A stretch of DNA of 23,896 bases, the filler included, from an uncultured virus (IMG/VR IMGVR_UViG_2124908030_000002) (Duplodnaviria > Heunggongvirae > Uroviricota > Caudoviricetes > Thumleimavirales > Hafunaviridae). It is 4 parts of one record of this genome, joined end to end, with 100 filler letters (N's around TTAATTAATTAA, not from the genome) between each part and the next. Parts side by side here need not be neighbours in the genome. Positions count along the whole stretch, not along the records: positions 2,890 to 22,705 come from IMGVR_UViG_2124908030_000002; 3 more parts are not named here. The stretch is one strand, 5' to 3'. This document shows positions 1-23,896 of this stretch, one piece after another. The notes under the pieces were generated by a model that was given only the letters and a program-made list of their open reading frames with translations, was not told the DNA's origin and did not search any database. The position numbers and the translations under genes are program-made. Positions within the stretch are counted from its first letter, which is position 1. The number at the start of each line of letters is the position of its first letter.

Positions 1-66
1 GGTTTAGTGACAGGGGCGTTCTAGGCTTCGGCATAGAAGCGTCTTCACTGAAACTTAGATACATAA

Positions 67-852
67 ATGGCAGCTGAAGAGATAACCGGAGCTGGTCCTG
101 ACGAGCTTGAAACTCTCGAAGGGCAATACTACAACACTCCACAATACACAGAGGAAGGGATTCCGTTTGAGCTTGCGTATTGCTTGAATCCTATTGCGAA
201 GCAGCCGGACCACTACGAGGGTCCACAGAGGTTTTGTAAGCGGCGAGGTGCGAATATCGATGGGGAAACCGGGAAGGCCGGGAAAGCAGTCTGCTGCCAT
301 TCCCACGGCGGCAACGTCACGGCGGAAGGGAAGCGGCAGGCGCATCACTTAGAGAACCCGCGTACCGCTGCTATCAAACACGGACTTGAGGCTGAAGACG
401 ACCACCTAATTATGGATTTTGATGACGACGAGCAGATGCTCTACGACTCTATCATGGAGGATTGGCCAGAAATCTACGGTTGGCCACCGCGCTCTGAAGA
501 CCCGGCTCGGTATCGGCTTCTCCGTCGAGTCGCTGTAAACGAGGTTCGGTCGATTCGGACTGAAGATTACATCGATGAAGACGGCGAGGTCCACAACGAG
601 CCGGTCTTTGACGACCAAGGGGTTCAGGTCGGAGAGAAGGAAGTCGAGAACCCGCTCGCACGAGAGTACCGGCTGCTCATGTCGGAAGTCACGGACCAGC
701 TGCGCGAGCTAGGCCTGACGCCGAAGGAGCAGCAGAAGATGGACACGCTTGAGTCGGAAGAGTCGGCGAACGAGGCAGTCACGAGTATCGCTTCCGACGC
801 GCTTGACGTTGACCGTGAGTACGACGCATCGGAGTTTACAGATAATGAATGA
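67..852 (+). CDS. terS: probable terminase small subunit
   Basis: 261-aa acidic ORF with a C-x2-HGG...NPRTAAIKHGL motif of the kind seen in HGG-motif small terminases; helical C-terminal half ending ELGLTP; next contig carries a portal gene. Confidence 0.6.
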   Translation: MAAEEITGAGPDELETLEGQYYNTPQYTEEGIPFELAYCLNPIAKQPDHYEGPQRFCKRRGANIDGETGKAGKAVCCHSHGGNVTAEGKRQAHHLENPRTAAIKHGLEAEDDHLIMDFDDDEQMLYDSIMEDWPEIYGWPPRSEDPARYRLLRRVAVNEVRSIRTEDYIDEDGEVHNEPVFDDQGVQVGEKEVENPLAREYRLLMSEVTDQLRELGLTPKEQQKMDTLESEESANEAVTSIASDALDVDREYDASEFTDNE

Positions 853-1095
853 GTTTCGTCCGATAACACAAAGCTGGTCGGATAGGTACGACATCGTTCA
901 GAACGCTCGGGTCCGGACCAACAGCGGCGAAGAGGCGCTGATGGACCCAGAGATGTTCGACTCGCTGAAGCGGCTCTTCGGGGAGCCGCTGGTCGGCCTT
1001 GTTGAAGCCATCACTACTACTTCAAGCCGCGCCGAGTCGTGCCGCTCGGTTCTGTCGCCGTTCCAGAGACCAGCACGGCGAACCTGACACTTTAA
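845..1095 (+). CDS. hypothetical protein, possibly frameshifted near ~1005
   Basis: ATG at 845 overlaps the end of terS. The frame closes at 1087, but an alternative frame (..HHYYFKPRRVVPLGSVAVPETSTANLTL*) ending at 1095 has more typical codons. Confidence 0.5.
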
Positions 1096-1155
1096 TGATA
1101 CAACATGACTGNNNNNNNNNNNNNNNNNNNNNNNNNNNNNNNNNNNNNNNNNNNN

Positions 1156-1167
1156 TTAATTAATTAA
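1156..1167. other. artificial contig linker TTAATTAATTAA
   Basis: Six-frame stop linker flanked by N runs. Confidence 0.97.
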
Positions 1168-1325
1168 NNNNNNNNNNNNNNNNNNNNNNNNNNNNNNNNN
1201 NNNNNNNNNNNGCTGTCAGGTCTAACAAGCCAACGAACACAGTAAGAGAAAACGGGACGCTTCAGGTGTCCCCAAACACCGATTCTCGCTCTAGCAGAAA
1301 TTATACCCGCCGACACTCACGATAA

Positions 1326-2789
1326 ATGCCCGAAAATACATCAAATTTCGTAGACGCGCCCTCTCATGACGGAGAAGGCAAGGATTTCTATACCGATTCG
1401 CCGAAGGGCGTAATCCGTGAGGATATTGGCGGCGGAACGTCGTCTGTCGGTGGTGACAGGGCGGTCGAGGCTCCTGAAGCCCAGATTGACGAGAACCGGG
1501 ACCTAGCTTACACCGACCCTCACGTCCACGAGTCGCTGATGACTCTCATCGACTGGATTGTCGGTGATGGGTATAACATCAGTCCTCGGACGCTTGAGCG
1601 CGCTACGGAAGACGGCTCCACCAGCGGTGGAGCCACAGCTTCCGGAGAGGGAAGTGGCGAGAGTGACATCCAGCTGGTCCGGACGCTGATGAAGTCCTCC
1701 AAGTTCTGGACGGTCTTCGTGGATTGGGTTGAGTACGCGGCCATCGACGGCCATGCGTTCATGGAGCTGGTCGTTGAAGACGAGCAGTTCAAGCCGAAGC
1801 TTCTCCCGACGAAGAAGATGAAGCGGAAGGAGAATAAGTTCGGGAAGCTTCAGTTCTACAAGCTTGTAACGCCGGAAGGTGGCTCGGCTGGTGGCGGCGG
1901 CGCGGGGGACACGGAAATCAAGTACGAACCCCACGAGGTCGCTGAACTGACGTTCGAGAAGCACCCGACCGACGACTTCGGGCGCTCACTCCTAGAGCCG
2001 GTGCGAGAGCAGGCAGATATGCTCCGCGACATGGAGATTGACTACGCCCGGTTCATAGCGACGAAGGCGTACCCTCCTATCCTGTGGAAGCTCGGTGACG
2101 AGGAGAACAACTGGACTGAAGACCAGACGCAGGCGTGGATGGACAACGTTCAGGCGATTGAGCCTGACACGATGCTTGCGGCCCCACACGACGTTGAGAC
2201 GGAAATCGTGGGGACCACTTCGACTTCTTCTACTTCTGGTGCGATGCGCCTCGAAGAGACGTTCAAGCACTTCGAGAACCGTGTCGTGACCGGCCTCGGC
2301 GTTCCCCGTGCCATCATGAACATGGATGCGGGGCAGGGCGAGGGCGCGGCGACGATGCCCGCCTTCAAGCGTCGAGTCTCCCGGCTTCAGAACCGTGTGA
2401 AGTCTGCCGTCGAGCAGCAGATTGTGAAGAGTCTGCTCAACGAGAGCGCGGCGCTCGAAGAGTTTGATGGCGTTGTTCCCGAGTTTCAGTTCGGCGAACA
2501 CAGTTCATCCGAGAAGCGACTTGAGATGGACAAGCTGCTCAAGCTCTTCAACAACGGGCTGCTGAAGGCTTCTGCCTTCGCAGAGCGCGCCGGTATCGAC
2601 CCGGACGAGCTGCCCGAGTTTTGGGACGACGGAGAGCTGGTCGCAAACCTTCAGGCGCTCGCTCAGGTTGGCGACACATCCAGAACCCCGGCGGCGGCAG
2701 TCCGACTGACACGGAAGGCGGCGCTGATTCTTCGGGTGGCGAGGTCGTCTCTAGAGAGGGCGGTGAAGACGGCTCTGGTGATGGCCGGA
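1326..2789 (+). CDS. portal protein (3' end truncated by gap; apparent 1-nt frameshift near 2676)
   Basis: Portal-type motifs DGHAFMELV, HEVAELTF..DDFGRSLLEPV and GLGVP. The acidic Gly-rich tail continues in another frame (IQNPGGGSPTDTEGG...). Confidence 0.8.
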
Positions 2790-2833
2790 NNNNNNNNNNN
2801 NNNNNNNNNNNNNNNNNNNNNNNNNNNNNNNNN

Positions 2834-2845
2834 TTAATTAATTAA
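2834..2845. other. artificial contig linker TTAATTAATTAA
   Basis: Six-frame stop linker flanked by N runs. Confidence 0.97.
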
Positions 2846-2927
2846 NNNNNNNNNNNNNNNNNNNNNNNNNNNNNNNNNNNNNNNNNNNNGGTGGTGTCCA
2901 TGTTTGGCGTCGCGCAACCTTGGAAGT

Positions 2928-3040
2928 CGGCTAGTGACCAACAGTGTGAGCGTTCGGCTGACGTTTCGCGGTGCGGTGGCCGCCGAGGGCGGAATCGCCC
3001 GAAGGCGGCGAGGTCCACGGTTCAAATCCGTGTTGGCCCA
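2928..3040 (+). tRNA. tRNA-like sequence: canonical 3' half, degenerate or interrupted 5' half
   Basis: AGGTC variable loop + CACGG-TTCAAAT-CCGTG T-arm + TTGGCCC-A acceptor strand (3011-3040). Upstream GAGCG-TTCGG-CTGAC resembles the D-stem 3' side and anticodon arm; a GC hairpin lies between them. Confidence 0.5.
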
Positions 3041-3184
3041 CATTTCATTCGGTGGCTTCCAATTCACCAGACGTGAGGCCTTCACTTATAAACCGAAGAC
3101 AACTAGCGAAAGACAGTTGAACATTCACACGGTTGGACGAGCCGCCTTCTTGCGGTTACAACTAGCCGAAGAACCCCGAACCCC

Positions 3185-3190
3185 AAAAAA
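3185..3190 (-). terminator. oligo-T terminator of the minus-strand gene run
   Basis: T6 on the minus strand 8 nt after the stop codon at 3198. Confidence 0.55.
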
Positions 3191-3197
3191 CCCACCG

Positions 3198-3368
3198 CTA
3201 ACGGCTGTCTTCCAACAGTTCGTGGTCTACGTCGTACTGCCTCGCAAGCTTACGAATCTCCGCTTTGTAATCTTCTTCAAGGCGGCCTCGGTTGTCCATC
3301 ACAACAATCTGTGCCGCCATCAGCTGTACCACTTCTCGGTCGGTAAGGTCAGGTAGTTCTTTACTCAT
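3198..3368 (-). CDS. hypothetical protein (56 aa)
   Basis: Acidic ORF starting MSKELP; start overlaps the upstream stop. Confidence 0.7.
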   Translation of the reverse strand: MSKELPDLTDREVVQLMAAQIVVMDNRGRLEEDYKAEIRKLARQYDVDHELLEDSR

Positions 3369-3549
3369 CTGCGATGTTGTTCTCAATCCACTCTTCAGGC
3401 TGTTCGGGCGGCTCTGGTAGTTCTTTCATCTCTTTGACGGTCCTATTTCGATGCCTAGAACAAAAATTATGACCGAAGAGATGTCGGGCACCGAATTTCC
3501 CACAGTCGGGATGCTCACACCTGTCTTGTATTACTTCGTTGTTACTCAT
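3361..3549 (-). CDS. small Cys/His metal-binding protein
   Basis: C-x4-C...C-x2-H; translationally coupled to its neighbours. Confidence 0.7.
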   Translation of the reverse strand: MSNNEVIQDRCEHPDCGKFGARHLFGHNFCSRHRNRTVKEMKELPEPPEQPEEWIENNIADE

Positions 3550-3787
3550 CGGCTTCCTCCATCTTGTCAGCCATCCTCTTTAGTGCGTGAGAAATCTGTC
3601 GTGCCTCTTCTACCGTCAGCCCAATCCGGGCTTTTCGCACGTATTCCCGGTCAGAAGCCGGTTCATCGTCTAAGATGAGTTGGCCTTCGGGGACTGTCTC
3701 GATTACTCCTATCTCTACGATTGGTGCGCTGTCTTTGTCGTACATCCCGGCAATCGGGACTTTATCATGGTGGCTGTAGTTAGGCAT
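3542..3787 (-). CDS. hypothetical protein (81 aa)
   Basis: Acidic ORF with overlapping start and stop. Confidence 0.75.
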   Translation of the reverse strand: MPNYSHHDKVPIAGMYDKDSAPIVEIGVIETVPEGQLILDDEPASDREYVRKARIGLTVEEARQISHALKRMADKMEEADE

Positions 3788-4058
3788 CGTTGGGATTGTC
3801 TTCTGTAATCCTCAGCTCTTCTTCGGTCGCTTCAACGTACAGGAACTTCCCGTCTTCAGGCCGGAGCCAAAACTCGTCGTGTATCAAGTCGAGGTTTAGC
3901 CCCCCGATGAACACGTTGTCTTGGTGCGCCTCGTAGATGGTTTCGCTCTCACCGTAGTCAGCGTGAACCCGGACACGTCCACCGCTAGCCTTGCTCACAG
4001 CTATTTTCTCGAACGTTGCGACTCCGGTTATCGTACCGATTATGTCGTCATCTGTCAT
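3780..4058 (-). CDS. hypothetical protein (92 aa)
   Basis: Acidic ORF with ATGA overlap. Confidence 0.75.
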   Translation of the reverse strand: MTDDDIIGTITGVATFEKIAVSKASGGRVRVHADYGESETIYEAHQDNVFIGGLNLDLIHDEFWLRPEDGKFLYVEATEEELRITEDNPNDA

Positions 4059-4399
4059 CGTGCTAAAGGAGAGTCTTTCATCCCTCTTTTAATTTCCCGT
4101 GTCATTTTTGCCATTTCTATCTGTTCTTCAAGGGGGAGCGAAACGAGGTTCACCGACTCCCCGGATTCAAGCAGGTACATTCTCTCCCCGACTATCTCGG
4201 AGAAGAACCAAACCAGTATGGACTCTGGCCGCGTGGTGTAGACCCGCTCTCCTTCAATCTTCACGGCGAACATGGTGTTCGCATCTTCGTACTCGGAACC
4301 GAACGCAGTAAACTCTACGTCGGTTCTATCGATTCCTTCGGGGACAACAACTACATGAAGGCCCCAATCGTGGTCGTAGCTGAAGCTGATGTCACTCAT
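4055..4399 (-). CDS. hypothetical protein (114 aa)
   Basis: Acidic ORF with overlapping start and stop. Confidence 0.75.
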   Translation of the reverse strand: MSDISFSYDHDWGLHVVVVPEGIDRTDVEFTAFGSEYEDANTMFAVKIEGERVYTTRPESILVWFFSEIVGERMYLLESGESVNLVSLPLEEQIEMAKMTREIKRGMKDSPLAR

Positions 4400-4847
4400 T
4401 ATGCCTTTGGTCGTGTGCTATTGCTATCGCAGCGGCAAGAATACCGCCCATTACGGAGAAAAATATTCCGTAAACAAAGGAGCCGAGAATCTTTGTTGCG
4501 GTAATGCCTGTCACATCAGCATAGATAAATGGCAACGAAGCACCGAACAGGATAAGAGGGACCGCATACAGGGCAATCCCTACCATCTTCCGGCGCGTCG
4601 TCCACCACTCACGGAGGTACTTTCTCTTCTGGCGTATCTCAAGTGCCCTACGCAGACTTACACAGCCTTCACACAACTGTTTTTCATCTGTTAGTGTTCT
4701 TGTCTCTGTGTCTGGCATACCAGCACCTTCCATATACCCTATTGTATTAATCTCGTCTTCGGTGACAATTTCTCCGCAGTGTTCACACTTGTACCGTATC
4801 TTTTCAACCTCTCTCGTCTCGAAGTCGGTGACGGTTACTTGGGTCAT
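4392..4847 (-). CDS. zinc-finger membrane protein
   Basis: CEHC...CEGC followed by two hydrophobic segments (MVGIALYAVPLILFGASLPFIY; ILGSFVYGIFFSVMGGILAAAIAIA); ATGA overlap at 4844-4847. Confidence 0.75.
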   Translation of the reverse strand: MTQVTVTDFETREVEKIRYKCEHCGEIVTEDEINTIGYMEGAGMPDTETRTLTDEKQLCEGCVSLRRALEIRQKRKYLREWWTTRRKMVGIALYAVPLILFGASLPFIYADVTGITATKILGSFVYGIFFSVMGGILAAAIAIAHDQRHNE

Positions 4848-5296
4848 GGCTCGTAGTGAAGCTCCCATACTCCGTGAGAGATTATCGCTTCCCCGTCTTG
4901 CTGGTCGGGGTCGATGTGTATCTCTGCTTCTCCGGCGTGGTACATCTCTTCTATCTCTATGACTATTCTTTCTACCGGGTCGGGTACTTCATCCCACTCG
5001 GTTATCTCTGGTAGCTCTACTTCTACATCGTCAGCAAGGATTAGACGACTATACTCAAACCGATAACTGCGCGTCTCTTCGCACTCTGCCCCGTATCCAT
5101 AGAACGTTTCGTCGTGCTTTTTCGAGTGGGTCGCTGACGTTACTTCAGCCCATCTACACTCTTCACGGAAGATTGCCGCTCCGTCTTCCATGATTGGGCT
5201 GTCTTCTGTTGGCCTCCACTCGTGGTCGTGAGTGTTTATCGGGTCGGGGTCTGGCGGGGAAGTCGGCGGCCCCGAGAATCCTCTACGTCCCATCAT
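4844..5296 (-). CDS. hypothetical protein (150 aa)
   Basis: Acidic ORF; its 5' part recurs at 6311-6476. Confidence 0.75.
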   Translation of the reverse strand: MMGRRGFSGPPTSPPDPDPINTHDHEWRPTEDSPIMEDGAAIFREECRWAEVTSATHSKKHDETFYGYGAECEETRSYRFEYSRLILADDVEVELPEITEWDEVPDPVERIVIEIEEMYHAGEAEIHIDPDQQDGEAIISHGVWELHYEP

Positions 5297-5510
5297 CTAT
5301 CACATCGACCGGAAGAACAGTCCCCCCGATAGTTGATTCCACACCAGTATCGTACTCGTACTGTACCTCGATGCTGCCGTTACGAGCTAGGTGAATGAAC
5401 CGAAGCTCTGTAACACTACCTTCTGTCCGGTCTGCGTCTTTGACGACGTGCCTTTCACCGTTGTTCAGTTGGCGCACTATCTTTTGTCTCCGTGGTTTTT
5501 TCTCGTTCAT
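5283..5510 (-). CDS. hypothetical protein (75 aa)
   Basis: ORF conserved in both copies of the block. Confidence 0.75.
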   Translation of the reverse strand: MNEKKPRRQKIVRQLNNGERHVVKDADRTEGSVTELRFIHLARNGSIEVQYEYDTGVESTIGGTVLPVDVIDDGT

Positions 5511-5920
5511 TTGATGTAATCCCGAAGGTTCTCAAGTCCCGCTTCTCCAAGCCCCGACACGTCCAGCAGCTCGTCGTCTTCGGCCTGCTGGATGTCGAGC
5601 TTCGTCTCGAAGCCGTTGCGATGAAGCTTGTACGCGGTCTTCTTACCCACGAACTTCACCTCTGACCACTCTTCCGTCTCGGCGTCTATCAGGTCGAGGT
5701 CGGAGTCGGGAAGATGCTCGAAGTAGCCGGCTTCTACCTGATTCTCGAAGGCTTCTCGCTGCTCTATCCGGTGGGCGTTGCCGGACTTGCGGCCCGTCGT
5801 GTCGCTTCGGAGCAACACAACTCCCTCGTAAGCGAAGAGAATCTGGTACATCTCTCCGCGAGCCTCGTGCTTGTAAATCTGTCCAACTGCGGGTTCAACT
5901 GTGGAGTCTAGCTCACTCAT
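5507..5920 (-). CDS. helix-hairpin-helix domain protein (137 aa)
   Basis: Tandem HhH-like motifs VKFVGKKTAYKL and LLDVSGLGEAGLENL; start set from copy 2 (MSELDS). Confidence 0.75.
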   Translation of the reverse strand: MSELDSTVEPAVGQIYKHEARGEMYQILFAYEGVVLLRSDTTGRKSGNAHRIEQREAFENQVEAGYFEHLPDSDLDLIDAETEEWSEVKFVGKKTAYKLHRNGFETKLDIQQAEDDELLDVSGLGEAGLENLRDYIK

Positions 5921-6194
5921 CTCGTACCTCGTCTGCTGTCTTCTTTCCATCAACCACGTCAGCAAGCGTTCCAAGATACTCAACGACAGCACGGTTCTCC
6001 GCTTCGTCCTGCTTGGTGTGCTTACGCATCTCTTCTGCCAGCTGACGGGCCTCGTATGCGGTGTAGACCGCAGTTTTCTCACCGATGTCAACTTCCACCA
6101 ACCGCTCGTTGTCGGTGATGCCCACGGTGAGCGACCCGACCTTCCCGGTGAGAATAGCTGTGCTAACCTCTTTCTGAAGCTCTGTCTCGTACAT
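5913..6194 (-). CDS. hypothetical protein (93 aa)
   Basis: Acidic ORF; first gene downstream of hammerhead A. Confidence 0.75.
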   Translation of the reverse strand: MYETELQKEVSTAILTGKVGSLTVGITDNERLVEVDIGEKTAVYTAYEARQLAEEMRKHTKQDEAENRAVVEYLGTLADVVDGKKTADEVRDE

Positions 6195-6221
6195 ACTGTC
6201 TTGCTCTTGTGATTCCCATTA

Positions 6222-6289
6222 AGTCATAGGCTCTTCAGGGGAAGGGCGACTAGCTCCCTCCCGAGGGGCGCGGCGCCCCTTTCGCCCGT
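6222..6289 (-). ncRNA. type II hammerhead ribozyme A
   Basis: GGGC-GAAA-GGGGCG(CCG)CGCCCC-UC^-GGGAGGG(AGCUAGUCGC)CCUUCCC-CUGAAGA-GCCU-AUGACU; complete core; predicted cut at 6263/6262. Confidence 0.92.
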
Positions 6290-6462
6290 NNNNNNNNNNN
6301 NNNNNNNNNGTGGCTGACGTTACTTCAGCCCATCTACACTCTTCACGGAAGATTGCCGCTCCGTCTTCCATGATTGGGCTGTCTTCTGTTGGCCTCCACT
6401 CGTGGTCGTGAGTGTTTATCGGGTCGGGGTCTGGCGGGGAAGTCGGCGGCCCCGAGAATCCT

Positions 6463-6690
6463 CTACGTCCCATCATCTATCACATCGACCGGAAGAACAG
6501 TCCCCCCGATAGTTGATTCCACACCAGTATCGTACTCGTACTGTACCTCGATGCTGCCGTTACGAGCTAGGTGAATGAACCGAAGCTCTGTAACACTACC
6601 TTCTGTCCGGTCTGCGTCTTTGACTACGTGCCGTTCACCGCTGTTCAGTTGGCGCACTATCTTTTGTCTCCGTGGTTTGTTCTCGTTCAT
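6463..6690 (-). CDS. hypothetical protein (variant of 5283-5510)
   Basis: Two amino-acid differences from copy 1. Confidence 0.75.
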   Translation of the reverse strand: MNENKPRRQKIVRQLNSGERHVVKDADRTEGSVTELRFIHLARNGSIEVQYEYDTGVESTIGGTVLPVDVIDDGT

Positions 6691-7100
6691 TTGATGTAAT
6701 CCCGAAGGTTCTCAAGTCCCGCTTCTCCAAGCCCCGACACGTCCAGCAGCTCGTCGTCTTCGGCCTGCTGGATGTCGAGCTTCGTCTCGAAGCCGTTGCG
6801 ATGAAGCTTGTACGCGGTCTTCTTACCCACGAACTTCACCTCTGACCACTCTTCCGTCTCGGCGTCTATCAGGTCGAGGTCGGAGTCGGGAAGATGCTCG
6901 AAGTAGCCGGCTTCCACCTGATTCTCGAAGGCTTCTCGCTGCTCTATCCGGTGGGCGTTGCCGGACTTGCGGCCCGTAGTGTCGCTTCGGAGCAACACAA
7001 CTCCCTCGTAAGCGAAGAGAATCTGGTACATCTCTCCGCGAGCCTCGTGCTTGTAAATCTGTCCAACTGCGGGTTCAACTGTGGAGTCTAGCTCACTCAT
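6687..7100 (-). CDS. helix-hairpin-helix domain protein (copy 2)
   Basis: Same protein as 5507-5920, synonymous SNPs only. Confidence 0.75.
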   Translation of the reverse strand: MSELDSTVEPAVGQIYKHEARGEMYQILFAYEGVVLLRSDTTGRKSGNAHRIEQREAFENQVEAGYFEHLPDSDLDLIDAETEEWSEVKFVGKKTAYKLHRNGFETKLDIQQAEDDELLDVSGLGEAGLENLRDYIK

Positions 7101-7423
7101 GAATCAAAGTCTACGTACTCTGCTTTGTCTGTGGTTATTTTGGTCCCCGTTTTTCGGACTTCGACTGTCTCTTCTACCTCTCGCGTCGAGAATGGCTTGA
7201 AGAAGACAGCAATAACTCCTTCATCTGTGAGCTTGTTTTCTGGCTGGACTGCTGAAATGAGGAACCCACACTCTAGAGCCTCTGCTCCGAGAGAGTGATG
7301 ATGGGGGAACCCATCTTCAGCAAACTCGATACAGCAACAAGTTCGGGTTCTAGTATCTTCTACCACAGTTCCGGACTGGTTCTCGAACGTATCTACCAGC
7401 TCGTAAAATTTTGATTTATTCAT
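7097..7423 (-). CDS. hypothetical protein (108 aa), present only in copy 2
   Basis: ORF overlaps both neighbours; more AT-rich codons. Confidence 0.75.
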   Translation of the reverse strand: MNKSKFYELVDTFENQSGTVVEDTRTRTCCCIEFAEDGFPHHHSLGAEALECGFLISAVQPENKLTDEGVIAVFFKPFSTREVEETVEVRKTGTKITTDKAEYVDFDS

Positions 7424-7535
7424 CTCTTACCTCGTCTGCTGTCTTCTTCCCATCAACCACGTCAGCAAGCGTTCCAAGATACTCAACGACAGCACGGTTC
7501 TCCGCTTCGTCCTGCTTGGTGTGCTTACGCATCTC
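7416..7535 (-). CDS. 3' part of the 93-aa protein (copy 2; 5' end in gap)
   Basis: EMRKHTKQ...EVRDE identical to 5913-6194. Confidence 0.75.
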   Translation of the reverse strand, partial: EMRKHTKQDEAENRAVVEYLGTLADVVDGKKTADEVRDE

Positions 7536-7555
7536 NNNNNNNNNNNNNNNNNNNN

Positions 7556-8289
7556 ACCTCGTCTTCGAGGTCCACATCCCCGACGTGACGGATGGTCTTC
7601 TTCTCGGTGATGCTCCTGATGGAGTTGTCACACCGGGTGTCCTGAGCGAAGCCCTCGAAGTACAGGGCTTGCGACCCGAAGAAGTCGTAGCCGGTCCTGA
7701 TACCGAGAACGAGCGGGTCGGTGCCGCTGTCGTCGTCGGTGTAGTCGATGTTGAAGGCATCGAAGAGGATGTCCATGTGGACTTCCCCGCCGCCCTTGTA
7801 CTGCCGAATCTCCCCGAACACATCGTCGCCGTAACCCTCGTCACGGATGGCCTCTTCGAGCGGTTCGTAGGCCGTCATGGGGTTGACGATGCTGTACGAC
7901 TTGCTCGGGACGTGCCAGAGCGCATCTTCGTTCGGAGTGTCGTCGGGGTTCAGCCACTCCCGAAGCTTGTCGGGGGAGTAGATGGACTGGAAGCGGTCAG
8001 TCTCAACGAAGACCGTCCGGTCGTTGACCCGGTGAAAGTCCACCCCGTCAGGTGCCCGGTTCCGAAGCGGCCCGTCGTTCAGGTTTTGGGCCACGTCTTC
8101 CGGCATCTTCCACGCGAGGCCGCCCTGCTCGGCCTGTTCTAACTCTCGAATCGCCGCTGCCATCGAGGTGTCGGGAGGGTTCTCGGCATCCATCCCGGCG
8201 ATGCTGGCCGCTGTGTCACCCATCTCGGTGTTGTTATGGGTGGTCAATCCTGCGAACTGCGTCGTCGTGTCGGCGGTGTTCTGGCGCAT
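7556..8289 (-). CDS. DUF932/DUF945-like phage protein (3' truncated by gap)
   Basis: PSKSYSIVNP, GYDFFGS and C-x-N...IRHVG pattern typical of the family. Confidence 0.6.
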
Positions 8290-8330
8290 GGTGTGTCTCG
8301 TTTTATATCATGGCGTCGAGGTGACGCTGA

Positions 8331-8371
8331 AAGGGCGGAGAGGAATCGAACCTCTCGGAACCACTCACCCT
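8331..8371 (-). ncRNA. mini-tRNA (t-element) 1
   Basis: AGGGUG-AGUGGUUCC-GAGAGG(UUCGAUU)CCUCUC-CGCCCU: 6-bp acceptor plus 6-bp T-stem with canonical T-loop; no D or anticodon arm. Confidence 0.8.
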
Positions 8372-8391
8372 AACATTCAAAGCCCTACGCC

Positions 8392-8619
8392 TTAAGTCTT
8401 TTCAGTATCAATCTCTTCGGGCAGAGGTATGATACCTCGCTCGTCGTAGTAGTCTAGGACTTTCAGAAGGTCTTCTTTGAAACGGTCTGATATGTACCCC
8501 TTGCCTAGTGCGTTGGAGAACGAACTTGCTGCTCGCCCGGAGCAGACAGAGAGGTTAGACTGTTTTATCCCTCGTTCCATTCTCATCTCGTCAATTTCTT
8601 CGATTGACTTGTCAGTCAT
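8392..8619 (-). CDS. XRE-like helix-turn-helix protein
   Basis: MRMERGIKQSNLSVCSGRAASSFSNALGKG fits an XRE/Cro HTH pattern. Confidence 0.65.
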   Translation of the reverse strand: MTDKSIEEIDEMRMERGIKQSNLSVCSGRAASSFSNALGKGYISDRFKEDLLKVLDYYDERGIIPLPEEIDTEKT

Positions 8620-9171
8620 CAGAGCGGAGGTACTTCTCTACCTCGGCGTCGTTCAGGGTTTGCTGGCCTCCGTCCGTCGCTGCCAGACGCTCACCCTGAT
8701 GGCTACCGTCGTAGTCATCGGCTACGTCAGCACTCTCGAAGACCATCTGTGCTATCGGATACCGTTCGGGGAACCGGACAGGGTTGACTGCCGAAGGAAC
8801 CCGGAGTAGCCCTTCGCCGTAGCCCTCGTAGCCTTGGTCCCACAGGGCAGAAGTAAGGTGGAGGCCGCACCGCATCAGTCGGGACCGGGGGTAGACCCTG
8901 CCGACGTACCCTTCGGGAATCTCTATCTTCTCGGCGTAGACGATGGGGTACGGCCCTTGAGGGAGCCGGTAGAAGCCGGTGTCTTTCGGCACAACCCTCG
9001 TTCTGTCCGGCTTCGAGTAGCCAAACTCCGTGAACCGGGCTGTCCTGACGACCGGAAGACTTCTCCAATTGTCAGGTCCACACCGTTCGGCTGAATCTGC
9101 TCTTCAGGGATGTCTCCGTCGTTCAGATGCTCTGCTACTAGACTGCCGGATGCTACTGCGTTGTCACTCAT
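8612..9171 (-). CDS. dcd: dCTP deaminase / trimeric dUTPase family protein (1-nt frameshift near 9040)
   Basis: QIQPNGVDLTI in one frame; PRSRLMRCGL, WDQGYEG and PIAQMVF in another; adding one base at GGACAG^CCC joins them. Confidence 0.9.
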
Positions 9172-9182
9172 TTTTGTGAATC

Positions 9183-9605
9183 CTACTGCGCGTTTATCCA
9201 GTCACTATACGTCGGGAACTTGTCTTCAAACCGCTCCTGATACGACTCGTTCAGGGCATGAATCTCGTCCAGTTCGTCACTCGACCAGCGGCCCGATTCG
9301 AGGGCCGGCCCTCGGTGGTGGAGGTGAGGCCACCCTGTCACGATGACTCGGTGTCCGTCTTCGTGGAAGCCGGCAACAAGGTAGTAGGCAACCCCCTTGC
9401 CCCATACCTTCCGGAAGCAAGCACACCCATCTCCGTTGTCACGGAGGTCGCCGTGATTGATGGTTTCCCTGATAACTTCCGGGGTCAGGTATCGCTCCGG
9501 TTCCTTCATCCGCTGAATGAAGTGTCGGAGTGGTGTGTAGAGTTGCGGCTGTTGTGGGTAATCGATGTCTCGGTACTCCCGGCTCCGGTCGATGGGAAGG
9601 TTCAT
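9183..9605 (-). CDS. DUF4258-like protein
   Basis: HFIQRMKE..RYLTPEVIRETINHG and HRVIVTGW. Confidence 0.55.
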   Translation of the reverse strand: MNLPIDRSREYRDIDYPQQPQLYTPLRHFIQRMKEPERYLTPEVIRETINHGDLRDNGDGCACFRKVWGKGVAYYLVAGFHEDGHRVIVTGWPHLHHRGPALESGRWSSDELDEIHALNESYQERFEDKFPTYSDWINAQ

Positions 9606-9614
9606 GGCATCATC

Positions 9615-9878
9615 TTAGTCCTGCGAGATGACCGTCGCTCCGGGGTCGAACATGGCTCGTCCGATGAGGAACTGCGCGACCTTATAGCCGTCAACTTCTC
9701 CGGGGGAGAAGTAAACGAGAGAGTCAACGCTCTTGACTGTCCCGTCGTCGTACTCAATCCTCGCAACTTCCGGCGTCTCCTTCAGCTCCGTGTTCGGATT
9801 GTTTGAAGGAGAAGTCGTGTCGATGTGGACCGTAGACCGGGTGTCGTACCACATCGAGAGGTGACTGACTTCAGCCAT
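9615..9878 (-). CDS. hypothetical protein (87 aa)
   Basis: Acidic ORF with TGATG overlap. Confidence 0.7.
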   Translation of the reverse strand: MAEVSHLSMWYDTRSTVHIDTTSPSNNPNTELKETPEVARIEYDDGTVKSVDSLVYFSPGEVDGYKVAQFLIGRAMFDPGATVISQD

Positions 9879-10390
9879 CAGTTGGCACCTCCCACATAAT
9901 GGGAAACTGAACTTTGGGCAATCCCAAGGACGTTACTAATCTCGGTCTGAGGTAGGTCTTCGTTGTGGTAAAGTTCCATCATCAATAGCTCGTCGGTGAA
10001 GGTCGTTTTCTTTTGATGGTGCGCCCGGTGTTCACCCTCTCCCATCAGCTTGATGTTCGAGGGGCGGTTGTCCCACGGAAGCTCGTTCTGGTGGTGAACA
10101 TCTTTGCCCACTACTGCGTCGAACCCAAACTCACAGACCGCAAGAAGCCTGTGGTGGAAAAAATGGCTGCCGTCAACGTTGAACATCTCGTACCCATCAC
10201 TACTGACATGAAGGGACGGGTGGCCGTACTGGTTGCGAGCAGCTTCCTTCGGACTGCGGGTTTCGACCCCTGCGTCAGCCATCCACCGGGCAACGGTCTT
10301 GCTGACCACATCGCATTTTTCACCGATTTCTGCTTGTGTCATCCCTTCGTCATGGTACAGCCGACGAAGCTCCGACTCTTCAAGAGGCAT
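9878..10390 (-). CDS. HNH homing-type endonuclease with flanking HTH motifs
   Basis: HHRLLA...DVHHQNELPWDNRPSNI...EHRAHH; HTH-like segments at both ends (MTQAEIGEKCDV; LPQTEISNVLGIAQSSVS). Confidence 0.88.
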   Translation of the reverse strand: MPLEESELRRLYHDEGMTQAEIGEKCDVVSKTVARWMADAGVETRSPKEAARNQYGHPSLHVSSDGYEMFNVDGSHFFHHRLLAVCEFGFDAVVGKDVHHQNELPWDNRPSNIKLMGEGEHRAHHQKKTTFTDELLMMELYHNEDLPQTEISNVLGIAQSSVSHYVGGAN

Positions 10391-10521
10391 TACTCTTCAC
10401 CCCCCTGTCGCCAACTCACCGCTGAGTAGAATCTACCCATTATAGCACCGAGGTCGTCAGTTTCGTATGTTTGGCGCAACGTCTCAACGTGTCCGTCATC
10501 GCTAAATTCTACTGATTCCAT
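10390..10521 (-). CDS. hypothetical protein (43 aa)
   Basis: MESVEFSDDG...; TAATG overlap with the HNH gene; first ATG after hammerhead B. Confidence 0.6.
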   Translation of the reverse strand: MESVEFSDDGHVETLRQTYETDDLGAIMGRFYSAVSWRQGGEE

Positions 10522-10538
10522 GATGTCTTTGGTCTGAA

Positions 10539-10606
10539 CGGTCTGGCTCGTCAGGGAGATGGCGACCAGCACACCTCCGACGAGGGGCGACCCCTCGTTT
10601 CGCCGT
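10539..10606 (-). ncRNA. type II hammerhead ribozyme B
   Basis: GGC-GAAA-CGAGGGG(UCG)CCCCUCG-UC^-GGAGGUG(UGCUGGUCGC)CAUCUCC-CUGACGA-GCC-AGACCG; predicted cut at 10579/10578. Confidence 0.92.
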
Positions 10607-10631
10607 TGACTTGAAGCTCGGGCTTTGAGTC

Positions 10632-11546
10632 CTAGTCCTGAATCTCAGCCTCGATACTGTCGCGGTTCTCACCGATAACCCGGCGCGTCTCCTGAGCTAT
10701 CGGGGCAGAGTTGGCTGCGTCCTCGATGTCTTCTCGTAGGTAGAAGAACTCCTGAATGGCTTCTACGGCTTCGTCACCAGCGAGGGCCGGGGCGGAGACA
10801 CCATGCTCGTCAGCCACCGTCGAGATGGCTGAGAGGACGGTGCTACCGTCGCTGAACAGGGTCCAGACACGCTGAAGAACATCGGGGGAGACACGGGACA
10901 GAGCATCGAAGTCGTCACCGTGGAACACATCTGCTGCGATGTAGGGGAAGAAGTCCATCAGCATGGCCAGCTCGTTCACTCCGCAGTGACAATAGGGGCA
11001 GAAGTCCATCTGGTCGGCGAAGGCATCGGTCACGTCGAAGCCGGCTCGGATGTCGTGCTTGTGGTCAGGGTGGGAGTGACCGAGGCCGCACTCTTCAACC
11101 GGACACTCGAACCGGGAGACTCGGGTGTCGCTGACAACGGAACGAGCATCCTGAAGCACGTCCATCACGTCGTCGTCAATCTCCGAGTCGATGTCACCCA
11201 TGACCCCATCGATGGAGTCCACGAGGTTCTGGCTGTTCTCGGACTGAAGCGCGCTGTGGCTGCCGAGCGTCCACATCGAACCCACGGTGTCGAAGCTGTT
11301 GGTGTCGTCCTGTGCGTCGTCGTCGGCGGCGATGAAGTCGTAGTTCATGTTGGTGGTGTCGTCGTCGCTGTCTTCCGCACTGTTCTCGTCGTGTCTCGTT
11401 CTGAAGACTGTTTCTGAAAGGTAATGTCGCTCCTCGATGGAGTAGGCCACGTTGTTTGACCGAAGGGCGGCGGCCACCTCTTTGTGGTCAAACACGTCAA
11501 TCAACTCACCAGTATGCCGGTTAACTACCTTGTATTCCGTTGGCAT
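10632..11546 (-). CDS. acidic Cys/His-rich hypothetical protein (304 aa)
   Basis: CPVEECGLGHSHPDHKH and CPYCHC clusters. Confidence 0.8.
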   Translation of the reverse strand: MPTEYKVVNRHTGELIDVFDHKEVAAALRSNNVAYSIEERHYLSETVFRTRHDENSAEDSDDDTTNMNYDFIAADDDAQDDTNSFDTVGSMWTLGSHSALQSENSQNLVDSIDGVMGDIDSEIDDDVMDVLQDARSVVSDTRVSRFECPVEECGLGHSHPDHKHDIRAGFDVTDAFADQMDFCPYCHCGVNELAMLMDFFPYIAADVFHGDDFDALSRVSPDVLQRVWTLFSDGSTVLSAISTVADEHGVSAPALAGDEAVEAIQEFFYLREDIEDAANSAPIAQETRRVIGENRDSIEAEIQD

Positions 11547-11592
11547 GGGTTGTGTCCCGTCACTTGTATCGTTGCGCCACGGGGGGCGCTGA

Positions 11593-11634
11593 TGGCTAGG
11601 AGAGGAATCGAACCCCTCGCTGCCCTGTCTAGCT
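11593..11634 (-). ncRNA. mini-tRNA (t-element) 2
   Basis: AGCUAG-ACAGGGCAGC-GAGGGG(UUCGAUU)CCUCUC-CUAGCC-A; acceptor stem covaries relative to element 1. Confidence 0.8.
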
Positions 11635-11662
11635 AAAGACTAGAGGCCGAGTCACTTAAGTC

Positions 11663-11902
11663 TTATTTATTACGCCGGAGCTTAATCCGTTCCGGAATAT
11701 CTTTCTCGACTTTTTTCGGCTTTACTACGACGTGCCAACCTCCAATTAGAAGGCGTTGTCTTTCTCCGCCCTGCCACTCAAGCCCGTCGTTTTGGAACAG
11801 GTGTTCACCGGCCCGCTTCGCTTGTTCTTTGGTCGCAAAGATGTGATTATAACGTACTCTGTGCTTTCCGTCTTCTTTGTAGGTAAGTTCCCAAAGTTCC
11901 AT
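11663..11902 (-). CDS. hypothetical basic protein (79 aa)
   Basis: MELWELTYKE...; ATG 2 nt after the upstream stop. Confidence 0.7.
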   Translation of the reverse strand: MELWELTYKEDGKHRVRYNHIFATKEQAKRAGEHLFQNDGLEWQGGERQRLLIGGWHVVVKPKKVEKDIPERIKLRRNK

Positions 11903-11904
11903 GT

Positions 11905-12594
11905 TTAGCTCCTGTCCGGGGTGTTCTCGACAAGCCAGACGGCCTTGCCGATGAACTTCATCTCCTTGTTGGTGAGCCGGTAGCTCTCTCCGTTTGTGGT
12001 AATGTCTCTGTCCATGTCTTCGGTCAGGGTGGCGGCCCGAAGGCCGTAGGCTTGAACCGAAGACCCCTCGGCGACGACGCCGTTGCCTTGTCGCTTCCGG
12101 CTGTCGGTACTCGGGTGGTAGATTTCTGCCTCGAACGTCAGCAGAACGTGACCGTTGATGAGCCACCCGTCGTCTCTGACTTCGACCCGCTCCGATAAGG
12201 CCTCGGCGAAGATGTCCAGCACATCTCCACGGACCATGCCGGCTCTGATGTCGTCGTAGAGGGTGACGAGCGCCTTCACGGTGTCACCATCATGTTCCTC
12301 GTACATCTTTGCCATAGCTTCCACCAAGTCCGTCTTGTGGTGTTCCCCGAGGGTCAGGTCGGGGCAGTCTTCAAGCCGGAGAGTGTAGCACTCCGACTCC
12401 GGGTCGGGGATGATGGTAACGTCTTTCTCCCCGTCAACGCTCTTCATCCATATCTCGTCGCCGTATTCCAGAAGCCCGAACAGGTCGTGACCGTAGAGCA
12501 GCTGGTTCAGGTCCGAACACTTTGTCTTCGTCTCGGTTCCACCGTCAGGTGTGGCTATGAGCCACGAGGTCGGTGTCTCGTCTATTACGTTCAT
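11905..12594 (-). CDS. hypothetical protein (229 aa)
   Basis: Acidic ORF starting MNVIDET with ATGA overlap. Confidence 0.8.
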   Translation of the reverse strand: MNVIDETPTSWLIATPDGGTETKTKCSDLNQLLYGHDLFGLLEYGDEIWMKSVDGEKDVTIIPDPESECYTLRLEDCPDLTLGEHHKTDLVEAMAKMYEEHDGDTVKALVTLYDDIRAGMVRGDVLDIFAEALSERVEVRDDGWLINGHVLLTFEAEIYHPSTDSRKRQGNGVVAEGSSVQAYGLRAATLTEDMDRDITTNGESYRLTNKEMKFIGKAVWLVENTPDRS

Positions 12595-12782
12595 CGTGTT
12601 ACTGACTTGTCGTTGAGGTCGCGCTTCTTCCAGTTTCCACCGCACTTCTGGCAGTTATACGTCTTCTTCCGTTCGTGTCTGTAGACCTGACTGTCGCACT
12701 CCGGGCAAGTGAACCGCCACGGCTCGTCGGGGTCAGGCTTGCTGTCGAAGGCCGTCCGGGTGATTTCTTTAGAGGAAGTCAC
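12591..12782 (-). CDS. small zinc-ribbon protein (CPxCG-like)
   Basis: CPECDS...YNCQKCGG. Confidence 0.8.
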   Translation of the reverse strand: MTSSKEITRTAFDSKPDPDEPWRFTCPECDSQVYRHERKKTYNCQKCGGNWKKRDLNDKSVTR

Positions 12783-15573
12783 GACACTCCTCCTTTGTCA
12801 GCTCTGATGGGTCGATGCCTTTCTCGTGGAAGCCGAGAAGCATCTGGCCTGTCCATGTATCTCGGCGGTGGTTATCATCGAACAAATCGTACACGTCGCT
12901 GTCGTCATCCCAATTTGGGGTGTCAGCCATCAGCCGGTAGCGTTTCGAGCTGCCTTCCAGATGACCATCTTTGAGCGACGGCTTGTGGTTGGGACTGTAG
13001 CGAGTCAACCGTGCGATGATGATGCTTGCCTGATGTATCCTTGACCCCACACCGTCCGTCTTGATGTTCTTGAAGGCCCACCGCGCTCTTTTCAGCACTT
13101 TGTCACAGACAACAGCGAAGAGGGTGTCGTGCTTGTCGTCGTCGGGAACGTTGCCTTTGTCGTCGCTACGGTAGCCGCCGTCGTAGTCATCGAGTAGTTT
13201 GGCCCACTCAATCTGGTCACGGAAGTCTTCGGCGTAGAAGTTCCGGAGCTTTTCAAAGTCATCTCCGAGCAGCTTCACTACTTCGCGGTCATCACTCGGC
13301 CGGTGAGCCATAACCACCATCCGGTCGTCGTCGTACAGCTCTTCAGGAGTCATGGCACCGTCTTCTGTGGCTATTAGTGCTGACGAGGACCACTCGGTGT
13401 ATTCCATGTAAGTGACTACATCATCATAGTCTTCAAGCTCGGACAGTTGAGACTTTGTGACGCAGACAATAGCGGCGTAGTATGCCATGTCGTAGTGGTC
13501 GCTGATGTTCGGGCCGTCGCCCTGAGTGAAGACCATCAACGTGTCTTTGCCGTGGAAGTTGCCGTGCCCTTCCAGCTTTCGCTTCACCTCTTTCATGGTG
13601 AGCCGCTGGTCGATGGAGCTACTATCGGAGCTGGTGCGGAGCTTCAGCTTGTCCGGGTCTTTCTTCTTCGTTGTCTTCGTGTGCTTCTGGTGGATGTCGT
13701 TCGGAACATCCCAACTGTGGTCGTCGTCCTGCTTGACAGGAACGTTCTTCACGACGTTGAAACCGAAGGCATCACCCCAAGCATCGTACTTGCTGGCACC
13801 GTTGATTTTGATTACCTCTGCGTCAGGGTTGTTGTGGCGAAGGACTTTGAAGCGGTCGGTGAAGTTACCGCCTGTCGAAGCTGCCATGTAGACGTTATCG
13901 CAGTCTTCTATGTCTGTCAGGAACGCCCCTAGTCTCTTACTCTTCCGGTTCCGACTGCTGCTAGACCGACCGGGGCCGTTGTAGCAGTACTCAATTTCTG
14001 AGAACAGAGCGTACATCTGGTTCAGAGTATCGTCAGATGTTACGTCGAAGTGGTCGTCGCCTGAGATGAAGTTACGGAACTTCCTTCGTTTTTCTGTCGC
14101 CTTGTACGGGCCGTGCTTTGACACCATCTTCGAGAAGATTTTCCACGAGCTTCTGTCACCGATAAGGGCGCTGCCGGGGTGACTGCCCGACTTCATCTCT
14201 TCTACGACAGCCCGGAGCTGTTTCTTCTCTTCTTCGATGGCCAACGACTGAACGTACTCGAAGAACTGTTTCTGCTCGGAGTCTTTCTTCAGGCTGTCAC
14301 GGGAGCCGGTAGGCTGCGGGAGCATCACGTCGTCGTCGTGTAGCTCCCCGATGACGTTGTTTTTCTCGTTCGTCTCGAAGAGTCGCTGTCCGTCAGAGTA
14401 CCGGCCCCGGTTCGGCCCGTGAACAATCCGGCCTTGTTCGTCCTGAATCTGAATCACTTCGTCCCACAGGGTGCTGAACCGGACTGATGTGTTCCGGTCA
14501 ATAGCCATCGACACCATGAAGGTGTCTTCGTCGTCGGCATGGTAGCCGGTGTCAATAACATCAGGACCGGAGACGAGGGAAAACTCACCGGGACGCTCAA
14601 CCACAATCGGTGGGTCGCCGTACTCTTCAACGAAGTTGCTGGCCTCGTACTCTTCTTCGACCGGGGTGGTCCCGGCGTCGTGTTCTCGGTAGAGAAGCGG
14701 GACACGAAGTTGCTCGGTGTAGTCTTCGACCCATGACTGAAGCTTCGAGAGACTGAACGAATCTTGAACCGGCATCGAGAACCGGGTGCCGTAGAAGTTT
14801 TCTTCTACCTCACCACAGAGTGCGTTAGCACCACCGAGGTAGGAGTAAGCCCGGAAGCCGGGGTGGTCGCCGGGCTGCCGGCTTCGGGTGTCAATTTCTG
14901 CTCCGGCTCCATGCTTGCCGTGAACTAGGGCCGACGACTCTGAACCGATACCGAACATCCCACCGGAGCCGCCGTCAACACCGGAGCCGGACTGGAAGAT
15001 GGTGTTGAAGGCGTCGTCAAACTGTGCCGGGGTCATGCCGATGCCGTTGTCTTCGGTGACTATCTTCCGCTCATCGAGGTACACATCCCACACTATCGTC
15101 GGGTCGTAACCGAGGTTCCGTGAAGCTTCAAGGACTTCATCGATGGGCCGGGGAATCTCTATCCGGCGGAAGTCTGACGGGTCGCTGTCGCCATCATCGA
15201 GCGCGTTCTCGGCGACAGTCTCCCCGGTTTCAGCATCGACCAGAAGGCTCTGTGTGAGCCACCCGTCGTCGTACCGTTCGGAGAGCTGAATCAGGAGCTT
15301 CGAGGCTCGGAAGCAGGCAGCTTCCTCGTTCTGAAGCCACTCTCGAACCCATGCCGAGTCATGCTCGTAGATGAAGTCAGACAGGAACTCTCCGGCACCG
15401 CTCTCTGTCTGTGTCTTCAGGGCTTCGTCACCCGTCTCTTGAACGAGAGGGTGGTCTTCGCCAGCCACACCGAGCTGCTTCACGTCGTTGGTGTCGGGGC
15501 CTGAAAGGACAGGGGGAACGGAAGGGTCACGGCTCTGTTCGTCGGTCGTCGGAAGGTCGATGTTCTCACTCAT
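12769..15573 (-). CDS. GHKL (Hsp90/MutL-type) ATPase-domain protein, rIIA-like architecture
   Basis: Bergerat-fold motifs REWLQN, EDNGIGM, GGMFGIG and GTRF in the N-terminal third, followed by a long unassigned C-terminal region. Confidence 0.85.
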   Translation of the reverse strand: MSENIDLPTTDEQSRDPSVPPVLSGPDTNDVKQLGVAGEDHPLVQETGDEALKTQTESGAGEFLSDFIYEHDSAWVREWLQNEEAACFRASKLLIQLSERYDDGWLTQSLLVDAETGETVAENALDDGDSDPSDFRRIEIPRPIDEVLEASRNLGYDPTIVWDVYLDERKIVTEDNGIGMTPAQFDDAFNTIFQSGSGVDGGSGGMFGIGSESSALVHGKHGAGAEIDTRSRQPGDHPGFRAYSYLGGANALCGEVEENFYGTRFSMPVQDSFSLSKLQSWVEDYTEQLRVPLLYREHDAGTTPVEEEYEASNFVEEYGDPPIVVERPGEFSLVSGPDVIDTGYHADDEDTFMVSMAIDRNTSVRFSTLWDEVIQIQDEQGRIVHGPNRGRYSDGQRLFETNEKNNVIGELHDDDVMLPQPTGSRDSLKKDSEQKQFFEYVQSLAIEEEKKQLRAVVEEMKSGSHPGSALIGDRSSWKIFSKMVSKHGPYKATEKRRKFRNFISGDDHFDVTSDDTLNQMYALFSEIEYCYNGPGRSSSSRNRKSKRLGAFLTDIEDCDNVYMAASTGGNFTDRFKVLRHNNPDAEVIKINGASKYDAWGDAFGFNVVKNVPVKQDDDHSWDVPNDIHQKHTKTTKKKDPDKLKLRTSSDSSSIDQRLTMKEVKRKLEGHGNFHGKDTLMVFTQGDGPNISDHYDMAYYAAIVCVTKSQLSELEDYDDVVTYMEYTEWSSSALIATEDGAMTPEELYDDDRMVVMAHRPSDDREVVKLLGDDFEKLRNFYAEDFRDQIEWAKLLDDYDGGYRSDDKGNVPDDDKHDTLFAVVCDKVLKRARWAFKNIKTDGVGSRIHQASIIIARLTRYSPNHKPSLKDGHLEGSSKRYRLMADTPNWDDDSDVYDLFDDNHRRDTWTGQMLLGFHEKGIDPSELTKEECRDFL

Positions 15574-15713
15574 CTGAGGTCAACAAGGTCGGTTGTTTTC
15601 ATGTCGCTGCTGATGAAGGCTCTCGGGTTGCCTTCTTCCTGAACGCTGTATCTGCTCGAATACTCACTCCACGTTACTTGTGGGGACAGCTCTGGTGGGT
15701 TCTCTTCGTTCAT
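15570..15713 (-). CDS. hypothetical protein (47 aa)
   Basis: MNEENPPELSPQVTWSEY...; ATGA overlaps at both ends; conserved in copy 2. Confidence 0.7.
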   Translation of the reverse strand: MNEENPPELSPQVTWSEYSSRYSVQEEGNPRAFISSDMKTTDLVDLR

Positions 15714-16232
15714 ATTCCGTAGTCTATCGCCGGGTTGTCTTCTATACACCGTCTTGTGNNNNNNNNNNNNNNNNNNNNNNNNNNNNNNNNNNNNNNNNNN
15801 NNNNNNNNNNNNNNNNNNNNNNNNNNNNNNNNNNNNNNNNNNNNNNNNNNNNNNNNNNNNNNNNNNNNNNNNNNNNNNNNNNNNNNNNNNNNNNNNNNNN
15901 NNNNNNNNNNNNNNNNNNNNNNNNNNNNNNNNNNNNNNNNNNNNNNNNNNNNNNNNNNNNNNNNNNNNNNNNNNNNNNNNNNNNNNNNNNNNNNNNNNNN
16001 NNNNNNNNNNNNNNNNNNNNNNNNNNNNNNNNNNNNNNNNNNNNNNNNNNNNNNNNNNNNNNNNNNNNNNNNNNNNNNNNNNNNNNNNNNNNNNNNNNNN
16101 NNNNNNNNNNNNNNNNNNNNNNNNNNNNNNNNNNNNNNNNNNNNNNNNNNNNNNNNNNNNNNNNNNNNNNNNNNNNNNNNNNNNNNNNNNNNNNNNNNNN
16201 NNNNNNNNNNNNNNNNNNNNNNNNNNNNNNNN

Positions 16233-16903
16233 CCCGGAGCCATGCTTGCCGTGAACGAGGGCTGCGACTCTGAGCAGACACCGAACATCCCACCGGAGCC
16301 ACCGTCAACACCGGAGCCAGAGCTGAAGATGGTGTTGAAGGCTTCGTCAAACTCACGAGGAGTCATGCCGATGCCGTTGTCTTCGGTGACTATCTTCCGC
16401 TCATCGAGGTACACATCCCACACTATCGTCGGGTCGTAACCGAGGTTTCGTGAGGCTTCGAGGACTTCATCGATGGGCCGGGGAATCTCTATCTGGCGGA
16501 AGTCTGACGGGTCGCTGTCGCCATCATCGAGCGCGTTCTCGGCGACAGTCTCCCCGGTTTCAGCATCGACCAGAAGGCTCTGTGTGAGCCACCCGTCGTC
16601 GTACCTCTCGGAGAGCTGAATCAGGAGCTTCGAGGCTCGGAAGCAAGCAGATTCCTCGTTCTGAAGCCACTCTCGAACCCATGCCGAGTCATGCTCGTAG
16701 ATGAAGTCAGCCAGAAACTCTCCGGCACCGCTCTCTGTCTGAGTCTTCAGGGCTTCGTCACCCGTCTCTTGAACGAGGGGGTGGTCTTCGCCAGCCACAC
16801 CGAGCTGCTTCACGTCGTTGGTGTCGGGGCCTGAAAGGACTGGGGGAGCGGAATGGTCACGGCTCTGTTCGTCGGTCGTCGGAAGGTCGATGTTCTCACT
16901 CAT
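16233..16903 (-). CDS. GHKL ATPase protein, second variant (3' part in gap)
   Basis: Near-identical to 14903-15573 (offset 1330), with synonymous and a few non-synonymous changes. Confidence 0.85.
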
Positions 16904-17040
16904 CTGAGGTCAACAAGGTCGGTTGTTTTCATGTCGCTGCTGATGAAGGCTCTCGGGTTGCCTTCCTCCTGAACGCTGTATCTGCTCGAATACTCACTCC
17001 ACGTTACTTGTGGGGACAACTCTGGGGTTTCTTCTGTCAT
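16900..17040 (-). CDS. hypothetical protein (46 aa; variant of 15570-15713)
   Basis: MTEETPELSPQVTWSEY...; its ATG lies in the 3' tail of hammerhead C. Confidence 0.7.
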   Translation of the reverse strand: MTEETPELSPQVTWSEYSSRYSVQEEGNPRAFISSDMKTTDLVDLR

Positions 17041-17097
17041 GCTCATCAGGGAAGGGACGACACTCCCTCCCGACAGGGCCGGTCCCTGTTTCGCCAT
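17035..17097 (-). ncRNA. type II hammerhead ribozyme C
   Basis: AUGGC-GAAA-CAGGG(ACCGG)CCCUG-UC^-GGGAGGGA(GUGUCG)UCCCUUCC-CUGAUGA-GC-AUGACA; predicted cut at 17072/17071. Confidence 0.92.
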
Positions 17098-17181
17098 TTA
17101 GGGACTTTTCCCCATTATGACATACTTTTCTTCGTTTTCTTCCATCACTTCCTTTGAAAGTCTAAGAAATCTCTTGTTCAT
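17098..17181 (-). CDS. putative 27-aa peptide
   Basis: MNKRFLRLSKEVMEENEEKYVIMGKSP*; TGATG overlap upstream; stop directly abuts hammerhead C. Confidence 0.45.
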   Translation of the reverse strand: MNKRFLRLSKEVMEENEEKYVIMGKSP

Positions 17182-17690
17182 CAAATCCCTAACGCTGAAG
17201 CCTGCTCTTCTTCATCTACGACCCACTCTTCATCTTCCACATCGAGAACCCGGCCAGTCTCGAAGACAACTTCAGTCTCGTCTCGGACTTCGGTGATGCC
17301 GTAGATGCTTTCTTCTTCACCTTTGATGTAGGTCTTAAGTGAAGTAACATCAAGACTTTCATCACAACTCGGAGTGGTACACTTTGCCCGGCCTTTGGCG
17401 TAGCAACTGGTGTCGTTGATAAGAAGCCCCGACCTCGTTCTGATGGCCTCGATGTGACGGTAGTGCTTCAGCTTCCCTCTGCCATCAGGGTACTGAAGCC
17501 CGACGAGGTTCTTCGTTGAGGTGTAGAGCTTCACCGCATCCCCTGAAGTTGAGTGAGTTGGAAGGGCACCGTCTCCCCATTTCCGAGCAACTTCAGGTTG
17601 GTTCCCTGTTGCGCTGCTTACTTCATGATACACATCTGCCGGGTACTCTTCACCGTTCTCTGCTTGAATCGTACTTTGTTGTAGACTCAT
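17181..17690 (-). CDS. hypothetical protein (169 aa)
   Basis: Acidic ORF preceded by GGAGG. Confidence 0.8.
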   Translation of the reverse strand: MSLQQSTIQAENGEEYPADVYHEVSSATGNQPEVARKWGDGALPTHSTSGDAVKLYTSTKNLVGLQYPDGRGKLKHYRHIEAIRTRSGLLINDTSCYAKGRAKCTTPSCDESLDVTSLKTYIKGEEESIYGITEVRDETEVVFETGRVLDVEDEEWVVDEEEQASALGI

Positions 17691-17901
17691 CGTAGCCTCC
17701 GTATAACATCAGCAACTACCAACACTATCCTTTCAACCATAGTAGGGACGAGGGGGTTCTCGGTTTCAGCTTCTTCATTAACCGCATTAGGTTCATCCCT
17801 ATTGCTGTTATGTTGTATATATTATTACAACTATTGTTTGAACTACCATCGTCTATACTACCTTCTGTTTCCGTATCGATGAAGTCGTATGAATCGTTCA
17901 T
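17687..17901 (-). pseudogene. small AT-rich gene with a 2-nt frameshift in an (AT)n run
   Basis: Removing one AT near 17820 gives a 70-aa acidic ORF with ATGA overlaps at both ends. Confidence 0.55.
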
Positions 17902-18116
17902 TTTTCCACCAGAAGAACAAACTCTCCTTGGGTGCTGGCATGGGACTTTCCGGCCCACTTGAAATCATCCCTGAAGTGTTCAAGCCACGTCACTCTGATG
18001 TGCTGGACTCCGTTGTATGGGGCCGGAATGACGTAGTAGTCGATACCGGGAATGTCGGACTCTCTAACCGCAGCGATACCATCGAACTGTCGTAGTTCTT
18101 CAACAGGCTCACTCAT
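17898..18116 (-). CDS. hypothetical protein (72 aa)
   Basis: MSEPVEELR...; coupled start. Confidence 0.7.
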   Translation of the reverse strand: MSEPVEELRQFDGIAAVRESDIPGIDYYVIPAPYNGVQHIRVTWLEHFRDDFKWAGKSHASTQGEFVLLVEK

Positions 18117-18285
18117 TTTCTTCAGCCTCCTCTGCCGCAATCTCCACCAGCTCCTTCAGTTCATCCTGAGCATCTTCGAGCCGCTGAAGCTCTTCTCGTG
18201 GAAGGGAGTTCCACAAGATGGACAGCCCTTCGATGTATTCGTTCCACCGTTCTTCAAATTCTTCGCGGTTATCTGCTTGGGGCAT
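18109..18285 (-). CDS. hypothetical acidic helical protein (58 aa)
   Basis: MPQADNREE...; TAATG overlap. Confidence 0.7.
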   Translation of the reverse strand: MPQADNREEFEERWNEYIEGLSILWNSLPREELQRLEDAQDELKELVEIAAEEAEENE

Positions 18286-18806
18286 TAGAATCCTTCTCCG
18301 TCGATGTTTGCCATCCGCTGCGACTCTGTTTGCCACTCGCTCCGTGACTGAACCATCCTACTTCCTCCGTTAATGTTAGTGAAGGTGAAGGTCAGGGCCT
18401 CCATGTTAGTTTCTTCATCGTCCATCATCGGCCCTCCGTCAGCTTCTCCCCAAGCAATCTTTATGCCGTTCTCGTCTCCGGTAAGGCTGAACAGCTCCGC
18501 GAAAGCCATGAAGTTTGATGCTTCAGTCCACGTCAGGAAGAAGTGGTCGATGCCCACACTTCGCCGGTCCTTTGTTGTCTTCGTCATACGAACACCGTAG
18601 ATGGTGGTCTTGACTCTGGCGTTGACGTTTTCCTCGGGGTTCTCGGGTTCAACCGAGAAGTAGCAGCGAAGCGTCTGGTTCTCTGCGTCGTGAACCAGAT
18701 GGATGTAGTCACCGACGCCCTCTGATTCGAGGTTGACCCACTCACTAAGCGGGACTCTATCTACTACGTTATGCCCGTCGTCTTCGGCGTTCATGGTTTC
18801 ACTCAT
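18285..18806 (-). CDS. hypothetical protein (173 aa)
   Basis: MSETMNAED...; first gene after orphan RNA motif copy 1. Confidence 0.8.
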   Translation of the reverse strand: MSETMNAEDDGHNVVDRVPLSEWVNLESEGVGDYIHLVHDAENQTLRCYFSVEPENPEENVNARVKTTIYGVRMTKTTKDRRSVGIDHFFLTWTEASNFMAFAELFSLTGDENGIKIAWGEADGGPMMDDEETNMEALTFTFTNINGGSRMVQSRSEWQTESQRMANIDGEGF

Positions 18807-18825
18807 GGTTTCTCCGTTCCGCTGT

Positions 18826-18882
18826 CGCACCGCAGAGGGTAGTTCGGTCATGAGCCGAGGGGTCGTCAACCACCTACCCTAA
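18826..18882 (-). ncRNA. unassigned repeated structured RNA motif, copy 1
   Basis: AGGGUAG-GUGG(UUGACGA)CCC-CUCGG(CUCAUGA)CCGAA-CUACCCU-CUGCGGUGCG; homologous to 20712-20769. Confidence 0.7.
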
Positions 18883-18900
18883 CAATAGAAGCCTGTTGAC

Positions 18901-19086
18901 TTAACTCTTTGCTATCGCCTCGGAGGGGAACGCCGACCAGACCGCCGAGTTGGGGGCCTCGACCACCTTCCCGGTGTCTTTCAGTCGGATTTCGTAGTCT
19001 CTGCCGGACGACACGACCTCTCCCTCATGGGTCCCATCACCGGGAAGGTCAACGTAACAGAAGTCACCCTCTACGGGTCGAATCAT
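18901..19086 (-). CDS. small beta-rich hypothetical protein (61 aa)
   Basis: ATGA overlap and GGAGG upstream. Confidence 0.7.
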   Translation of the reverse strand: MIRPVEGDFCYVDLPGDGTHEGEVVSSGRDYEIRLKDTGKVVEAPNSAVWSAFPSEAIAKS

Positions 19087-19277
19087 CGTCGCCGCCCTCC
19101 CTTCAGCTCGTTGTCGTCGCCTAGCTCACAGTTAGAACAGATGAAGGCATCCAGTCCGTGGTCGTAGACATGGACCGTTCGGCCCCTACATCTTCGGCAC
19201 TCTCGCCGCTTCTCTTTGTGCTTCGGTGACTTGTCGAGTCGGTTCCGTCGTGTGACTTCAGGTCCTTCGTAGCTCAT
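19083..19277 (-). CDS. small basic zinc-ribbon protein (64 aa)
   Basis: CRRC...CSNC; ATGA overlap. Confidence 0.7.
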   Translation of the reverse strand: MSYEGPEVTRRNRLDKSPKHKEKRRECRRCRGRTVHVYDHGLDAFICSNCELGDDNELKGGRRR

Positions 19278-19861
19278 AGTTTTTCGCTGTAACAGCTTGC
19301 TCCGCAGCACTTCGACTGGTATCGCTCTGCCTTCTTCACCATCTTCGACCGCTTCATCTTGCCAGCAACCTTCTGGTCGCACCCTGAACAGAAGATTCCG
19401 TACTTGTGTTCCGTGAACTGCTGGCAGTTGACGGTGGTGTCTGCCTTCTCTGCCATCCGCTTGAAGCCTTCACCGTGGTCGCCTTCTCCGGTTTCCTGAT
19501 ACTGCCTGATGTGGATTAGCTCATGCCGGATGGTGCTTCGCATCTTATCCGACCATCCCCACTTCTCATAGGCTCTGTAAGCGAACCTGACGAAGTATTT
19601 CGTCGCCGTTGAACGCTTCATGCCGGCCTTCCCTGCGGCTCGCTTCAGCTGGCTGGACTGCTCGAAGGTCACGGTATCAAGCTCCACCGGCTTCAGGACT
19701 TCGTAGTTCTTGATGGCCCACTCAGCATACTCACGGCAGGCCACCCTGAACTGGTTCGGAGCCAGCTCGTCGCAGAAGGTGGGACACCCGGAACGCCCCG
19801 TGTCTTCATCCTTCTCTTCTTCAGGCCTCGCTGCTTCGAGGAATCGTTCGAGGTCTTCCAT
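19274..19861 (-). CDS. SprT-like zinc metalloprotease
   Basis: TIRHELIH (HExxH), GDHGEGFK, upstream RAAGKAG and C-terminal CSGC...KCCG. Confidence 0.85.
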   Translation of the reverse strand: MEDLERFLEAARPEEEKDEDTGRSGCPTFCDELAPNQFRVACREYAEWAIKNYEVLKPVELDTVTFEQSSQLKRAAGKAGMKRSTATKYFVRFAYRAYEKWGWSDKMRSTIRHELIHIRQYQETGEGDHGEGFKRMAEKADTTVNCQQFTEHKYGIFCSGCDQKVAGKMKRSKMVKKAERYQSKCCGASCYSEKL

Positions 19862-20073
19862 CAGATGTTCTTCGGGATACCATGAGCATCATACATCCCG
19901 TTGTCTTCGGCGTGTTCATCGTTCGGCCGGTTCTCGTTGTCCGGCTCGGGGCGGTCCACTTTGCCATGACGCCGTTCGAGGGTCTGGCCTGTGGTTCCCT
20001 CTCGTTGTGCTGTATCGACTTCATACTGCCAGAAGTCTCCGTTGTTCGTGAGGTCTTCGGGGTTGTCAGGCAT
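19861..20073 (-). CDS. hypothetical protein (70 aa)
   Basis: Acidic ORF with TGATG overlap. Confidence 0.7.
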   Translation of the reverse strand: MPDNPEDLTNNGDFWQYEVDTAQREGTTGQTLERRHGKVDRPEPDNENRPNDEHAEDNGMYDAHGIPKNI

Positions 20074-20074
20074 C

Positions 20075-20242
20075 TTAGTGTTGGCTGGCAGGTCGTTCTT
20101 CAGTTGGGACTCTGCTGAACTCGTCTCCGCCGCAGTCGGGGCACTCTAGGCTGATGTGACCACCGGGCATCCTCAGTTCGACCATCTCGTCACTTGTAAG
20201 GTCGATGCGACACTTCCGGCAGTTGAATAGGTTTTCACTCAT
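20075..20242 (-). CDS. CPxCG zinc-finger protein (55 aa)
   Basis: CRKC...CPDCGG. Confidence 0.8.
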   Translation of the reverse strand: MSENLFNCRKCRIDLTSDEMVELRMPGGHISLECPDCGGDEFSRVPTEERPASQH

Positions 20243-20399
20243 CTTCAGTAACTCCCGCGAACTTCGTTCTCTCACAGTCGGGGCACTTGTGGCGACCCTG
20301 ACTCTCGGTTAGTTCGACCAGCGTAGTGTCGTCAATCGGTCCTTCCCAACCACAGGGGATACACCGAACGACTAGGGTAGGGGCTTCGTCACTCATCAT
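20235..20399 (-). CDS. zinc-finger protein (54 aa, not in ORF track)
   Basis: MMSDEAPTLVVRCIPCGWEG...HKCPDCER...DE*; GAGGTG upstream. Confidence 0.75.
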   Translation of the reverse strand: MMSDEAPTLVVRCIPCGWEGPIDDTTLVELTESQGRHKCPDCERTKFAGVTEDE

Positions 20400-20499
20400 C
20401 GTTCTCCACCTCGTTCCCCCACTTCGTTTCGTCCCGCTTCTCCTGAAGTTCTCGCTCCTGTACCTCTTCGATGATGTCTTCGATGGTGTCTCCGTTCAT
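20389..20499 (-). CDS. small acidic protein (36 aa, not in ORF track)
   Basis: MNGDTIEDIIEEVQERELQEKRDETKWGNEVENDDE*; coupled at both ends. Confidence 0.65.
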   Translation of the reverse strand: MNGDTIEDIIEEVQERELQEKRDETKWGNEVENDDE

Positions 20500-20690
20500 G
20501 CTTCGTGGCTGAAGGTCGCCTTCTCTGAAGCCGTTACTGCCTTCGTCTCGTCTTCAGCTGCCGGGTCAGGACCGCCGAAGTCGGTGTTCGTGGAAGAAAA
20601 TTCGTCTTGTACCGAGAAGGCCGGGTCTTCCTCGTCCCGGTCATCGATGGGCTTCGCTACCGACAGGTCTTGCCGCCGTAGTTTTGACAT
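20496..20690 (-). CDS. hypothetical protein (64 aa)
   Basis: Strong Shine-Dalgarno-like GAGGTGA 6 nt upstream. Confidence 0.7.
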   Translation of the reverse strand: MSKLRRQDLSVAKPIDDRDEEDPAFSVQDEFSSTNTDFGGPDPAAEDETKAVTASEKATFSHEA

Positions 20691-20711
20691 TTCGTGTCAC
20701 CTCGAAGTCGC

Positions 20712-20769
20712 CGCACCGCAAGGGGTGATTCGGTCATGAGCCGAAGGGGTCGTTAGCCCTTCACCCTAA
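20712..20769 (-). ncRNA. unassigned repeated structured RNA motif, copy 2
   Basis: AGGGUGA-AGGG(CUAACGA)CCCC-UUCGG(CUCAUGA)CCGAA-UCACCCC-UUGCGGUGCG; closing stem covaries with copy 1. Confidence 0.7.
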
Positions 20770-20802
20770 GAGTCGATGCCTGAAGCCAAGAGTCTTACGA
20801 CT

Positions 20803-21996
20803 CTACAGCTGTTCGGCGGCTTCGGTGTAGCTGTCAGCCTTCCCACTTTCGACCCGGTACTGAACGCCCTGCTTCTCAAGGTCGCTGAGGCCGTAGGCTG
20901 CCACTATCTCTTCGAGAGTGGCGTCTTCGACACTCTTCTCGGTGTCGTCGTCGTCGGACTCTTGTGGTGTCGAAGTGTCGGCTTCGTCGGCTTCGTCGTC
21001 ACCATCTTCGGCTCTGATGCGCTGTTCGAGCCGTTCGGTGATGCTTCGGTCATCCTGAGCTTCCTCGGCCTGAAGGAGCTGACGGAGGGTTCGGACTCTG
21101 GTGATGTCGGTCAAGACACCCTTCACGTCTTTGACGGAGTGCTTCGAGATGAGGGTCGGGTCGCCACAAAGGACCTCCCGAAGCTCATCTTCCTCCATCG
21201 ACTTGCCGTAGTCGTTCTGGCTGTCGTCGGTGTCTTCGGTGTCGTCGTCGGCCTCTGACTCTTCGGTGTCGGAGGGGTTCTCGGTGTCAGGACCGAGGGT
21301 CGGAGTCCCCTGAAGCTCACCGTTCTTCTTACAGAAGGTGGCGTTCTCTATGTCCATCTCTTCGAGCATCTTCCCCATCTCCAACACTTCGTCGCCATCT
21401 TCAACGAGGAGAGGGAAGCTCTCACCGTTGAAGCAGGGGATGACAGGACCAACTATGTCCCTGAAGACCCCGAGGTTGCTAATGTCGATGCCCTGAGCTT
21501 CAAGCTCATCAACCTCATCTTCGGAGAGGGTTCGATGCTCGAAGGCCGGAAGGTCGGAGAATACGTCGAGGTAGGGAACATGGTTCACGTCGTCGTTGTC
21601 GTAGGGCTTCGGTGGGCTGTGGTCGGTGTCCCACCCCATGCCGTAGCCTTCGTTGAGGCTACCCTGTCGGTCGCCGAAGGTTGACTTCGCCAGCCGGTAG
21701 AGAAGGTCTAGCTTCTCCTGCTGGGTGGGGTTCGAGGCTTCTTCGACCAGCTCGGGGAAGTCGTCGAGGTCGCTGTTGTAGCGGTCGAAGCCATCGAAGA
21801 CATCGTAGAAGGCTCTGTCACCGAGGGCTTCGGTGATGGCGGTGACGAGGGGTGCGGTGTCGCCGAAGATGGCGTATCCTTCGGTGGACTCGTTCGGCTC
21901 GAAGGGGATGCCCCCTTCGTCGTTGTCGCTGCTGCTGGTGGTGGTGGTGTCGTTGCTACTCGAAGCTGCCGCCGAGAACGCTTTGTCGAAATTCAT
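20803..21996 (-). CDS. very acidic hypothetical protein (397 aa)
   Basis: Long ORF with D/E/T-rich linkers; first gene of the minus-strand run. Confidence 0.85.
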   Translation of the reverse strand: MNFDKAFSAAASSSNDTTTTSSSDNDEGGIPFEPNESTEGYAIFGDTAPLVTAITEALGDRAFYDVFDGFDRYNSDLDDFPELVEEASNPTQQEKLDLLYRLAKSTFGDRQGSLNEGYGMGWDTDHSPPKPYDNDDVNHVPYLDVFSDLPAFEHRTLSEDEVDELEAQGIDISNLGVFRDIVGPVIPCFNGESFPLLVEDGDEVLEMGKMLEEMDIENATFCKKNGELQGTPTLGPDTENPSDTEESEADDDTEDTDDSQNDYGKSMEEDELREVLCGDPTLISKHSVKDVKGVLTDITRVRTLRQLLQAEEAQDDRSITERLEQRIRAEDGDDEADEADTSTPQESDDDDTEKSVEDATLEEIVAAYGLSDLEKQGVQYRVESGKADSYTEAAEQL

Positions 21997-22008
21997 CGTT
22001 GTTCAGTT

Positions 22009-22705
22009 GTTACTCACTTCGCAGAGTAACCTCTCGCCTCTTCTACGCTCCTGAAGAGGGAAGGAGCCGGGGGTCGAAGGGGTTATAAATGGCTTCGACC
22101 CTAACCGGCAAAGCAAACTTCTGGCCTTTGCTATCGGTTGCGTTTCGTCATCACCGTAAGGACTGAAGCAGACTTCGGCTCCTCTCTCACTTCCTTTGTA
22201 GTCCGGAAGACCGATGAGAGACAGACTGAAACCCTGTAAGTCCCGTTCCGCCAGTTGTGTTGGTCGAAGGAGGTGAAACTCGCTAACTCTACTACCGAGG
22301 ATTCGAGGACTCTTCGACATTACCCGTAACTCCACCTCGTCGGGACATCCTTCGCAGGACCCCTAAGTGACGAAAGCTTCAACGTCCGGTTTTCCGTGGC
22401 GATTTTGGCTCTGAAACGGTGGTATCATGACCCTTTGCGTCGGTCGGTCTTCGTGGACTATCGAAGGGTTCAGGGTATGTCCCCTCCGAAACGTCACATC
22501 TGGTCTAGCACCGAACCCTCACAGCTGTTCGGTGCCGCTGTACCGCCGAAGGTTTTCAATAGAACCTTCAGCTGGCCTTTCCCTTAGCGACCCGACCCTT
22601 CCACCTTTGAGGGTTTCTGGCCGGTTACGATGGGGTCCATAATGGGGTAGTCACCTCTACCGAGGTGAACCCGCGATTCCGTTACCGAAGCGTTCGACTC
22701 TGCTT
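22009..22705 (+). ncRNA. candidate large structured non-coding RNA, part 1
   Basis: No credible ORF; more than 10 local and long-range nested helices with G-U pairs on the + strand. Confidence 0.5.
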
Positions 22706-22749
22706 NNNNNNNNNNNNNNNNNNNNNNNNNNNNNNNNNNNNNNNNNNNN

Positions 22750-22761
22750 TTAATTAATTAA
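22750..22761. other. artificial contig linker TTAATTAATTAA
   Basis: Six-frame stop linker flanked by N runs. Confidence 0.97.
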
Positions 22762-22805
22762 NNNNNNNNNNNNNNNNNNNNNNNNNNNNNNNNNNNNNNN
22801 NNNNN

Positions 22806-23475
22806 GCCCGTTGTCACCGTCCCATTTTTGCCCTTCTTACCACAGGCAAGGTCCGAAGACCAGCCGTGTACCGAAGGGCTACCATTTCCTTCGGGGTCCG
22901 AAACACCCCGAAGAGACATCGTGCGAGGGCCGAAAGCCCCCAAAGGCCCCCCACACCCCACAAAAGGGGGAGGGGACCAACCCCCCACACCTCACGACGC
23001 TGCGCCGCGTGTGTGCGAGATTGATGCCGACCGCGAGCGAGCCTGTTTAGACAGTATCCCCGGAACCATATAAACTCGTCGCTATCAGCAACTTGTCTGA
23101 GACTGCCGATTTGCCGGGGTAGGAGGCCAGATACGCCGATATAGTGGTTTTGCCGGAGTTGATAAGTGAGAGTAATAAACCGGCAACAAATGTAGCTACC
23201 CATAGCAAATCAGGACCCAAATCTCTAATCGTCGGTGACAGGACCAGTACCGACCGATTACAGCATCTGAGAGTCAATTCCTTTATACCGTGGTATCTCC
23301 GATTTTCCGGCGGTTGGTAATGTCTCTCACACCGGGTAAATCGGGGGGTCCTTCGCGCGCAGGAATCCCTTCGCTTCAAAGAAATTCCCGCGCGCGAAGG
23401 GGTTCCCCCCTTCTAATGCTGATACCGGGAAGGGCGGGGTGATTCAACCCCTTTAGAAGTGACTAGCCCTTCGTA
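22806..23475 (+). ncRNA. candidate large structured non-coding RNA or structured DNA region, part 2
   Basis: No credible ORF; dense nested inverted repeats. Confidence 0.4.
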
Positions 23476-23484
23476 GCGCGCGCG

Positions 23485-23494
23485 AAAAAAAAAA
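23485..23494 (-). terminator. oligo-T terminator
   Basis: T10 on the minus strand about 20 nt after the stop at 23515. Confidence 0.7.
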
Positions 23495-23514
23495 GAAGTG
23501 GACCGCTTCGAGTC

Positions 23515-23793
23515 TTAAGACTCGACTTCGTAAGCCGTCATCACCGTTTGGTTCTTCGGACTAATGCCAACCCGAAGGTCAGTCATTAGCCAAGTGTATT
23601 CGATGGTCAGTCCCCCCTTCGGCCCTCGGTCTTGGGTGACTTCGCCCTCTTCAATAGCCTCGGCTATCATATCCCACTCGATGACCTTCCGGTCCCCACC
23701 GTTCCGAAGTCTCTGTTTGAGGTGCCTCGTAGCCTCATAGTCCGAAGCATCACGACTCACCTCGACGCCGAAGTGTTCTTCGAGTTGGCTCAT
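23515..23793 (-). CDS. DUF4258-like protein
   Basis: ATRHLKQRLRN...IEWDMIAEAIEEG...VMTAY. Confidence 0.6.
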   Translation of the reverse strand: MSQLEEHFGVEVSRDASDYEATRHLKQRLRNGGDRKVIEWDMIAEAIEEGEVTQDRGPKGGLTIEYTWLMTDLRVGISPKNQTVMTAYEVES

Positions 23794-23896
23794 GCCTCAA
23801 CCTCCGATTCGACGTTGTTGAGGGTCAGCTTCCGGTGTTCCTCGGGGTCTTCGGGACGGAGGGTGTCGGGGTTGTTGACCCACTTGTGGTCTTCGT
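23790..23896 (-). CDS. 3' end of a gene (partial)
   Basis: ...EDHKWVNNPDTLRPEDPEEHRKLTLNNVESEVEA*, ATGA overlap with the next gene. Confidence 0.65.
   Translation of the reverse strand, partial: EDHKWVNNPDTLRPEDPEEHRKLTLNNVESEVEA

Follow-up and report, generated by a model that had tools for sequence, protein, structure and literature searches.

Why would a tailed virus carry three hammerhead motifs in the spacers of one run of genes, and what might they do there? The question is raised by a 23,896-nucleotide stretch of DNA (hereafter the window) from an uncultured virus, IMGVR_UViG_2124908030_000002. Judging from its sequence, we consider it highly likely that the three motifs, here called A, B and C, are genuine type II hammerhead self-cleaving ribozymes that divide the operon message of a haloarchaeal virus.

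The virus and its host

The window is a scaffold with gaps and with duplicated blocks (5130-7555 and 14935-17034), which leave some doubt about the order of genes around A and C. Terminase and portal genes mark the virus as tailed, and its nearest isolates are HSTV-2-like members of the Hafunaviridae, with 37% amino-acid identity. Some 35 co-directional ORFs form a run of about 20 kb on the minus strand, from ~23.8 kb down to ~3.2 kb. The protein relatives all belong to viruses of Halorubrum, Haloarcula and Halogranum, the proteome is acidic (median pI 4.59 for 31 predicted proteins), and the sequencing records that contain the DNA are labelled hypersaline lake metagenome (the four compared with the window are contigs of one study, may include its own source and do not count as independent support). 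On these three grounds the host is very probably a haloarchaeon with molar salt inside the cell, which lends support to the presumption, made in a sequence-only reading, that the motifs would work in molar KCl.

Three elements with intact cores

Direct reading of the sequence finds three complete type II hammerheads on the minus strand, all in intergenic spacers, with the coding strand carrying intact cores and helices in each case. The core was defined as C3-U4-G5-A6-N7-G8-A9, G12-A13-A14, an A15.1-U16.1 pair and H17 (not G). A, B and C each have CUGA(A/C/U)GA, GAAA, an A-U pair closing stem III, and C17, so that 11/11 conserved core positions are intact in every copy. The connectivity is that of type II, with hairpins on stems I and III and an open stem II.

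Element A (6216..6289, core and helices 6228-6287) adjoins on its 5' side a 20-N assembly gap at 6290-6309. Its stem II pairs GGGC (6287-6284) with GCCU (6231-6228), giving 4 bp, one of which is G.U. GAAA lies at 6283-6280, the stem III hairpin at 6280-6264 and C17 at 6263; stem I pairs 6262-6256 with 6245-6239 and is followed by CUGAAGA (6238-6232). In element B (10533..10607, core and helices 10545-10604), stem II is GGC (10604-10602) with GCC (10547-10545), GAAA is at 10601-10598, C17 at 10579 and CUGACGA at 10554-10548. Element C (17029..17098, core and helices 17041-17094) has the shortest stem II, GC (17094-17093) with GC (17042-17041), together with GAAA at 17092-17089, C17 at 17072 and CUGAUGA at 17049-17043. 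The cleavage triplet is CUC in A and GUC in both B and C.

Most of what the sequence-only reading had claimed for these elements is borne out. Stem II is indeed short as well as open-ended (4, 3 and 2 bp in A, B and C), and the predicted cuts, at 6263/6262 in A, 10579/10578 in B and 17072/17071 in C, are correct as positions of C17. All three pairings proposed between loop I and the tail after stem II can be drawn as written: AGUCG (6251-6247) with UGACU (6226-6222) in A, UGGUC (10568-10564) with GACCG (10543-10539) in B, and UGUCG (17062-17058) with UGACA (17039-17035) in C, each making a pseudoknot of 4-5 bp. That stems I and III stay paired also stands (7, 7 and 8 bp for stem I and 7, 8 and 6 bp for stem III, in the order A, B, C). 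That they differ in sequence holds for A and C against B, but not for A against C, whose stem I is nearly identical.

How readily are the elements detected by other means? A descriptor made of the core and the three helices, run over both strands of the whole window, matched three times, exactly at A, B and C. In 200 mononucleotide shuffles the mean was 0.01 matches, and any match at all occurred in 2/200. A covariance model (R1) trained on ten hammerheads of relatives, none of them from the window, and run with filters off, aligned all three full-length (positions 1-75 of 75) and scored A at 75.1 bits (E 2e-18), B at 52.4 and C at 51.2, with E between 2e-18 and 5e-12; the next match, fourth best of the 44 listed, reached 12.0 bits. 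No fourth hammerhead was found in the window, and the site upstream of the 188-aa gene, occupied in some relatives (see below), tops at 5.8 bits in R1. The Rfam model for type II hammerheads (RF02276, Hammerhead_II) passed only C, at 38.4 bits against a gathering cut-off of 37. B scored 32.5 bits, under that cut-off, and appeared only when a 106-base stretch was searched; A was matched neither in a whole-window search at permissive E, which returned only C, nor in a narrow search. A blastn search of A against phage records gave four partial matches at E = 2, which are noise.

The genes between which they lie

C, the first element in the direction of transcription, follows the 169-aa gene of unknown function at 17181..17690 (minus strand, as are all genes named here), from which it is separated by an 86-base AT-rich spacer. 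An AUG at 17040-17038, within the tail of C, begins a 46-aa ORF (16900..17040) whose stop overlaps the start of an HSP90-like gene copy at 16903 (ATGA). A search for homologues of this ORF in the relatives gave none at E 1e-4. A second, diverged copy of it lies at 15570-15713 (up to 15758), and the 46 bases left before the N gap there contain no hammerhead. The large gene downstream of site C is a 934-aa HSP90/GHKL-ATPase-like gene at 12769..15573; it matches phrog_23723 (E 1e-178), has a weak match to HATPase_c_3, and is 37% identical to genes annotated 'HSP90 chaperone' in HCTV-6 and HSTV-2. An AUG in the tail was considered as a general feature and rejected: AUGACU occurs in several tails, but early stops come after it in A and in relatives G007, G005 and G006.

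B lies between a 304-aa gene (10632..11546; phrog_30610, unknown function) upstream and a 43-aa ORF (10390..10521, with its ATG at 10521) downstream, the latter followed by an HNH endonuclease gene (9878-10390). Downstream of A is a 93-aa gene of unknown function at 5913..6194.

Conservation in related viruses

A search for relatives with the single 934-aa protein found none, and they were retrieved with an alignment of three proteins. Five uncultured related viral contigs carry hammerheads at matching syntenic sites. Their genes are collinear with those of the window (amino-acid identity is 49-73% for G001), and four sites are shared: upstream of the 188-aa, HSP90-like and 93-aa genes, and between the 304-aa and 43-aa genes. 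The last of these, site B, is occupied in G001, G005, G006 and G007, in all of which homologues of the 304-aa gene and of the 43-aa ORF directly precede and come after the hammerhead, respectively. These are position orthologues of B, which is nearest in sequence to that of G001 (77%). Site C hammerheads are also found in G005 (directly downstream of a homologue of the 169-aa gene) and in G007, whose copy, the nearest to C in sequence, is 81% identical to it. At site A, G005 has a hammerhead with a homologue of the 93-aa gene just downstream, and G001 and G005 each have one ahead of the 188-aa gene as well; G005 carries four. Some of the cores deviate. At site B, G006 has C in place of A9 and G007 has an additional A after C3; the hammerhead of G008 reads CGGAAGA.

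When viral contigs were scanned with a DNA pattern based on the loop, at least 120 stretches matched, and the 80 loci examined contained four true hammerheads in two loci, none of them from a halovirus. Prokaryote genomes scanned for an extra U after A9 gave at least 120 matches; the 80 listed were all bacterial and say nothing about the host, beyond showing this U insertion to be common in bacteria. A much denser array, nine hammerheads in 4.6 kb, was seen in an unrelated contig (G003).

Are the elements under selection? Covariation among the three paralogues had been offered as the evidence. The conclusion is supported, but that argument is thin: within the window, loops paired with their own tails (5, 4 and 4 of 5 positions) do not outdo those paired with the tail of another copy (3 to 5), and the pseudoknot varies at only one pair. 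It is the relatives that make the case for selection at the sequence level. In an alignment of 16 family members, with 22 pairs, fitted to the nested structure, standard pairs fill 94.1% of pair cells versus 76.0 +/- 1.3% in shuffles (0/500 reach 94.1%) and 46-53% in slid controls, and both sides have changed in 13/22 pairs, counts that do not represent independent events because the rows are related and 10/16 of them also trained the aligning model. Across the same 16 members, stem I is 99.1% paired, with six of its seven pairs compensatory. The pseudoknot follows suit. Its positions P1-P4 are paired in 61/63 cells, with three to four pair types at P1 (AU 5, GC 5, GU 3, CG 1) and P3 (CG 7, UA 7, AU 1); these two together are paired in 29/31 cells, against a shuffle mean of 19.7 and with 0/10,000 shuffles reaching it. 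The fifth pair is formed in 9/16 members only. Such patterns support the view that A, B and C are hammerheads under selection.

What would cleavage accomplish?

The most likely reading, as far as sequence can tell, is that a long viral transcript would be cut into shorter messages by A, B and C. A single transcript is assumed here, and we infer that the genes are transcribed together, that cleavage takes place in vivo and that expression may be affected. In such a transcript, each motif would fold into a three-way junction, the pseudoknot of 4-5 bp, formed by loop I and the tail that follows stem II, would dock stems I and II, and the RNA would cut itself after C17 at the three predicted positions. 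Each upstream piece would be left with a 2',3'-cyclic phosphate end, and each downstream piece would start at a 5'-OH and keep the stem I hairpin and the pseudoknot as a structured leader. Four blocks would result: the genes before C; the small ORF and HSP90-like gene through the 304-aa gene; the small ORF and HNH gene through the phrog_13083 gene; and everything from the 93-aa gene on. Stability or translation could then differ from one message block to the next.

Might cleavage be conditional? For A, the minimum-energy fold is the hammerhead three-way junction. With the pseudoknot left out, B has an alternative nested fold, in which the core pairs with the 3' strand of stem III, at -32.2 versus -25.2 kcal/mol for the hammerhead nested fold (7 kcal/mol better); for C, the corresponding gap is 1.1 kcal/mol, again leaving out the pseudoknot. 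Such competing folds, or the intracellular Mg2+/K+ level, could set the rate of cleavage and so tune a downstream block (the HSP90-like gene, for instance) to the salt status of the host or the stage of infection. The site-B core variants of G006 and G007 point the same way, and salt-dependent control has been proposed for halovirus variants, HHmeta, from saltern viromes, being strongly dependent on Mg2+ (Perreault et al. 2011, PMC3088659). We nevertheless regard such switches as unlikely here: the cores in the window are fully canonical, and such cores, in the examples published in PMC3088659, cleave rapidly at low Mg2+; the window copies show no extension that might bind a ligand or protein; and stem III would be the first to form during transcription, which should favor the active fold.

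Less probable still is an elaborate form of the operon-cutting scheme, to which we give little credence as a whole. It would have a conserved four-site ribozyme processing map in the early operon of an uncultured clade of ~72-kb haloarchaeal tailed viruses, with the 3' product (stem I plus pseudoknot) remaining attached to the downstream message, where this structured leader, headed by a 5'-OH, would control translation. At C, the small ORF, whose translation would be coupled to that of the HSP90-like gene, would have its start codon within the pseudoknot tail, and in the sister viruses molar intracellular salt would be all that keeps the site-B core variants (A9 to C; extra A after C3) active.

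Could the elements instead be inactive relics, or GC-rich hairpins that serve as transcript-end stabilizers, terminators or protein-binding sites, with the core kept only by descent? Some relatives' cores are expected to be crippled (the A9 to C change in G006, CGGAAGA in G008), and fold energy relative to shuffles is not significant for any of the three copies (z = -1.0, -1.6 and -0.9). This reading is very improbable, given that the three window copies have lost none of the 11 core positions while changes in the stems are compensated, that the pseudoknot, relevant only to the active fold, covaries, and that viruses with proteins only ~50% identical have retained the sites.

Hammerhead products, with their 5'-OH and 2',3'-cyclic phosphate ends, serve as substrates for RtcB-type ligases. 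That two neighboring hammerheads free a gene-carrying fragment whose ends such a ligase joins into circular or spliced viral RNAs is scarcely credible, even with an annotated RtcB gene in HF2 and an RtcB homologue in G005 (44% identity over 462 aa), since no homologue was found in the window (a partial genome) or in G001, G006, G007, G008 and G009, the fragments would be 4-6 kb, and the account of clustered hammerheads in Perreault et al. 2011 (PMC3088659) tells of circular or spliced products that were sought and not found.

Comparison with known systems

The kind of ribozyme, its pseudoknot and its occurrence in haloviruses are already known since 2011 (PMC3088659). That study describes type II hammerheads with the loop I/tail pseudoknot, disruption of which leads to a loss of activity and compensation of which rescues it, the interaction being needed for fast cleavage. 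It also covers hammerheads from salterns and from haloviruses HF1/HF2, clusters in phage operons, and tests in KCl and Mg2+. Our results leave the knowledge of how hammerheads work unchanged. What they add is a set of canonical-core type II hammerheads, three per genome at conserved sites, to a small archaeal-virus group, represented in the literature found by the HF1/HF2 core variant and by fragments from saltern viromes (Dataset S1 of PMC3088659 may list these or near-identical sequences).

The elements share with RF02276 the capped stems I and III, the open stem II of 2-4 bp, the CUGANGA/GAAA/NUH core, the location between genes of tailed-virus operons, and a pseudoknot in which at least 4 bp join loop I to the nucleotides directly 3' of stem II, a majority feature of type II rather than an obligatory one. 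They differ in that the host is archaeal and in the pseudoknot sequence, which here is X-G-N-C-G with Y-G-N-C-Y (GUC/GAC, GCC/GGC, GAC/GUC) instead of the Rfam consensus UGG/CCA; A falls outside and B below the Rfam threshold. For annotation, this means that the threshold misses two out of three true copies here.

Closer in setting is the HHphage element of HF1/HF2, likewise a type II hammerhead in an early operon of a haloarchaeal virus of the family Hafunaviridae. In HF2 it is annotated as ncRNA HrrHF2_135 (10292-10359 of AF222060.2), its loop I/tail pairing, GGUC/GACC, is that of B, and the 5' end of a transcript is reported to map within 3 nt of its cut site (PMC3088659). The covariance model built from the present lineage gives it a weak 23.3 bits. 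A single copy, ahead of a Rad3-like helicase gene, is annotated in HF2, whereas this virus has three, at other genes. HF2 also has a core insertion next to C3/stem I that is absent from A, B and C: HHphage and HHmeta, as characterized in PMC3088659, have a 2-nt insertion beside C3 and a very high need for Mg2+, in contrast to the canonical cores of the window. That group has already been studied for its dependence on KCl and Mg2+, and one saltern sequence with the typical consensus is given in the same source. The orthologous site B now offers a natural series (canonical core, A9 to C, insertion next to C3) that could probe whether molar salt relaxes the core requirements, a question left open in 2011.

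As clusters, finally, the elements recall those of prophages in Clostridium scindens, Azorhizobium caulinodans and Agrobacterium tumefaciens, where, in the examples of PMC3088659 (Figure 3), several hammerheads on one strand split an operon into single genes or short blocks, as here, and where triple arrangements cleaved both in vitro and in E. coli. Clustered hammerheads in this sense are two or more on the coding strand, in intergenic positions that bound viral genes or blocks; the window has three such sites. The spacing in the window is wider, with blocks of 4-6.5 kb. The host here is an archaeon, and related viruses of one lineage have kept the sites.

Three hammerheads in the window

Read directly on the minus strand, the window holds three complete type II hammerheads, A (6228-6287), B (10545-10604) and C (17041-17094), all intergenic and on the same strand as their flanking ORFs. 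In each, a short open strand of stem II is followed by GAAA, a capped stem III, C17, a capped stem I, CUGANGA and the second strand of stem II, with stem III closed by an A15.1-U16.1 pair; N is A in A, C in B and U in C. As measured by the descriptor, stems II, III and I span 4, 7 and 7 bp in A, 3, 8 and 7 bp in B, and 2, 6 and 8 bp in C. The sequence-only reading had described intact cores with a short, open-ended stem II (2-4 bp), had placed the cuts at 6263/6262, 10579/10578 and 17072/17071, and had listed a loop I pairing with the tail (the bases just 3' of stem II) for each copy. The cores and stems are as described, the predicted cuts fall exactly after C17 on the minus strand, and every listed pairing can be drawn. 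The observation is confirmed, and its interpretation as ribozymes kept active by selection is supported.

Could such motifs arise by chance? A descriptor of the core and three helices matches the window exactly three times over both strands, at A, B and C, and 200 shuffles of the window gave a mean of 0.01 matches, with at least one match in 2 of the 200. A covariance model (R1) trained on 10 hammerheads from related viral contigs, and none from the window, scored A, B and C at 75.1, 52.4 and 51.2 bits with filters off; a fourth hammerhead was not found, and since the fourth of the 44 listed matches reached only 12.0 bits, the window is taken to hold three. Rfam Hammerhead_II gave 38.4 bits for C (cut-off 37) and 32.5 bits for B, the latter seen only when a short stretch was searched, and A was absent from both the whole-window and the narrow search. 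Thermodynamic folding by itself is not distinctive, with predicted fold-energy z-scores of -1.0, -1.6 and -0.9 for A, B and C. The minimum-energy fold of A is the hammerhead junction; for B, the nested hammerhead fold (the pseudoknot being uncounted) is less stable by 7 kcal/mol than an alternative nested fold, and for C an alternative fold is favoured by 1.1 kcal/mol.

Covariation of the pseudoknot

Sixteen family members were aligned with the model, and the pseudoknot was added to the structure by hand. Standard pairs fill 94.1% of 340 cells, against 76.0 +/- 1.3 in shuffles (reached by 0 of 500) and 46-53% in a slid-partner control, figures that include 10 rows that also trained the aligning model, all rows being related. 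Both sides change in 13 of the 22 pairs. Nested stems are favoured by model fitting, and the pseudoknot lies outside the model. Among its successive pairs (P1-P5), P2 and P4 are invariant, P5 forms in just 9 of the 16 members, and P3 is CG in 7, UA in 7, AU in 1 and unpaired in 1. P1 is AU in 5, GC in 5, GU in 3 and CG in 1; of the other two cells, one is unpaired and one is a gap, which is an alignment artefact in window C, where the actual pair is U-A. P1 and P3 together are paired in 29 of 31 cells, against a mean of 19.7 when tails are dealt among the sequences (reached in 0 of 10,000 deals). The sequence-only reading had claimed this covariation from the three window copies, where loop/tail pairs score no differently whether cognate or not; its conclusion holds in the larger family, though its own evidence was thin.

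Conserved sites and variant cores in relatives

Relatives were found in two ways: viral contigs were scanned for a pattern, and an alignment of three proteins served as a query. G001, a complete relative, is 72.7 kb long with terminal repeats and collinear with the window at 49-73% amino-acid identity; G005, G006 and G007 (71-72 kb) have HSP90-like proteins 48-53% identical, and G008 and G009 are more distant (35-37%). By the relaxed descriptor and R1, there are four hammerheads in G005, three in G007, two each in G001 and G006 (one of the latter with a long stem III insertion) and one weak copy in G008, and none was found in G009 or in the 22-kb syntenic part of HSTV-2; the best Rfam match across the whole HSTV-2 record had only E = 0.18. 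In eight of the G005-G007 copies an additional U stands between A9 and stem II; this form is widespread in bacteria (at least 120 matches in a genome scan).

When window proteins were mapped onto these contigs, the hammerheads fell at four recurrent sites: upstream of the 188-aa gene (site D; G001, G005), upstream of the HSP90-like gene (site C; window, G005, G007, and damaged in G008), between the 304-aa and 43-aa genes (site B; window, G001, G005, G006, G007) and upstream of the 93-aa gene (site A; window, G005, G007, perhaps G006). The nearest sequences of window B (77%) and C (81%) are same-site copies in other genomes. Window A is nearest to a site-C copy (74%), then to window C (71%), a likeness that suggests copying between sites. 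Natural core variants occupy sites orthologous to window B and C: CUGAUGC (A9 to C) in G006 (L241 4925-4988); CAUGAAGA, with an extra A after C3, the pseudoknot kept and 24.6 bits, in G007 (L244 17654-17726); and the damaged CGGAAGA (U4 to G) of the G008 copy (L246 15810-15903; 30.5 bits). After the tail of A, the bases UAAUGGGAAUC (6194-6221) resemble UAAUGGGAACC after the G007 site-A hammerhead (L231 1440-1500), yet the short ORFs opened by each differ; the likeness may reflect either conservation of a non-coding word or nothing more than common descent.

The virus, its host and its assembly

The plus strand of the window carries genes for a small terminase subunit and a portal protein, the minus strand about 35 co-directional ORFs. 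Among 50,697 phage records, the 934-aa HSP90/GHKL-like protein matches only viruses of Halorubrum, Haloarcula and Halogranum, the best (up to 37% identity) being HCTV-6, HSTV-2 and HRTV-7; the HSTV-2 record is classed as Hafunaviridae, genus Mincapvirus. The 31 predicted proteins are acidic (median pI 4.59, 24 below 5; D+E 19.6% vs K+R 10.5%), and four DNA runs with this stretch, all from a single study, are labelled hypersaline lake metagenome. From these protein relatives, proteome and label we can soundly infer that the host is a haloarchaeon, and so that the salt inside its cells is molar.

The window is a scaffold with gaps of 20 N (6290-6309 and 7536-7555) and 474 N (15759-16232). Three look-alike masks (1112-1211, 2790-2889, 22706-22805), each of two 44-N runs around 12 readable bases, are unlike these gaps; that at 2790-2889 marks where about 45 kb of G001, between the portal gene and the operon end, is missing from the window. 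Duplicated, slightly diverged gene blocks lie beside N gaps at 5130-7555 and 14935-17034: 5130-5429 equals 6310-6609, 5917-6032 resembles 7420-7535, and 14935-15234 resembles 16265-16564 at 94%. Single contigs weakly suggest that the blocks are variants from co-assembled strains and not genuine tandem duplications. In one metagenome contig, 15758 is followed directly by 17035; in another, six bases stand in place of 17095-17187. Each joint is supported by a single contig, aligned at 90% likeness, whose shorter side has 30 letters. If the first joint is real, the block 15759-17034 is a variant from a co-assembled strain, and C would also stand ahead of the second small-ORF copy, with the AUG of C's tail in frame. 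Below 7556, contigs of two runs continue unlike the window, which fits a continuation of the truncated phrog_13083 gene there and suggests that 6310-7535 is misplaced.

Immediately upstream of C lies an AT-rich 93-base spacer bounded by a 7-base inverted repeat, UUAGGGA ... UCCCUAA (17095-17192), with a sub-threshold C/D-box snoRNA-like match (29.4 bits vs cut-off 38, E 1.4); since one contig lacks exactly 17095-17187, it may be an insertion/deletion element. A near-perfect GC-rich hairpin of about 68 bases (23343-23410), upstream of the first minus-strand array gene, came to notice solely through a microRNA match at chance level (25.7 bits, E 0.98). After B and the 43-aa ORF comes a gene for an HNH endonuclease that includes two HTH regions (9878-10390); no HNH match was found at the corresponding position in G001, G005 or G007, the homologues of G006 and G008 sit elsewhere, and the gene may be a mobile insertion. 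A dCTP-deaminase-like gene (8612-9171, minus strand) is broken into two ORFs that overlap and differ in frame: 8923-9171 matches the N-terminal and 8612-8992 the C-terminal part of Pfam DCD. The cause is either a frameshift or a sequencing error.

What might the hammerheads do?

By analogy with tested cases, each motif would cut the nascent polycistronic RNA after C17, so that the upstream block would end in a 2',3'-cyclic phosphate and the downstream block would start with a 5'-OH, stem I and the pseudoknot. Four messages would result: the genes upstream of C; the stretch from the small ORF and the HSP90-like gene to the 304-aa gene; the 43-aa ORF with the HNH endonuclease, dCTP-deaminase-like and phrog_13083 genes; and everything from the 93-aa gene on. 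That the genes are co-transcribed, that the RNA is cut in vivo and that stability or translation is affected are likewise inferences. Alternatively, the hammerheads could act as a salt- or fold-gated switch, or could be inactive relics. Formation of RNA circles through RtcB has little support: G005, with its four hammerheads, encodes an RtcB-like RNA ligase (contig 32582-33940; L254 37516-38880) 44% identical to the annotated HF2 RtcB, but it alone among the relatives searched does so, no homologue being found in G001, G006-G009 or the window.

Comparison with known systems

Natural type II hammerheads were reported by Perreault et al. 2011 (PMC3088659), who describe the loop I / stem II 3'-tail pseudoknot in most of them, with activity lost on its disruption and rescued by compensation. 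The same paper describes hammerhead clusters that flank prophage genes, with cleavage both in vitro and in E. coli, as well as hammerheads found in viral fractions of salterns and in haloviruses HF1/HF2, and it gives kinetics at KCl concentrations of up to 3 M and at high Mg2+. HF1-like viruses are the subject of a 2020 paper that also mentions the conserved hammerhead. The HF2 record annotates 10292-10359 as 'predicted hammerhead ribozyme (type II) by RFAM' (23.3 bits with R1); its loop I / tail pairing, GGUC/GACC, is the same as in window B, but its core has a published insertion, whereas the window cores are canonical. A much denser array than the window's occurs in an unrelated 38-kb viral contig, G003 (L087 1017-5627), where a single strand carries nine Rfam Hammerhead_II matches in 4.6 kb, 4 of them above the cut-off and 8 recovered by the descriptor. 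Among the article texts covered by a full-text literature search, none was found to describe multi-site hammerheads in the HSTV-2-related lineage. The window hammerheads are further examples of an already described kind of ribozyme; the modest novelty lies in a halovirus with canonical cores and a set of three per genome, in a map of four sites that is conserved across an uncultured clade, and in core variants occurring naturally at one orthologous site.

Follow-up and report, generated by a model that had tools for sequence, protein, structure and literature searches.

Candidate RNA end-defining cassettes between the genes of a Hafunaviridae-like halovirus

Seven small RNA elements lie on the minus (sense) strand among the genes of an uncultured virus, and the question is what purpose they serve there. 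The DNA analysed (the window, 23,896 nucleotides) belongs to a Hafunaviridae-like halovirus with about 37% protein identity to HSTV-2 and HRTV-7. Three of the elements are type II hammerheads and four are tRNA-like look-alikes, namely two mini-tRNAs and two three-way-junction "orphans", all placed between gene blocks; each was found at the coordinates, on the strand and in the class given by the original prediction. They probably mark cutting points of the viral messages. The explanation that we favor, with a probability of roughly 55%, is that they are interchangeable RNA end-defining signals within an intergenic cassette conserved in Hafunaviridae-type haloviruses. The features concerned are the following.

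20766..20797, minus strand: palindromic module (TAAGACT...ACTCTTA+G) upstream of orphan 1; at a 31-nt span, 6 of 7 arm positions pair
20705..20774, minus strand: three-way-junction tRNA-like element 1 (orphan 1); model R2, 89 bits, as a seed member
18879..18910, minus strand: upstream module before orphan 2, containing the stop TAA of ORF 18901-19086; 5 of 7 arm pairs
18819..18887, minus strand: three-way-junction tRNA-like element 2 (orphan 2); model R2, 78.8 bits, as a seed member
17033..17096, minus strand: hammerhead C, type II; Rfam RF02276, 38.4 bits (gathering score 37)
11633..11665, minus strand: upstream module before mini-tRNA 1, beginning with the stop TAA of ORF 11663-12166; 6 of 7 arm pairs
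11587..11643, minus strand: mini-tRNA 1; model R1, 55.1 bits, and pattern check
11544..11589, minus strand: hairpin GCGCC-CCCCGU-GGCGC and leader GACGGGACACAACCC-AUG, 3' of mini-tRNA 1; read from the sequence
10603..10634, minus strand: variant module TAGGACTCAA...AAGTCAAC upstream of hammerhead B, beginning with the TAG of ORF 10632-11546; only 4 of 7 arm pairs
10537..10605, minus strand: hammerhead B, type II; Rfam Hammerhead_II, 32.5 bits, below gathering
8370..8401, minus strand: upstream module with a weak palindrome before mini-tRNA 2, with the stop of ORF 8392-8619 inside; only 4 of 7 arm pairs
8325..8380, minus strand: mini-tRNA 2; model R1, 45.4 bits
8287..8327, minus strand: hairpin GCGUC-ACCUC-GACGC and leader CGAGACACACC-AUG, 3' of mini-tRNA 2; read from the sequence
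6222..6289, minus strand: hammerhead A, type II; core read by eye and by pattern, 5' flank masked (N 6290-6309)
3185..3190, minus strand: oligo-T (T6) closing the minus-strand gene run; T-run scan

In each of the three hammerheads the catalytic core is complete and the three helices are present, and a strict type II pattern finds exactly these three sites in the window, as against no match in 100 shuffles. The core of hammerhead A, read by eye, is complete (GCGAAA, stem III, UC, stem I, CUGAAGA, GCC), with stem II paired at 4 of 4 positions, 6 bp in stem III, 7 bp in stem I and predicted cleavage after C6263. Hammerhead B, with 7 bp in each of stems III and I, would be cleaved after C10579, and hammerhead C after C17072; within the CUGAUGAG core of C and behind it there are candidate start codons for the next ORF. 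A search of Rfam, proposed earlier as a check, placed C above the gathering score and B below it, with a match that appeared only when 151 nt were searched alone, and gave no Hammerhead_II match for A. That only one of the three reaches the gathering score counts against our explanation; every copy in the relatives also falls under it. Among 14 halovirus hammerheads, a pseudoknot between the stem I loop and the 3' tail covaries and is consistent in all 14 (GUC-GAC in nine, GCC-GGC in five), a tally read by eye from the parse output, and the per-sequence shuffle control is non-discriminating, since 35 to 348 of 500 shuffled tails equal it.

The two mini-tRNAs have GGTTCGATTCCTCTCC in common, a pattern with two matches in none of 100 shuffles. 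Mini-tRNA 1 consists of an acceptor stem (GCUAG/CUAGC), a G-rich linker and a T arm with GGUUCGAUUCC; mini-tRNA 2 has the acceptor AGGGUG/CGCCCU and the same T-arm motif. ARAGORN, run over the window, reported no tRNA. Model R1 gave 29 matches at E<=1e-4 in 12 sources, and all 29 lie on the gene-sense strand, the enrichment that a covariance-model search had been expected to reveal. In orphan 1, P1 (GGGUGA/UCACCC), P2 (GGG-CUAACGA-CCC) and P3 (UUCGG-CUCAUGA-CCGAA) are followed by a UGC-GGU-GCG mini hairpin, and P1 of orphan 2 is GGGUAG/CUACCC. Both orphans are among the four seeds of R2, beyond which two further copies were found, in L141 (44.9 bits) and G003 (48.6 bits).

In alignments fitted to the models (A4 and A9), a caveat on the covariation, 81.3% of mini-tRNA cells are paired as against 53.5% in shuffles, and 90.8% as against 70.6% for the three-way junctions (n=5, the four seeds and L141), values reached by none of 500 shuffles in either case. 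The mini-tRNA T stem is 99.3% paired, with double-sided changes in 12 of 13 pairs; the T loop (GUUCRANUC) does not vary, a single linker G has a conservation of 90% or more, and the acceptor sequence is different at each site. Together, the invariant T loop and the G-rich linker suggest that enzymes reading the tRNA elbow recognise the element. Double-sided changes also occur in all six pairs of three-way-junction P1. Two observations on this class count against our explanation, namely that P2 shows no covariation within the window lineage and that the T-loop consensus is absent. Single-sequence folding energies, no better than those of shuffles (z from -0.03 to -1.69), weigh on the same side; structural support comes from core motifs and covariation, not from fold energy. 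A lack of structural conservation in related viruses had been named as evidence against the original prediction; the same three classes are present in the relatives, with covarying stems.

This conservation bears on whether the elements are remnants (decayed tRNA genes, pieces of att sites or mobile-element debris) without an RNA function today. True tRNAs do occupy the equivalent post-promoter position in HF2 (behind IR2 and IR3 and before coding genes, in the GenBank annotation), an attP-like partial tRNA lies on the other strand at 3019-3029, and homing endonuclease genes are near some cassettes. However, compensatory changes maintain pairing in both stems among viruses whose neighbouring proteins share only 35-53% identity, the strand bias is strict, and the element has a fixed place within a conserved cassette. 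We consider debris a very improbable origin, and already disfavored.

Relatives differ in which class precedes a given gene. Orphan 2 is replaced by a hammerhead before the orthologous gene in L138, mini-tRNA 1 by a UUCACGA-loop variant in Mincapviruses and L144, and hammerhead B by a mini-tRNA in Mincapviruses, L145 and L146, while L138, L139, L140, L141 and L143 have hammerheads at that site. Upstream of the DUF932 gene, HRTV-7 has a mini-tRNA and HSTV-2 the UUCACGA-loop variant. Such exchange before orthologous genes makes hammerheads and tRNA-like elements look equivalent in function, which backs the shared role proposed for them originally. The swapping also bears on a different idea, for which the release of mascRNA from MALAT1 is the model: that cutting would serve to release the mini-tRNAs and three-way junctions as stable small RNAs with a function of their own, for example as decoys for host tRNA-binding or tRNA-targeting factors, with mRNA ends as a by-product. 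Loop and linker are conserved beyond the need of a bare cleavage signal, and there are multiple copies per genome; but a hammerhead in the same slot leaves no comparable small RNA, and the acceptors differ between all sites. This possibility seems to us quite improbable.

The original prediction had placed the elements in a single long promoterless transcript through the gene block, cut into modules by hammerheads and host tRNA enzymes, like mitochondrial tRNA punctuation. Much of what it described holds. Most genes are coupled in a mechanical ORF chain, where 8 of 33 junctions within the region are longer than 90 nt. Two of these spacers (20400-20495 and 7424-7524) appear coding or masked on inspection, and the remaining six, the only long non-coding spacers found in the run, contain six of the seven elements. 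The upstream spacer of hammerhead A is not judgeable, because a 20-N masked stretch (6290-6309) adjoins the element, which lies inside a mechanically open ORF. Sense-strand runs of at least five T were found only at 23485-23494, 10158-10163, 4459-4463, 3462-3466 and 3185-3190; the last of these stands at the end of the run, as had been noted, and none lies in the seven spacers. Furthermore, RT-PCR products from HF2 reach 35 kb, next to Northern species of 0.5-9 kb for which the authors suggest processing (accessible text of PMC8707807), and no intergenic repeat precedes the HF2 hammerhead.

What argues against a promoterless transcript is a shared cassette around most elements, not mentioned in the original prediction. 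Upstream lies a palindromic module of about 31 nt (TAAGACT..AGTCTTA; TAAGACTYAAC..AGTCTTA), frequently with the upstream stop codon inside, and the element starts 0-11 nt beyond it. In 13 of 20 cassettes, five or more of the 7 arm pairs form at a span of exactly 31 nt, a level that about 6% of random 32-mers attain; the palindrome is weak at two of the five window cassettes with a readable module, which counts against our explanation. A small hairpin and a conserved leader recur behind the elements, and relatives share the architecture downstream of mini-tRNA 1.

For the class I intergenic repeats of HF2, promoter function has been proven by experiment and start sites have been mapped (Russ, Pfeiffer, Dyall-Smith 2021, PMC8707807, accessible text). 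Both repeat and module lie between early and middle genes in the same virus family and carry an alpha-type motif (CTAAAGACTTAGAA in HF2, TAAGACTYAAC in the window) and a gamma-type GTCT..TTAG followed by G; HF2 4344-4375 is the same kind of module unit, followed by a mini-tRNA. The window-lineage module differs in being about 16 nt shorter, in having no separate beta (TATA) block and in that its promoter activity is putative, and the RNA elements behind the repeats go unmentioned in the accessible text of PMC8707807. Modules homologous to the alpha and gamma motifs occur in five of the seven window spacers and in most spacers of the relatives, and in HF2 these motifs form part of proven promoters or stand immediately 5' of a mapped start. 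All three classes, moreover, open with a GGGYGAR-like sequence directly 3' of TTAG, the start-site mark in HF2 repeats. Because of this homology, the elements would lie at, or a few bases from, a transcription start, and primary starts in the spacers, named at the outset as evidence against a promoterless transcript, may exist. The sense-strand elements, the oligo-T-free spacers and the equivalence of classes thus survive from the earlier interpretation; the promoterless long transcript lacks support in the form proposed, and we judge it unlikely. From the homology of the module to HF2 promoter repeats, and from the downstream hairpin and leader, we conclude that the elements are most likely promoter-proximal RNA-processing cassettes.

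A position at or adjoining the predicted start would equally suit an arrangement in which hammerheads alone cut, the tRNA-like elements being uncut 5'-UTR structures for mRNA stabilisation, binding of viral or host proteins, translational control or promoter-proximal regulation. In favor of this are the conserved leader and the palindrome, which suggest that proteins bind there, and the absence of a T-loop consensus in the three-way-junction class. T-4384, the sole 5' end near an HF2 mini-tRNA in the published text accessible to us, falls 9 nt inside the element rather than at its edge; it matches neither the predicted RNase P nor the predicted tRNase Z position, which counts against our explanation. 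On the other hand, exchange with catalytically intact hammerheads at orthologous sites is hard to explain without a shared job, the invariant T loop and G-rich linker suggest elbow-reading enzymes, and Haloferax does cut t-elements in vivo (PMC4326828, accessible text). We therefore hold uncut leader structures to be improbable.

For the cassette that we favor, we infer cleavage, the enzymes for the tRNA-like classes and the start sites as follows. The palindromic module, homologous to promoter-associated motifs of the HF2 intergenic repeats, is followed by one RNA element of the three types (type II hammerhead, acceptor/T-arm mini-tRNA or three-way-junction tRNA-like RNA), a small hairpin, a conserved GGGACACAACC-like leader and AUG. 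Read-through from upstream is likely, because there are no terminators between genes, so that part of the RNA would reach the cassette from upstream genes; further RNA probably initiates within it. RNA of either origin would be cut at the element, hammerheads presumably cleaving themselves after C17, and host RNase P and/or tRNase Z probably acting on the tRNA-like elements. A hairpin (palindrome or hammerhead stem III) would then form the end of the upstream message, and the downstream message would start with a hairpin and a standard leader. Most other Haloferax tRNA-like elements are reportedly uncut in vitro (Holzle et al. 2012 being the report in question), which counts against this scheme.

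Parts of it have precedents. Perreault et al. published in 2011 a hammerhead of HF1/HF2 (HHphage) whose cleavage site lies within 3 nt of a mapped transcript 5' end, and described hammerheads between genes in phage or prophage operons; tandem hammerheads in bacteria cut polycistronic RNA in vitro (PMC3088659); the original statement on prior work needs updating accordingly. Like the window hammerheads, HHphage, from the early region of a Hafunaviridae virus, is of type II with a loop/tail pseudoknot and lies on the sense strand just 5' of a start codon. The single hammerhead of HF2, however, has an atypical insertion in its core, whereas the three of the window have canonical cores and share their cassette with two classes that are not ribozymes and take their place at orthologous sites, an arrangement absent from the accessible sections of PMC3088659. 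Plant mitochondrial mRNAs have t-elements (PMC1920247), and in Haloferax, a member of the host clade (haloarchaea), RNase P and tRNase Z cut in vivo the t-elements placed on either side of an RNA. The t-element in question, a tRNA-like structure upstream of the 5S rRNA of Haloferax volcanii, is cut by tRNase Z and has been used for such cassettes in vivo (PMC4326828). These too are tRNA-like, non-decoding and placed beside another RNA so that tRNA-maturation enzymes make its ends; the viral mini-tRNAs, in contrast, comprise an acceptor stem, a 9-10-nt G-rich linker and a T arm only, and lie in mRNA leaders by a promoter-like module, with predicted cleavage. A literature search found no publication on an interchangeable three-class cassette.

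Beyond haloarchaea and their viruses, too, structured signals within a long transcript give rise to mRNA ends. In mitochondrial tRNA punctuation, at the MALAT1/mascRNA 3' end and at T7 RNase III sites, housekeeping RNases cut such structures, but each uses one signal class and one enzyme set, whereas in the window a ribozyme and two tRNA mimics can stand in for one another, probably in a promoter-proximal position. Closer in layout are synthetic insulators such as RiboJ (a ribozyme and a hairpin) and tRNA-gRNA arrays, where a self-cleaving ribozyme or tRNA stands behind a promoter or between units and leaves a defined downstream 5' end, then a hairpin. Those are engineered; if our explanation is true, the viral cassette would be a natural counterpart.

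Seven structured RNAs of three classes lie in a minus-strand gene run (3198-23793) of a tailed haloarchaeal virus, at the positions and on the sense strand that the original prediction gave. They are:

20705-20774, minus strand: orphan 1, a three-way-junction RNA
18819-18887, minus strand: orphan 2, a three-way-junction RNA
17033-17096, minus strand: hammerhead C
11587-11643, minus strand: mini-tRNA 1, an acceptor/T-arm RNA
10537-10605, minus strand: hammerhead B
8325-8380, minus strand: mini-tRNA 2, an acceptor/T-arm RNA
6222-6289, minus strand: hammerhead A

The window is probably at least four pieces strung together, and the terminase and portal pieces need not adjoin the early-gene run in the real genome. 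All seven elements fall in the single piece 2890-22705. The joiner-like blocks and the other N runs, i.e., gaps or masked stretches, are:

1112-1211: N44-TTAATTAATTAA-N44 block with stops in all six frames, joiner-like
2790-2889: the same kind of block
22706-22805: the same kind of block
6290-6309: N run
7536-7555: N run
15759-16232: N run

As predicted, the spacers lack oligo-T: none of the seven contains a sense-strand T run of five or more, and a T6 at 3185-3190 ends the run. A mechanical ORF chain has eight junctions longer than 90 nt, six of which hold elements; the other two are coding or masked on inspection. Hammerhead A adjoins the masked stretch 6290-6309, and its upstream context is unreadable there. 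The folding energies of the elements, taken as single sequences, were no better than those of shuffles (z -0.03 to -1.69), and the case for them therefore rests on motifs and comparative evidence. The structural conservation on which the original prediction had staked itself was found, in that stems covary across relatives. Rfam matches in the window to snoZ122, mir-3158, CRISPR-DR20, sR43 and sR38 were far below gathering and were taken as chance.

The 934-aa HSP90-like protein encoded at 12769-15573 is 36-37% identical to proteins of HSTV-2, HRTV-7, HRTV-2, HRTV-11, HCTV-6 and HCTV-15, which are Hafunaviridae of the genus Mincapvirus, and PHROG families assigned to the portal, the small terminase and several early proteins fit this relationship. 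Megablast of the window against deposited phages gave no close DNA relative, and a single-protein search of viral contigs gave no close relatives. Relatives were retrieved with an alignment (A1) of the 304-aa protein at 10632-11546 and its Mincapvirus homologues. This search returned five viral and four metagenome loci, namely four IMG/VR genomes of about 72 kb (L138-L141; 35-53% identity), HSTV-2 (L142) and four metagenome pieces (L143-L146).

Several other features of the window were noted. The N-terminal regions of two HSP90-like reading frames, 12769-15573 and 15710-16903 (both minus strand), match phrog_23723; the second is broken by 474 N and lies in a low-GC stretch (0.43-0.45), and the pair could reflect either tandem paralogy or an error of scaffolding. 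The small ORF behind hammerhead B is followed by a gene for an HNH endonuclease that has HTH domains (9878-10390, minus strand); because the same site in relatives has no homologue, a homing endonuclease gene has probably inserted there as a free-standing unit. At 22336-23514 (minus strand), a stretch of about 1.2 kb is non-coding and rich in hairpins; a T10 run (23485-23494) comes directly behind the first small gene, and 23343-23410 forms a long inverted repeat. The stretch may serve for early control or mark a genome end.

Hammerheads A, B and C have the type II topology, i.e., stems I and III capped and stem II open, and the full core (CUGAAGA, CUGACGA or CUGAUGA; GAAA; UC), as judged against C3-U4-G5-A6-N7-G8-A9, G12-A13-A14, the A15.1-U16.1 pair and H17 of the type II model RF02276. 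Pairs were counted by script parse; the MAFFT alignment of the hammerheads (A6) is unsuitable for pair counts. In this parse stem III has 5-7 bp and stem I has 7-8 bp; A pairs 4/4 stem II positions, B 3/4 and C 2/4. For A and B, the three-stem shape is also that of the minimum-energy fold. A strict ribozyme pattern recovered exactly the three window sites and matched nothing in 100 shuffles. Self-cleavage of all three is predicted from the intact core and helices, with cuts after positions 6263 (A), 10579 (B) and 17072 (C) on the minus strand. With RF02276 (gathering 37 bits), C scores 38.4 bits and B 32.5 bits in a 151-nt slice, and A, whose core is complete on direct reading of the sequence, gives no Hammerhead_II match. 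Further hammerheads of the same type are found, ten in L138-L141 and L143 and one in HF2, a halovirus with proven intergenic-repeat promoters; relatives' copies score 28-33.6 bits, all under gathering. The Rfam model thus seems insensitive to this halovirus clade, with most copies missed.

In 14/14 copies the stem I loop can form a pseudoknot of 4-7 bp with the 3' tail; its central pair, as read from the parse, covaries (GUC/GAC in nine copies, GCC/GGC in five), and a per-sequence shuffle of the tail was not discriminating. The window copies are canonical. An extra U stands between A9 and stem II in 7/14 copies, all from relatives. Variants occur at L139 ~5315-5460, L139 10954-11032 and L141 10952-11032, one with a hairpin of about 22 nt between U4 and G5 and two with A9 replaced. 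A generic hammerhead pattern run on viral contigs returned more than 132 loci, almost all in unrelated GC-rich phages; the only relevant one, L083, duplicates the L138 site. Among L002-L133, many GC-rich (~0.66) non-halovirus contigs have type II hammerheads in groups of two or three spread over a few kb, as in the ~50-kb genomes behind L019/L020, L024, L043/L044 and L054/L055. We also considered a viral RtcB ligase, which joins hammerhead-type ends, as a partner of the hammerheads. HF2 encodes one, but RtcB was found in only 1/5 relatives' genomes; it is thus not part of the cassette system, and the idea was dropped.

The two mini-tRNAs contain GGTTCGATTCCTCTCC, and in each an acceptor-like stem is stacked on a T arm (5-6 bp stem, 7-nt loop UUCRANY). 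They are not conventional tRNAs: ARAGORN called no tRNA in the window, and no Rfam tRNA match was found there even at E<=10, with no cloverleaf or anticodon arm recovered. A covariance model (R1), seeded with 17 copies anchored on the T loop, gave 29 matches at E<=1e-4 from 12 sources, 29/29 of them on the gene-sense strand, and genome-wide inspection of relatives found additional copies beyond those 29. Matches outside the seed include L140 9554 and HF2 2896-2952 and 4366-4421. The two HF2 copies (L147, AF222060) are unannotated, and behind each come a hairpin and a leader, GUGACACCG-AUG. In an alignment of 23 distinct rows, itself fitted to R1, 81.3% of cells are paired, compared with 53.5% in shuffles (0/500 reach the observed value). 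The T stem is 99.3% paired, and 12/13 pairs show double-sided changes; the acceptor stem also covaries, with some registers unresolved and 65.8% paired. The linker between acceptor and T arm is G-rich, and one G, conserved in at least 90%, may take the part that G18/G19 of the D-loop play in forming the tRNA elbow. The mini-tRNAs may be cut by RNase P and/or tRNase Z. Near the run's end, a T-loop motif, GGTTCAAATCC, also occurs on the other strand (3019-3029, plus strand). Mincapviruses have this motif just upstream of the integrase (L001 5667-5677), and the window copy therefore resembles a tRNA fragment of the attP type; the window itself showed no integrase gene.

The cores of orphans 1 and 2 are near-identical. 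Their fold consists of P1 (6 bp), P2 (GGG/CCC, 7-nt loop) and P3 (4-5 bp, 7-nt loop YYCRNGA), followed by a tiny hairpin, UGC-GGU-GCR. The model of this class (R2) was built on four copies, window-type only; a MAFFT alignment of window and Mincapvirus orphans (A5) is unsuitable for pair counts. Beyond its seeds, R2 found copies in L141 (44.9 bits) and G003 (48.6 bits). Across the four seeds and L141, 90.8% of cells are paired versus 70.6% in shuffles (0/500 reach), with double-sided changes at 6/6 pairs of P1 and 2/4 of P3, and with P2 invariant. A variant with a UUCACGA/UUCAUGA loop and the P2 loop UAAGA is present in Mincapviruses, L144 and L146, and its stem covaries by eye (GAG/CUC and GGAG/CUCC). 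The T-loop consensus is absent from this class, whose P3 loops read CUCAUGA, UUCGUGA, UCCAUGA, UUCGAGA and UUCACGA; R1 matched one Mincapvirus variant weakly, at 24.7 bits. The class is tRNA-like in general shape only. That the orphans are cryptic hammerheads was suggested by their 5' half, which resembles that of relatives' hammerheads (GGGUGAA-GGG..CCC-CUUCGG versus GGGCGAAA-GGGGG..CCCCC-UCGG), but they have no CUGANGA core, and this assignment was rejected.

The best argument for a common job of the three classes is that they replace each other before orthologous genes, as read from tblastn of the genes following each window element and from inspection of relatives' loci. In L138, the gene after orphan 2 has a hammerhead in front of it. 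Ahead of the 304-aa gene stands a mini-tRNA in the window, L138-L141 and L146, and the UUCACGA variant in Mincapviruses and L144. At the site downstream of this gene, the window, L138-L141 and L143 have a hammerhead; Mincapviruses, L145 and L146 have a mini-tRNA there. The DUF932 gene has a mini-tRNA upstream of it in HRTV-7, and the variant in HSTV-2, HRTV-11 and HCTV-6.

The elements also share their surroundings. Most are preceded, at a distance of 0-11 nt, by a palindromic module, TAAGACTYAAC-N-AGTCTTA. Its 7-nt arms are complementary at 5/7 positions or more at a span of exactly 31 nt in 13/20 cassettes, and in about 6% of random 32-mers; in the window, 3/5 readable cassettes have such an arm pair. 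In the cassettes of mini-tRNA 1, mini-tRNA 2, orphan 2 and hammerhead B, the module includes the upstream gene's stop codon. In the window lineage, the first base of the tRNA-like elements is the G of TTAG|G. On the other side, a small GC hairpin and a GGGACACAACC-like leader, 0-12 nt before the AUG, follow the tRNA-like elements of the window and relatives and several of the relatives' hammerheads. The leader, GGGACACAACC(UUCC), stands shortly before start codons at 11544-11561 and 8287-8300 of the window and at many relatives' loci; to our knowledge, it does not match a Shine-Dalgarno sequence. Scanning with the module pattern returned 77 loci; only four of these, from genomes found before, have a mini-tRNA, and the others appear to match by chance. 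As the scan adds no new mini-tRNA genomes, the window lineage appears to be rare in the scanned collection.

The module has a counterpart in HF2, a virus of the same family, whose class I intergenic repeats consist of alpha CTAAAGACTTAGAA, beta/TATA TCTTTAAGTC and gamma CGTCTnnTAGAG, have a full length of 56-58 bp, drive transcription from the G after TTAG, and have experimentally proven promoter activity and start sites (PMC8707807). The module matches alpha and gamma, and opens with TAAGACTYAA or AAAGACTTAA in the window and relatives; it differs in being 31-33 nt long, with no separate beta block. By homology, it could act as a promoter, the proven activity being that of HF2 alone. HF2 itself has the same short unit as the window at 4344-4375, followed by a mini-tRNA, a hairpin and GGGUGACACCG-AUG, and its annotation places true tRNAs after IR2 and IR3, before coding genes.

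The original prediction had these RNAs punctuating one long transcript. The presence of structured RNA in the spacers stands; the upstream module and the downstream hairpin and leader around most elements had not been noticed there. We conclude that the spacers are most likely boundary cassettes rather than bare punctuation marks. In such a cassette, the element would be cut by itself, if a hammerhead, or by host tRNA enzymes; the upstream RNA would then end in a hairpin, and the downstream RNA would begin with a hairpin and the standard leader. Judging from its sequence, the module could act as promoter or operator, could form the hairpin at the 3' end of the upstream mRNA, or could combine such roles.

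Published data bear on this scheme. In HF1/HF2, a hammerhead lies 13 nt before the helicase start codon, with a mapped 5' end at most 3 nt from the cleavage site (Perreault et al., PMC3088659), and RNase P and tRNase Z of Haloferax cleave t-elements that flank an RNA in vivo (PMC4326828). HF2 transcripts reach 35 kb by RT-PCR versus 0.5-9 kb on Northern blots, for which the authors suggest processing, naming no mechanism (PMC8707807). The HF2 5' end mapped at T-4384 (PMC8707807) lies 9 nt inside the mini-tRNA at 4366-4421; because this is at neither predicted enzyme site, it counts against a simple cleavage model.

A broader reading, which we hold tentatively and at a probability of roughly 0.3, is that the Hafunaviridae cassette has one promoter-proximal slot in which evolution freely swaps a hammerhead, an acceptor/T-arm mimic for host RNase P or tRNase Z, and a hammerhead-derived three-way junction, so that the modules receive the same hairpin-capped 5' and 3' ends whether transcribed by read-through or from their own promoter. 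Under slot swapping, the three-way junction would be a novel type of substrate for an RNase or, with lower probability, a novel self-cleaving RNA.

Halovirus hammerheads are already known, being published and annotated, as are operon hammerheads, t-elements and promoter-bearing intergenic repeats as kinds. The tRNA-like sequences detailed by Dyall-Smith et al., in the sections covered, are an attP fragment, a deleted tRNA-Arg and an aberrant tRNA-Pro. Our literature search turned up no account of the mini-tRNA or three-way-junction classes, of the common cassette or of the swapping.

If the slot reading is true, the cassette would be nature's equivalent of the synthetic insulators based on RiboJ and tRNA, and the cassettes could serve as compact natural insulator parts for haloarchaeal genetics. 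They occur in the cultured viruses HSTV-2, HRTV-7 and HF2, and are therefore directly testable. For the question of how archaeal viruses make mRNA ends from long terminator-less runs, they provide sequence-defined candidates with predicted cut sites. The exchange of a ribozyme and two tRNA mimics at orthologous sites is, in effect, a natural experiment, and suggests that self-cleavage and cleavage by host tRNA enzymes are equal in function.

What the first reader, a model, noticed from the sequence alone, without database searches (positions are those of the whole stretch)
8331..11634. Two ~41-nt mini-tRNAs (acceptor stem + T-arm only) between genes
Seen: both have a 6-position acceptor stem stacked on a 6-bp stem with the T-loop UUCGAUU, giving 12 positions like the 7+5 top half of a tRNA. 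A 9-10 nt linker containing GG could mimic D-loop G18G19. The acceptor stems differ but stay paired (AGGGUG/CGCCCU versus AGCUAG/CUAGCC). There is no anticodon, so they cannot decode. Established: a tRNA-like 't-element' directs tRNase Z processing of 5S rRNA in Haloferax. Inference: these are viral t-elements that recruit host RNase P/RNase Z to cut mRNA; released minihelices might also act as decoys for tRNA-targeting defence nucleases.
Basis: partly seen in the sequence, partly recalled or inferred. Interest (0 to 1): 0.82.

Follow-up and report, generated by a model that had tools for sequence, protein, structure and literature searches.

The report
Mini-tRNA cutting signals in a halovirus
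Two 40-base RNA folds that copy only the top half of a tRNA sit just in front of two genes of a virus of salt-loving archaea; they belong to a large, unnamed family found in many viruses and most likely tell the host's tRNA-trimming enzymes where to cut the virus's long messenger RNAs.

Summary
Two anticodon-less mini-tRNAs lie on the minus (coding) strand at 8332-8371 (E1) and 11594-11634 (E2). Each has an acceptor-like stem stacked on a 6-bp T stem with loop UUCGAUU, joined by a 9-10 nt linker containing GG. They are not chance. A structural descriptor finds 2 in the window against 0.13 in shuffles. The orthologous gene leaders in related haloviruses carry the same fold with different stem sequences. 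Across 27 distinct copies from 12 viral records, 94% of stem cells pair. G.U occurs 6 times and A.C never, so the fold is a sense-strand RNA. No Rfam family and no paper found describes them. The family reaches other haloviruses (HF2, HSTV-2, HRTV-27) and many lower-GC viral contigs, at least one of them a Clostridia-type phage. The best reading (about 0.55) is a viral t-element: host tRNase Z and/or RNase P cut polycistronic mRNA there, leaving a hairpin-capped leader on the next gene. No cleavage has been shown. The one mapped 5' end, in HF2, falls inside such an element. The att-remnant reading is rejected and the decoy idea has no support. It is a new variant of a known kind.

The parts
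8332..8371 (-). E1 mini-tRNA: 6-position acceptor-like stem, 9-nt GG linker, 6-bp T stem, loop UUCGAUU
   Evidence: Sequence. Descriptor hit. Model R1 scores 45.8 bits, E about 1e-10. Orthologous to G002:29194-29236, whose downstream protein is 74% identical.
11594..11634 (-). E2 mini-tRNA: A.C plus a 5-bp acceptor-like stem, 10-nt GG linker, 6-bp T stem (one G.U), loop UUCGAUU
   Evidence: Sequence. Descriptor hit. R1 scores 51.7 bits. Orthologous to G002:32090-32132, whose downstream protein is 48% identical.
8313..8327 (-). Hairpin 4 nt after E1 (5-bp stem GCGUC/GACGC, 5-nt loop)
   Evidence: Sequence. Part of the minimum-energy fold. A hairpin of >=5 bp starts within 8 nt in 21 of 27 family members, against 22% of shuffles.
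11574..11589 (-). Hairpin 4 nt after E2 (5-bp stem GCGCC/GGCGC, 6-nt loop)
   Evidence: Sequence.. Stem columns are 91% paired in 9 related leaders.
8391..8400 (-). AAGACTTAAG motif 19 nt upstream of E1; it contains the stop codon of ORF 8392-8619
   Evidence: 2 exact copies in the window, both upstream of the elements. It resembles the 'alpha' motif of HF2 class I intergenic repeats, CTAAAGACTTAGAA (PMC8707807).
11636..11664 (-). AAGACTTAAG motif (11655-11664) and its inverted partner AGTCTT (11636-11641), directly upstream of E2
   Evidence: The same arrangement occurs in G001-G003. In those genomes the motif occurs 4-6 times each, with or without a mini-tRNA.
11547..11561 (-). Conserved pre-start motif GACGGGACACAACCC abutting the ATG of ORF 10632-11546; its 5' part is complementary to the loop of the E2 hairpin
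   Evidence: The pseudoknot pairing is 85% paired in 9 leaders, with both-side changes at 2 of 5 pairs.
8290..8299 (-). Weaker copy of the pre-start motif (GAGACACACC) abutting the ATG of ORF 7525-8289
10632..11546 (-). Gene led by E2 (304 aa, no Pfam family), homologue of HSTV-2 gene 90
7525..8289 (-). Gene led by E1 (254 aa as read; cut short by the N run at 7536-7555), homologue of HSTV-2 gene 83

Best explanation
E1 and E2 are viral t-elements. They are transcribed as parts of longer sense-strand RNAs and fold into the top half of a tRNA: an acceptor-like stem stacked on the T arm gives 12 stacked positions, and a D-loop-like GG linker can dock on the T loop. That is the part of a tRNA that the host tRNA-processing enzymes read.

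Host tRNase Z would cut one base after the 3' strand, between 8331/8330 and between 11593/11592. RNase P may cut at the 5' border, before 8371 and before 11634. The cuts would separate the upstream message from the downstream one. The downstream mRNA would begin a few bases before a small GC hairpin, which should protect the new 5'-phosphate end, and would run into a conserved pre-start motif and the ATG.

Shown: the fold, its conservation and covariation, its strand, and its fixed place between co-directional genes. Inferred: cotranscription, cleavage, the enzymes involved, and the protective role of the hairpin.
For: 1. Real structure. In 9 hand-picked copies, 90.6% of cells pair against 53.8% in shuffles (0 of 500), and the covariation score is 0.97 against 0.20. 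In 27 distinct model hits from 12 records, 94.4% pair against 55.5% (0 of 500), while slid controls give 38-56%.

2. Sense-strand RNA. In the 11 core pairs there are 6 G.U/U.G and 0 A.C/C.A. Within each record all copies lie on one strand.

3. tRNA mimicry.
- The T loop is UUCGANU and matches GGTTCRANYCC, the motif used to find plant-mitochondrial t-elements (PMC1920247 passages).
- The linker begins with A in most copies and always holds GG.
- The outermost position is a standard pair in 11 of 27 copies and A.C in 13 of 27, which gives 12 stacked positions.

4. Position. An upstream ORF ends within -3 to +60 nt of the element in 22 of 24 copies. A downstream ORF starts within 66 nt in 19 of 24. 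In HRTV-27 three of four copies start at the stop codon itself, leaving no room for a separate promoter.

5. Synteny with stem replacement. The HSTV-2 homologues of both downstream genes carry a similar element just upstream. So do the G002 homologues.

6. Equivalence with true tRNAs. HSTV-2 tRNA-Gln sits 24 nt before gene 69, followed by the same leader motif that follows a mini-tRNA elsewhere in that genome. In HF2, promoters IR2 and IR3 drive tRNAs followed by protein genes.

7. Need for processing. HF2 makes transcripts of up to 35 kb, while Northern blots show 0.5-9 kb, and the authors propose processing (PMC8707807). A type II hammerhead ribozyme also sits between genes here and in HF2.

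8. Precedent in the host group. Haloferax t-elements are cut by RNase P and tRNase Z in vivo and leave 5'-phosphate/3'-OH ends (PMC4326828; PMC4946936).
Against: - No RNA ends or cleavage data exist for any member.
- The only mapped 5' end near a member is HF2 'TSS T-4384' (primer extension; PMC8707807). It falls on the invariant linker G of the HF2 element at 4375-4414. It is not at either border predicted for RNase P or tRNase Z. If it is a true start, transcripts from that promoter lack the 5' strand of the stem.
- Helix length varies: 11-13 positions in the halovirus set and 11-14 in the wider set. That is looser than a strict 12-bp ruler.
- The E2 minimum-energy fold prefers a competing pairing by 5.5 kcal/mol. 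Fold z-scores are not significant.
- The HSTV-2 elements at the two orthologous sites have loop UUCACGA, 14-nt linkers and low model scores (9.8 bits for one of them). They are less tRNA-like.
- Many copies were found with searches that demand parts of the fold, so pairing percentages are partly by construction.
- I could not compare the elements with the Haloferax 5S t-element itself.
Confidence: 0.55

Rival explanations
1. Promoter-proximal leader element. Transcription starts inside or at the element (at the invariant linker G). The conserved fold acts in the 5' leader, or across the start site, as a stabiliser or a binding site for a regulator, not as a cutting signal.
For: - The HF2 5' end 'T-4384' maps to the invariant linker G.
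- In the window and in G001-G003 a promoter-like motif (AAGACTTAA, related to the HF2 alpha motif) lies 19-21 nt upstream of the element.
- A third copy, AAGAGTTAAG, lies 30 nt before the ATG at 18869 with no mini-tRNA.
Against: - A transcript starting at that G lacks the 5' strand, yet that strand covaries perfectly with its partner.
- HRTV-27 and phage-type copies start at or next to the upstream stop codon with no promoter motif.
- The AAGACTTAA motif occurs 4-6 times per related genome and mostly without a mini-tRNA, so the two are separate modules.
- The AT-rich hexamer lies at -33 to -28 of T-4384, whereas the paper places the TATA box of class I repeats at -26.
- Primer extension cannot tell a primary end from a processed one or from a reverse-transcriptase stop.
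Confidence: 0.2
2. tRNA top-half mimic that binds a tRNA-recognising factor rather than being cut. Candidates are a decoy or sponge for tRNA-targeting defence nucleases, a substrate of CCA-adding or modification enzymes, or a ribosome- or factor-recruiting element for the gene that follows.
For: - The conserved parts (12 stacked positions, T loop, GG linker) are those read by many tRNA-binding proteins. This rests on established knowledge, recalled rather than tested here.
- The element always sits 10-66 nt before a start codon.
- HF2 encodes an RtcB RNA ligase, which hints at RNA damage and repair during infection.
Against: There is no anticodon arm, which is the usual target of anticodon nucleases. 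There are only one to four copies per genome. Nothing in the sequences points to a particular partner. The idea was not tested.
Confidence: 0.12
3. Decayed tRNA genes, or attP/att remnants of integration into host tRNA genes.
For: The T arm is tRNA-like. HF2 does carry a truncated tRNA-like attP next to its integrase, but at another locus (PMC8707807).
Against: - There are two copies per genome with different stems, and each stem is kept paired by compensating changes.
- The same compact design recurs in unrelated viruses.
- Of 21 exact matches to the 21-mer class in one genome per species, none is in Halobacteria. The 6 that share the exact E1 or E2 tail are tRNAs of non-halophile metagenome-assembled genomes.
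- No integrase domain was found in the 26 window ORFs scanned.
Confidence: 0.03
4. DNA-level element: a cruciform or a protein-binding palindrome.
For: The stems are inverted repeats. The neighbouring AAGACT...AGTCTT arms are nearly invariant, as a protein site would be.
Against: There are 6 G.U and 0 A.C in the core pairs. The loop and linker are conserved in a strand-specific way. The stem sequences vary freely.
Confidence: 0.02

Closest known systems
Haloferax volcanii t-element: the tRNA-like 'mini-tRNA' directly upstream of 5S rRNA (Hoelzle et al. 2008 and 2012, seen only as cited in PMC4326828; the 2008 paper is not held)
   Same: It occurs in the haloarchaeal host group. It is a tRNA-like fold without decoding function, placed directly 5' of the RNA whose end it defines. 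It is cut by tRNase Z and RNase P, leaving a 5'-phosphate on the downstream RNA.
   Different: It is a cellular element in an rRNA operon and present as a single locus. Here the elements are viral, lie in front of protein genes, occur in several copies per genome and are followed by a conserved hairpin.
Plant-mitochondrial t-elements (Forner et al. 2007, PMC1920247; passages read)
   Same: They are tRNA-like structures with a conserved T arm (GGTTCRANYCC) in mRNA leaders and trailers. Their borders coincide with mapped mRNA 5' and 3' ends. They are read as RNase Z/RNase P signals, and the released elements carry non-encoded C/A additions.
   Different: They are organellar and about 74 nt long, with a non-canonical cloverleaf. 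The viral elements are about 40 nt with no D stem and no anticodon arm.
tRNA punctuation of polycistronic transcripts (mitochondria) and tRNA-mRNA co-transcripts in HF2 (IR2-tRNA-Arg-gene 235; IR3-tRNA-Asn/Tyr-gene 270)
   Same: A tRNA-shaped unit lies between or in front of protein genes on the same transcript, and processing frees the neighbours.
   Different: Those units are full tRNAs. Here only the top half is kept.
HF2 class I intergenic repeats (PMC8707807; results section, figure legends and passages read)
   Same: They share the AAGACTTA ('alpha') motif upstream of the window's elements. They are intergenic and belong to the same virus family.
   Different: The beta (TCTTTAAGTC) and gamma (CGTCTNNTAGAG) motifs are absent near E1 and E2. 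The paper has no occurrence of tRNase Z, RNase P or T-arm. In the parts I read it does not mention the folds at HF2 2906-2944 and 4375-4414.
Acceptor/T-arm minihelix model substrates of RNase P and tRNase Z, and mascRNA of MALAT1 (recalled, no call)
   Same: They have the same minimal architecture, known to suffice for recognition by tRNA end-processing enzymes.
   Different: The minihelices are laboratory constructs and mascRNA is a eukaryotic nuclear RNA. The resemblance is recalled and was not tested here.

Membership tests
Canonical tRNA gene | Cloverleaf with D stem and anticodon arm | tested here: not met
   ARAGORN finds 0 genes in the window. Rfam has no tRNA-clan hit at E<=10. Only 9-10 nt lie between the 5' strand and the T stem.
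Canonical tRNA gene | T arm with loop UUCRANY closed by G-C; acceptor and T stems stack to 12 bp | tested here: met
   The loop is UUCGAUU. The stems are 6+6 positions, with E2's outermost position an A.C mismatch.
t-element (tRNA-like processing signal) | Non-canonical tRNA-like fold that keeps the acceptor stem and a conserved T arm (GGTTCRANYCC) | tested here: met
   GGTTCGATTCC is exact in both elements. The fold is supported by covariation.
t-element (tRNA-like processing signal) | Lies within a longer transcript, directly next to the RNA whose end it defines | tested here: inconclusive
   Position is met: the elements are intergenic, on the sense strand, and 42-47 nt before the next ATG. 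Cotranscription is inferred only.
t-element (tRNA-like processing signal) | Cut by tRNase Z and/or RNase P, with RNA ends mapping to its borders | not testable with these tools
   No RNA data exist. The one mapped end near a member (HF2 nt 4384) is inside the element, not at a border.
t-element (tRNA-like processing signal) | Likeness to the Haloferax 5S-leader t-element itself | not tested
tRNA-derived attP / att remnant | Identity to the 3' end of a host tRNA gene | tested here: not met
   There are 21 exact matches to the 21-mer class in 185,579 species genomes, none of them in Halobacteria. Limits: one genome per species, and the host is unknown.
tRNA-derived attP / att remnant | Adjacent integrase; single copy | tested here: not met
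   No integrase family was found in 26 of the window's 151 listed ORFs, namely those I judged likely genes. There are two copies with different stems.
HF2 class I intergenic repeat | Alpha, beta (TCTTTAAGTC) and gamma (CGTCTNNTAGAG) motifs in order | tested here: not met
   Only the alpha-like AAGACTTAAG is present. No beta or gamma match lies near E1 or E2.
Any Rfam family | Match to a curated covariance model | tested here: not met
   The window gave no hit at the elements. Eight related loci, 24,099 bases, gave 0 hits at E<=1.

The most novel reading that the evidence does not exclude
The window's two elements are members of a pan-viral class of about 40-nt tRNA top-half mimics: acceptor stem, D-loop-like A..GG linker and T arm. 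Viruses of both archaea and bacteria place them between genes to borrow the universal tRNA end-processing enzymes (RNase P, RNase Z) as a mRNA punctuation system. This would be a viral counterpart of mitochondrial tRNA punctuation that has gone unannotated because tRNA finders and Rfam do not see it.
Probability: 0.4. Interest if true: 0.85.

Novelty: new variant of a known kind. Interest (0 to 1): 0.7.

Why it matters
How archaeal viruses turn very long primary transcripts into the shorter mRNAs seen on gels is unknown. The HF2 authors raise processing as an explanation (PMC8707807). A compact, easily recognised signal that recruits host tRNase Z/RNase P would give a concrete and testable mechanism. 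It would explain the conserved leaders in front of early and middle genes. It would also re-open the reading of at least one published 'transcription start' in HF2.

The same design turns up in many lower-GC viral contigs, which suggests an unannotated RNA class of wide reach. Because the Haloferax t-element is already used as a tool to release defined RNAs, short natural variants with different stems would also be useful parts.

Tried and rejected
- The search for related loci with the 304-aa protein found no relative in viral contigs.
- The pattern GGGACACAACCNATG was too unspecific.
- blastn of the two elements with their leaders against phage records gave only short T-arm matches to unrelated phage tRNAs.
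- Tandem Repeats Finder found nothing. An apparent 8-nt repeat family in the repeat finder is an artefact of N runs.
- No whole genome is held for the window.
- Earlier-findings look-ups by sequence and by place gave nothing.
- Of the 15 loci from the pattern AAGACTTAA..GGTTCGANTCC, 4 are halovirus elements and 1 (L128) is AT-rich and probably unrelated. Two of the other 10 are true tRNAs and 8 were not explained.
- I considered that the linker G is an initiator nucleotide. I keep this as a rival rather than rejecting it.
- I considered that the HF2 end at 4384 is a reverse-transcriptase stop at a modified D-loop-like base. That is speculation without any test.
- The Hoelzle 2008 paper could not be read.
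- The figures and supplements of PMC8707807 were not seen. They may bear on how T-4384 and its TATA box were assigned.


Full report
OBSERVATION. They lie on the minus strand, which is also the strand of the flanking ORFs.

- E1 runs 8371..8332. It has a 6-position stem (one U.G), a 9-nt linker, a 6-bp stem and the loop UUCGAUU. The two 3' strands are contiguous, so the two helices can stack.
- E2 runs 11634..11594. Its outer stem is 5 bp plus an outermost A.C mismatch, its linker is 10 nt, and its T stem has one G.U.
- E1 lies between ORF 8392-8619 and ORF 7525-8289. E2 lies between ORF 11663-12166 and ORF 10632-11546.
- ARAGORN calls no tRNA. Rfam in E-value mode reports nothing at either site.

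CHANCE. A descriptor written for this architecture finds exactly these two sites in the window. The mean in 150 dinucleotide-preserving shuffles is 0.13, and none of the 150 reaches 2.

Folding energy is not what marks them. The z-scores are -0.55 and -0.78. The E1 minimum-energy fold in a 96-nt context is the mini-tRNA plus a following hairpin. The E2 minimum-energy fold uses a competing pairing that is 5.5 kcal/mol better than the mini-tRNA fold.

WHAT THE WINDOW IS. The window is related to haloarchaeal tailed viruses of the family Hafunaviridae: HSTV-2, HRTV-7, HRTV-2/11 and HCTV-6/15, at about 74% DNA identity over parts (taxonomy line). No whole genome is held for it. It is a scaffold with N runs and duplicated gap flanks, none of them between 8331 and 11634.

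RELATIVES AND COVARIATION.
- The gene after E1 is the homologue of HSTV-2 gene 83 (52% identity). The gene after E2 is the homologue of gene 90 (37%).
- Both HSTV-2 genes have a similar stem/T-hairpin element directly upstream, with unrelated stem sequences.
- The same descriptor finds 5 sites in 19 kb of HSTV-2, against 0.12 expected. All 5 are on the gene strand.
- Pattern scans of IMG/VR brought in three 71-73 kb contigs (G001-G003). Each carries two copies about 3 kb apart, as in the window.
- In G002 the genes that follow the two copies are 74% and 48% identical to the window's two genes, so the elements are orthologous. E1 and its orthologue differ only on the 3' strand and stay paired through G.U. 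E2 and its orthologue differ on both strands.
- An alignment of 9 copies pairs in 90.6% of cells, against 53.8% in shuffles (0 of 500).
- A covariance model built from that alignment (R1) finds only E1 and E2 in the window at E<0.1.
- Over 23 sources R1 finds 35 hits, 27 of them distinct, in 12 records. On these, 94.4% of cells pair against 55.5% in shuffles (0 of 500). Partners slid by 1-3 columns give 38-56%.
- In the 11 core pairs there are 6 G.U/U.G and no A.C/C.A. This points to an RNA read from the sense strand, not to a DNA palindrome.

Caveat: several copies were found by searches that require part of the fold, and the model alignment is fitted to the structure. The percentages are therefore partly by construction.

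ANATOMY.
- The core is a 5-bp outer stem plus a 6-bp T stem.
- The next outer position is a standard pair in 11 of 27 copies and A opposite C in 13 of 27. That gives 12 stacked positions, the 7+5 of a tRNA.
- The linker starts with A in most copies and always contains GG. By recalled tRNA numbering this reads like a D loop (A14 ... G18 G19) that could dock on the T loop. No tool here tests that.
- A small hairpin of >=5 bp starts within 8 nt after the element in 21 of 27 copies, against 22% of shuffles. In the window these hairpins lie at 8313-8327 and 11574-11589.
- In the window's group the hairpin loop is complementary to the bases just before a conserved GGGACACAACC motif that abuts the ATG. 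In 9 leaders this pseudoknot pairing holds in 85% of cells, with both-side changes at 2 of 5 pairs. This is suggestive only, because I drew the structure from these same sequences.

UPSTREAM MOTIF. AAGACTTAAG lies 19-20 nt before both elements. In E2 and in G001-G003 it has an inverted partner, AGTCTT(A).

It resembles the 'alpha' motif of the HF2 class I intergenic repeats, which carry promoters (PMC8707807). The beta and gamma motifs of those repeats are absent here.

The motif occurs 4-6 times in each of G001-G003, mostly without a mini-tRNA. Mini-tRNAs also occur without it. The two are therefore separate modules.

WIDER FAMILY.
- HF2 itself has two copies, at 2906-2944 and 4375-4414. Both lie between genes and are followed by a hairpin.
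- A 56.6-kb record is 99.6% identical, over the locus compared, to Halorubrum tailed virus 27. It has four copies, three of which begin at the stop codon of the upstream ORF.
- Two lower-GC fragments have three or four copies each. One of them encodes an amidoligase whose closest relatives are in gut Clostridia-type phages, and its copies precede Shine-Dalgarno-like sequences.
Of these, 92 have a T stem of >=5 bp.
- 45 of the 110 loci (44 under the stricter count), 44 distinct sequences, have the full architecture. When the 30 upstream bases are reversed or shuffled, the count falls to 2-3.
- None of those 45 loci holds an ARAGORN tRNA. GC ranges from 0.30 to 0.62. Their hosts were not determined.
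- In that set the downstream hairpin is only weakly enriched: 17 of 44, against 22% of shuffles.
- Five such contigs hold one or two copies each.
- Eight related loci gave no Rfam hit at E<=1.

WHAT IS KNOWN.
- t-elements are tRNA-like structures that serve as cutting signals.
- In Haloferax volcanii one lies upstream of 5S rRNA and is cut by tRNase Z. When placed around a crRNA, t-elements are cut in vivo by RNase P and tRNase Z and leave 5'-phosphate/3'-OH ends (passages of PMC4326828 and PMC4946936). The primary paper is not held.
- In plant mitochondria, t-elements found through GGTTCRANYCC coincide with mapped mRNA ends (PMC1920247).
- In HF2, promoters IR2 and IR3 are followed by true tRNAs and then protein genes. 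A type II hammerhead ribozyme is annotated between genes, and the window has one too (38.4 bits against a gathering score of 37).
- HF2 makes transcripts of up to 35 kb while Northern blots show 0.5-9 kb, and the authors suggest processing.
- In HSTV-2 a true tRNA-Gln and a mini-tRNA are each followed by the same leader motif before a gene.

MECHANISM. I commit to the t-element reading at about 0.55. The fold forms in read-through RNA. Host tRNase Z cuts after the base that follows the 3' strand. RNase P may cut at the 5' border. The downstream mRNA starts just before a protective hairpin.

The fold, its strand, its conservation and its place between genes are shown. Cotranscription, cleavage, the enzymes and the hairpin's role are inferred.

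AGAINST. No member has RNA end data that fit this reading. The one mapped 5' end near a member, HF2 'T-4384' (primer extension on RNA of infected cells), falls on the invariant linker G of the HF2 element.

If that end is a primary start, the 5' strand is absent from that transcript. That would favour the rival of a promoter-proximal leader element (0.2). Two points weigh against the rival: the perfect covariation of that 5' strand, and the copies that abut stop codons with no promoter motif.

Primer extension cannot separate primary ends from processed ends or from reverse-transcriptase stops. I did not see the figure or the supplements.

Other rivals:
- A factor-binding mimic or decoy (0.12; untested).
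- A decayed tRNA or att remnant (0.03). Two differently stemmed copies, no Halobacteria match among 21 exact 21-mer hits, and no integrase in the 26 ORFs scanned all weigh against it.
- A DNA-level element (0.02; 6 G.U against 0 A.C).

NOVELTY. Five literature searches returned no paper that describes viral mini-tRNAs of this kind. The HF2 promoter paper has no occurrence of tRNase Z, RNase P or T-arm.

Earlier notes of this same scan report the same family in other halovirus windows and reach the same reading. They are unchecked AI notes and not independent evidence. One of them gave me the pseudoknot lead that I partly tested.

I rate this a new variant of a known kind (t-elements): viral, about 40 nt, multi-copy, with a hairpin-capped leader, and probably far more widespread than haloviruses.

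Noticed in passing
window 17033-17096 (-): Type II hammerhead ribozyme. It scores 38.4 bits against a gathering score of 37 (E 1e-4) and matches the full model. It lies between ORFs on the gene strand. HF2 has an annotated counterpart at 10292-10359. This is a second RNA-cutting device between genes in the same virus group.
   Followed up: partly
window 1112-1155, 1168-1211, 2790-2833, 2846-2889, 6290-6309, 7536-7555, 15759-16232, 22706-22749, 22762-22805: N runs. Sequence flanking three of them is duplicated: 5130-5429 = 6310-6609 (100%), 5917-6032 ~ 7420-7535 (98%), and 14935-15234 ~ 16265-16564 (94%). The window looks like a scaffold with unmerged gap flanks. ORFs across these places are unreliable, for example 15710-16903 and the 3' end of 7525-8289. 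Three pairs of 44-N runs 12 nt apart are unexplained.
   Followed up: partly
window 11574-11589 with 11556-11560; related leaders in L152, L154-L157, L001: The loop of the hairpin after the mini-tRNA can pair with the bases just before the conserved GGGACACAACC-ATG motif, forming an H-type pseudoknot next to the start codon. In 9 leaders 85% of cells pair, and two pairs switch between G-C/U-A and A-U/C-G.
   Followed up: partly
L137 (HF2, AF222060.2) 4375-4414 and 2906-2944: HF2 has two unannotated mini-tRNAs. The published 'TSS T-4384' falls on the invariant linker G of the first one. Its AT-rich hexamer lies at -33 to -28, not at the -26 reported for class I repeats. That end may deserve re-examination as a processed end.
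   Followed up: partly
L001 (HSTV-2) 8813-8855, 11706-11752; L146 1501-1543: A second subtype has the loop UUCACGA (no A at the T-loop position 58 equivalent) and 14-17 nt linkers. It occupies the sites orthologous to E1 and E2 in HSTV-2. In two of the three copies listed here the stop codon of the upstream gene lies inside the element.
   Followed up: partly
IMG/VR loci L319-L428: A large lower-GC branch of the family has the linker consensus AAUGGUUGNA. Most sit just after a stop codon and 15-60 nt before a Shine-Dalgarno-like sequence and an ATG. Hosts were not determined.
   Followed up: partly
window 8612-8992 and 8923-9171 (-): A dCTP-deaminase-like gene is split into two overlapping ORFs (Pfam DCD, 1e-13 and 3.5e-4). 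This is either a frameshift or a sequencing error. HF2 has an intact dCTP deaminase.
   Followed up: no
window 9878-10390 (-): A 170-aa ORF between E1 and E2 has helix-turn-helix matches at both ends and a weak HNH_3 match. It may be a homing-endonuclease-like insert.
   Followed up: no
window 18900-18909 (-): A third copy of the promoter-like motif (AAGAGTTAAG) lies 30 nt before the ATG of ORF 18285-18869 with no mini-tRNA. This fits a promoter of a nearly leaderless transcript.
   Followed up: no
L158 (G003:50456-50497) and the 110 nt after it: A weaker mini-tRNA (32 bits; one extra base between the stems) is followed by two TAAGACTCAA motifs and by what looks like the start of another linker (AAGTGGCGGC). 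This may be a tandem arrangement.
   Followed up: no

Follow-up and report, generated by a model that had tools for sequence, protein, structure and literature searches.

Type II hammerhead ribozymes, in which a pseudoknot joins loop I to the 3′ tail, were described by Perreault et al. (2011; PMC3088659), and several of the hammerheads in that work flank prophage or phage genes. The same paper describes a variant hammerhead in the haloviruses HF1 and HF2, which lies 13 nt upstream of a helicase gene's start codon and has a transcript 5′ end mapped near the cut. Hammerhead motifs are also credited to the work of Sencilo et al. (2013) on halovirus genomes by another report (PMC6466107). Among RNA viruses, Lopez-Galiano et al. 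(2026; PMC13725137) describe a hammerhead that spans the whole 66-nt intergenic region of the fusarivirus PtFV1 and cuts 7 nt before the start of ORF2, and the paper states that self-cleavage of a hammerhead in the 5′-UTR of a chrysovirus is essential for translation initiation. Haloarchaea are described as translating mRNAs whose leaders have no Shine-Dalgarno sequence, with scanning excluded and the mechanism of initiation given as unknown (PMC3986360). None of the papers that our literature searches brought up describes a start codon lying within the pseudoknot of a type II hammerhead.

We analysed a stretch of 23,896 nt, called the window here. It is placed with the Hafunaviridae-like haloarchaeal tailed viruses because portal and small terminase proteins matched in PHROG mark it as a tailed virus, and because its 934-aa HSP90-like GHKL ATPase is 36–37% identical to proteins of HSTV-2, HRTV-7, HRTV-2, HRTV-11, HCTV-6, and HCTV-15. 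Positions 15000–19000 matched nothing among phage records by megablast. Separate contigs make up the window as a pseudo-molecule, joined by three linkers (44 N, TTAATTAATTAA, 44 N) at 1112–1211, 2790–2889, and 22706–22805. Additional gaps of 20, 20, and 474 N are found at 6290–6309, 7536–7555, and 15759–16232, and they are flanked by near-identical duplicates (99%, 98%, and 94.8%), which look like unmerged strain variants rather than real tandem repeats. The 474-N gap separates two copies of a small ORF together with the 5′ part of the ATPase gene.

Hammerheads were located by a motif scan and by a covariance model, R1, built from hammerheads A and C. Exactly three were found in the window, all on the minus strand, and the next R1 score (13.8 bits) belongs to a site that has no core. 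Hammerhead A (6224–6287) scores 87.3 bits and has the core CUGAAGA. Hammerhead B (10541–10606; 50.7 bits) has the core CUGACGA and a tail, AGACC, that holds no AUG; the gene ATG behind it is at 10521. Hammerhead C (17036–17097) scores 81.2 bits and is the only match above threshold when the whole window is searched with Rfam (RF02276, Hammerhead_II, 17096–17033, 38.4 bits against a gathering score of 37). Hammerheads A and B did not reach E ≤ 10 in the Rfam search, and when phage records were searched by blastn with hammerheads C and B, only chance matches came back.

We reread the minus strand from 17100 to 17032, which runs UAA-A-UGGCGAAACAGGGACCGGCCCUGUC|GGGAGGGAGUGUCGUCCCUUCCCUGAUGAGC-AUG-ACA-GAA, and the bases that the initial annotation had given for the ribozyme, its pseudoknot, and the ORF proved accurate to the base. 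All core elements of RF02276 are present (C3-U-G-A-N-G-A9, G12-A-A14, A15.1-U16.1, C17, and G10.1-C11.1), and the catalytic strands CUGAUGA (17049–17043) and GAAA (17092–17089) equal the consensus. In the Rfam alignment, hammerhead C is a three-way junction with loop-closed stems I and III and an open stem II. Stem I is formed by 17071–17064 with 17057–17050, stem III by 17089–17073, and stem II by G17094/C17093 with G17042/C17041. The cleavage triplet GUC ends at C17072. Going by the known chemistry of the family, self-cleavage would take place between C17072 and G17071 and leave 2′,3′-cyclic phosphate and 5′-OH ends, and the 3′ product would start at G17071 with the 5′-OH end and a 31-nt leader (17071–17041). 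The hairpin leader proposed earlier had these same properties and follows from hammerhead chemistry and the sequence.

The pseudoknot is formed by the loop I strand UGUCG (17058–17062, minus strand) and the 3′ tail strand UGACA (17035–17039, minus strand), the former pairing with 17039–17035. At least four pairs between loop I and the 3′ tail are expected for RF02276, and UGUCG/UGACA provides them. UGACA is nucleotides 2–6 of the downstream ORF (AUG-ACA), so the pairing of loop I with the beginning of a coding region, claimed from the start, is confirmed in the sequence. Our preferred reading, to which we give somewhat better than even credence from sequence comparison, is that hammerhead C processes RNA like any other hammerhead, that its fusion with a gene is unusually compact, and that the overlap with the start codon is a by-product.

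The junction between hammerhead and ORF is known from one contig of a draft scaffold, and no second sequence with the same junction was found. That hammerhead C is an inactive relic, or that the junction is an assembly chimera of strain variants, is in our judgment very unlikely. It is true that the window consists of joined contigs with unmerged variants around its N gaps, that stem II has only 2 bp, and that the Rfam score is scarcely above the cut-off. However, every core position equals the consensus, and type II hammerheads normally have a short stem II according to Perreault et al. (PMC3088659). The junction also lies about 800 nt inside its contig, and the letters on either side of it are unlike those of the variant copy immediately after the ATG; hence, there is no shared repeat at which a mis-joining could have occurred.

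With R1 and inspection, 12 further hammerheads were found in five related IMG/VR virus genomes (G001–G005), which gives 15 family copies with those of the window. G001, a complete virus genome, was found by a hammerhead pattern, and G002–G005 were found by alignment of three ATPase proteins. Around the ATPase module the arrangement differs between genomes: in G002 a hammerhead precedes the module, 27 nt ahead of the ATPase ATG, in G004 one precedes an unrelated 60-aa ORF, and in G001 the nearest hammerhead is two kilobases farther upstream. The hammerhead at position B, before the small gene that follows a 304-aa protein, recurs in G001, G002, G003, and G004. A conserved protein of 43–49 aa (...DLGAIMGRFYxAVSWR...) is found behind the position-B hammerhead in all five genomes (window 10390–10521; L453:8455–8595; L451:7476–7613; L452:8348–8497; L454:8635–8775), and it matches no Pfam or PHROG family.

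Other searches added little. HSTV-2 gave no hammerhead with Rfam in its 19-kb early region or with R1 in the whole record, and none was found in genome G006. Single-protein searches for related loci, with the 397-aa and 934-aa ORFs in viral contigs and with the 934-aa ORF in genome contigs, returned none. A viral scan with the tail pattern gave 48 loci, among them six family members, all from genomes already found, and a tighter hammerhead pattern found nothing in viral contigs. A loose pattern without the 5′ half of the ribozyme gave mostly chance matches in GC-rich bacteria and one true match, L204. Of the 71 loci from a metagenome scan, 11 scored as hammerheads; all are bacterial-looking and are followed by a Shine-Dalgarno-like motif and a start codon.

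Several family copies depart from the consensus core. Six have an extra U between A9 and G10.1 (CUGAUGAuGCC), one has A9 replaced by C, and two have a G10.1·U11.1 wobble. A hairpin is inserted within CUGANGA in two copies, and one copy has a stem III of about 60 nt. The core-variant copies are L452:1922–2010, L456:3224–3300, L499:310–420, three copies in L451, L454:3242–3307, L452:8245–8312, and L475.

The pseudoknot was compared in the 12 copies with an uninterrupted core, omitting the two with the core-inserted hairpin and the one with the very long stem III. The halovirus copies share the pattern NGYCG/YGRCN. Pairing is present in 56 of 60 cells, a value reached by 9 of 50,000 tail shuffles, which ignore the relatedness of the copies. 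The middle pair (position 3) is U-A in seven copies and C-G in five, and the outer pair occurs as A-U, U-A, G-C, or G·U. At the positions of ORF nucleotides 3–6 (G, A, C, A), the pseudoknot is paired in all 12 copies counted. The pair that involves the U of the start codon, formed by the loop G and the first tail letter, is the weakest (G·U in five, G-C in three, and unpaired in four). The stems covary as well: in 11 model-aligned copies, pairing holds in 95.1% of the stem cells, with changes on both sides in 10 of 17 pairs, and neither the 500 shuffles, which again ignore relatedness, nor any slid register came near these values.

Downstream of hammerhead C, the 46-codon ORF (MTEETPELSPQVTWSEYSS...; 16900–17040, minus strand) starts with the ATG at 17040–17038, within the tail of the ribozyme. 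At its other end, an ATGA motif combines its stop with the ATG, at 16903, of the ORF that follows, which encodes the HSP90-like ATPase. A second copy of the small ORF (47 codons, MNEENPPELSPQ...; 15570–15713, minus strand) is 95% identical to the first, and the stop of the ORF ahead of it shares an ATGA with its ATG. No hammerhead is present in the 45 nt that are readable upstream of the second copy. In BLAST, 16234–17040 matches 14903–15713 at 94.8%, the last aligned base being the A of the ATG. Direct alignment of the two copies likewise shows near identity 3′ of the ATG and no real similarity 5′ of it. When 5.8 billion proteins were searched with a 65-aa query, the homologues P0001 (47 aa) and P0002 (48 aa) shared the start of the 46-aa form. 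Because of the homologue starts and because the similarity of the two copies ends at the ATG, ATG 17040 is most likely the start of the 46-codon ORF and is the best-supported one at the sequence level.

There are further in-frame AUGs at 17097 and at 17046 (17046–17044), the latter inside the catalytic core. Translation could begin at one of these, in which case ribosomes would translate the uncut ribozyme as part of a series of coupled ORFs, and the frame is indeed open from 17097 to 16900, giving a 65-aa ORF; the stop-start motifs resemble those of haloarchaeal termination-reinitiation as described in PMC6728339. We regard such an upstream start as highly improbable. The 19-residue extension from 17097 is absent from P0001, P0002, and the second window copy, and the similarity between the two copies stops at 17040. 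The 27-codon ORF that would precede it in the chain belongs to a spacer with 35% GC, which does not code for protein in relatives, and by a rough estimate an open frame of 19 codons is expected by chance in about 40% of cases in GC-rich RNA. For AUG 17046 taken by itself, the sequence gives no discrimination from ATG 17040, and the two cannot be told apart.

The 46-aa ORF and the 60-aa ORF that follows the hammerhead at the equivalent position in G004 are not similar; hence, codon 2 can be compared with loop I among paralogous ribozymes only. No loci related to the small-ORF alignment were found in viral or genome contigs.

In the tail of these hammerheads, a linker ending in A is followed by Y-G-R-C-N, and an AUG results where Y is U. 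A tail AUG occurs in 6 of the 15 family copies, i.e., in 5 of the 12 with an uninterrupted core and in one of the three left out. Apart from hammerhead C, these AUGs open only 2 codons (hammerhead A of the window), 2 (G004), 10 (G003), 14 (G002), and 8 (G003). In hammerhead A, the AUG at 6227–6225 is followed by ACU and by UAA at 6221–6219, and the 93-codon ORF has its ATG at 6194. The initial annotation had read this tail as Met-Thr-stop with the real gene about 30 nt further on; this holds, the ORF start being 33 nt after that AUG. The stop in AUG-ACU-UAA or AUG-ACU-UAG is part of a CUUARGGGAC motif, which is also found behind a tail without AUG in G002. Copies with the extra U after A9 hold still more AUGs (CUGAUGAUGCC). 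Between the pseudoknot tail and the gene ATG, the motif GGGACACAACCUUCCGA is conserved in three hammerheads that precede unrelated genes (L451:819–845, L451:2793–2818, and L453:1458–1490).

The distance from the end of the model match to the gene start is 16–65 nt in the 14 other copies, whereas it is −4 in hammerhead C (the offset for the fourth G002 copy was counted by hand). The gene start thus falls within the pseudoknot in 1 of 15 family hammerheads, and the start-codon overlap is not conserved. A comparison with 31 other distinct type II hammerheads from phage and metagenome contigs points the same way: no start codon that opens an ORF is closer than +9 nt, and most are at +18 to +40, behind a GGAG-like motif. 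This set was obtained with a strict regular expression and a stem filter that also rejected hammerheads A and B; hence, it is conservative. As the sole gene-fused case of 15, hammerhead C could equally be a special case.

The initial annotation had hammerhead C filling the whole spacer from the stop codon at 17100–17098 to the ATG at 17040. Both codons are correctly placed, but the real spacer is longer. The last long gene stops at 17181, and the TAA at 17100–17098 closes merely a 27-codon ORF (17181–17098), which is probably not a gene. Because this TAA closes only 27 codons, and because the equivalent stretch in relatives is a short non-coding hairpin, we take 17180–17041 (140 nt) as the real intergenic spacer, with hammerhead C occupying its 3′ part. 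The 5′ part (17098–17180, minus strand; 83 nt, 35% GC) holds the 27-codon ORF and the inverted repeats UUAGGGA...UCCCUAA and GACUUU...AAAGUC. A candidate snoZ122 at 17192–17098 (Rfam 29.4 bits against 38) merely reflects the terminal inverted repeat of the spacer and was rejected. Across 17181–16900, stops and starts form a chain of a 169-aa ORF, TGATG, the 27-codon ORF, TAAATG, the 65-codon frame, ATGA, and the ATPase. This chain is probably due to chance; in uncut RNA it could in principle let ribosomes read through the ribozyme.

A low-GC inverted repeat with arms like AAGACUY and RAGUCUU(U) is found 0–10 nt upstream of nearly every hammerhead of the halovirus group. The sites are 17098–17192 and 10607–10631 in the window, and L451:684–753, 2657–2726, and 7298–7367, L452:1852–1921 and 8175–8244, L453:1326–1395 and 8307–8376, and L454:3172–3241 in relatives. 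The repeat matched no Rfam family and could be a promoter, a terminator, or a stabilizing hairpin.

If it were a promoter, each hammerhead would belong to a cassette transcribed from a promoter of its own within the low-GC repeat, and the ribozyme would trim a 5′-triphosphate leader rather than cut a polycistronic RNA. We consider this possible though doubtful. It would account for the closeness of the AAGACUY...RAGUCUU repeat to the hammerheads of relatives, and in several relatives an ACUUAA-like motif, read by eye, precedes the start of the ribozyme by about 30 nt. Hammerhead positions vary between related genomes, as if cassettes move, and in HF2 the transcript's 5′ end is reported to map near the cut site (PMC3088659). 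The resemblance to a TATA box was, however, judged by eye only, and the repeat would serve equally well as a terminator or stabilizing hairpin. In hammerhead C, moreover, about 55 nt separate the arms of the repeat, and 67 nt lie between the motif and the ribozyme, which fits such a cassette poorly.

Concerning the start codon itself, the initial annotation had proposed a device in which the catalytic fold hides the AUG, so that folding competes with the binding of ribosomes and translation is tied to cleavage. This would concern the 46-codon ORF and also the ATPase gene translationally coupled to it. The ribozyme, the pseudoknot, and this AUG as the likeliest start all stand. The coupling itself we consider unlikely in view of the comparison: the arrangement occurs in 1 of 15 family copies, the same ORF exists in a variant that has an ATGA stop-start overlap in place of a ribozyme, and the duplex is weak. 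Only a 4–5-bp pseudoknot covers the U and G of the start codon, and the U·G pair is the least conserved of the pseudoknot, being unpaired in 4 of 12 copies. The loop-tail duplex energies are −5.5 kcal mol−1 for hammerhead C, −4.1 for A, and −6.9 for B, values that apply to the duplex only and neither to the whole pseudoknot nor to molar salt. In the nested minimum-energy fold of the 3′ product, a model to which pseudoknot pairs are foreign, the 8-bp stem I hairpin is kept and the AUG is single-stranded. As cleavage is irreversible, competition would presumably be limited to a brief window of time.

Some features do speak for a hidden start codon. The A of the AUG faces G17095 at the end of stem II, its U pairs with G17058, and its G with C17059, and the second in-frame AUG (17046–17044) is within the catalytic core. 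High intracellular salt would stabilize the ribozyme fold. According to Perreault et al. (PMC3088659), formation of the pseudoknot does not require the other strand of the ribozyme, and it could therefore persist in the 3′ product. Some RNA viruses, in addition, are reported to need self-cleavage for translation (PMC13725137).

We return to hammerhead C as an RNA-processing ribozyme with an incidental start-codon overlap. On this reading it is one of three paralogous type II ribozymes in the leftward operon of the virus. The transcript would cut itself at C17072/G17071 and release a downstream mRNA that begins with a 5′-OH and has a 31-nt leader, in which the stem I hairpin is followed by the catalytic core strand. 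The A of the linker and the U and G of the pseudoknot often spell AUG, and in hammerhead C this AUG would have become fused in frame to an ORF. Such a compact fusion would be tolerable in haloarchaea, since their leaders do not depend on a Shine-Dalgarno sequence and scanning has been excluded (PMC3986360). Any effect of a 4–5-bp pseudoknot on initiation would probably be minor and brief. No other family copy has a stem II (2 bp) or a loop I as short as those of hammerhead C, which weighs against this explanation; its activity could differ from that of the family, although its geometry is that of the Rfam type II consensus.

A more speculative possibility, which we think improbable, is that the halovirus cassettes of low-GC repeat, ribozyme, and tail AUG are initiation modules for mRNAs without a Shine-Dalgarno sequence. 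The 5′-OH leader hairpin and the pseudoknot would then present the AUG, and in most copies a mini-ORF of 2–14 codons would pass ribosomes on to the gene, a scheme we hold with little confidence. For hammerhead C, whose gene is joined straight to the tail AUG, there is a slim chance that expression of the small ORF and of the coupled HSP90-like ATPase is governed by cleavage and by pseudoknot pairing.

With the incidental overlap as the preferred reading, hammerhead C adds to a known ribozyme family in an arrangement that is unusually compact and probably incidental. The value of the locus would then be descriptive, in that a hammerhead can adjoin a start codon flush where no Shine-Dalgarno spacer is needed. 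In addition, a family of which few archaeal examples are known gains 15 halovirus hammerheads with clear pseudoknot covariation. Should the overlap tune expression, one natural RNA strand would be both the tertiary contact of a ribozyme and an initiation codon, and it would offer a handle on start-codon choice in haloarchaeal mRNAs with leaders that have no Shine-Dalgarno sequence. The ribozyme-free natural variant of the 46-codon ORF is a ready control.

Compared with the sister halovirus copies (A, B, and the 12 in G001–G005), hammerhead C has the same stem I and loop motifs, the pseudoknot, and the upstream low-GC repeat; it differs in that the gene start of the sisters is 16–65 nt downstream (14 of 14) and their tail AUGs open 2–14 codons only. 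With the type II hammerheads of RF02276 as described by Perreault et al. (PMC3088659), it shares the core, the topology, the short open stem II, and the 4–5-bp pseudoknot right after stem II, as well as the location between phage operon genes with several copies per genome. In the bacterial phage type II copies examined, 9–94 nt separate the ribozyme from the start codon, which in most cases has a GGAG-like motif ahead of it, whereas in hammerhead C the pseudoknot strand itself supplies the start codon. Like the variant hammerhead of HF1 and HF2, it belongs to a haloarchaeal tailed virus and lies just upstream of an ORF, in their case the first ORF of a transcript whose 5′ end was mapped (PMC3088659); unlike that variant, it has a consensus core and the AUG overlap. 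The PtFV1 hammerhead likewise takes up essentially the whole spacer. It and the 5′-UTR ribozymes of RNA viruses differ from hammerhead C in being type I, in belonging to eukaryotic RNA viruses with cap-independent translation, and, as far as that report describes them, in having no loop-tail pseudoknot (PMC13725137).

Follow-up and report, generated by a model that had tools for sequence, protein, structure and literature searches.

A three-way-junction RNA motif between genes of haloarchaeal tailed viruses: a possible tRNA-like processing element

Introduction

Haloarchaeal t-elements, such as the one upstream of the Haloferax volcanii 5S rRNA, are tRNA-like structures in which an acceptor-like stem is stacked on a hairpin. 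Transcripts of the haloarchaeal virus HF2 extend up to ~35 kb and Northern blots give RNAs of 0.5-9 kb, for which the authors suggest processing (PMC8707807). Type II hammerhead ribozymes (RF02276; HHphage of HF1/HF2) occupy intergenic slots of halovirus operons, and saltern hammerheads with altered cores have been described (PMC3088659).

Here we analyse a stretch of 23,896 nucleotides, filler included (hereafter the window), from an uncultured virus (IMGVR_UViG_2124908030_000002) whose genome is that of an HF1/HF2-like haloarchaeal tailed virus. A sequence-only reading had noticed a repeated RNA motif in it and put forward a new self-cleaving RNA, a nuclease target or a Met-tRNA mimic.

Results

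Two copies of the motif in the window

The two copies reported earlier were recovered in intergenic positions, at 18880-18836 and 20767-20722; like the genes around them, both lie on the minus strand. Each consists of a closing stem, P1, and two hairpins, P2 (hairpin 1) and P3 (hairpin 2).

18836 to 18880, minus strand: copy 1 of the three-way junction, 89.3 bits with model R1
18880-18874 with 18842-18836: P1 of copy 1, 7 bp
18872-18870 with 18862-18860: P2 of copy 1, loop UUGACGA, with a U.C mismatch
18858-18855 with 18847-18844: P3 of copy 1, loop CUCAUGA
20722 to 20767, minus strand: copy 2 of the three-way junction, 92.5 bits with model R1, orthologous to the copy in the related virus G003
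20767-20761 with 20728-20722: P1 of copy 2, a terminal A.C plus 6 bp
20759-20757 with 20749-20747: P2 of copy 2, loop CUAACGA
20745-20741 with 20733-20729: P3 of copy 2, 5 bp, loop CUCAUGA

R1 is a covariance model made from these two copies, which are identical in 50 of 66 aligned columns; its runner-up in the window scores 12.4 bits and is a mini-tRNA (mini-tRNA 1, see below). The string TTAGGGTRR occurs three times in the window, in each of the two copies and in mini-tRNA 1, always on the minus strand, against 0.30 expected, a count matched by one of 100 shuffles. The leading UUA of the motif is most likely part of a promoter initiator and not of the RNA. Minimum free energies were not better than those of shuffles (z = -0.03 and -0.36 for the two copies), so that support for the fold is comparative and not thermodynamic. 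The exchange of GGGUAG/CUACCC for GGGUGA/UCACCC in the closing stem, noticed before as covariation, is real, and homologues extend the pairing.

Homologues and comparative support for the fold

One homologue was found in G003, a related 71-kb IMG/VR virus, and two sites were found in each of the five Mincapvirus isolates searched. Together with the window copies this gives five distinct sequences from three virus lineages (the two window copies, the G003 copy and two Mincapvirus sites). In their alignment, which was fitted to the model and is thus biased in favour of structure, 92.1% of the cells pair and 10 of 16 pairs carry changes on both sides. None of 500 shuffles equalled that pairing, and slid registers gave at most three such pairs and at most 52.9% pairing. 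The compensatory changes, which fall in P1, P3 and P2, support the three-way junction, and at the level of sequence comparison the motif RNA is shown to have this predicted fold. P1 has 5-7 bp in all five sequences, with five of its seven pairs altered on both sides; the closing stem reads GCC(C)GG/CCGGC in G003, and ACGCAGU/ACUGCGU and AGGCGU/ACGCCU in HSTV-2. While the junction proposed earlier thus stands, its hairpin 1 is weak: 78.9% of P2 cells pair, and the loop varies in sequence and in length (5 to 8 nt). The best-kept unpaired bases are the P3 loop, YUCAYGA, and a GA in the P2 loop. The P3 loop, CUCAUGA, had been described as invariant and is UUCACGA in all relatives; neither the DNA palindrome nor the CAU triplet nor the tail is conserved among homologues, and a 1-nt indel is located in a junction strand.

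These data also bear on whether the motif acts as RNA at all. A DNA operator or palindrome bound by a regulator would agree with the inverted repeat TCGG-N7-CCGA, with the palindrome TCATGA in the window and with the upstream box AAGACT...AGTCTT, a DNA palindrome whose profile matches both strands. However, TCATGA is lost in the relatives (TCACGA), the stems change yet stay complementary, a junction strand contains the 1-nt indel, and the palindromic box is outside the motif itself, upstream of it. The covariation largely refutes the operator, which we regard as extremely improbable; the homologues covary and have lost the palindrome, the reverse of what had been named as the sign of an operator. 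With TCACGA in the relatives, kissing-loop and operator ideas resting on the TCATGA palindrome were dropped.

A functionless relic, decaying from a mini-tRNA or hammerhead cassette, would account for the lost T-loop consensus (see below), the weak hairpin 1 of copy 1 and the shuffle-like free energies. We consider it improbable, given that compensatory changes accumulated in all three helices across three lineages and that sites 1 and 2 are kept in five of five Mincapvirus genomes. Furthermore, copy 2 and the G003 copy are still alignable (71 bits) despite flanking proteins that are just 31% and 35% identical.

At 21.4 bits, the Mincapvirus copies score low. A third model match in all five Mincapvirus genomes (18.5-21 bits) was rejected as spurious-looking, since in HSTV-2, the genome examined for this, it lies antisense within CDS HSTV2_67. 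With such low scores and a similar-scoring spurious match, the assignment of the Mincapvirus sites rests on context. A match on the plus strand of G003 (809-879, 18.9 bits) was set aside, as it lies opposite an ORF.

Further searches added no lineage. The exact 14-mer of hairpin 2 has at least 120 loci in IMG/VR, all of them chance matches in unrelated contexts. Of the longer motif patterns used there, one had no locus, one had three chance matches in coding DNA, and another found G003 only, with one chance match each in metagenome and genome contigs, both in bacterial DNA of 71-72% GC. Protein-guided locus searches in IMG/VR returned nothing with SprT, and G003 only with the 169-aa protein and with the HSP90-like protein. 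Neither blastn of the motif nor tblastn of the 169-aa protein gave a match among phages. Model searches in HF2, HRTV-25, HRTV-27, HVTV-1, HCTV-1 and HGTV-1 yielded nothing convincing (best 13.9 bits), and four further IMG/VR relatives, fragments of 4-20 kb, contained no motif match. No family of Rfam 15 matches the motif, and nothing meaningful was obtained at E<=10 on 131-nt stretches around three copies. A structured RNA outside the known families, as the sequence-only reading had proposed, is thereby borne out, and the Rfam hit that would have told against it was not found.

Promoter-like boxes, tails and adjoining genes

The two copies are framed by the following features.

18879 to 18909, minus strand: promoter-like box upstream of copy 1, with AAGAG, TTAAG at -25 to -21, and TTA-G
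20766 to 20796, minus strand: promoter-like box upstream of copy 2, with an AAGAC box and TTA-G, without TTAAG
18826 to 18835, minus strand: tail CUGCGGUGCG after copy 1, followed by an SD-like GGAG and an ATG at 18806
20712 to 20721, minus strand: tail UUGCGGUGCG after copy 2, followed by an SD-like GAGGUGA and an ATG at 20690
18901 to 19086, minus strand: ORF upstream of copy 1, 61 aa (blastp 49%, E 1e-14 to G003)
18285 to 18806, minus strand: ORF downstream of copy 1, 173 aa, no family
20803 to 21996, minus strand: ORF upstream of copy 2, 397 aa, very acidic (blastp 31% over 372 aa, E 2e-28)
20496 to 20690, minus strand: ORF downstream of copy 2, 64 aa (blastp 35%, E 3e-7)

Judged by sequence similarity, the 30 nt ahead of the motif form a conserved promoter-like box with homology to the class I intergenic repeats of HF2, and UUA-G is probably the initiator. 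Box and initiator are two features that the sequence-only reading had left out. Like the window flank, the HF2 class I repeats carry AAAGACTTA, TTAAGTC and TTAG(A/G)GTGAG motifs, and HF2 IR4 also places TTAAG at -25 from the G of TTAG (PMC8707807). By contrast, the window box is ~15 nt shorter, and copy 2 and its G003 orthologue are without TTAAG. The likeness concerns the flank only and not the RNA motif: the HF2 leaders examined contain no such junction, though two HF2 repeats precede real tRNA genes. The pattern AAGA[CG]-N22-TTAG matches only the cassettes, and an nhmmer profile of the box also matches HF2 IR2 (E 0.005). The HF2 class I repeats are promoters, and such a promoter would have an AT-rich TATA motif ~26 nt ahead of an initiating G within a conserved TTAG-type initiator. 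CTTAA or GTTAA in the HF2 register is present at copy 1, mini-tRNA 1 and two G003 cassettes, and is missing at copy 2 and its G003 orthologue. The box of copy 1 contains the TAA stop of the upstream ORF, and a hairpin, AGAGUC-GUAA-GACUCU, overlaps the box of copy 2 and the upstream stop codon. An RNA helix between AAGACU and AGUCUU was dropped, being perfect in G003 and at the second window mini-tRNA and degenerate at the three other window sites; its fixed spacer length, variable spacer sequence and profile on both strands make it look like a DNA-level feature.

The tail had also been called invariant. That of copy 1 is conserved in copy 2 and G003 only; among the relatives UGCGGUG is kept in G003 alone and is missing in Mincapvirus, and in the window it is not enriched (5 matches at <=1 mismatch against 5.16 expected). 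The idea of a pseudoknot pairing GUG of the tail with CAY of the loop was dropped, as it would have 3-4 bp at most and its tail is missing in Mincapvirus. The ORF at 18285-18806 has no Pfam or PHROG match; its G003 orthologue (tblastn 39% over 166 aa, E 8e-31) follows a hammerhead-like element, and the G003 orthologue of 18901-19086 precedes that element. The orthologues of 20803-21996 and 20496-20690 precede and follow the G003 motif copy, respectively.

In an alternative reading the junction would remain uncleaved, as a structured mRNA leader located at or near the 5' end in the window virus, and would be either a stabiliser against 5' exonucleases or a site for a viral or host protein tuning translation of the next gene. 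P1 begins at the transcription start predicted from HF2 class I homology (PMC8707807), so the mRNA 5' end would be base-paired. Moreover, the most conserved unpaired bases are in the two hairpin loops, as for a protein site, and an SD-like sequence and start codon follow within 11-30 nt of the element. However, the Mincapvirus elements have no promoter box, and those of HSTV-2 start where the upstream ORF ends or within its last part, hence must lie inside a longer transcript. No candidate binding protein was identified, and the element is swapped for hammerhead-like and T-arm modules in orthologous gaps (see below), which argues for a shared cutting function. We therefore treat a leader as a real but rather unlikely alternative.

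Relationship to tRNA and to mini-tRNA cassettes

The window also holds two mini-tRNAs, and two more were found in G003 and one in HSTV-2.

8332 to 8371, minus strand: mini-tRNA 1, acceptor-like stem plus T arm, loop UUCGAUU, UUAGGGU start, box at 8370-8400
11595 to 11633, minus strand: mini-tRNA 2, P1 GCUAG/CUAGC plus T arm, loop UUCGAUU, box at 11636-11665

The tRNA-like 7+5 top-half geometry described earlier is found in all five motif sequences: P1 and P3 together span 12 positions, with 0-1 nt of junction strand between them and a 7-nt loop at the end. P1 and P3 would stack coaxially. The small hairpin P2 takes the position of a tRNA D arm, and an anticodon arm is missing. With the mini-tRNA cassettes the motif shares this 12-position helix, the upstream box at a fixed spacing of 27 nt, the tails and orthologous gaps. 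The start UUAGGGU is common to both window copies and mini-tRNA 1, and the linker begins GUGGUU in copy 1 and mini-tRNA 1, and GGGUGAA(A)GGGC in copy 2 and a G003 mini-tRNA. The P3 stem of the G003 copy is the same as a T-arm stem of that genome. The three-way-junction model matches mini-tRNAs weakly (20.8, 17.9 for mini-tRNA 1, and 14.2 bits).

The cassettes differ in loop and linker: in the mini-tRNAs the T loop is canonical (UUCGAUU, UUCGACU or UUCGAGU) and the linker of 7-10 nt is unstructured, whereas the loop of the motif is not a T loop and the linker is folded into P2. The T-loop consensus (U1, A5; UUCRANN), to which the neighbouring mini-tRNAs conform, was not found in P3, where the loop is CUCAUGA or UUCACGA and the fifth base U or C. 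ARAGORN called no tRNA gene at the motif, and RF00005 (tRNA) gave no match at E<=10 on the 131-nt stretches. With t-elements, the motif would have in common a small tRNA-like fold within longer transcripts; it differs in being viral, in its YUCAYGA loop, which is not a T-loop, and in the extra small hairpin.

The loop resembles that of an anticodon instead. A Met-tRNA mimic had been considered, and the motif might likewise imitate an anticodon stem-loop, decoying or recruiting a factor that reads a CAU loop. P3 indeed has a 5-bp stem and a Y-U-NNN-G-A loop of anticodon-loop form, CAU is present in both window copies, and a phage tRNA among the chance matches (L040) has the same 14-mer at its presumed anticodon-arm position. 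However, the triplet is CAC in G003 and at both Mincapvirus sites, that is in three of the five distinct sequences, which disfavours a Met-tRNA mimic, and P3 would be stacked on P1 at the place of the T arm and not of the anticodon arm. Such mimicry is very improbable.

Relationship to hammerheads

17033 to 17096, minus strand: type II hammerhead ribozyme (Rfam RF02276, 38.4 bits; gathering score 37)

This hammerhead, upstream of HSP90-like gene copies, aligns with three elements of G003, with covariation. Rfam did not call the three G003 elements; based on full core, covariation and hammerhead-shaped MFE folds (two were folded), we accept them as hammerhead-like. Like a type II hammerhead (RF02276; PMC3088659), the motif has three helices around one junction, an open helix from two ends and a place in intergenic slots of halovirus operons, and a stretch of stem III plus UC-GG is common to both. 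Unlike the hammerhead, its junction strands are 0-2 nt and lack CUGANGA and GAAA; the only CUGANGA-like heptamer is the P3 loop, with C in place of G5. Threading hammerhead and HDV-like topologies by hand failed, the latter because both hairpins lie inside P1. Rfam hammerhead models gave no match to the motif at E<=10, nor did the twister, twister-sister, pistol, hatchet and HDV-like models, in the window or on the 131-nt stretches, in agreement with the earlier judgement by eye that no such consensus fits.

A new class of small self-cleaving ribozyme, or a minimal one derived from the hammerhead, active at haloarchaeal salt and Mg2+, must nevertheless be weighed. Several ribozyme classes were reportedly found through such gene-context association by Weinberg et al. 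in 2015, and copy 1 shares its orthologous gap with a hammerhead-like element. In the G003 hammerhead-like element, stem III and the cleavage site contain ACGACCCC(C)UCGG, a string that the motif has too. The window P3 loop is one position off the hammerhead box of the same virus (CUCAUGA versus CUGAUGA) and the G003 loop two positions off (UUCACGA versus CUGACGA), and altered-core saltern hammerheads exist (PMC3088659). Against this, CUGANGA and GAAA are missing from the junction, no Rfam ribozyme model matches at E<=10, the P2 loop varies in length and sequence, and the nearest kin by sequence are mini-tRNAs. With short and variable junction strands there is no obvious active-site pocket. 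Self-cleavage is therefore unlikely.

Exchange of modules in orthologous gene gaps

The gap of copy 1, between orthologous genes, holds the hammerhead-like element in G003; in this strict sense the motif is, as claimed, in the same position as the ribozymes. The genes on either side of HSTV-2 site 1 are orthologous to window 11905-12645 (44% aa, E 3e-49) and 10632-11546 (37%, E 1e-39), a gap that holds mini-tRNA 2 in the window. HSTV-2 site 2 immediately precedes the orthologue of window 7525-8289 (52%, E 2e-79), and there the window has mini-tRNA 1. Thus, the three-way junction is found in gaps where relatives carry mini-tRNAs or hammerheads, and most likely marks cut sites of long viral messages.

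Discussion

We tentatively read the motif as a diverged tRNA-like top-half mimic of the t-element type that guides RNase P/tRNase Z to cut sites in polycistronic viral RNA, with a probability of roughly 0.4. Host tRNA-processing endonucleases would recognise the shape of the three-way junction. RNase P would cut 5' of P1 when the transcript reads through from upstream, and tRNase Z would cut one nucleotide past P1. Together the cuts would separate the cistrons of long viral transcripts or shorten the leader of the mRNA downstream, and the same outcome would be expected of the hammerhead-like and mini-tRNA modules in the equivalent gaps of relatives, the mini-tRNAs being presumed substrates of RNase P/Z. 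In the window virus and G003, where the cassette also has a promoter-like box, transcription would start at the first G of P1, as suggested by HF2 homology, so only the 3' cut would be needed there. A nuclease target is favoured because of the kinship with the mini-tRNA cassettes and their replacement in orthologous Mincapvirus gaps. Among the three ideas put forward at the outset it is thus the nuclease target that gains, while a self-cleaving RNA is weakly supported and the Met-tRNA mimic is disfavoured.

If RNase P/Z cut the motif, it would illustrate the extent to which tRNA mimics can depart from the T-loop rule. Self-cleavage would make it a new, very small ribozyme class found by "guilt by association", as for pistol and hatchet, possibly a descendant of the type II hammerhead that could replace, and be replaced by, hammerheads and mini-tRNAs as operon "punctuation" in archaeal viruses. 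In either case, the three-way junction is an RNA family without annotation that occurs in viruses available in culture, HSTV-2 and HRTV-7 among others, hence the question of cleavage can be put to the test directly. These haloarchaeal tailed viruses appear to part the genes of their long operons with interchangeable RNA modules, namely hammerheads, mini-tRNAs and the three-way junction, an exchange that resembles the tRNA punctuation of mitochondrial transcripts. Modules that cut could explain very long HF2-type transcripts alongside short mRNAs.

Two copies of a three-way junction RNA

The window comes from an HF1/HF2-like tailed virus of haloarchaea, with acidic proteins and a portal that shares 57% identity with the portals of Haloferacalesvirus isolates. 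An HSP90-like protein, a dCTP deaminase and SprT are among its gene products. A minus-strand gene run extends from about 3.3 to 22.3 kb. Both intergenic copies of the motif reported by the sequence-only reading were recovered, each followed by an SD-like sequence and an ATG.

RNA modules in the window
18882-18826, minus strand, copy 1 including tail, between two ORFs
20769-20712, minus strand, copy 2 including tail, between two ORFs
8371-8332 (8332-8400 with box), minus strand, mini-tRNA 1, acceptor-like stem and T arm
11633-11595 (11595-11665 with box), minus strand, mini-tRNA 2, acceptor-like stem and T arm

Aligned over 66 columns, the copies agree at 50, and one junction contains a 1-nt indel. 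With a covariance model made from this pair, copy 2 scores 92.5 bits and copy 1 89.3 bits; the runner-up in the window is mini-tRNA 1 (12.4 bits). A search for a known family in Rfam 15 returned no meaningful match to the motif, even with 131-nt stretches at E ≤ 10; its sole match in the window was a type II hammerhead at 17033-17096 (38.4 bits, gathering score 37). ARAGORN found no tRNA. As the copies fold no more stably than their shuffles (z -0.03 and -0.36), the case for structure must be comparative.

The window contains pairs of 44-N runs 12 bases apart (1112-1155/1168-1211, 2790-2833/2846-2889, 22706-22749/22762-22805), 474 N at 15759-16232 and 20 N at 6290-6309 and at 7536-7555. Near-exact duplications border the 20-N gaps (5130-5429 equals 6310-6609, 100%; 5917-6032 resembles 7420-7535, 98%), and the 474-N run lies between two copies of the HSP90-like gene start (14935-15234 and 16265-16564, 94%). 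These look like scaffolding or masking. The terminase/portal block (347-2746; 8-12 kb in the related virus G003) abuts a block (4989-22959) that spans the G003 termini, from 58 kb through the end to 3 kb; either the window has another permutation or scaffolding joined the two blocks at the N runs.

Homologues in related viruses

Searches for exact patterns in IMG/VR and in metagenome and genome contigs gave chance matches only, except in one virus, G003 (IMGVR_UViG_3300019927_000017; 71,444 bp, terminal repeats), which is collinear with the window and has a 70% identical portal. Its single copy (1069-1003, two-copy model 28.2 bits, E 1e-5) lies between orthologues of the genes around copy 2 (31% and 35% identical at the amino-acid level).

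Mincapvirus isolates were identified through the HSP90-like gene, and five of their records were searched (HSTV-2, HRTV-7, HCTV-6, HRTV-2, HRTV-11). HSTV-2 contains two intergenic matches (21.4 bits, E 2.5e-4). Site 1 was found in all five records and site 2 in four (18.7-21.4 bits); HRTV-11 site 2 is a partial match (13.3 bits), its sequence visibly there. A third match of like score (18.5-21 bits) occurs in all five genomes. In HSTV-2 (44334-44398, plus strand) it can be drawn as a three-way junction and lies antisense inside a CDS; on that position it was set aside as probably spurious. A score of 21 bits alone is thus not proof, and the model threshold is soft. Sites 1 and 2 were accepted because both lie between genes and on the coding strand, have the same loop as G003 (UUCACGA), end in tails like those of mini-tRNA cassettes and occupy orthologous gaps. 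Model searches of HF2, HRTV-25, HRTV-27, HVTV-1, HCTV-1 and HGTV-1 gave no convincing match.

Covariation supports the junction

Across five distinct sequences, in an alignment fitted to the model, 92.1% of cells were paired and 10 of 16 pairs changed on both sides (closing stem P1, 5/7; hairpin 2, P3, 3/5; hairpin 1, P2, the weak helix, 2/4). None of 500 shuffles reached the observed pairing or compensation, and slid-partner controls gave at most three both-side pairs and at most 52.9% pairing. P1 differs in sequence in every lineage, P3 varies from UCGG/CCGA to CGGGG/CCCCG, and junction strands measure 0-2 nt. A DNA operator would keep its palindrome without covariation; the opposite was found, covariation with a lost palindrome, which largely refutes this reading and leaves it next to no probability.

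Outside the helices, the conserved bases are those of the P3 loop (YUCAYGA) and a GA in the loop of P2. P1 and P3 form 12 positions under a 7-nt loop in all five sequences, bearing out the proposed 7+5 likeness to a tRNA top half. The P3 loop had also been called invariant and likened to a CAU anticodon loop; CAU becomes CAC in relatives, and an anticodon-loop mimic is accordingly very improbable. The supposedly invariant tail, UGCGGUG, is indeed common to the window and G003, and reaches no wider than those two.

A promoter-like box precedes the RNA in the window and G003

The RNA motif does not include the 30 nt upstream of it.

Palindromic promoter-like boxes in the window (at least 11 further sites in G003)
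8370-8400
11636-11665
18879-18909
20766-20796

In the window and G003, the pattern AAGA[CG]-N22-TTAG matched only cassettes (box plus RNA module), apart from one evident chance match: copy 1, copy 2 and mini-tRNA 1 in the window, two mini-tRNAs and the motif in G003. The box profile additionally matches mini-tRNA 2, further G003 sites and the HF2 intergenic repeat IR2, and it gives matches on both strands. The family reads AAGACTTAA...AGTCTTAG, spacing fixed at 27 nt; in G003 the arms form an inverted repeat, perfect over 6 bp, and so may bind a dimeric regulator.

These boxes are homologous to, and about 15 nt shorter than, HF2 class I intergenic repeats, for which PMC8707807 reports experimentally shown promoter activity, a TATA motif from -26 and initiation at the gamma-motif G. 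By counting, the initiating G in HF2 IR4 directly follows TTA. In copy 1 and mini-tRNA 1, TTAAG lies at -25 to -21 from the G of TTAG, the HF2 register; it is absent from copy 2 and its G003 orthologue. Because of this homology and shared register, we infer that UUA|G is the initiator and that the start of P1 would be the transcript's first base. No box accompanies Mincapvirus sites 1 and 2, so the RNA acts without the promoter; site 1 begins at the upstream gene's stop codon, and site 2 overlaps the last part of a small CxxC ORF that carries no annotation (in HSTV-2, L152 about 14125-14215, with two CxxC pairs, ending within the 5' part of the second copy).

A conserved GGGACACAACC stands 0-9 nt before start codons of genes after cassettes in the window (11560-11545), G003 and HSTV-2 (L152, about 5630, 11385, 12440 and 14280), and likewise at several boxes lacking an RNA module.

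Modules replace one another in the same gaps

The gap of copy 1 is conserved in G003 (upstream 61-aa ORF, 49%, E 1e-14; downstream 173-aa ORF, 39% over 166 aa, E 8e-31) and there holds a hammerhead-like element instead.

Hammerhead-like type II elements in G003, full core
L137 10627-10691, minus strand
L137 8653-8716, minus strand
L136 19791-19854, minus strand

All carry an additional U after the CUGANGA box, before stem II. At gathering score Rfam reported none of the three, and at E ≤ 1 neither of the two in the stretch searched. Each of the three aligns with the window hammerhead that Rfam does recognise (7 of 13 pairs compensated), one being its positional orthologue, and the two folded (HH-a, HH-b) take the hammerhead shape. 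HSTV-2 site 1 is flanked by orthologues of the genes around mini-tRNA 2, and site 2 immediately precedes the orthologue of the gene that follows mini-tRNA 1. With orthologous flanking genes in G003 and HSTV-2, hammerhead-like, mini-tRNA and junction modules thus replace one another in the same gaps.

Hammerheads are self-cutting. The motif occupies a hammerhead slot, shares a stem III/cleavage-site stretch with the G003 hammerhead-like element and has a box-like loop; that it is a new ribozyme is nonetheless unlikely. The P3 loop resembles the core box of the hammerhead in its own virus, with C in place of G5 (window CUCAUGA, 18854-18848 and 20740-20734, versus CUGAUGA, 17047-17041; G003 UUCACGA versus CUGACGA), a likeness that may be chance or common descent.

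A proposed tRNA-like processing element

Mini-tRNA cassettes, also found in G003 (two) and HSTV-2 (one), have an acceptor-like stem and a canonical T arm. Those of the window, called by neither ARAGORN nor Rfam, run from promoter-like box through acceptor-like stem, 7-10-nt linker and T arm (loop UUCGAUU) to a tail with a small GC hairpin. Box, start, first linker bases and tail types are common to these cassettes and the motif, in G003 the motif's P3 has the same stem as a T arm in that genome, and the five-sequence model scores mini-tRNAs at 20.8, 17.9 and 14.2 bits. The motif therefore looks like a mini-tRNA with a drifted T loop and a linker turned into hairpin P2.

Most economically, the junction would act as a tRNA-like cutting signal in viral RNA (probability roughly 0.4). 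Published work describes tRNA-like t-elements that RNase P and tRNase Z cleave in Haloferax (PMC4326828), very long, seemingly processed HF2 transcripts (PMC8707807) and HF1/HF2 variant hammerheads near a mapped 5' end (PMC3088659). Against a cutting signal, P3 lacks a T loop and no tRNA tool detects the element; an uncut leader or a protein site is a doubtful but appreciable alternative, and a mere relic a distinctly improbable one. No description of the motif was found in the titles and abstracts searched. We place it among tRNA-like processing elements, itself a new form, with a modest chance that it is something categorically new.

HF2 encodes an RtcB RNA ligase. Real tRNA genes follow its class I repeats IR2 and IR3 (L139 4367-4584 and 6656-6898) within about 30-90 nt; the arrangement of a promoter repeat before a tRNA-shaped RNA may thus be ancient in the family.
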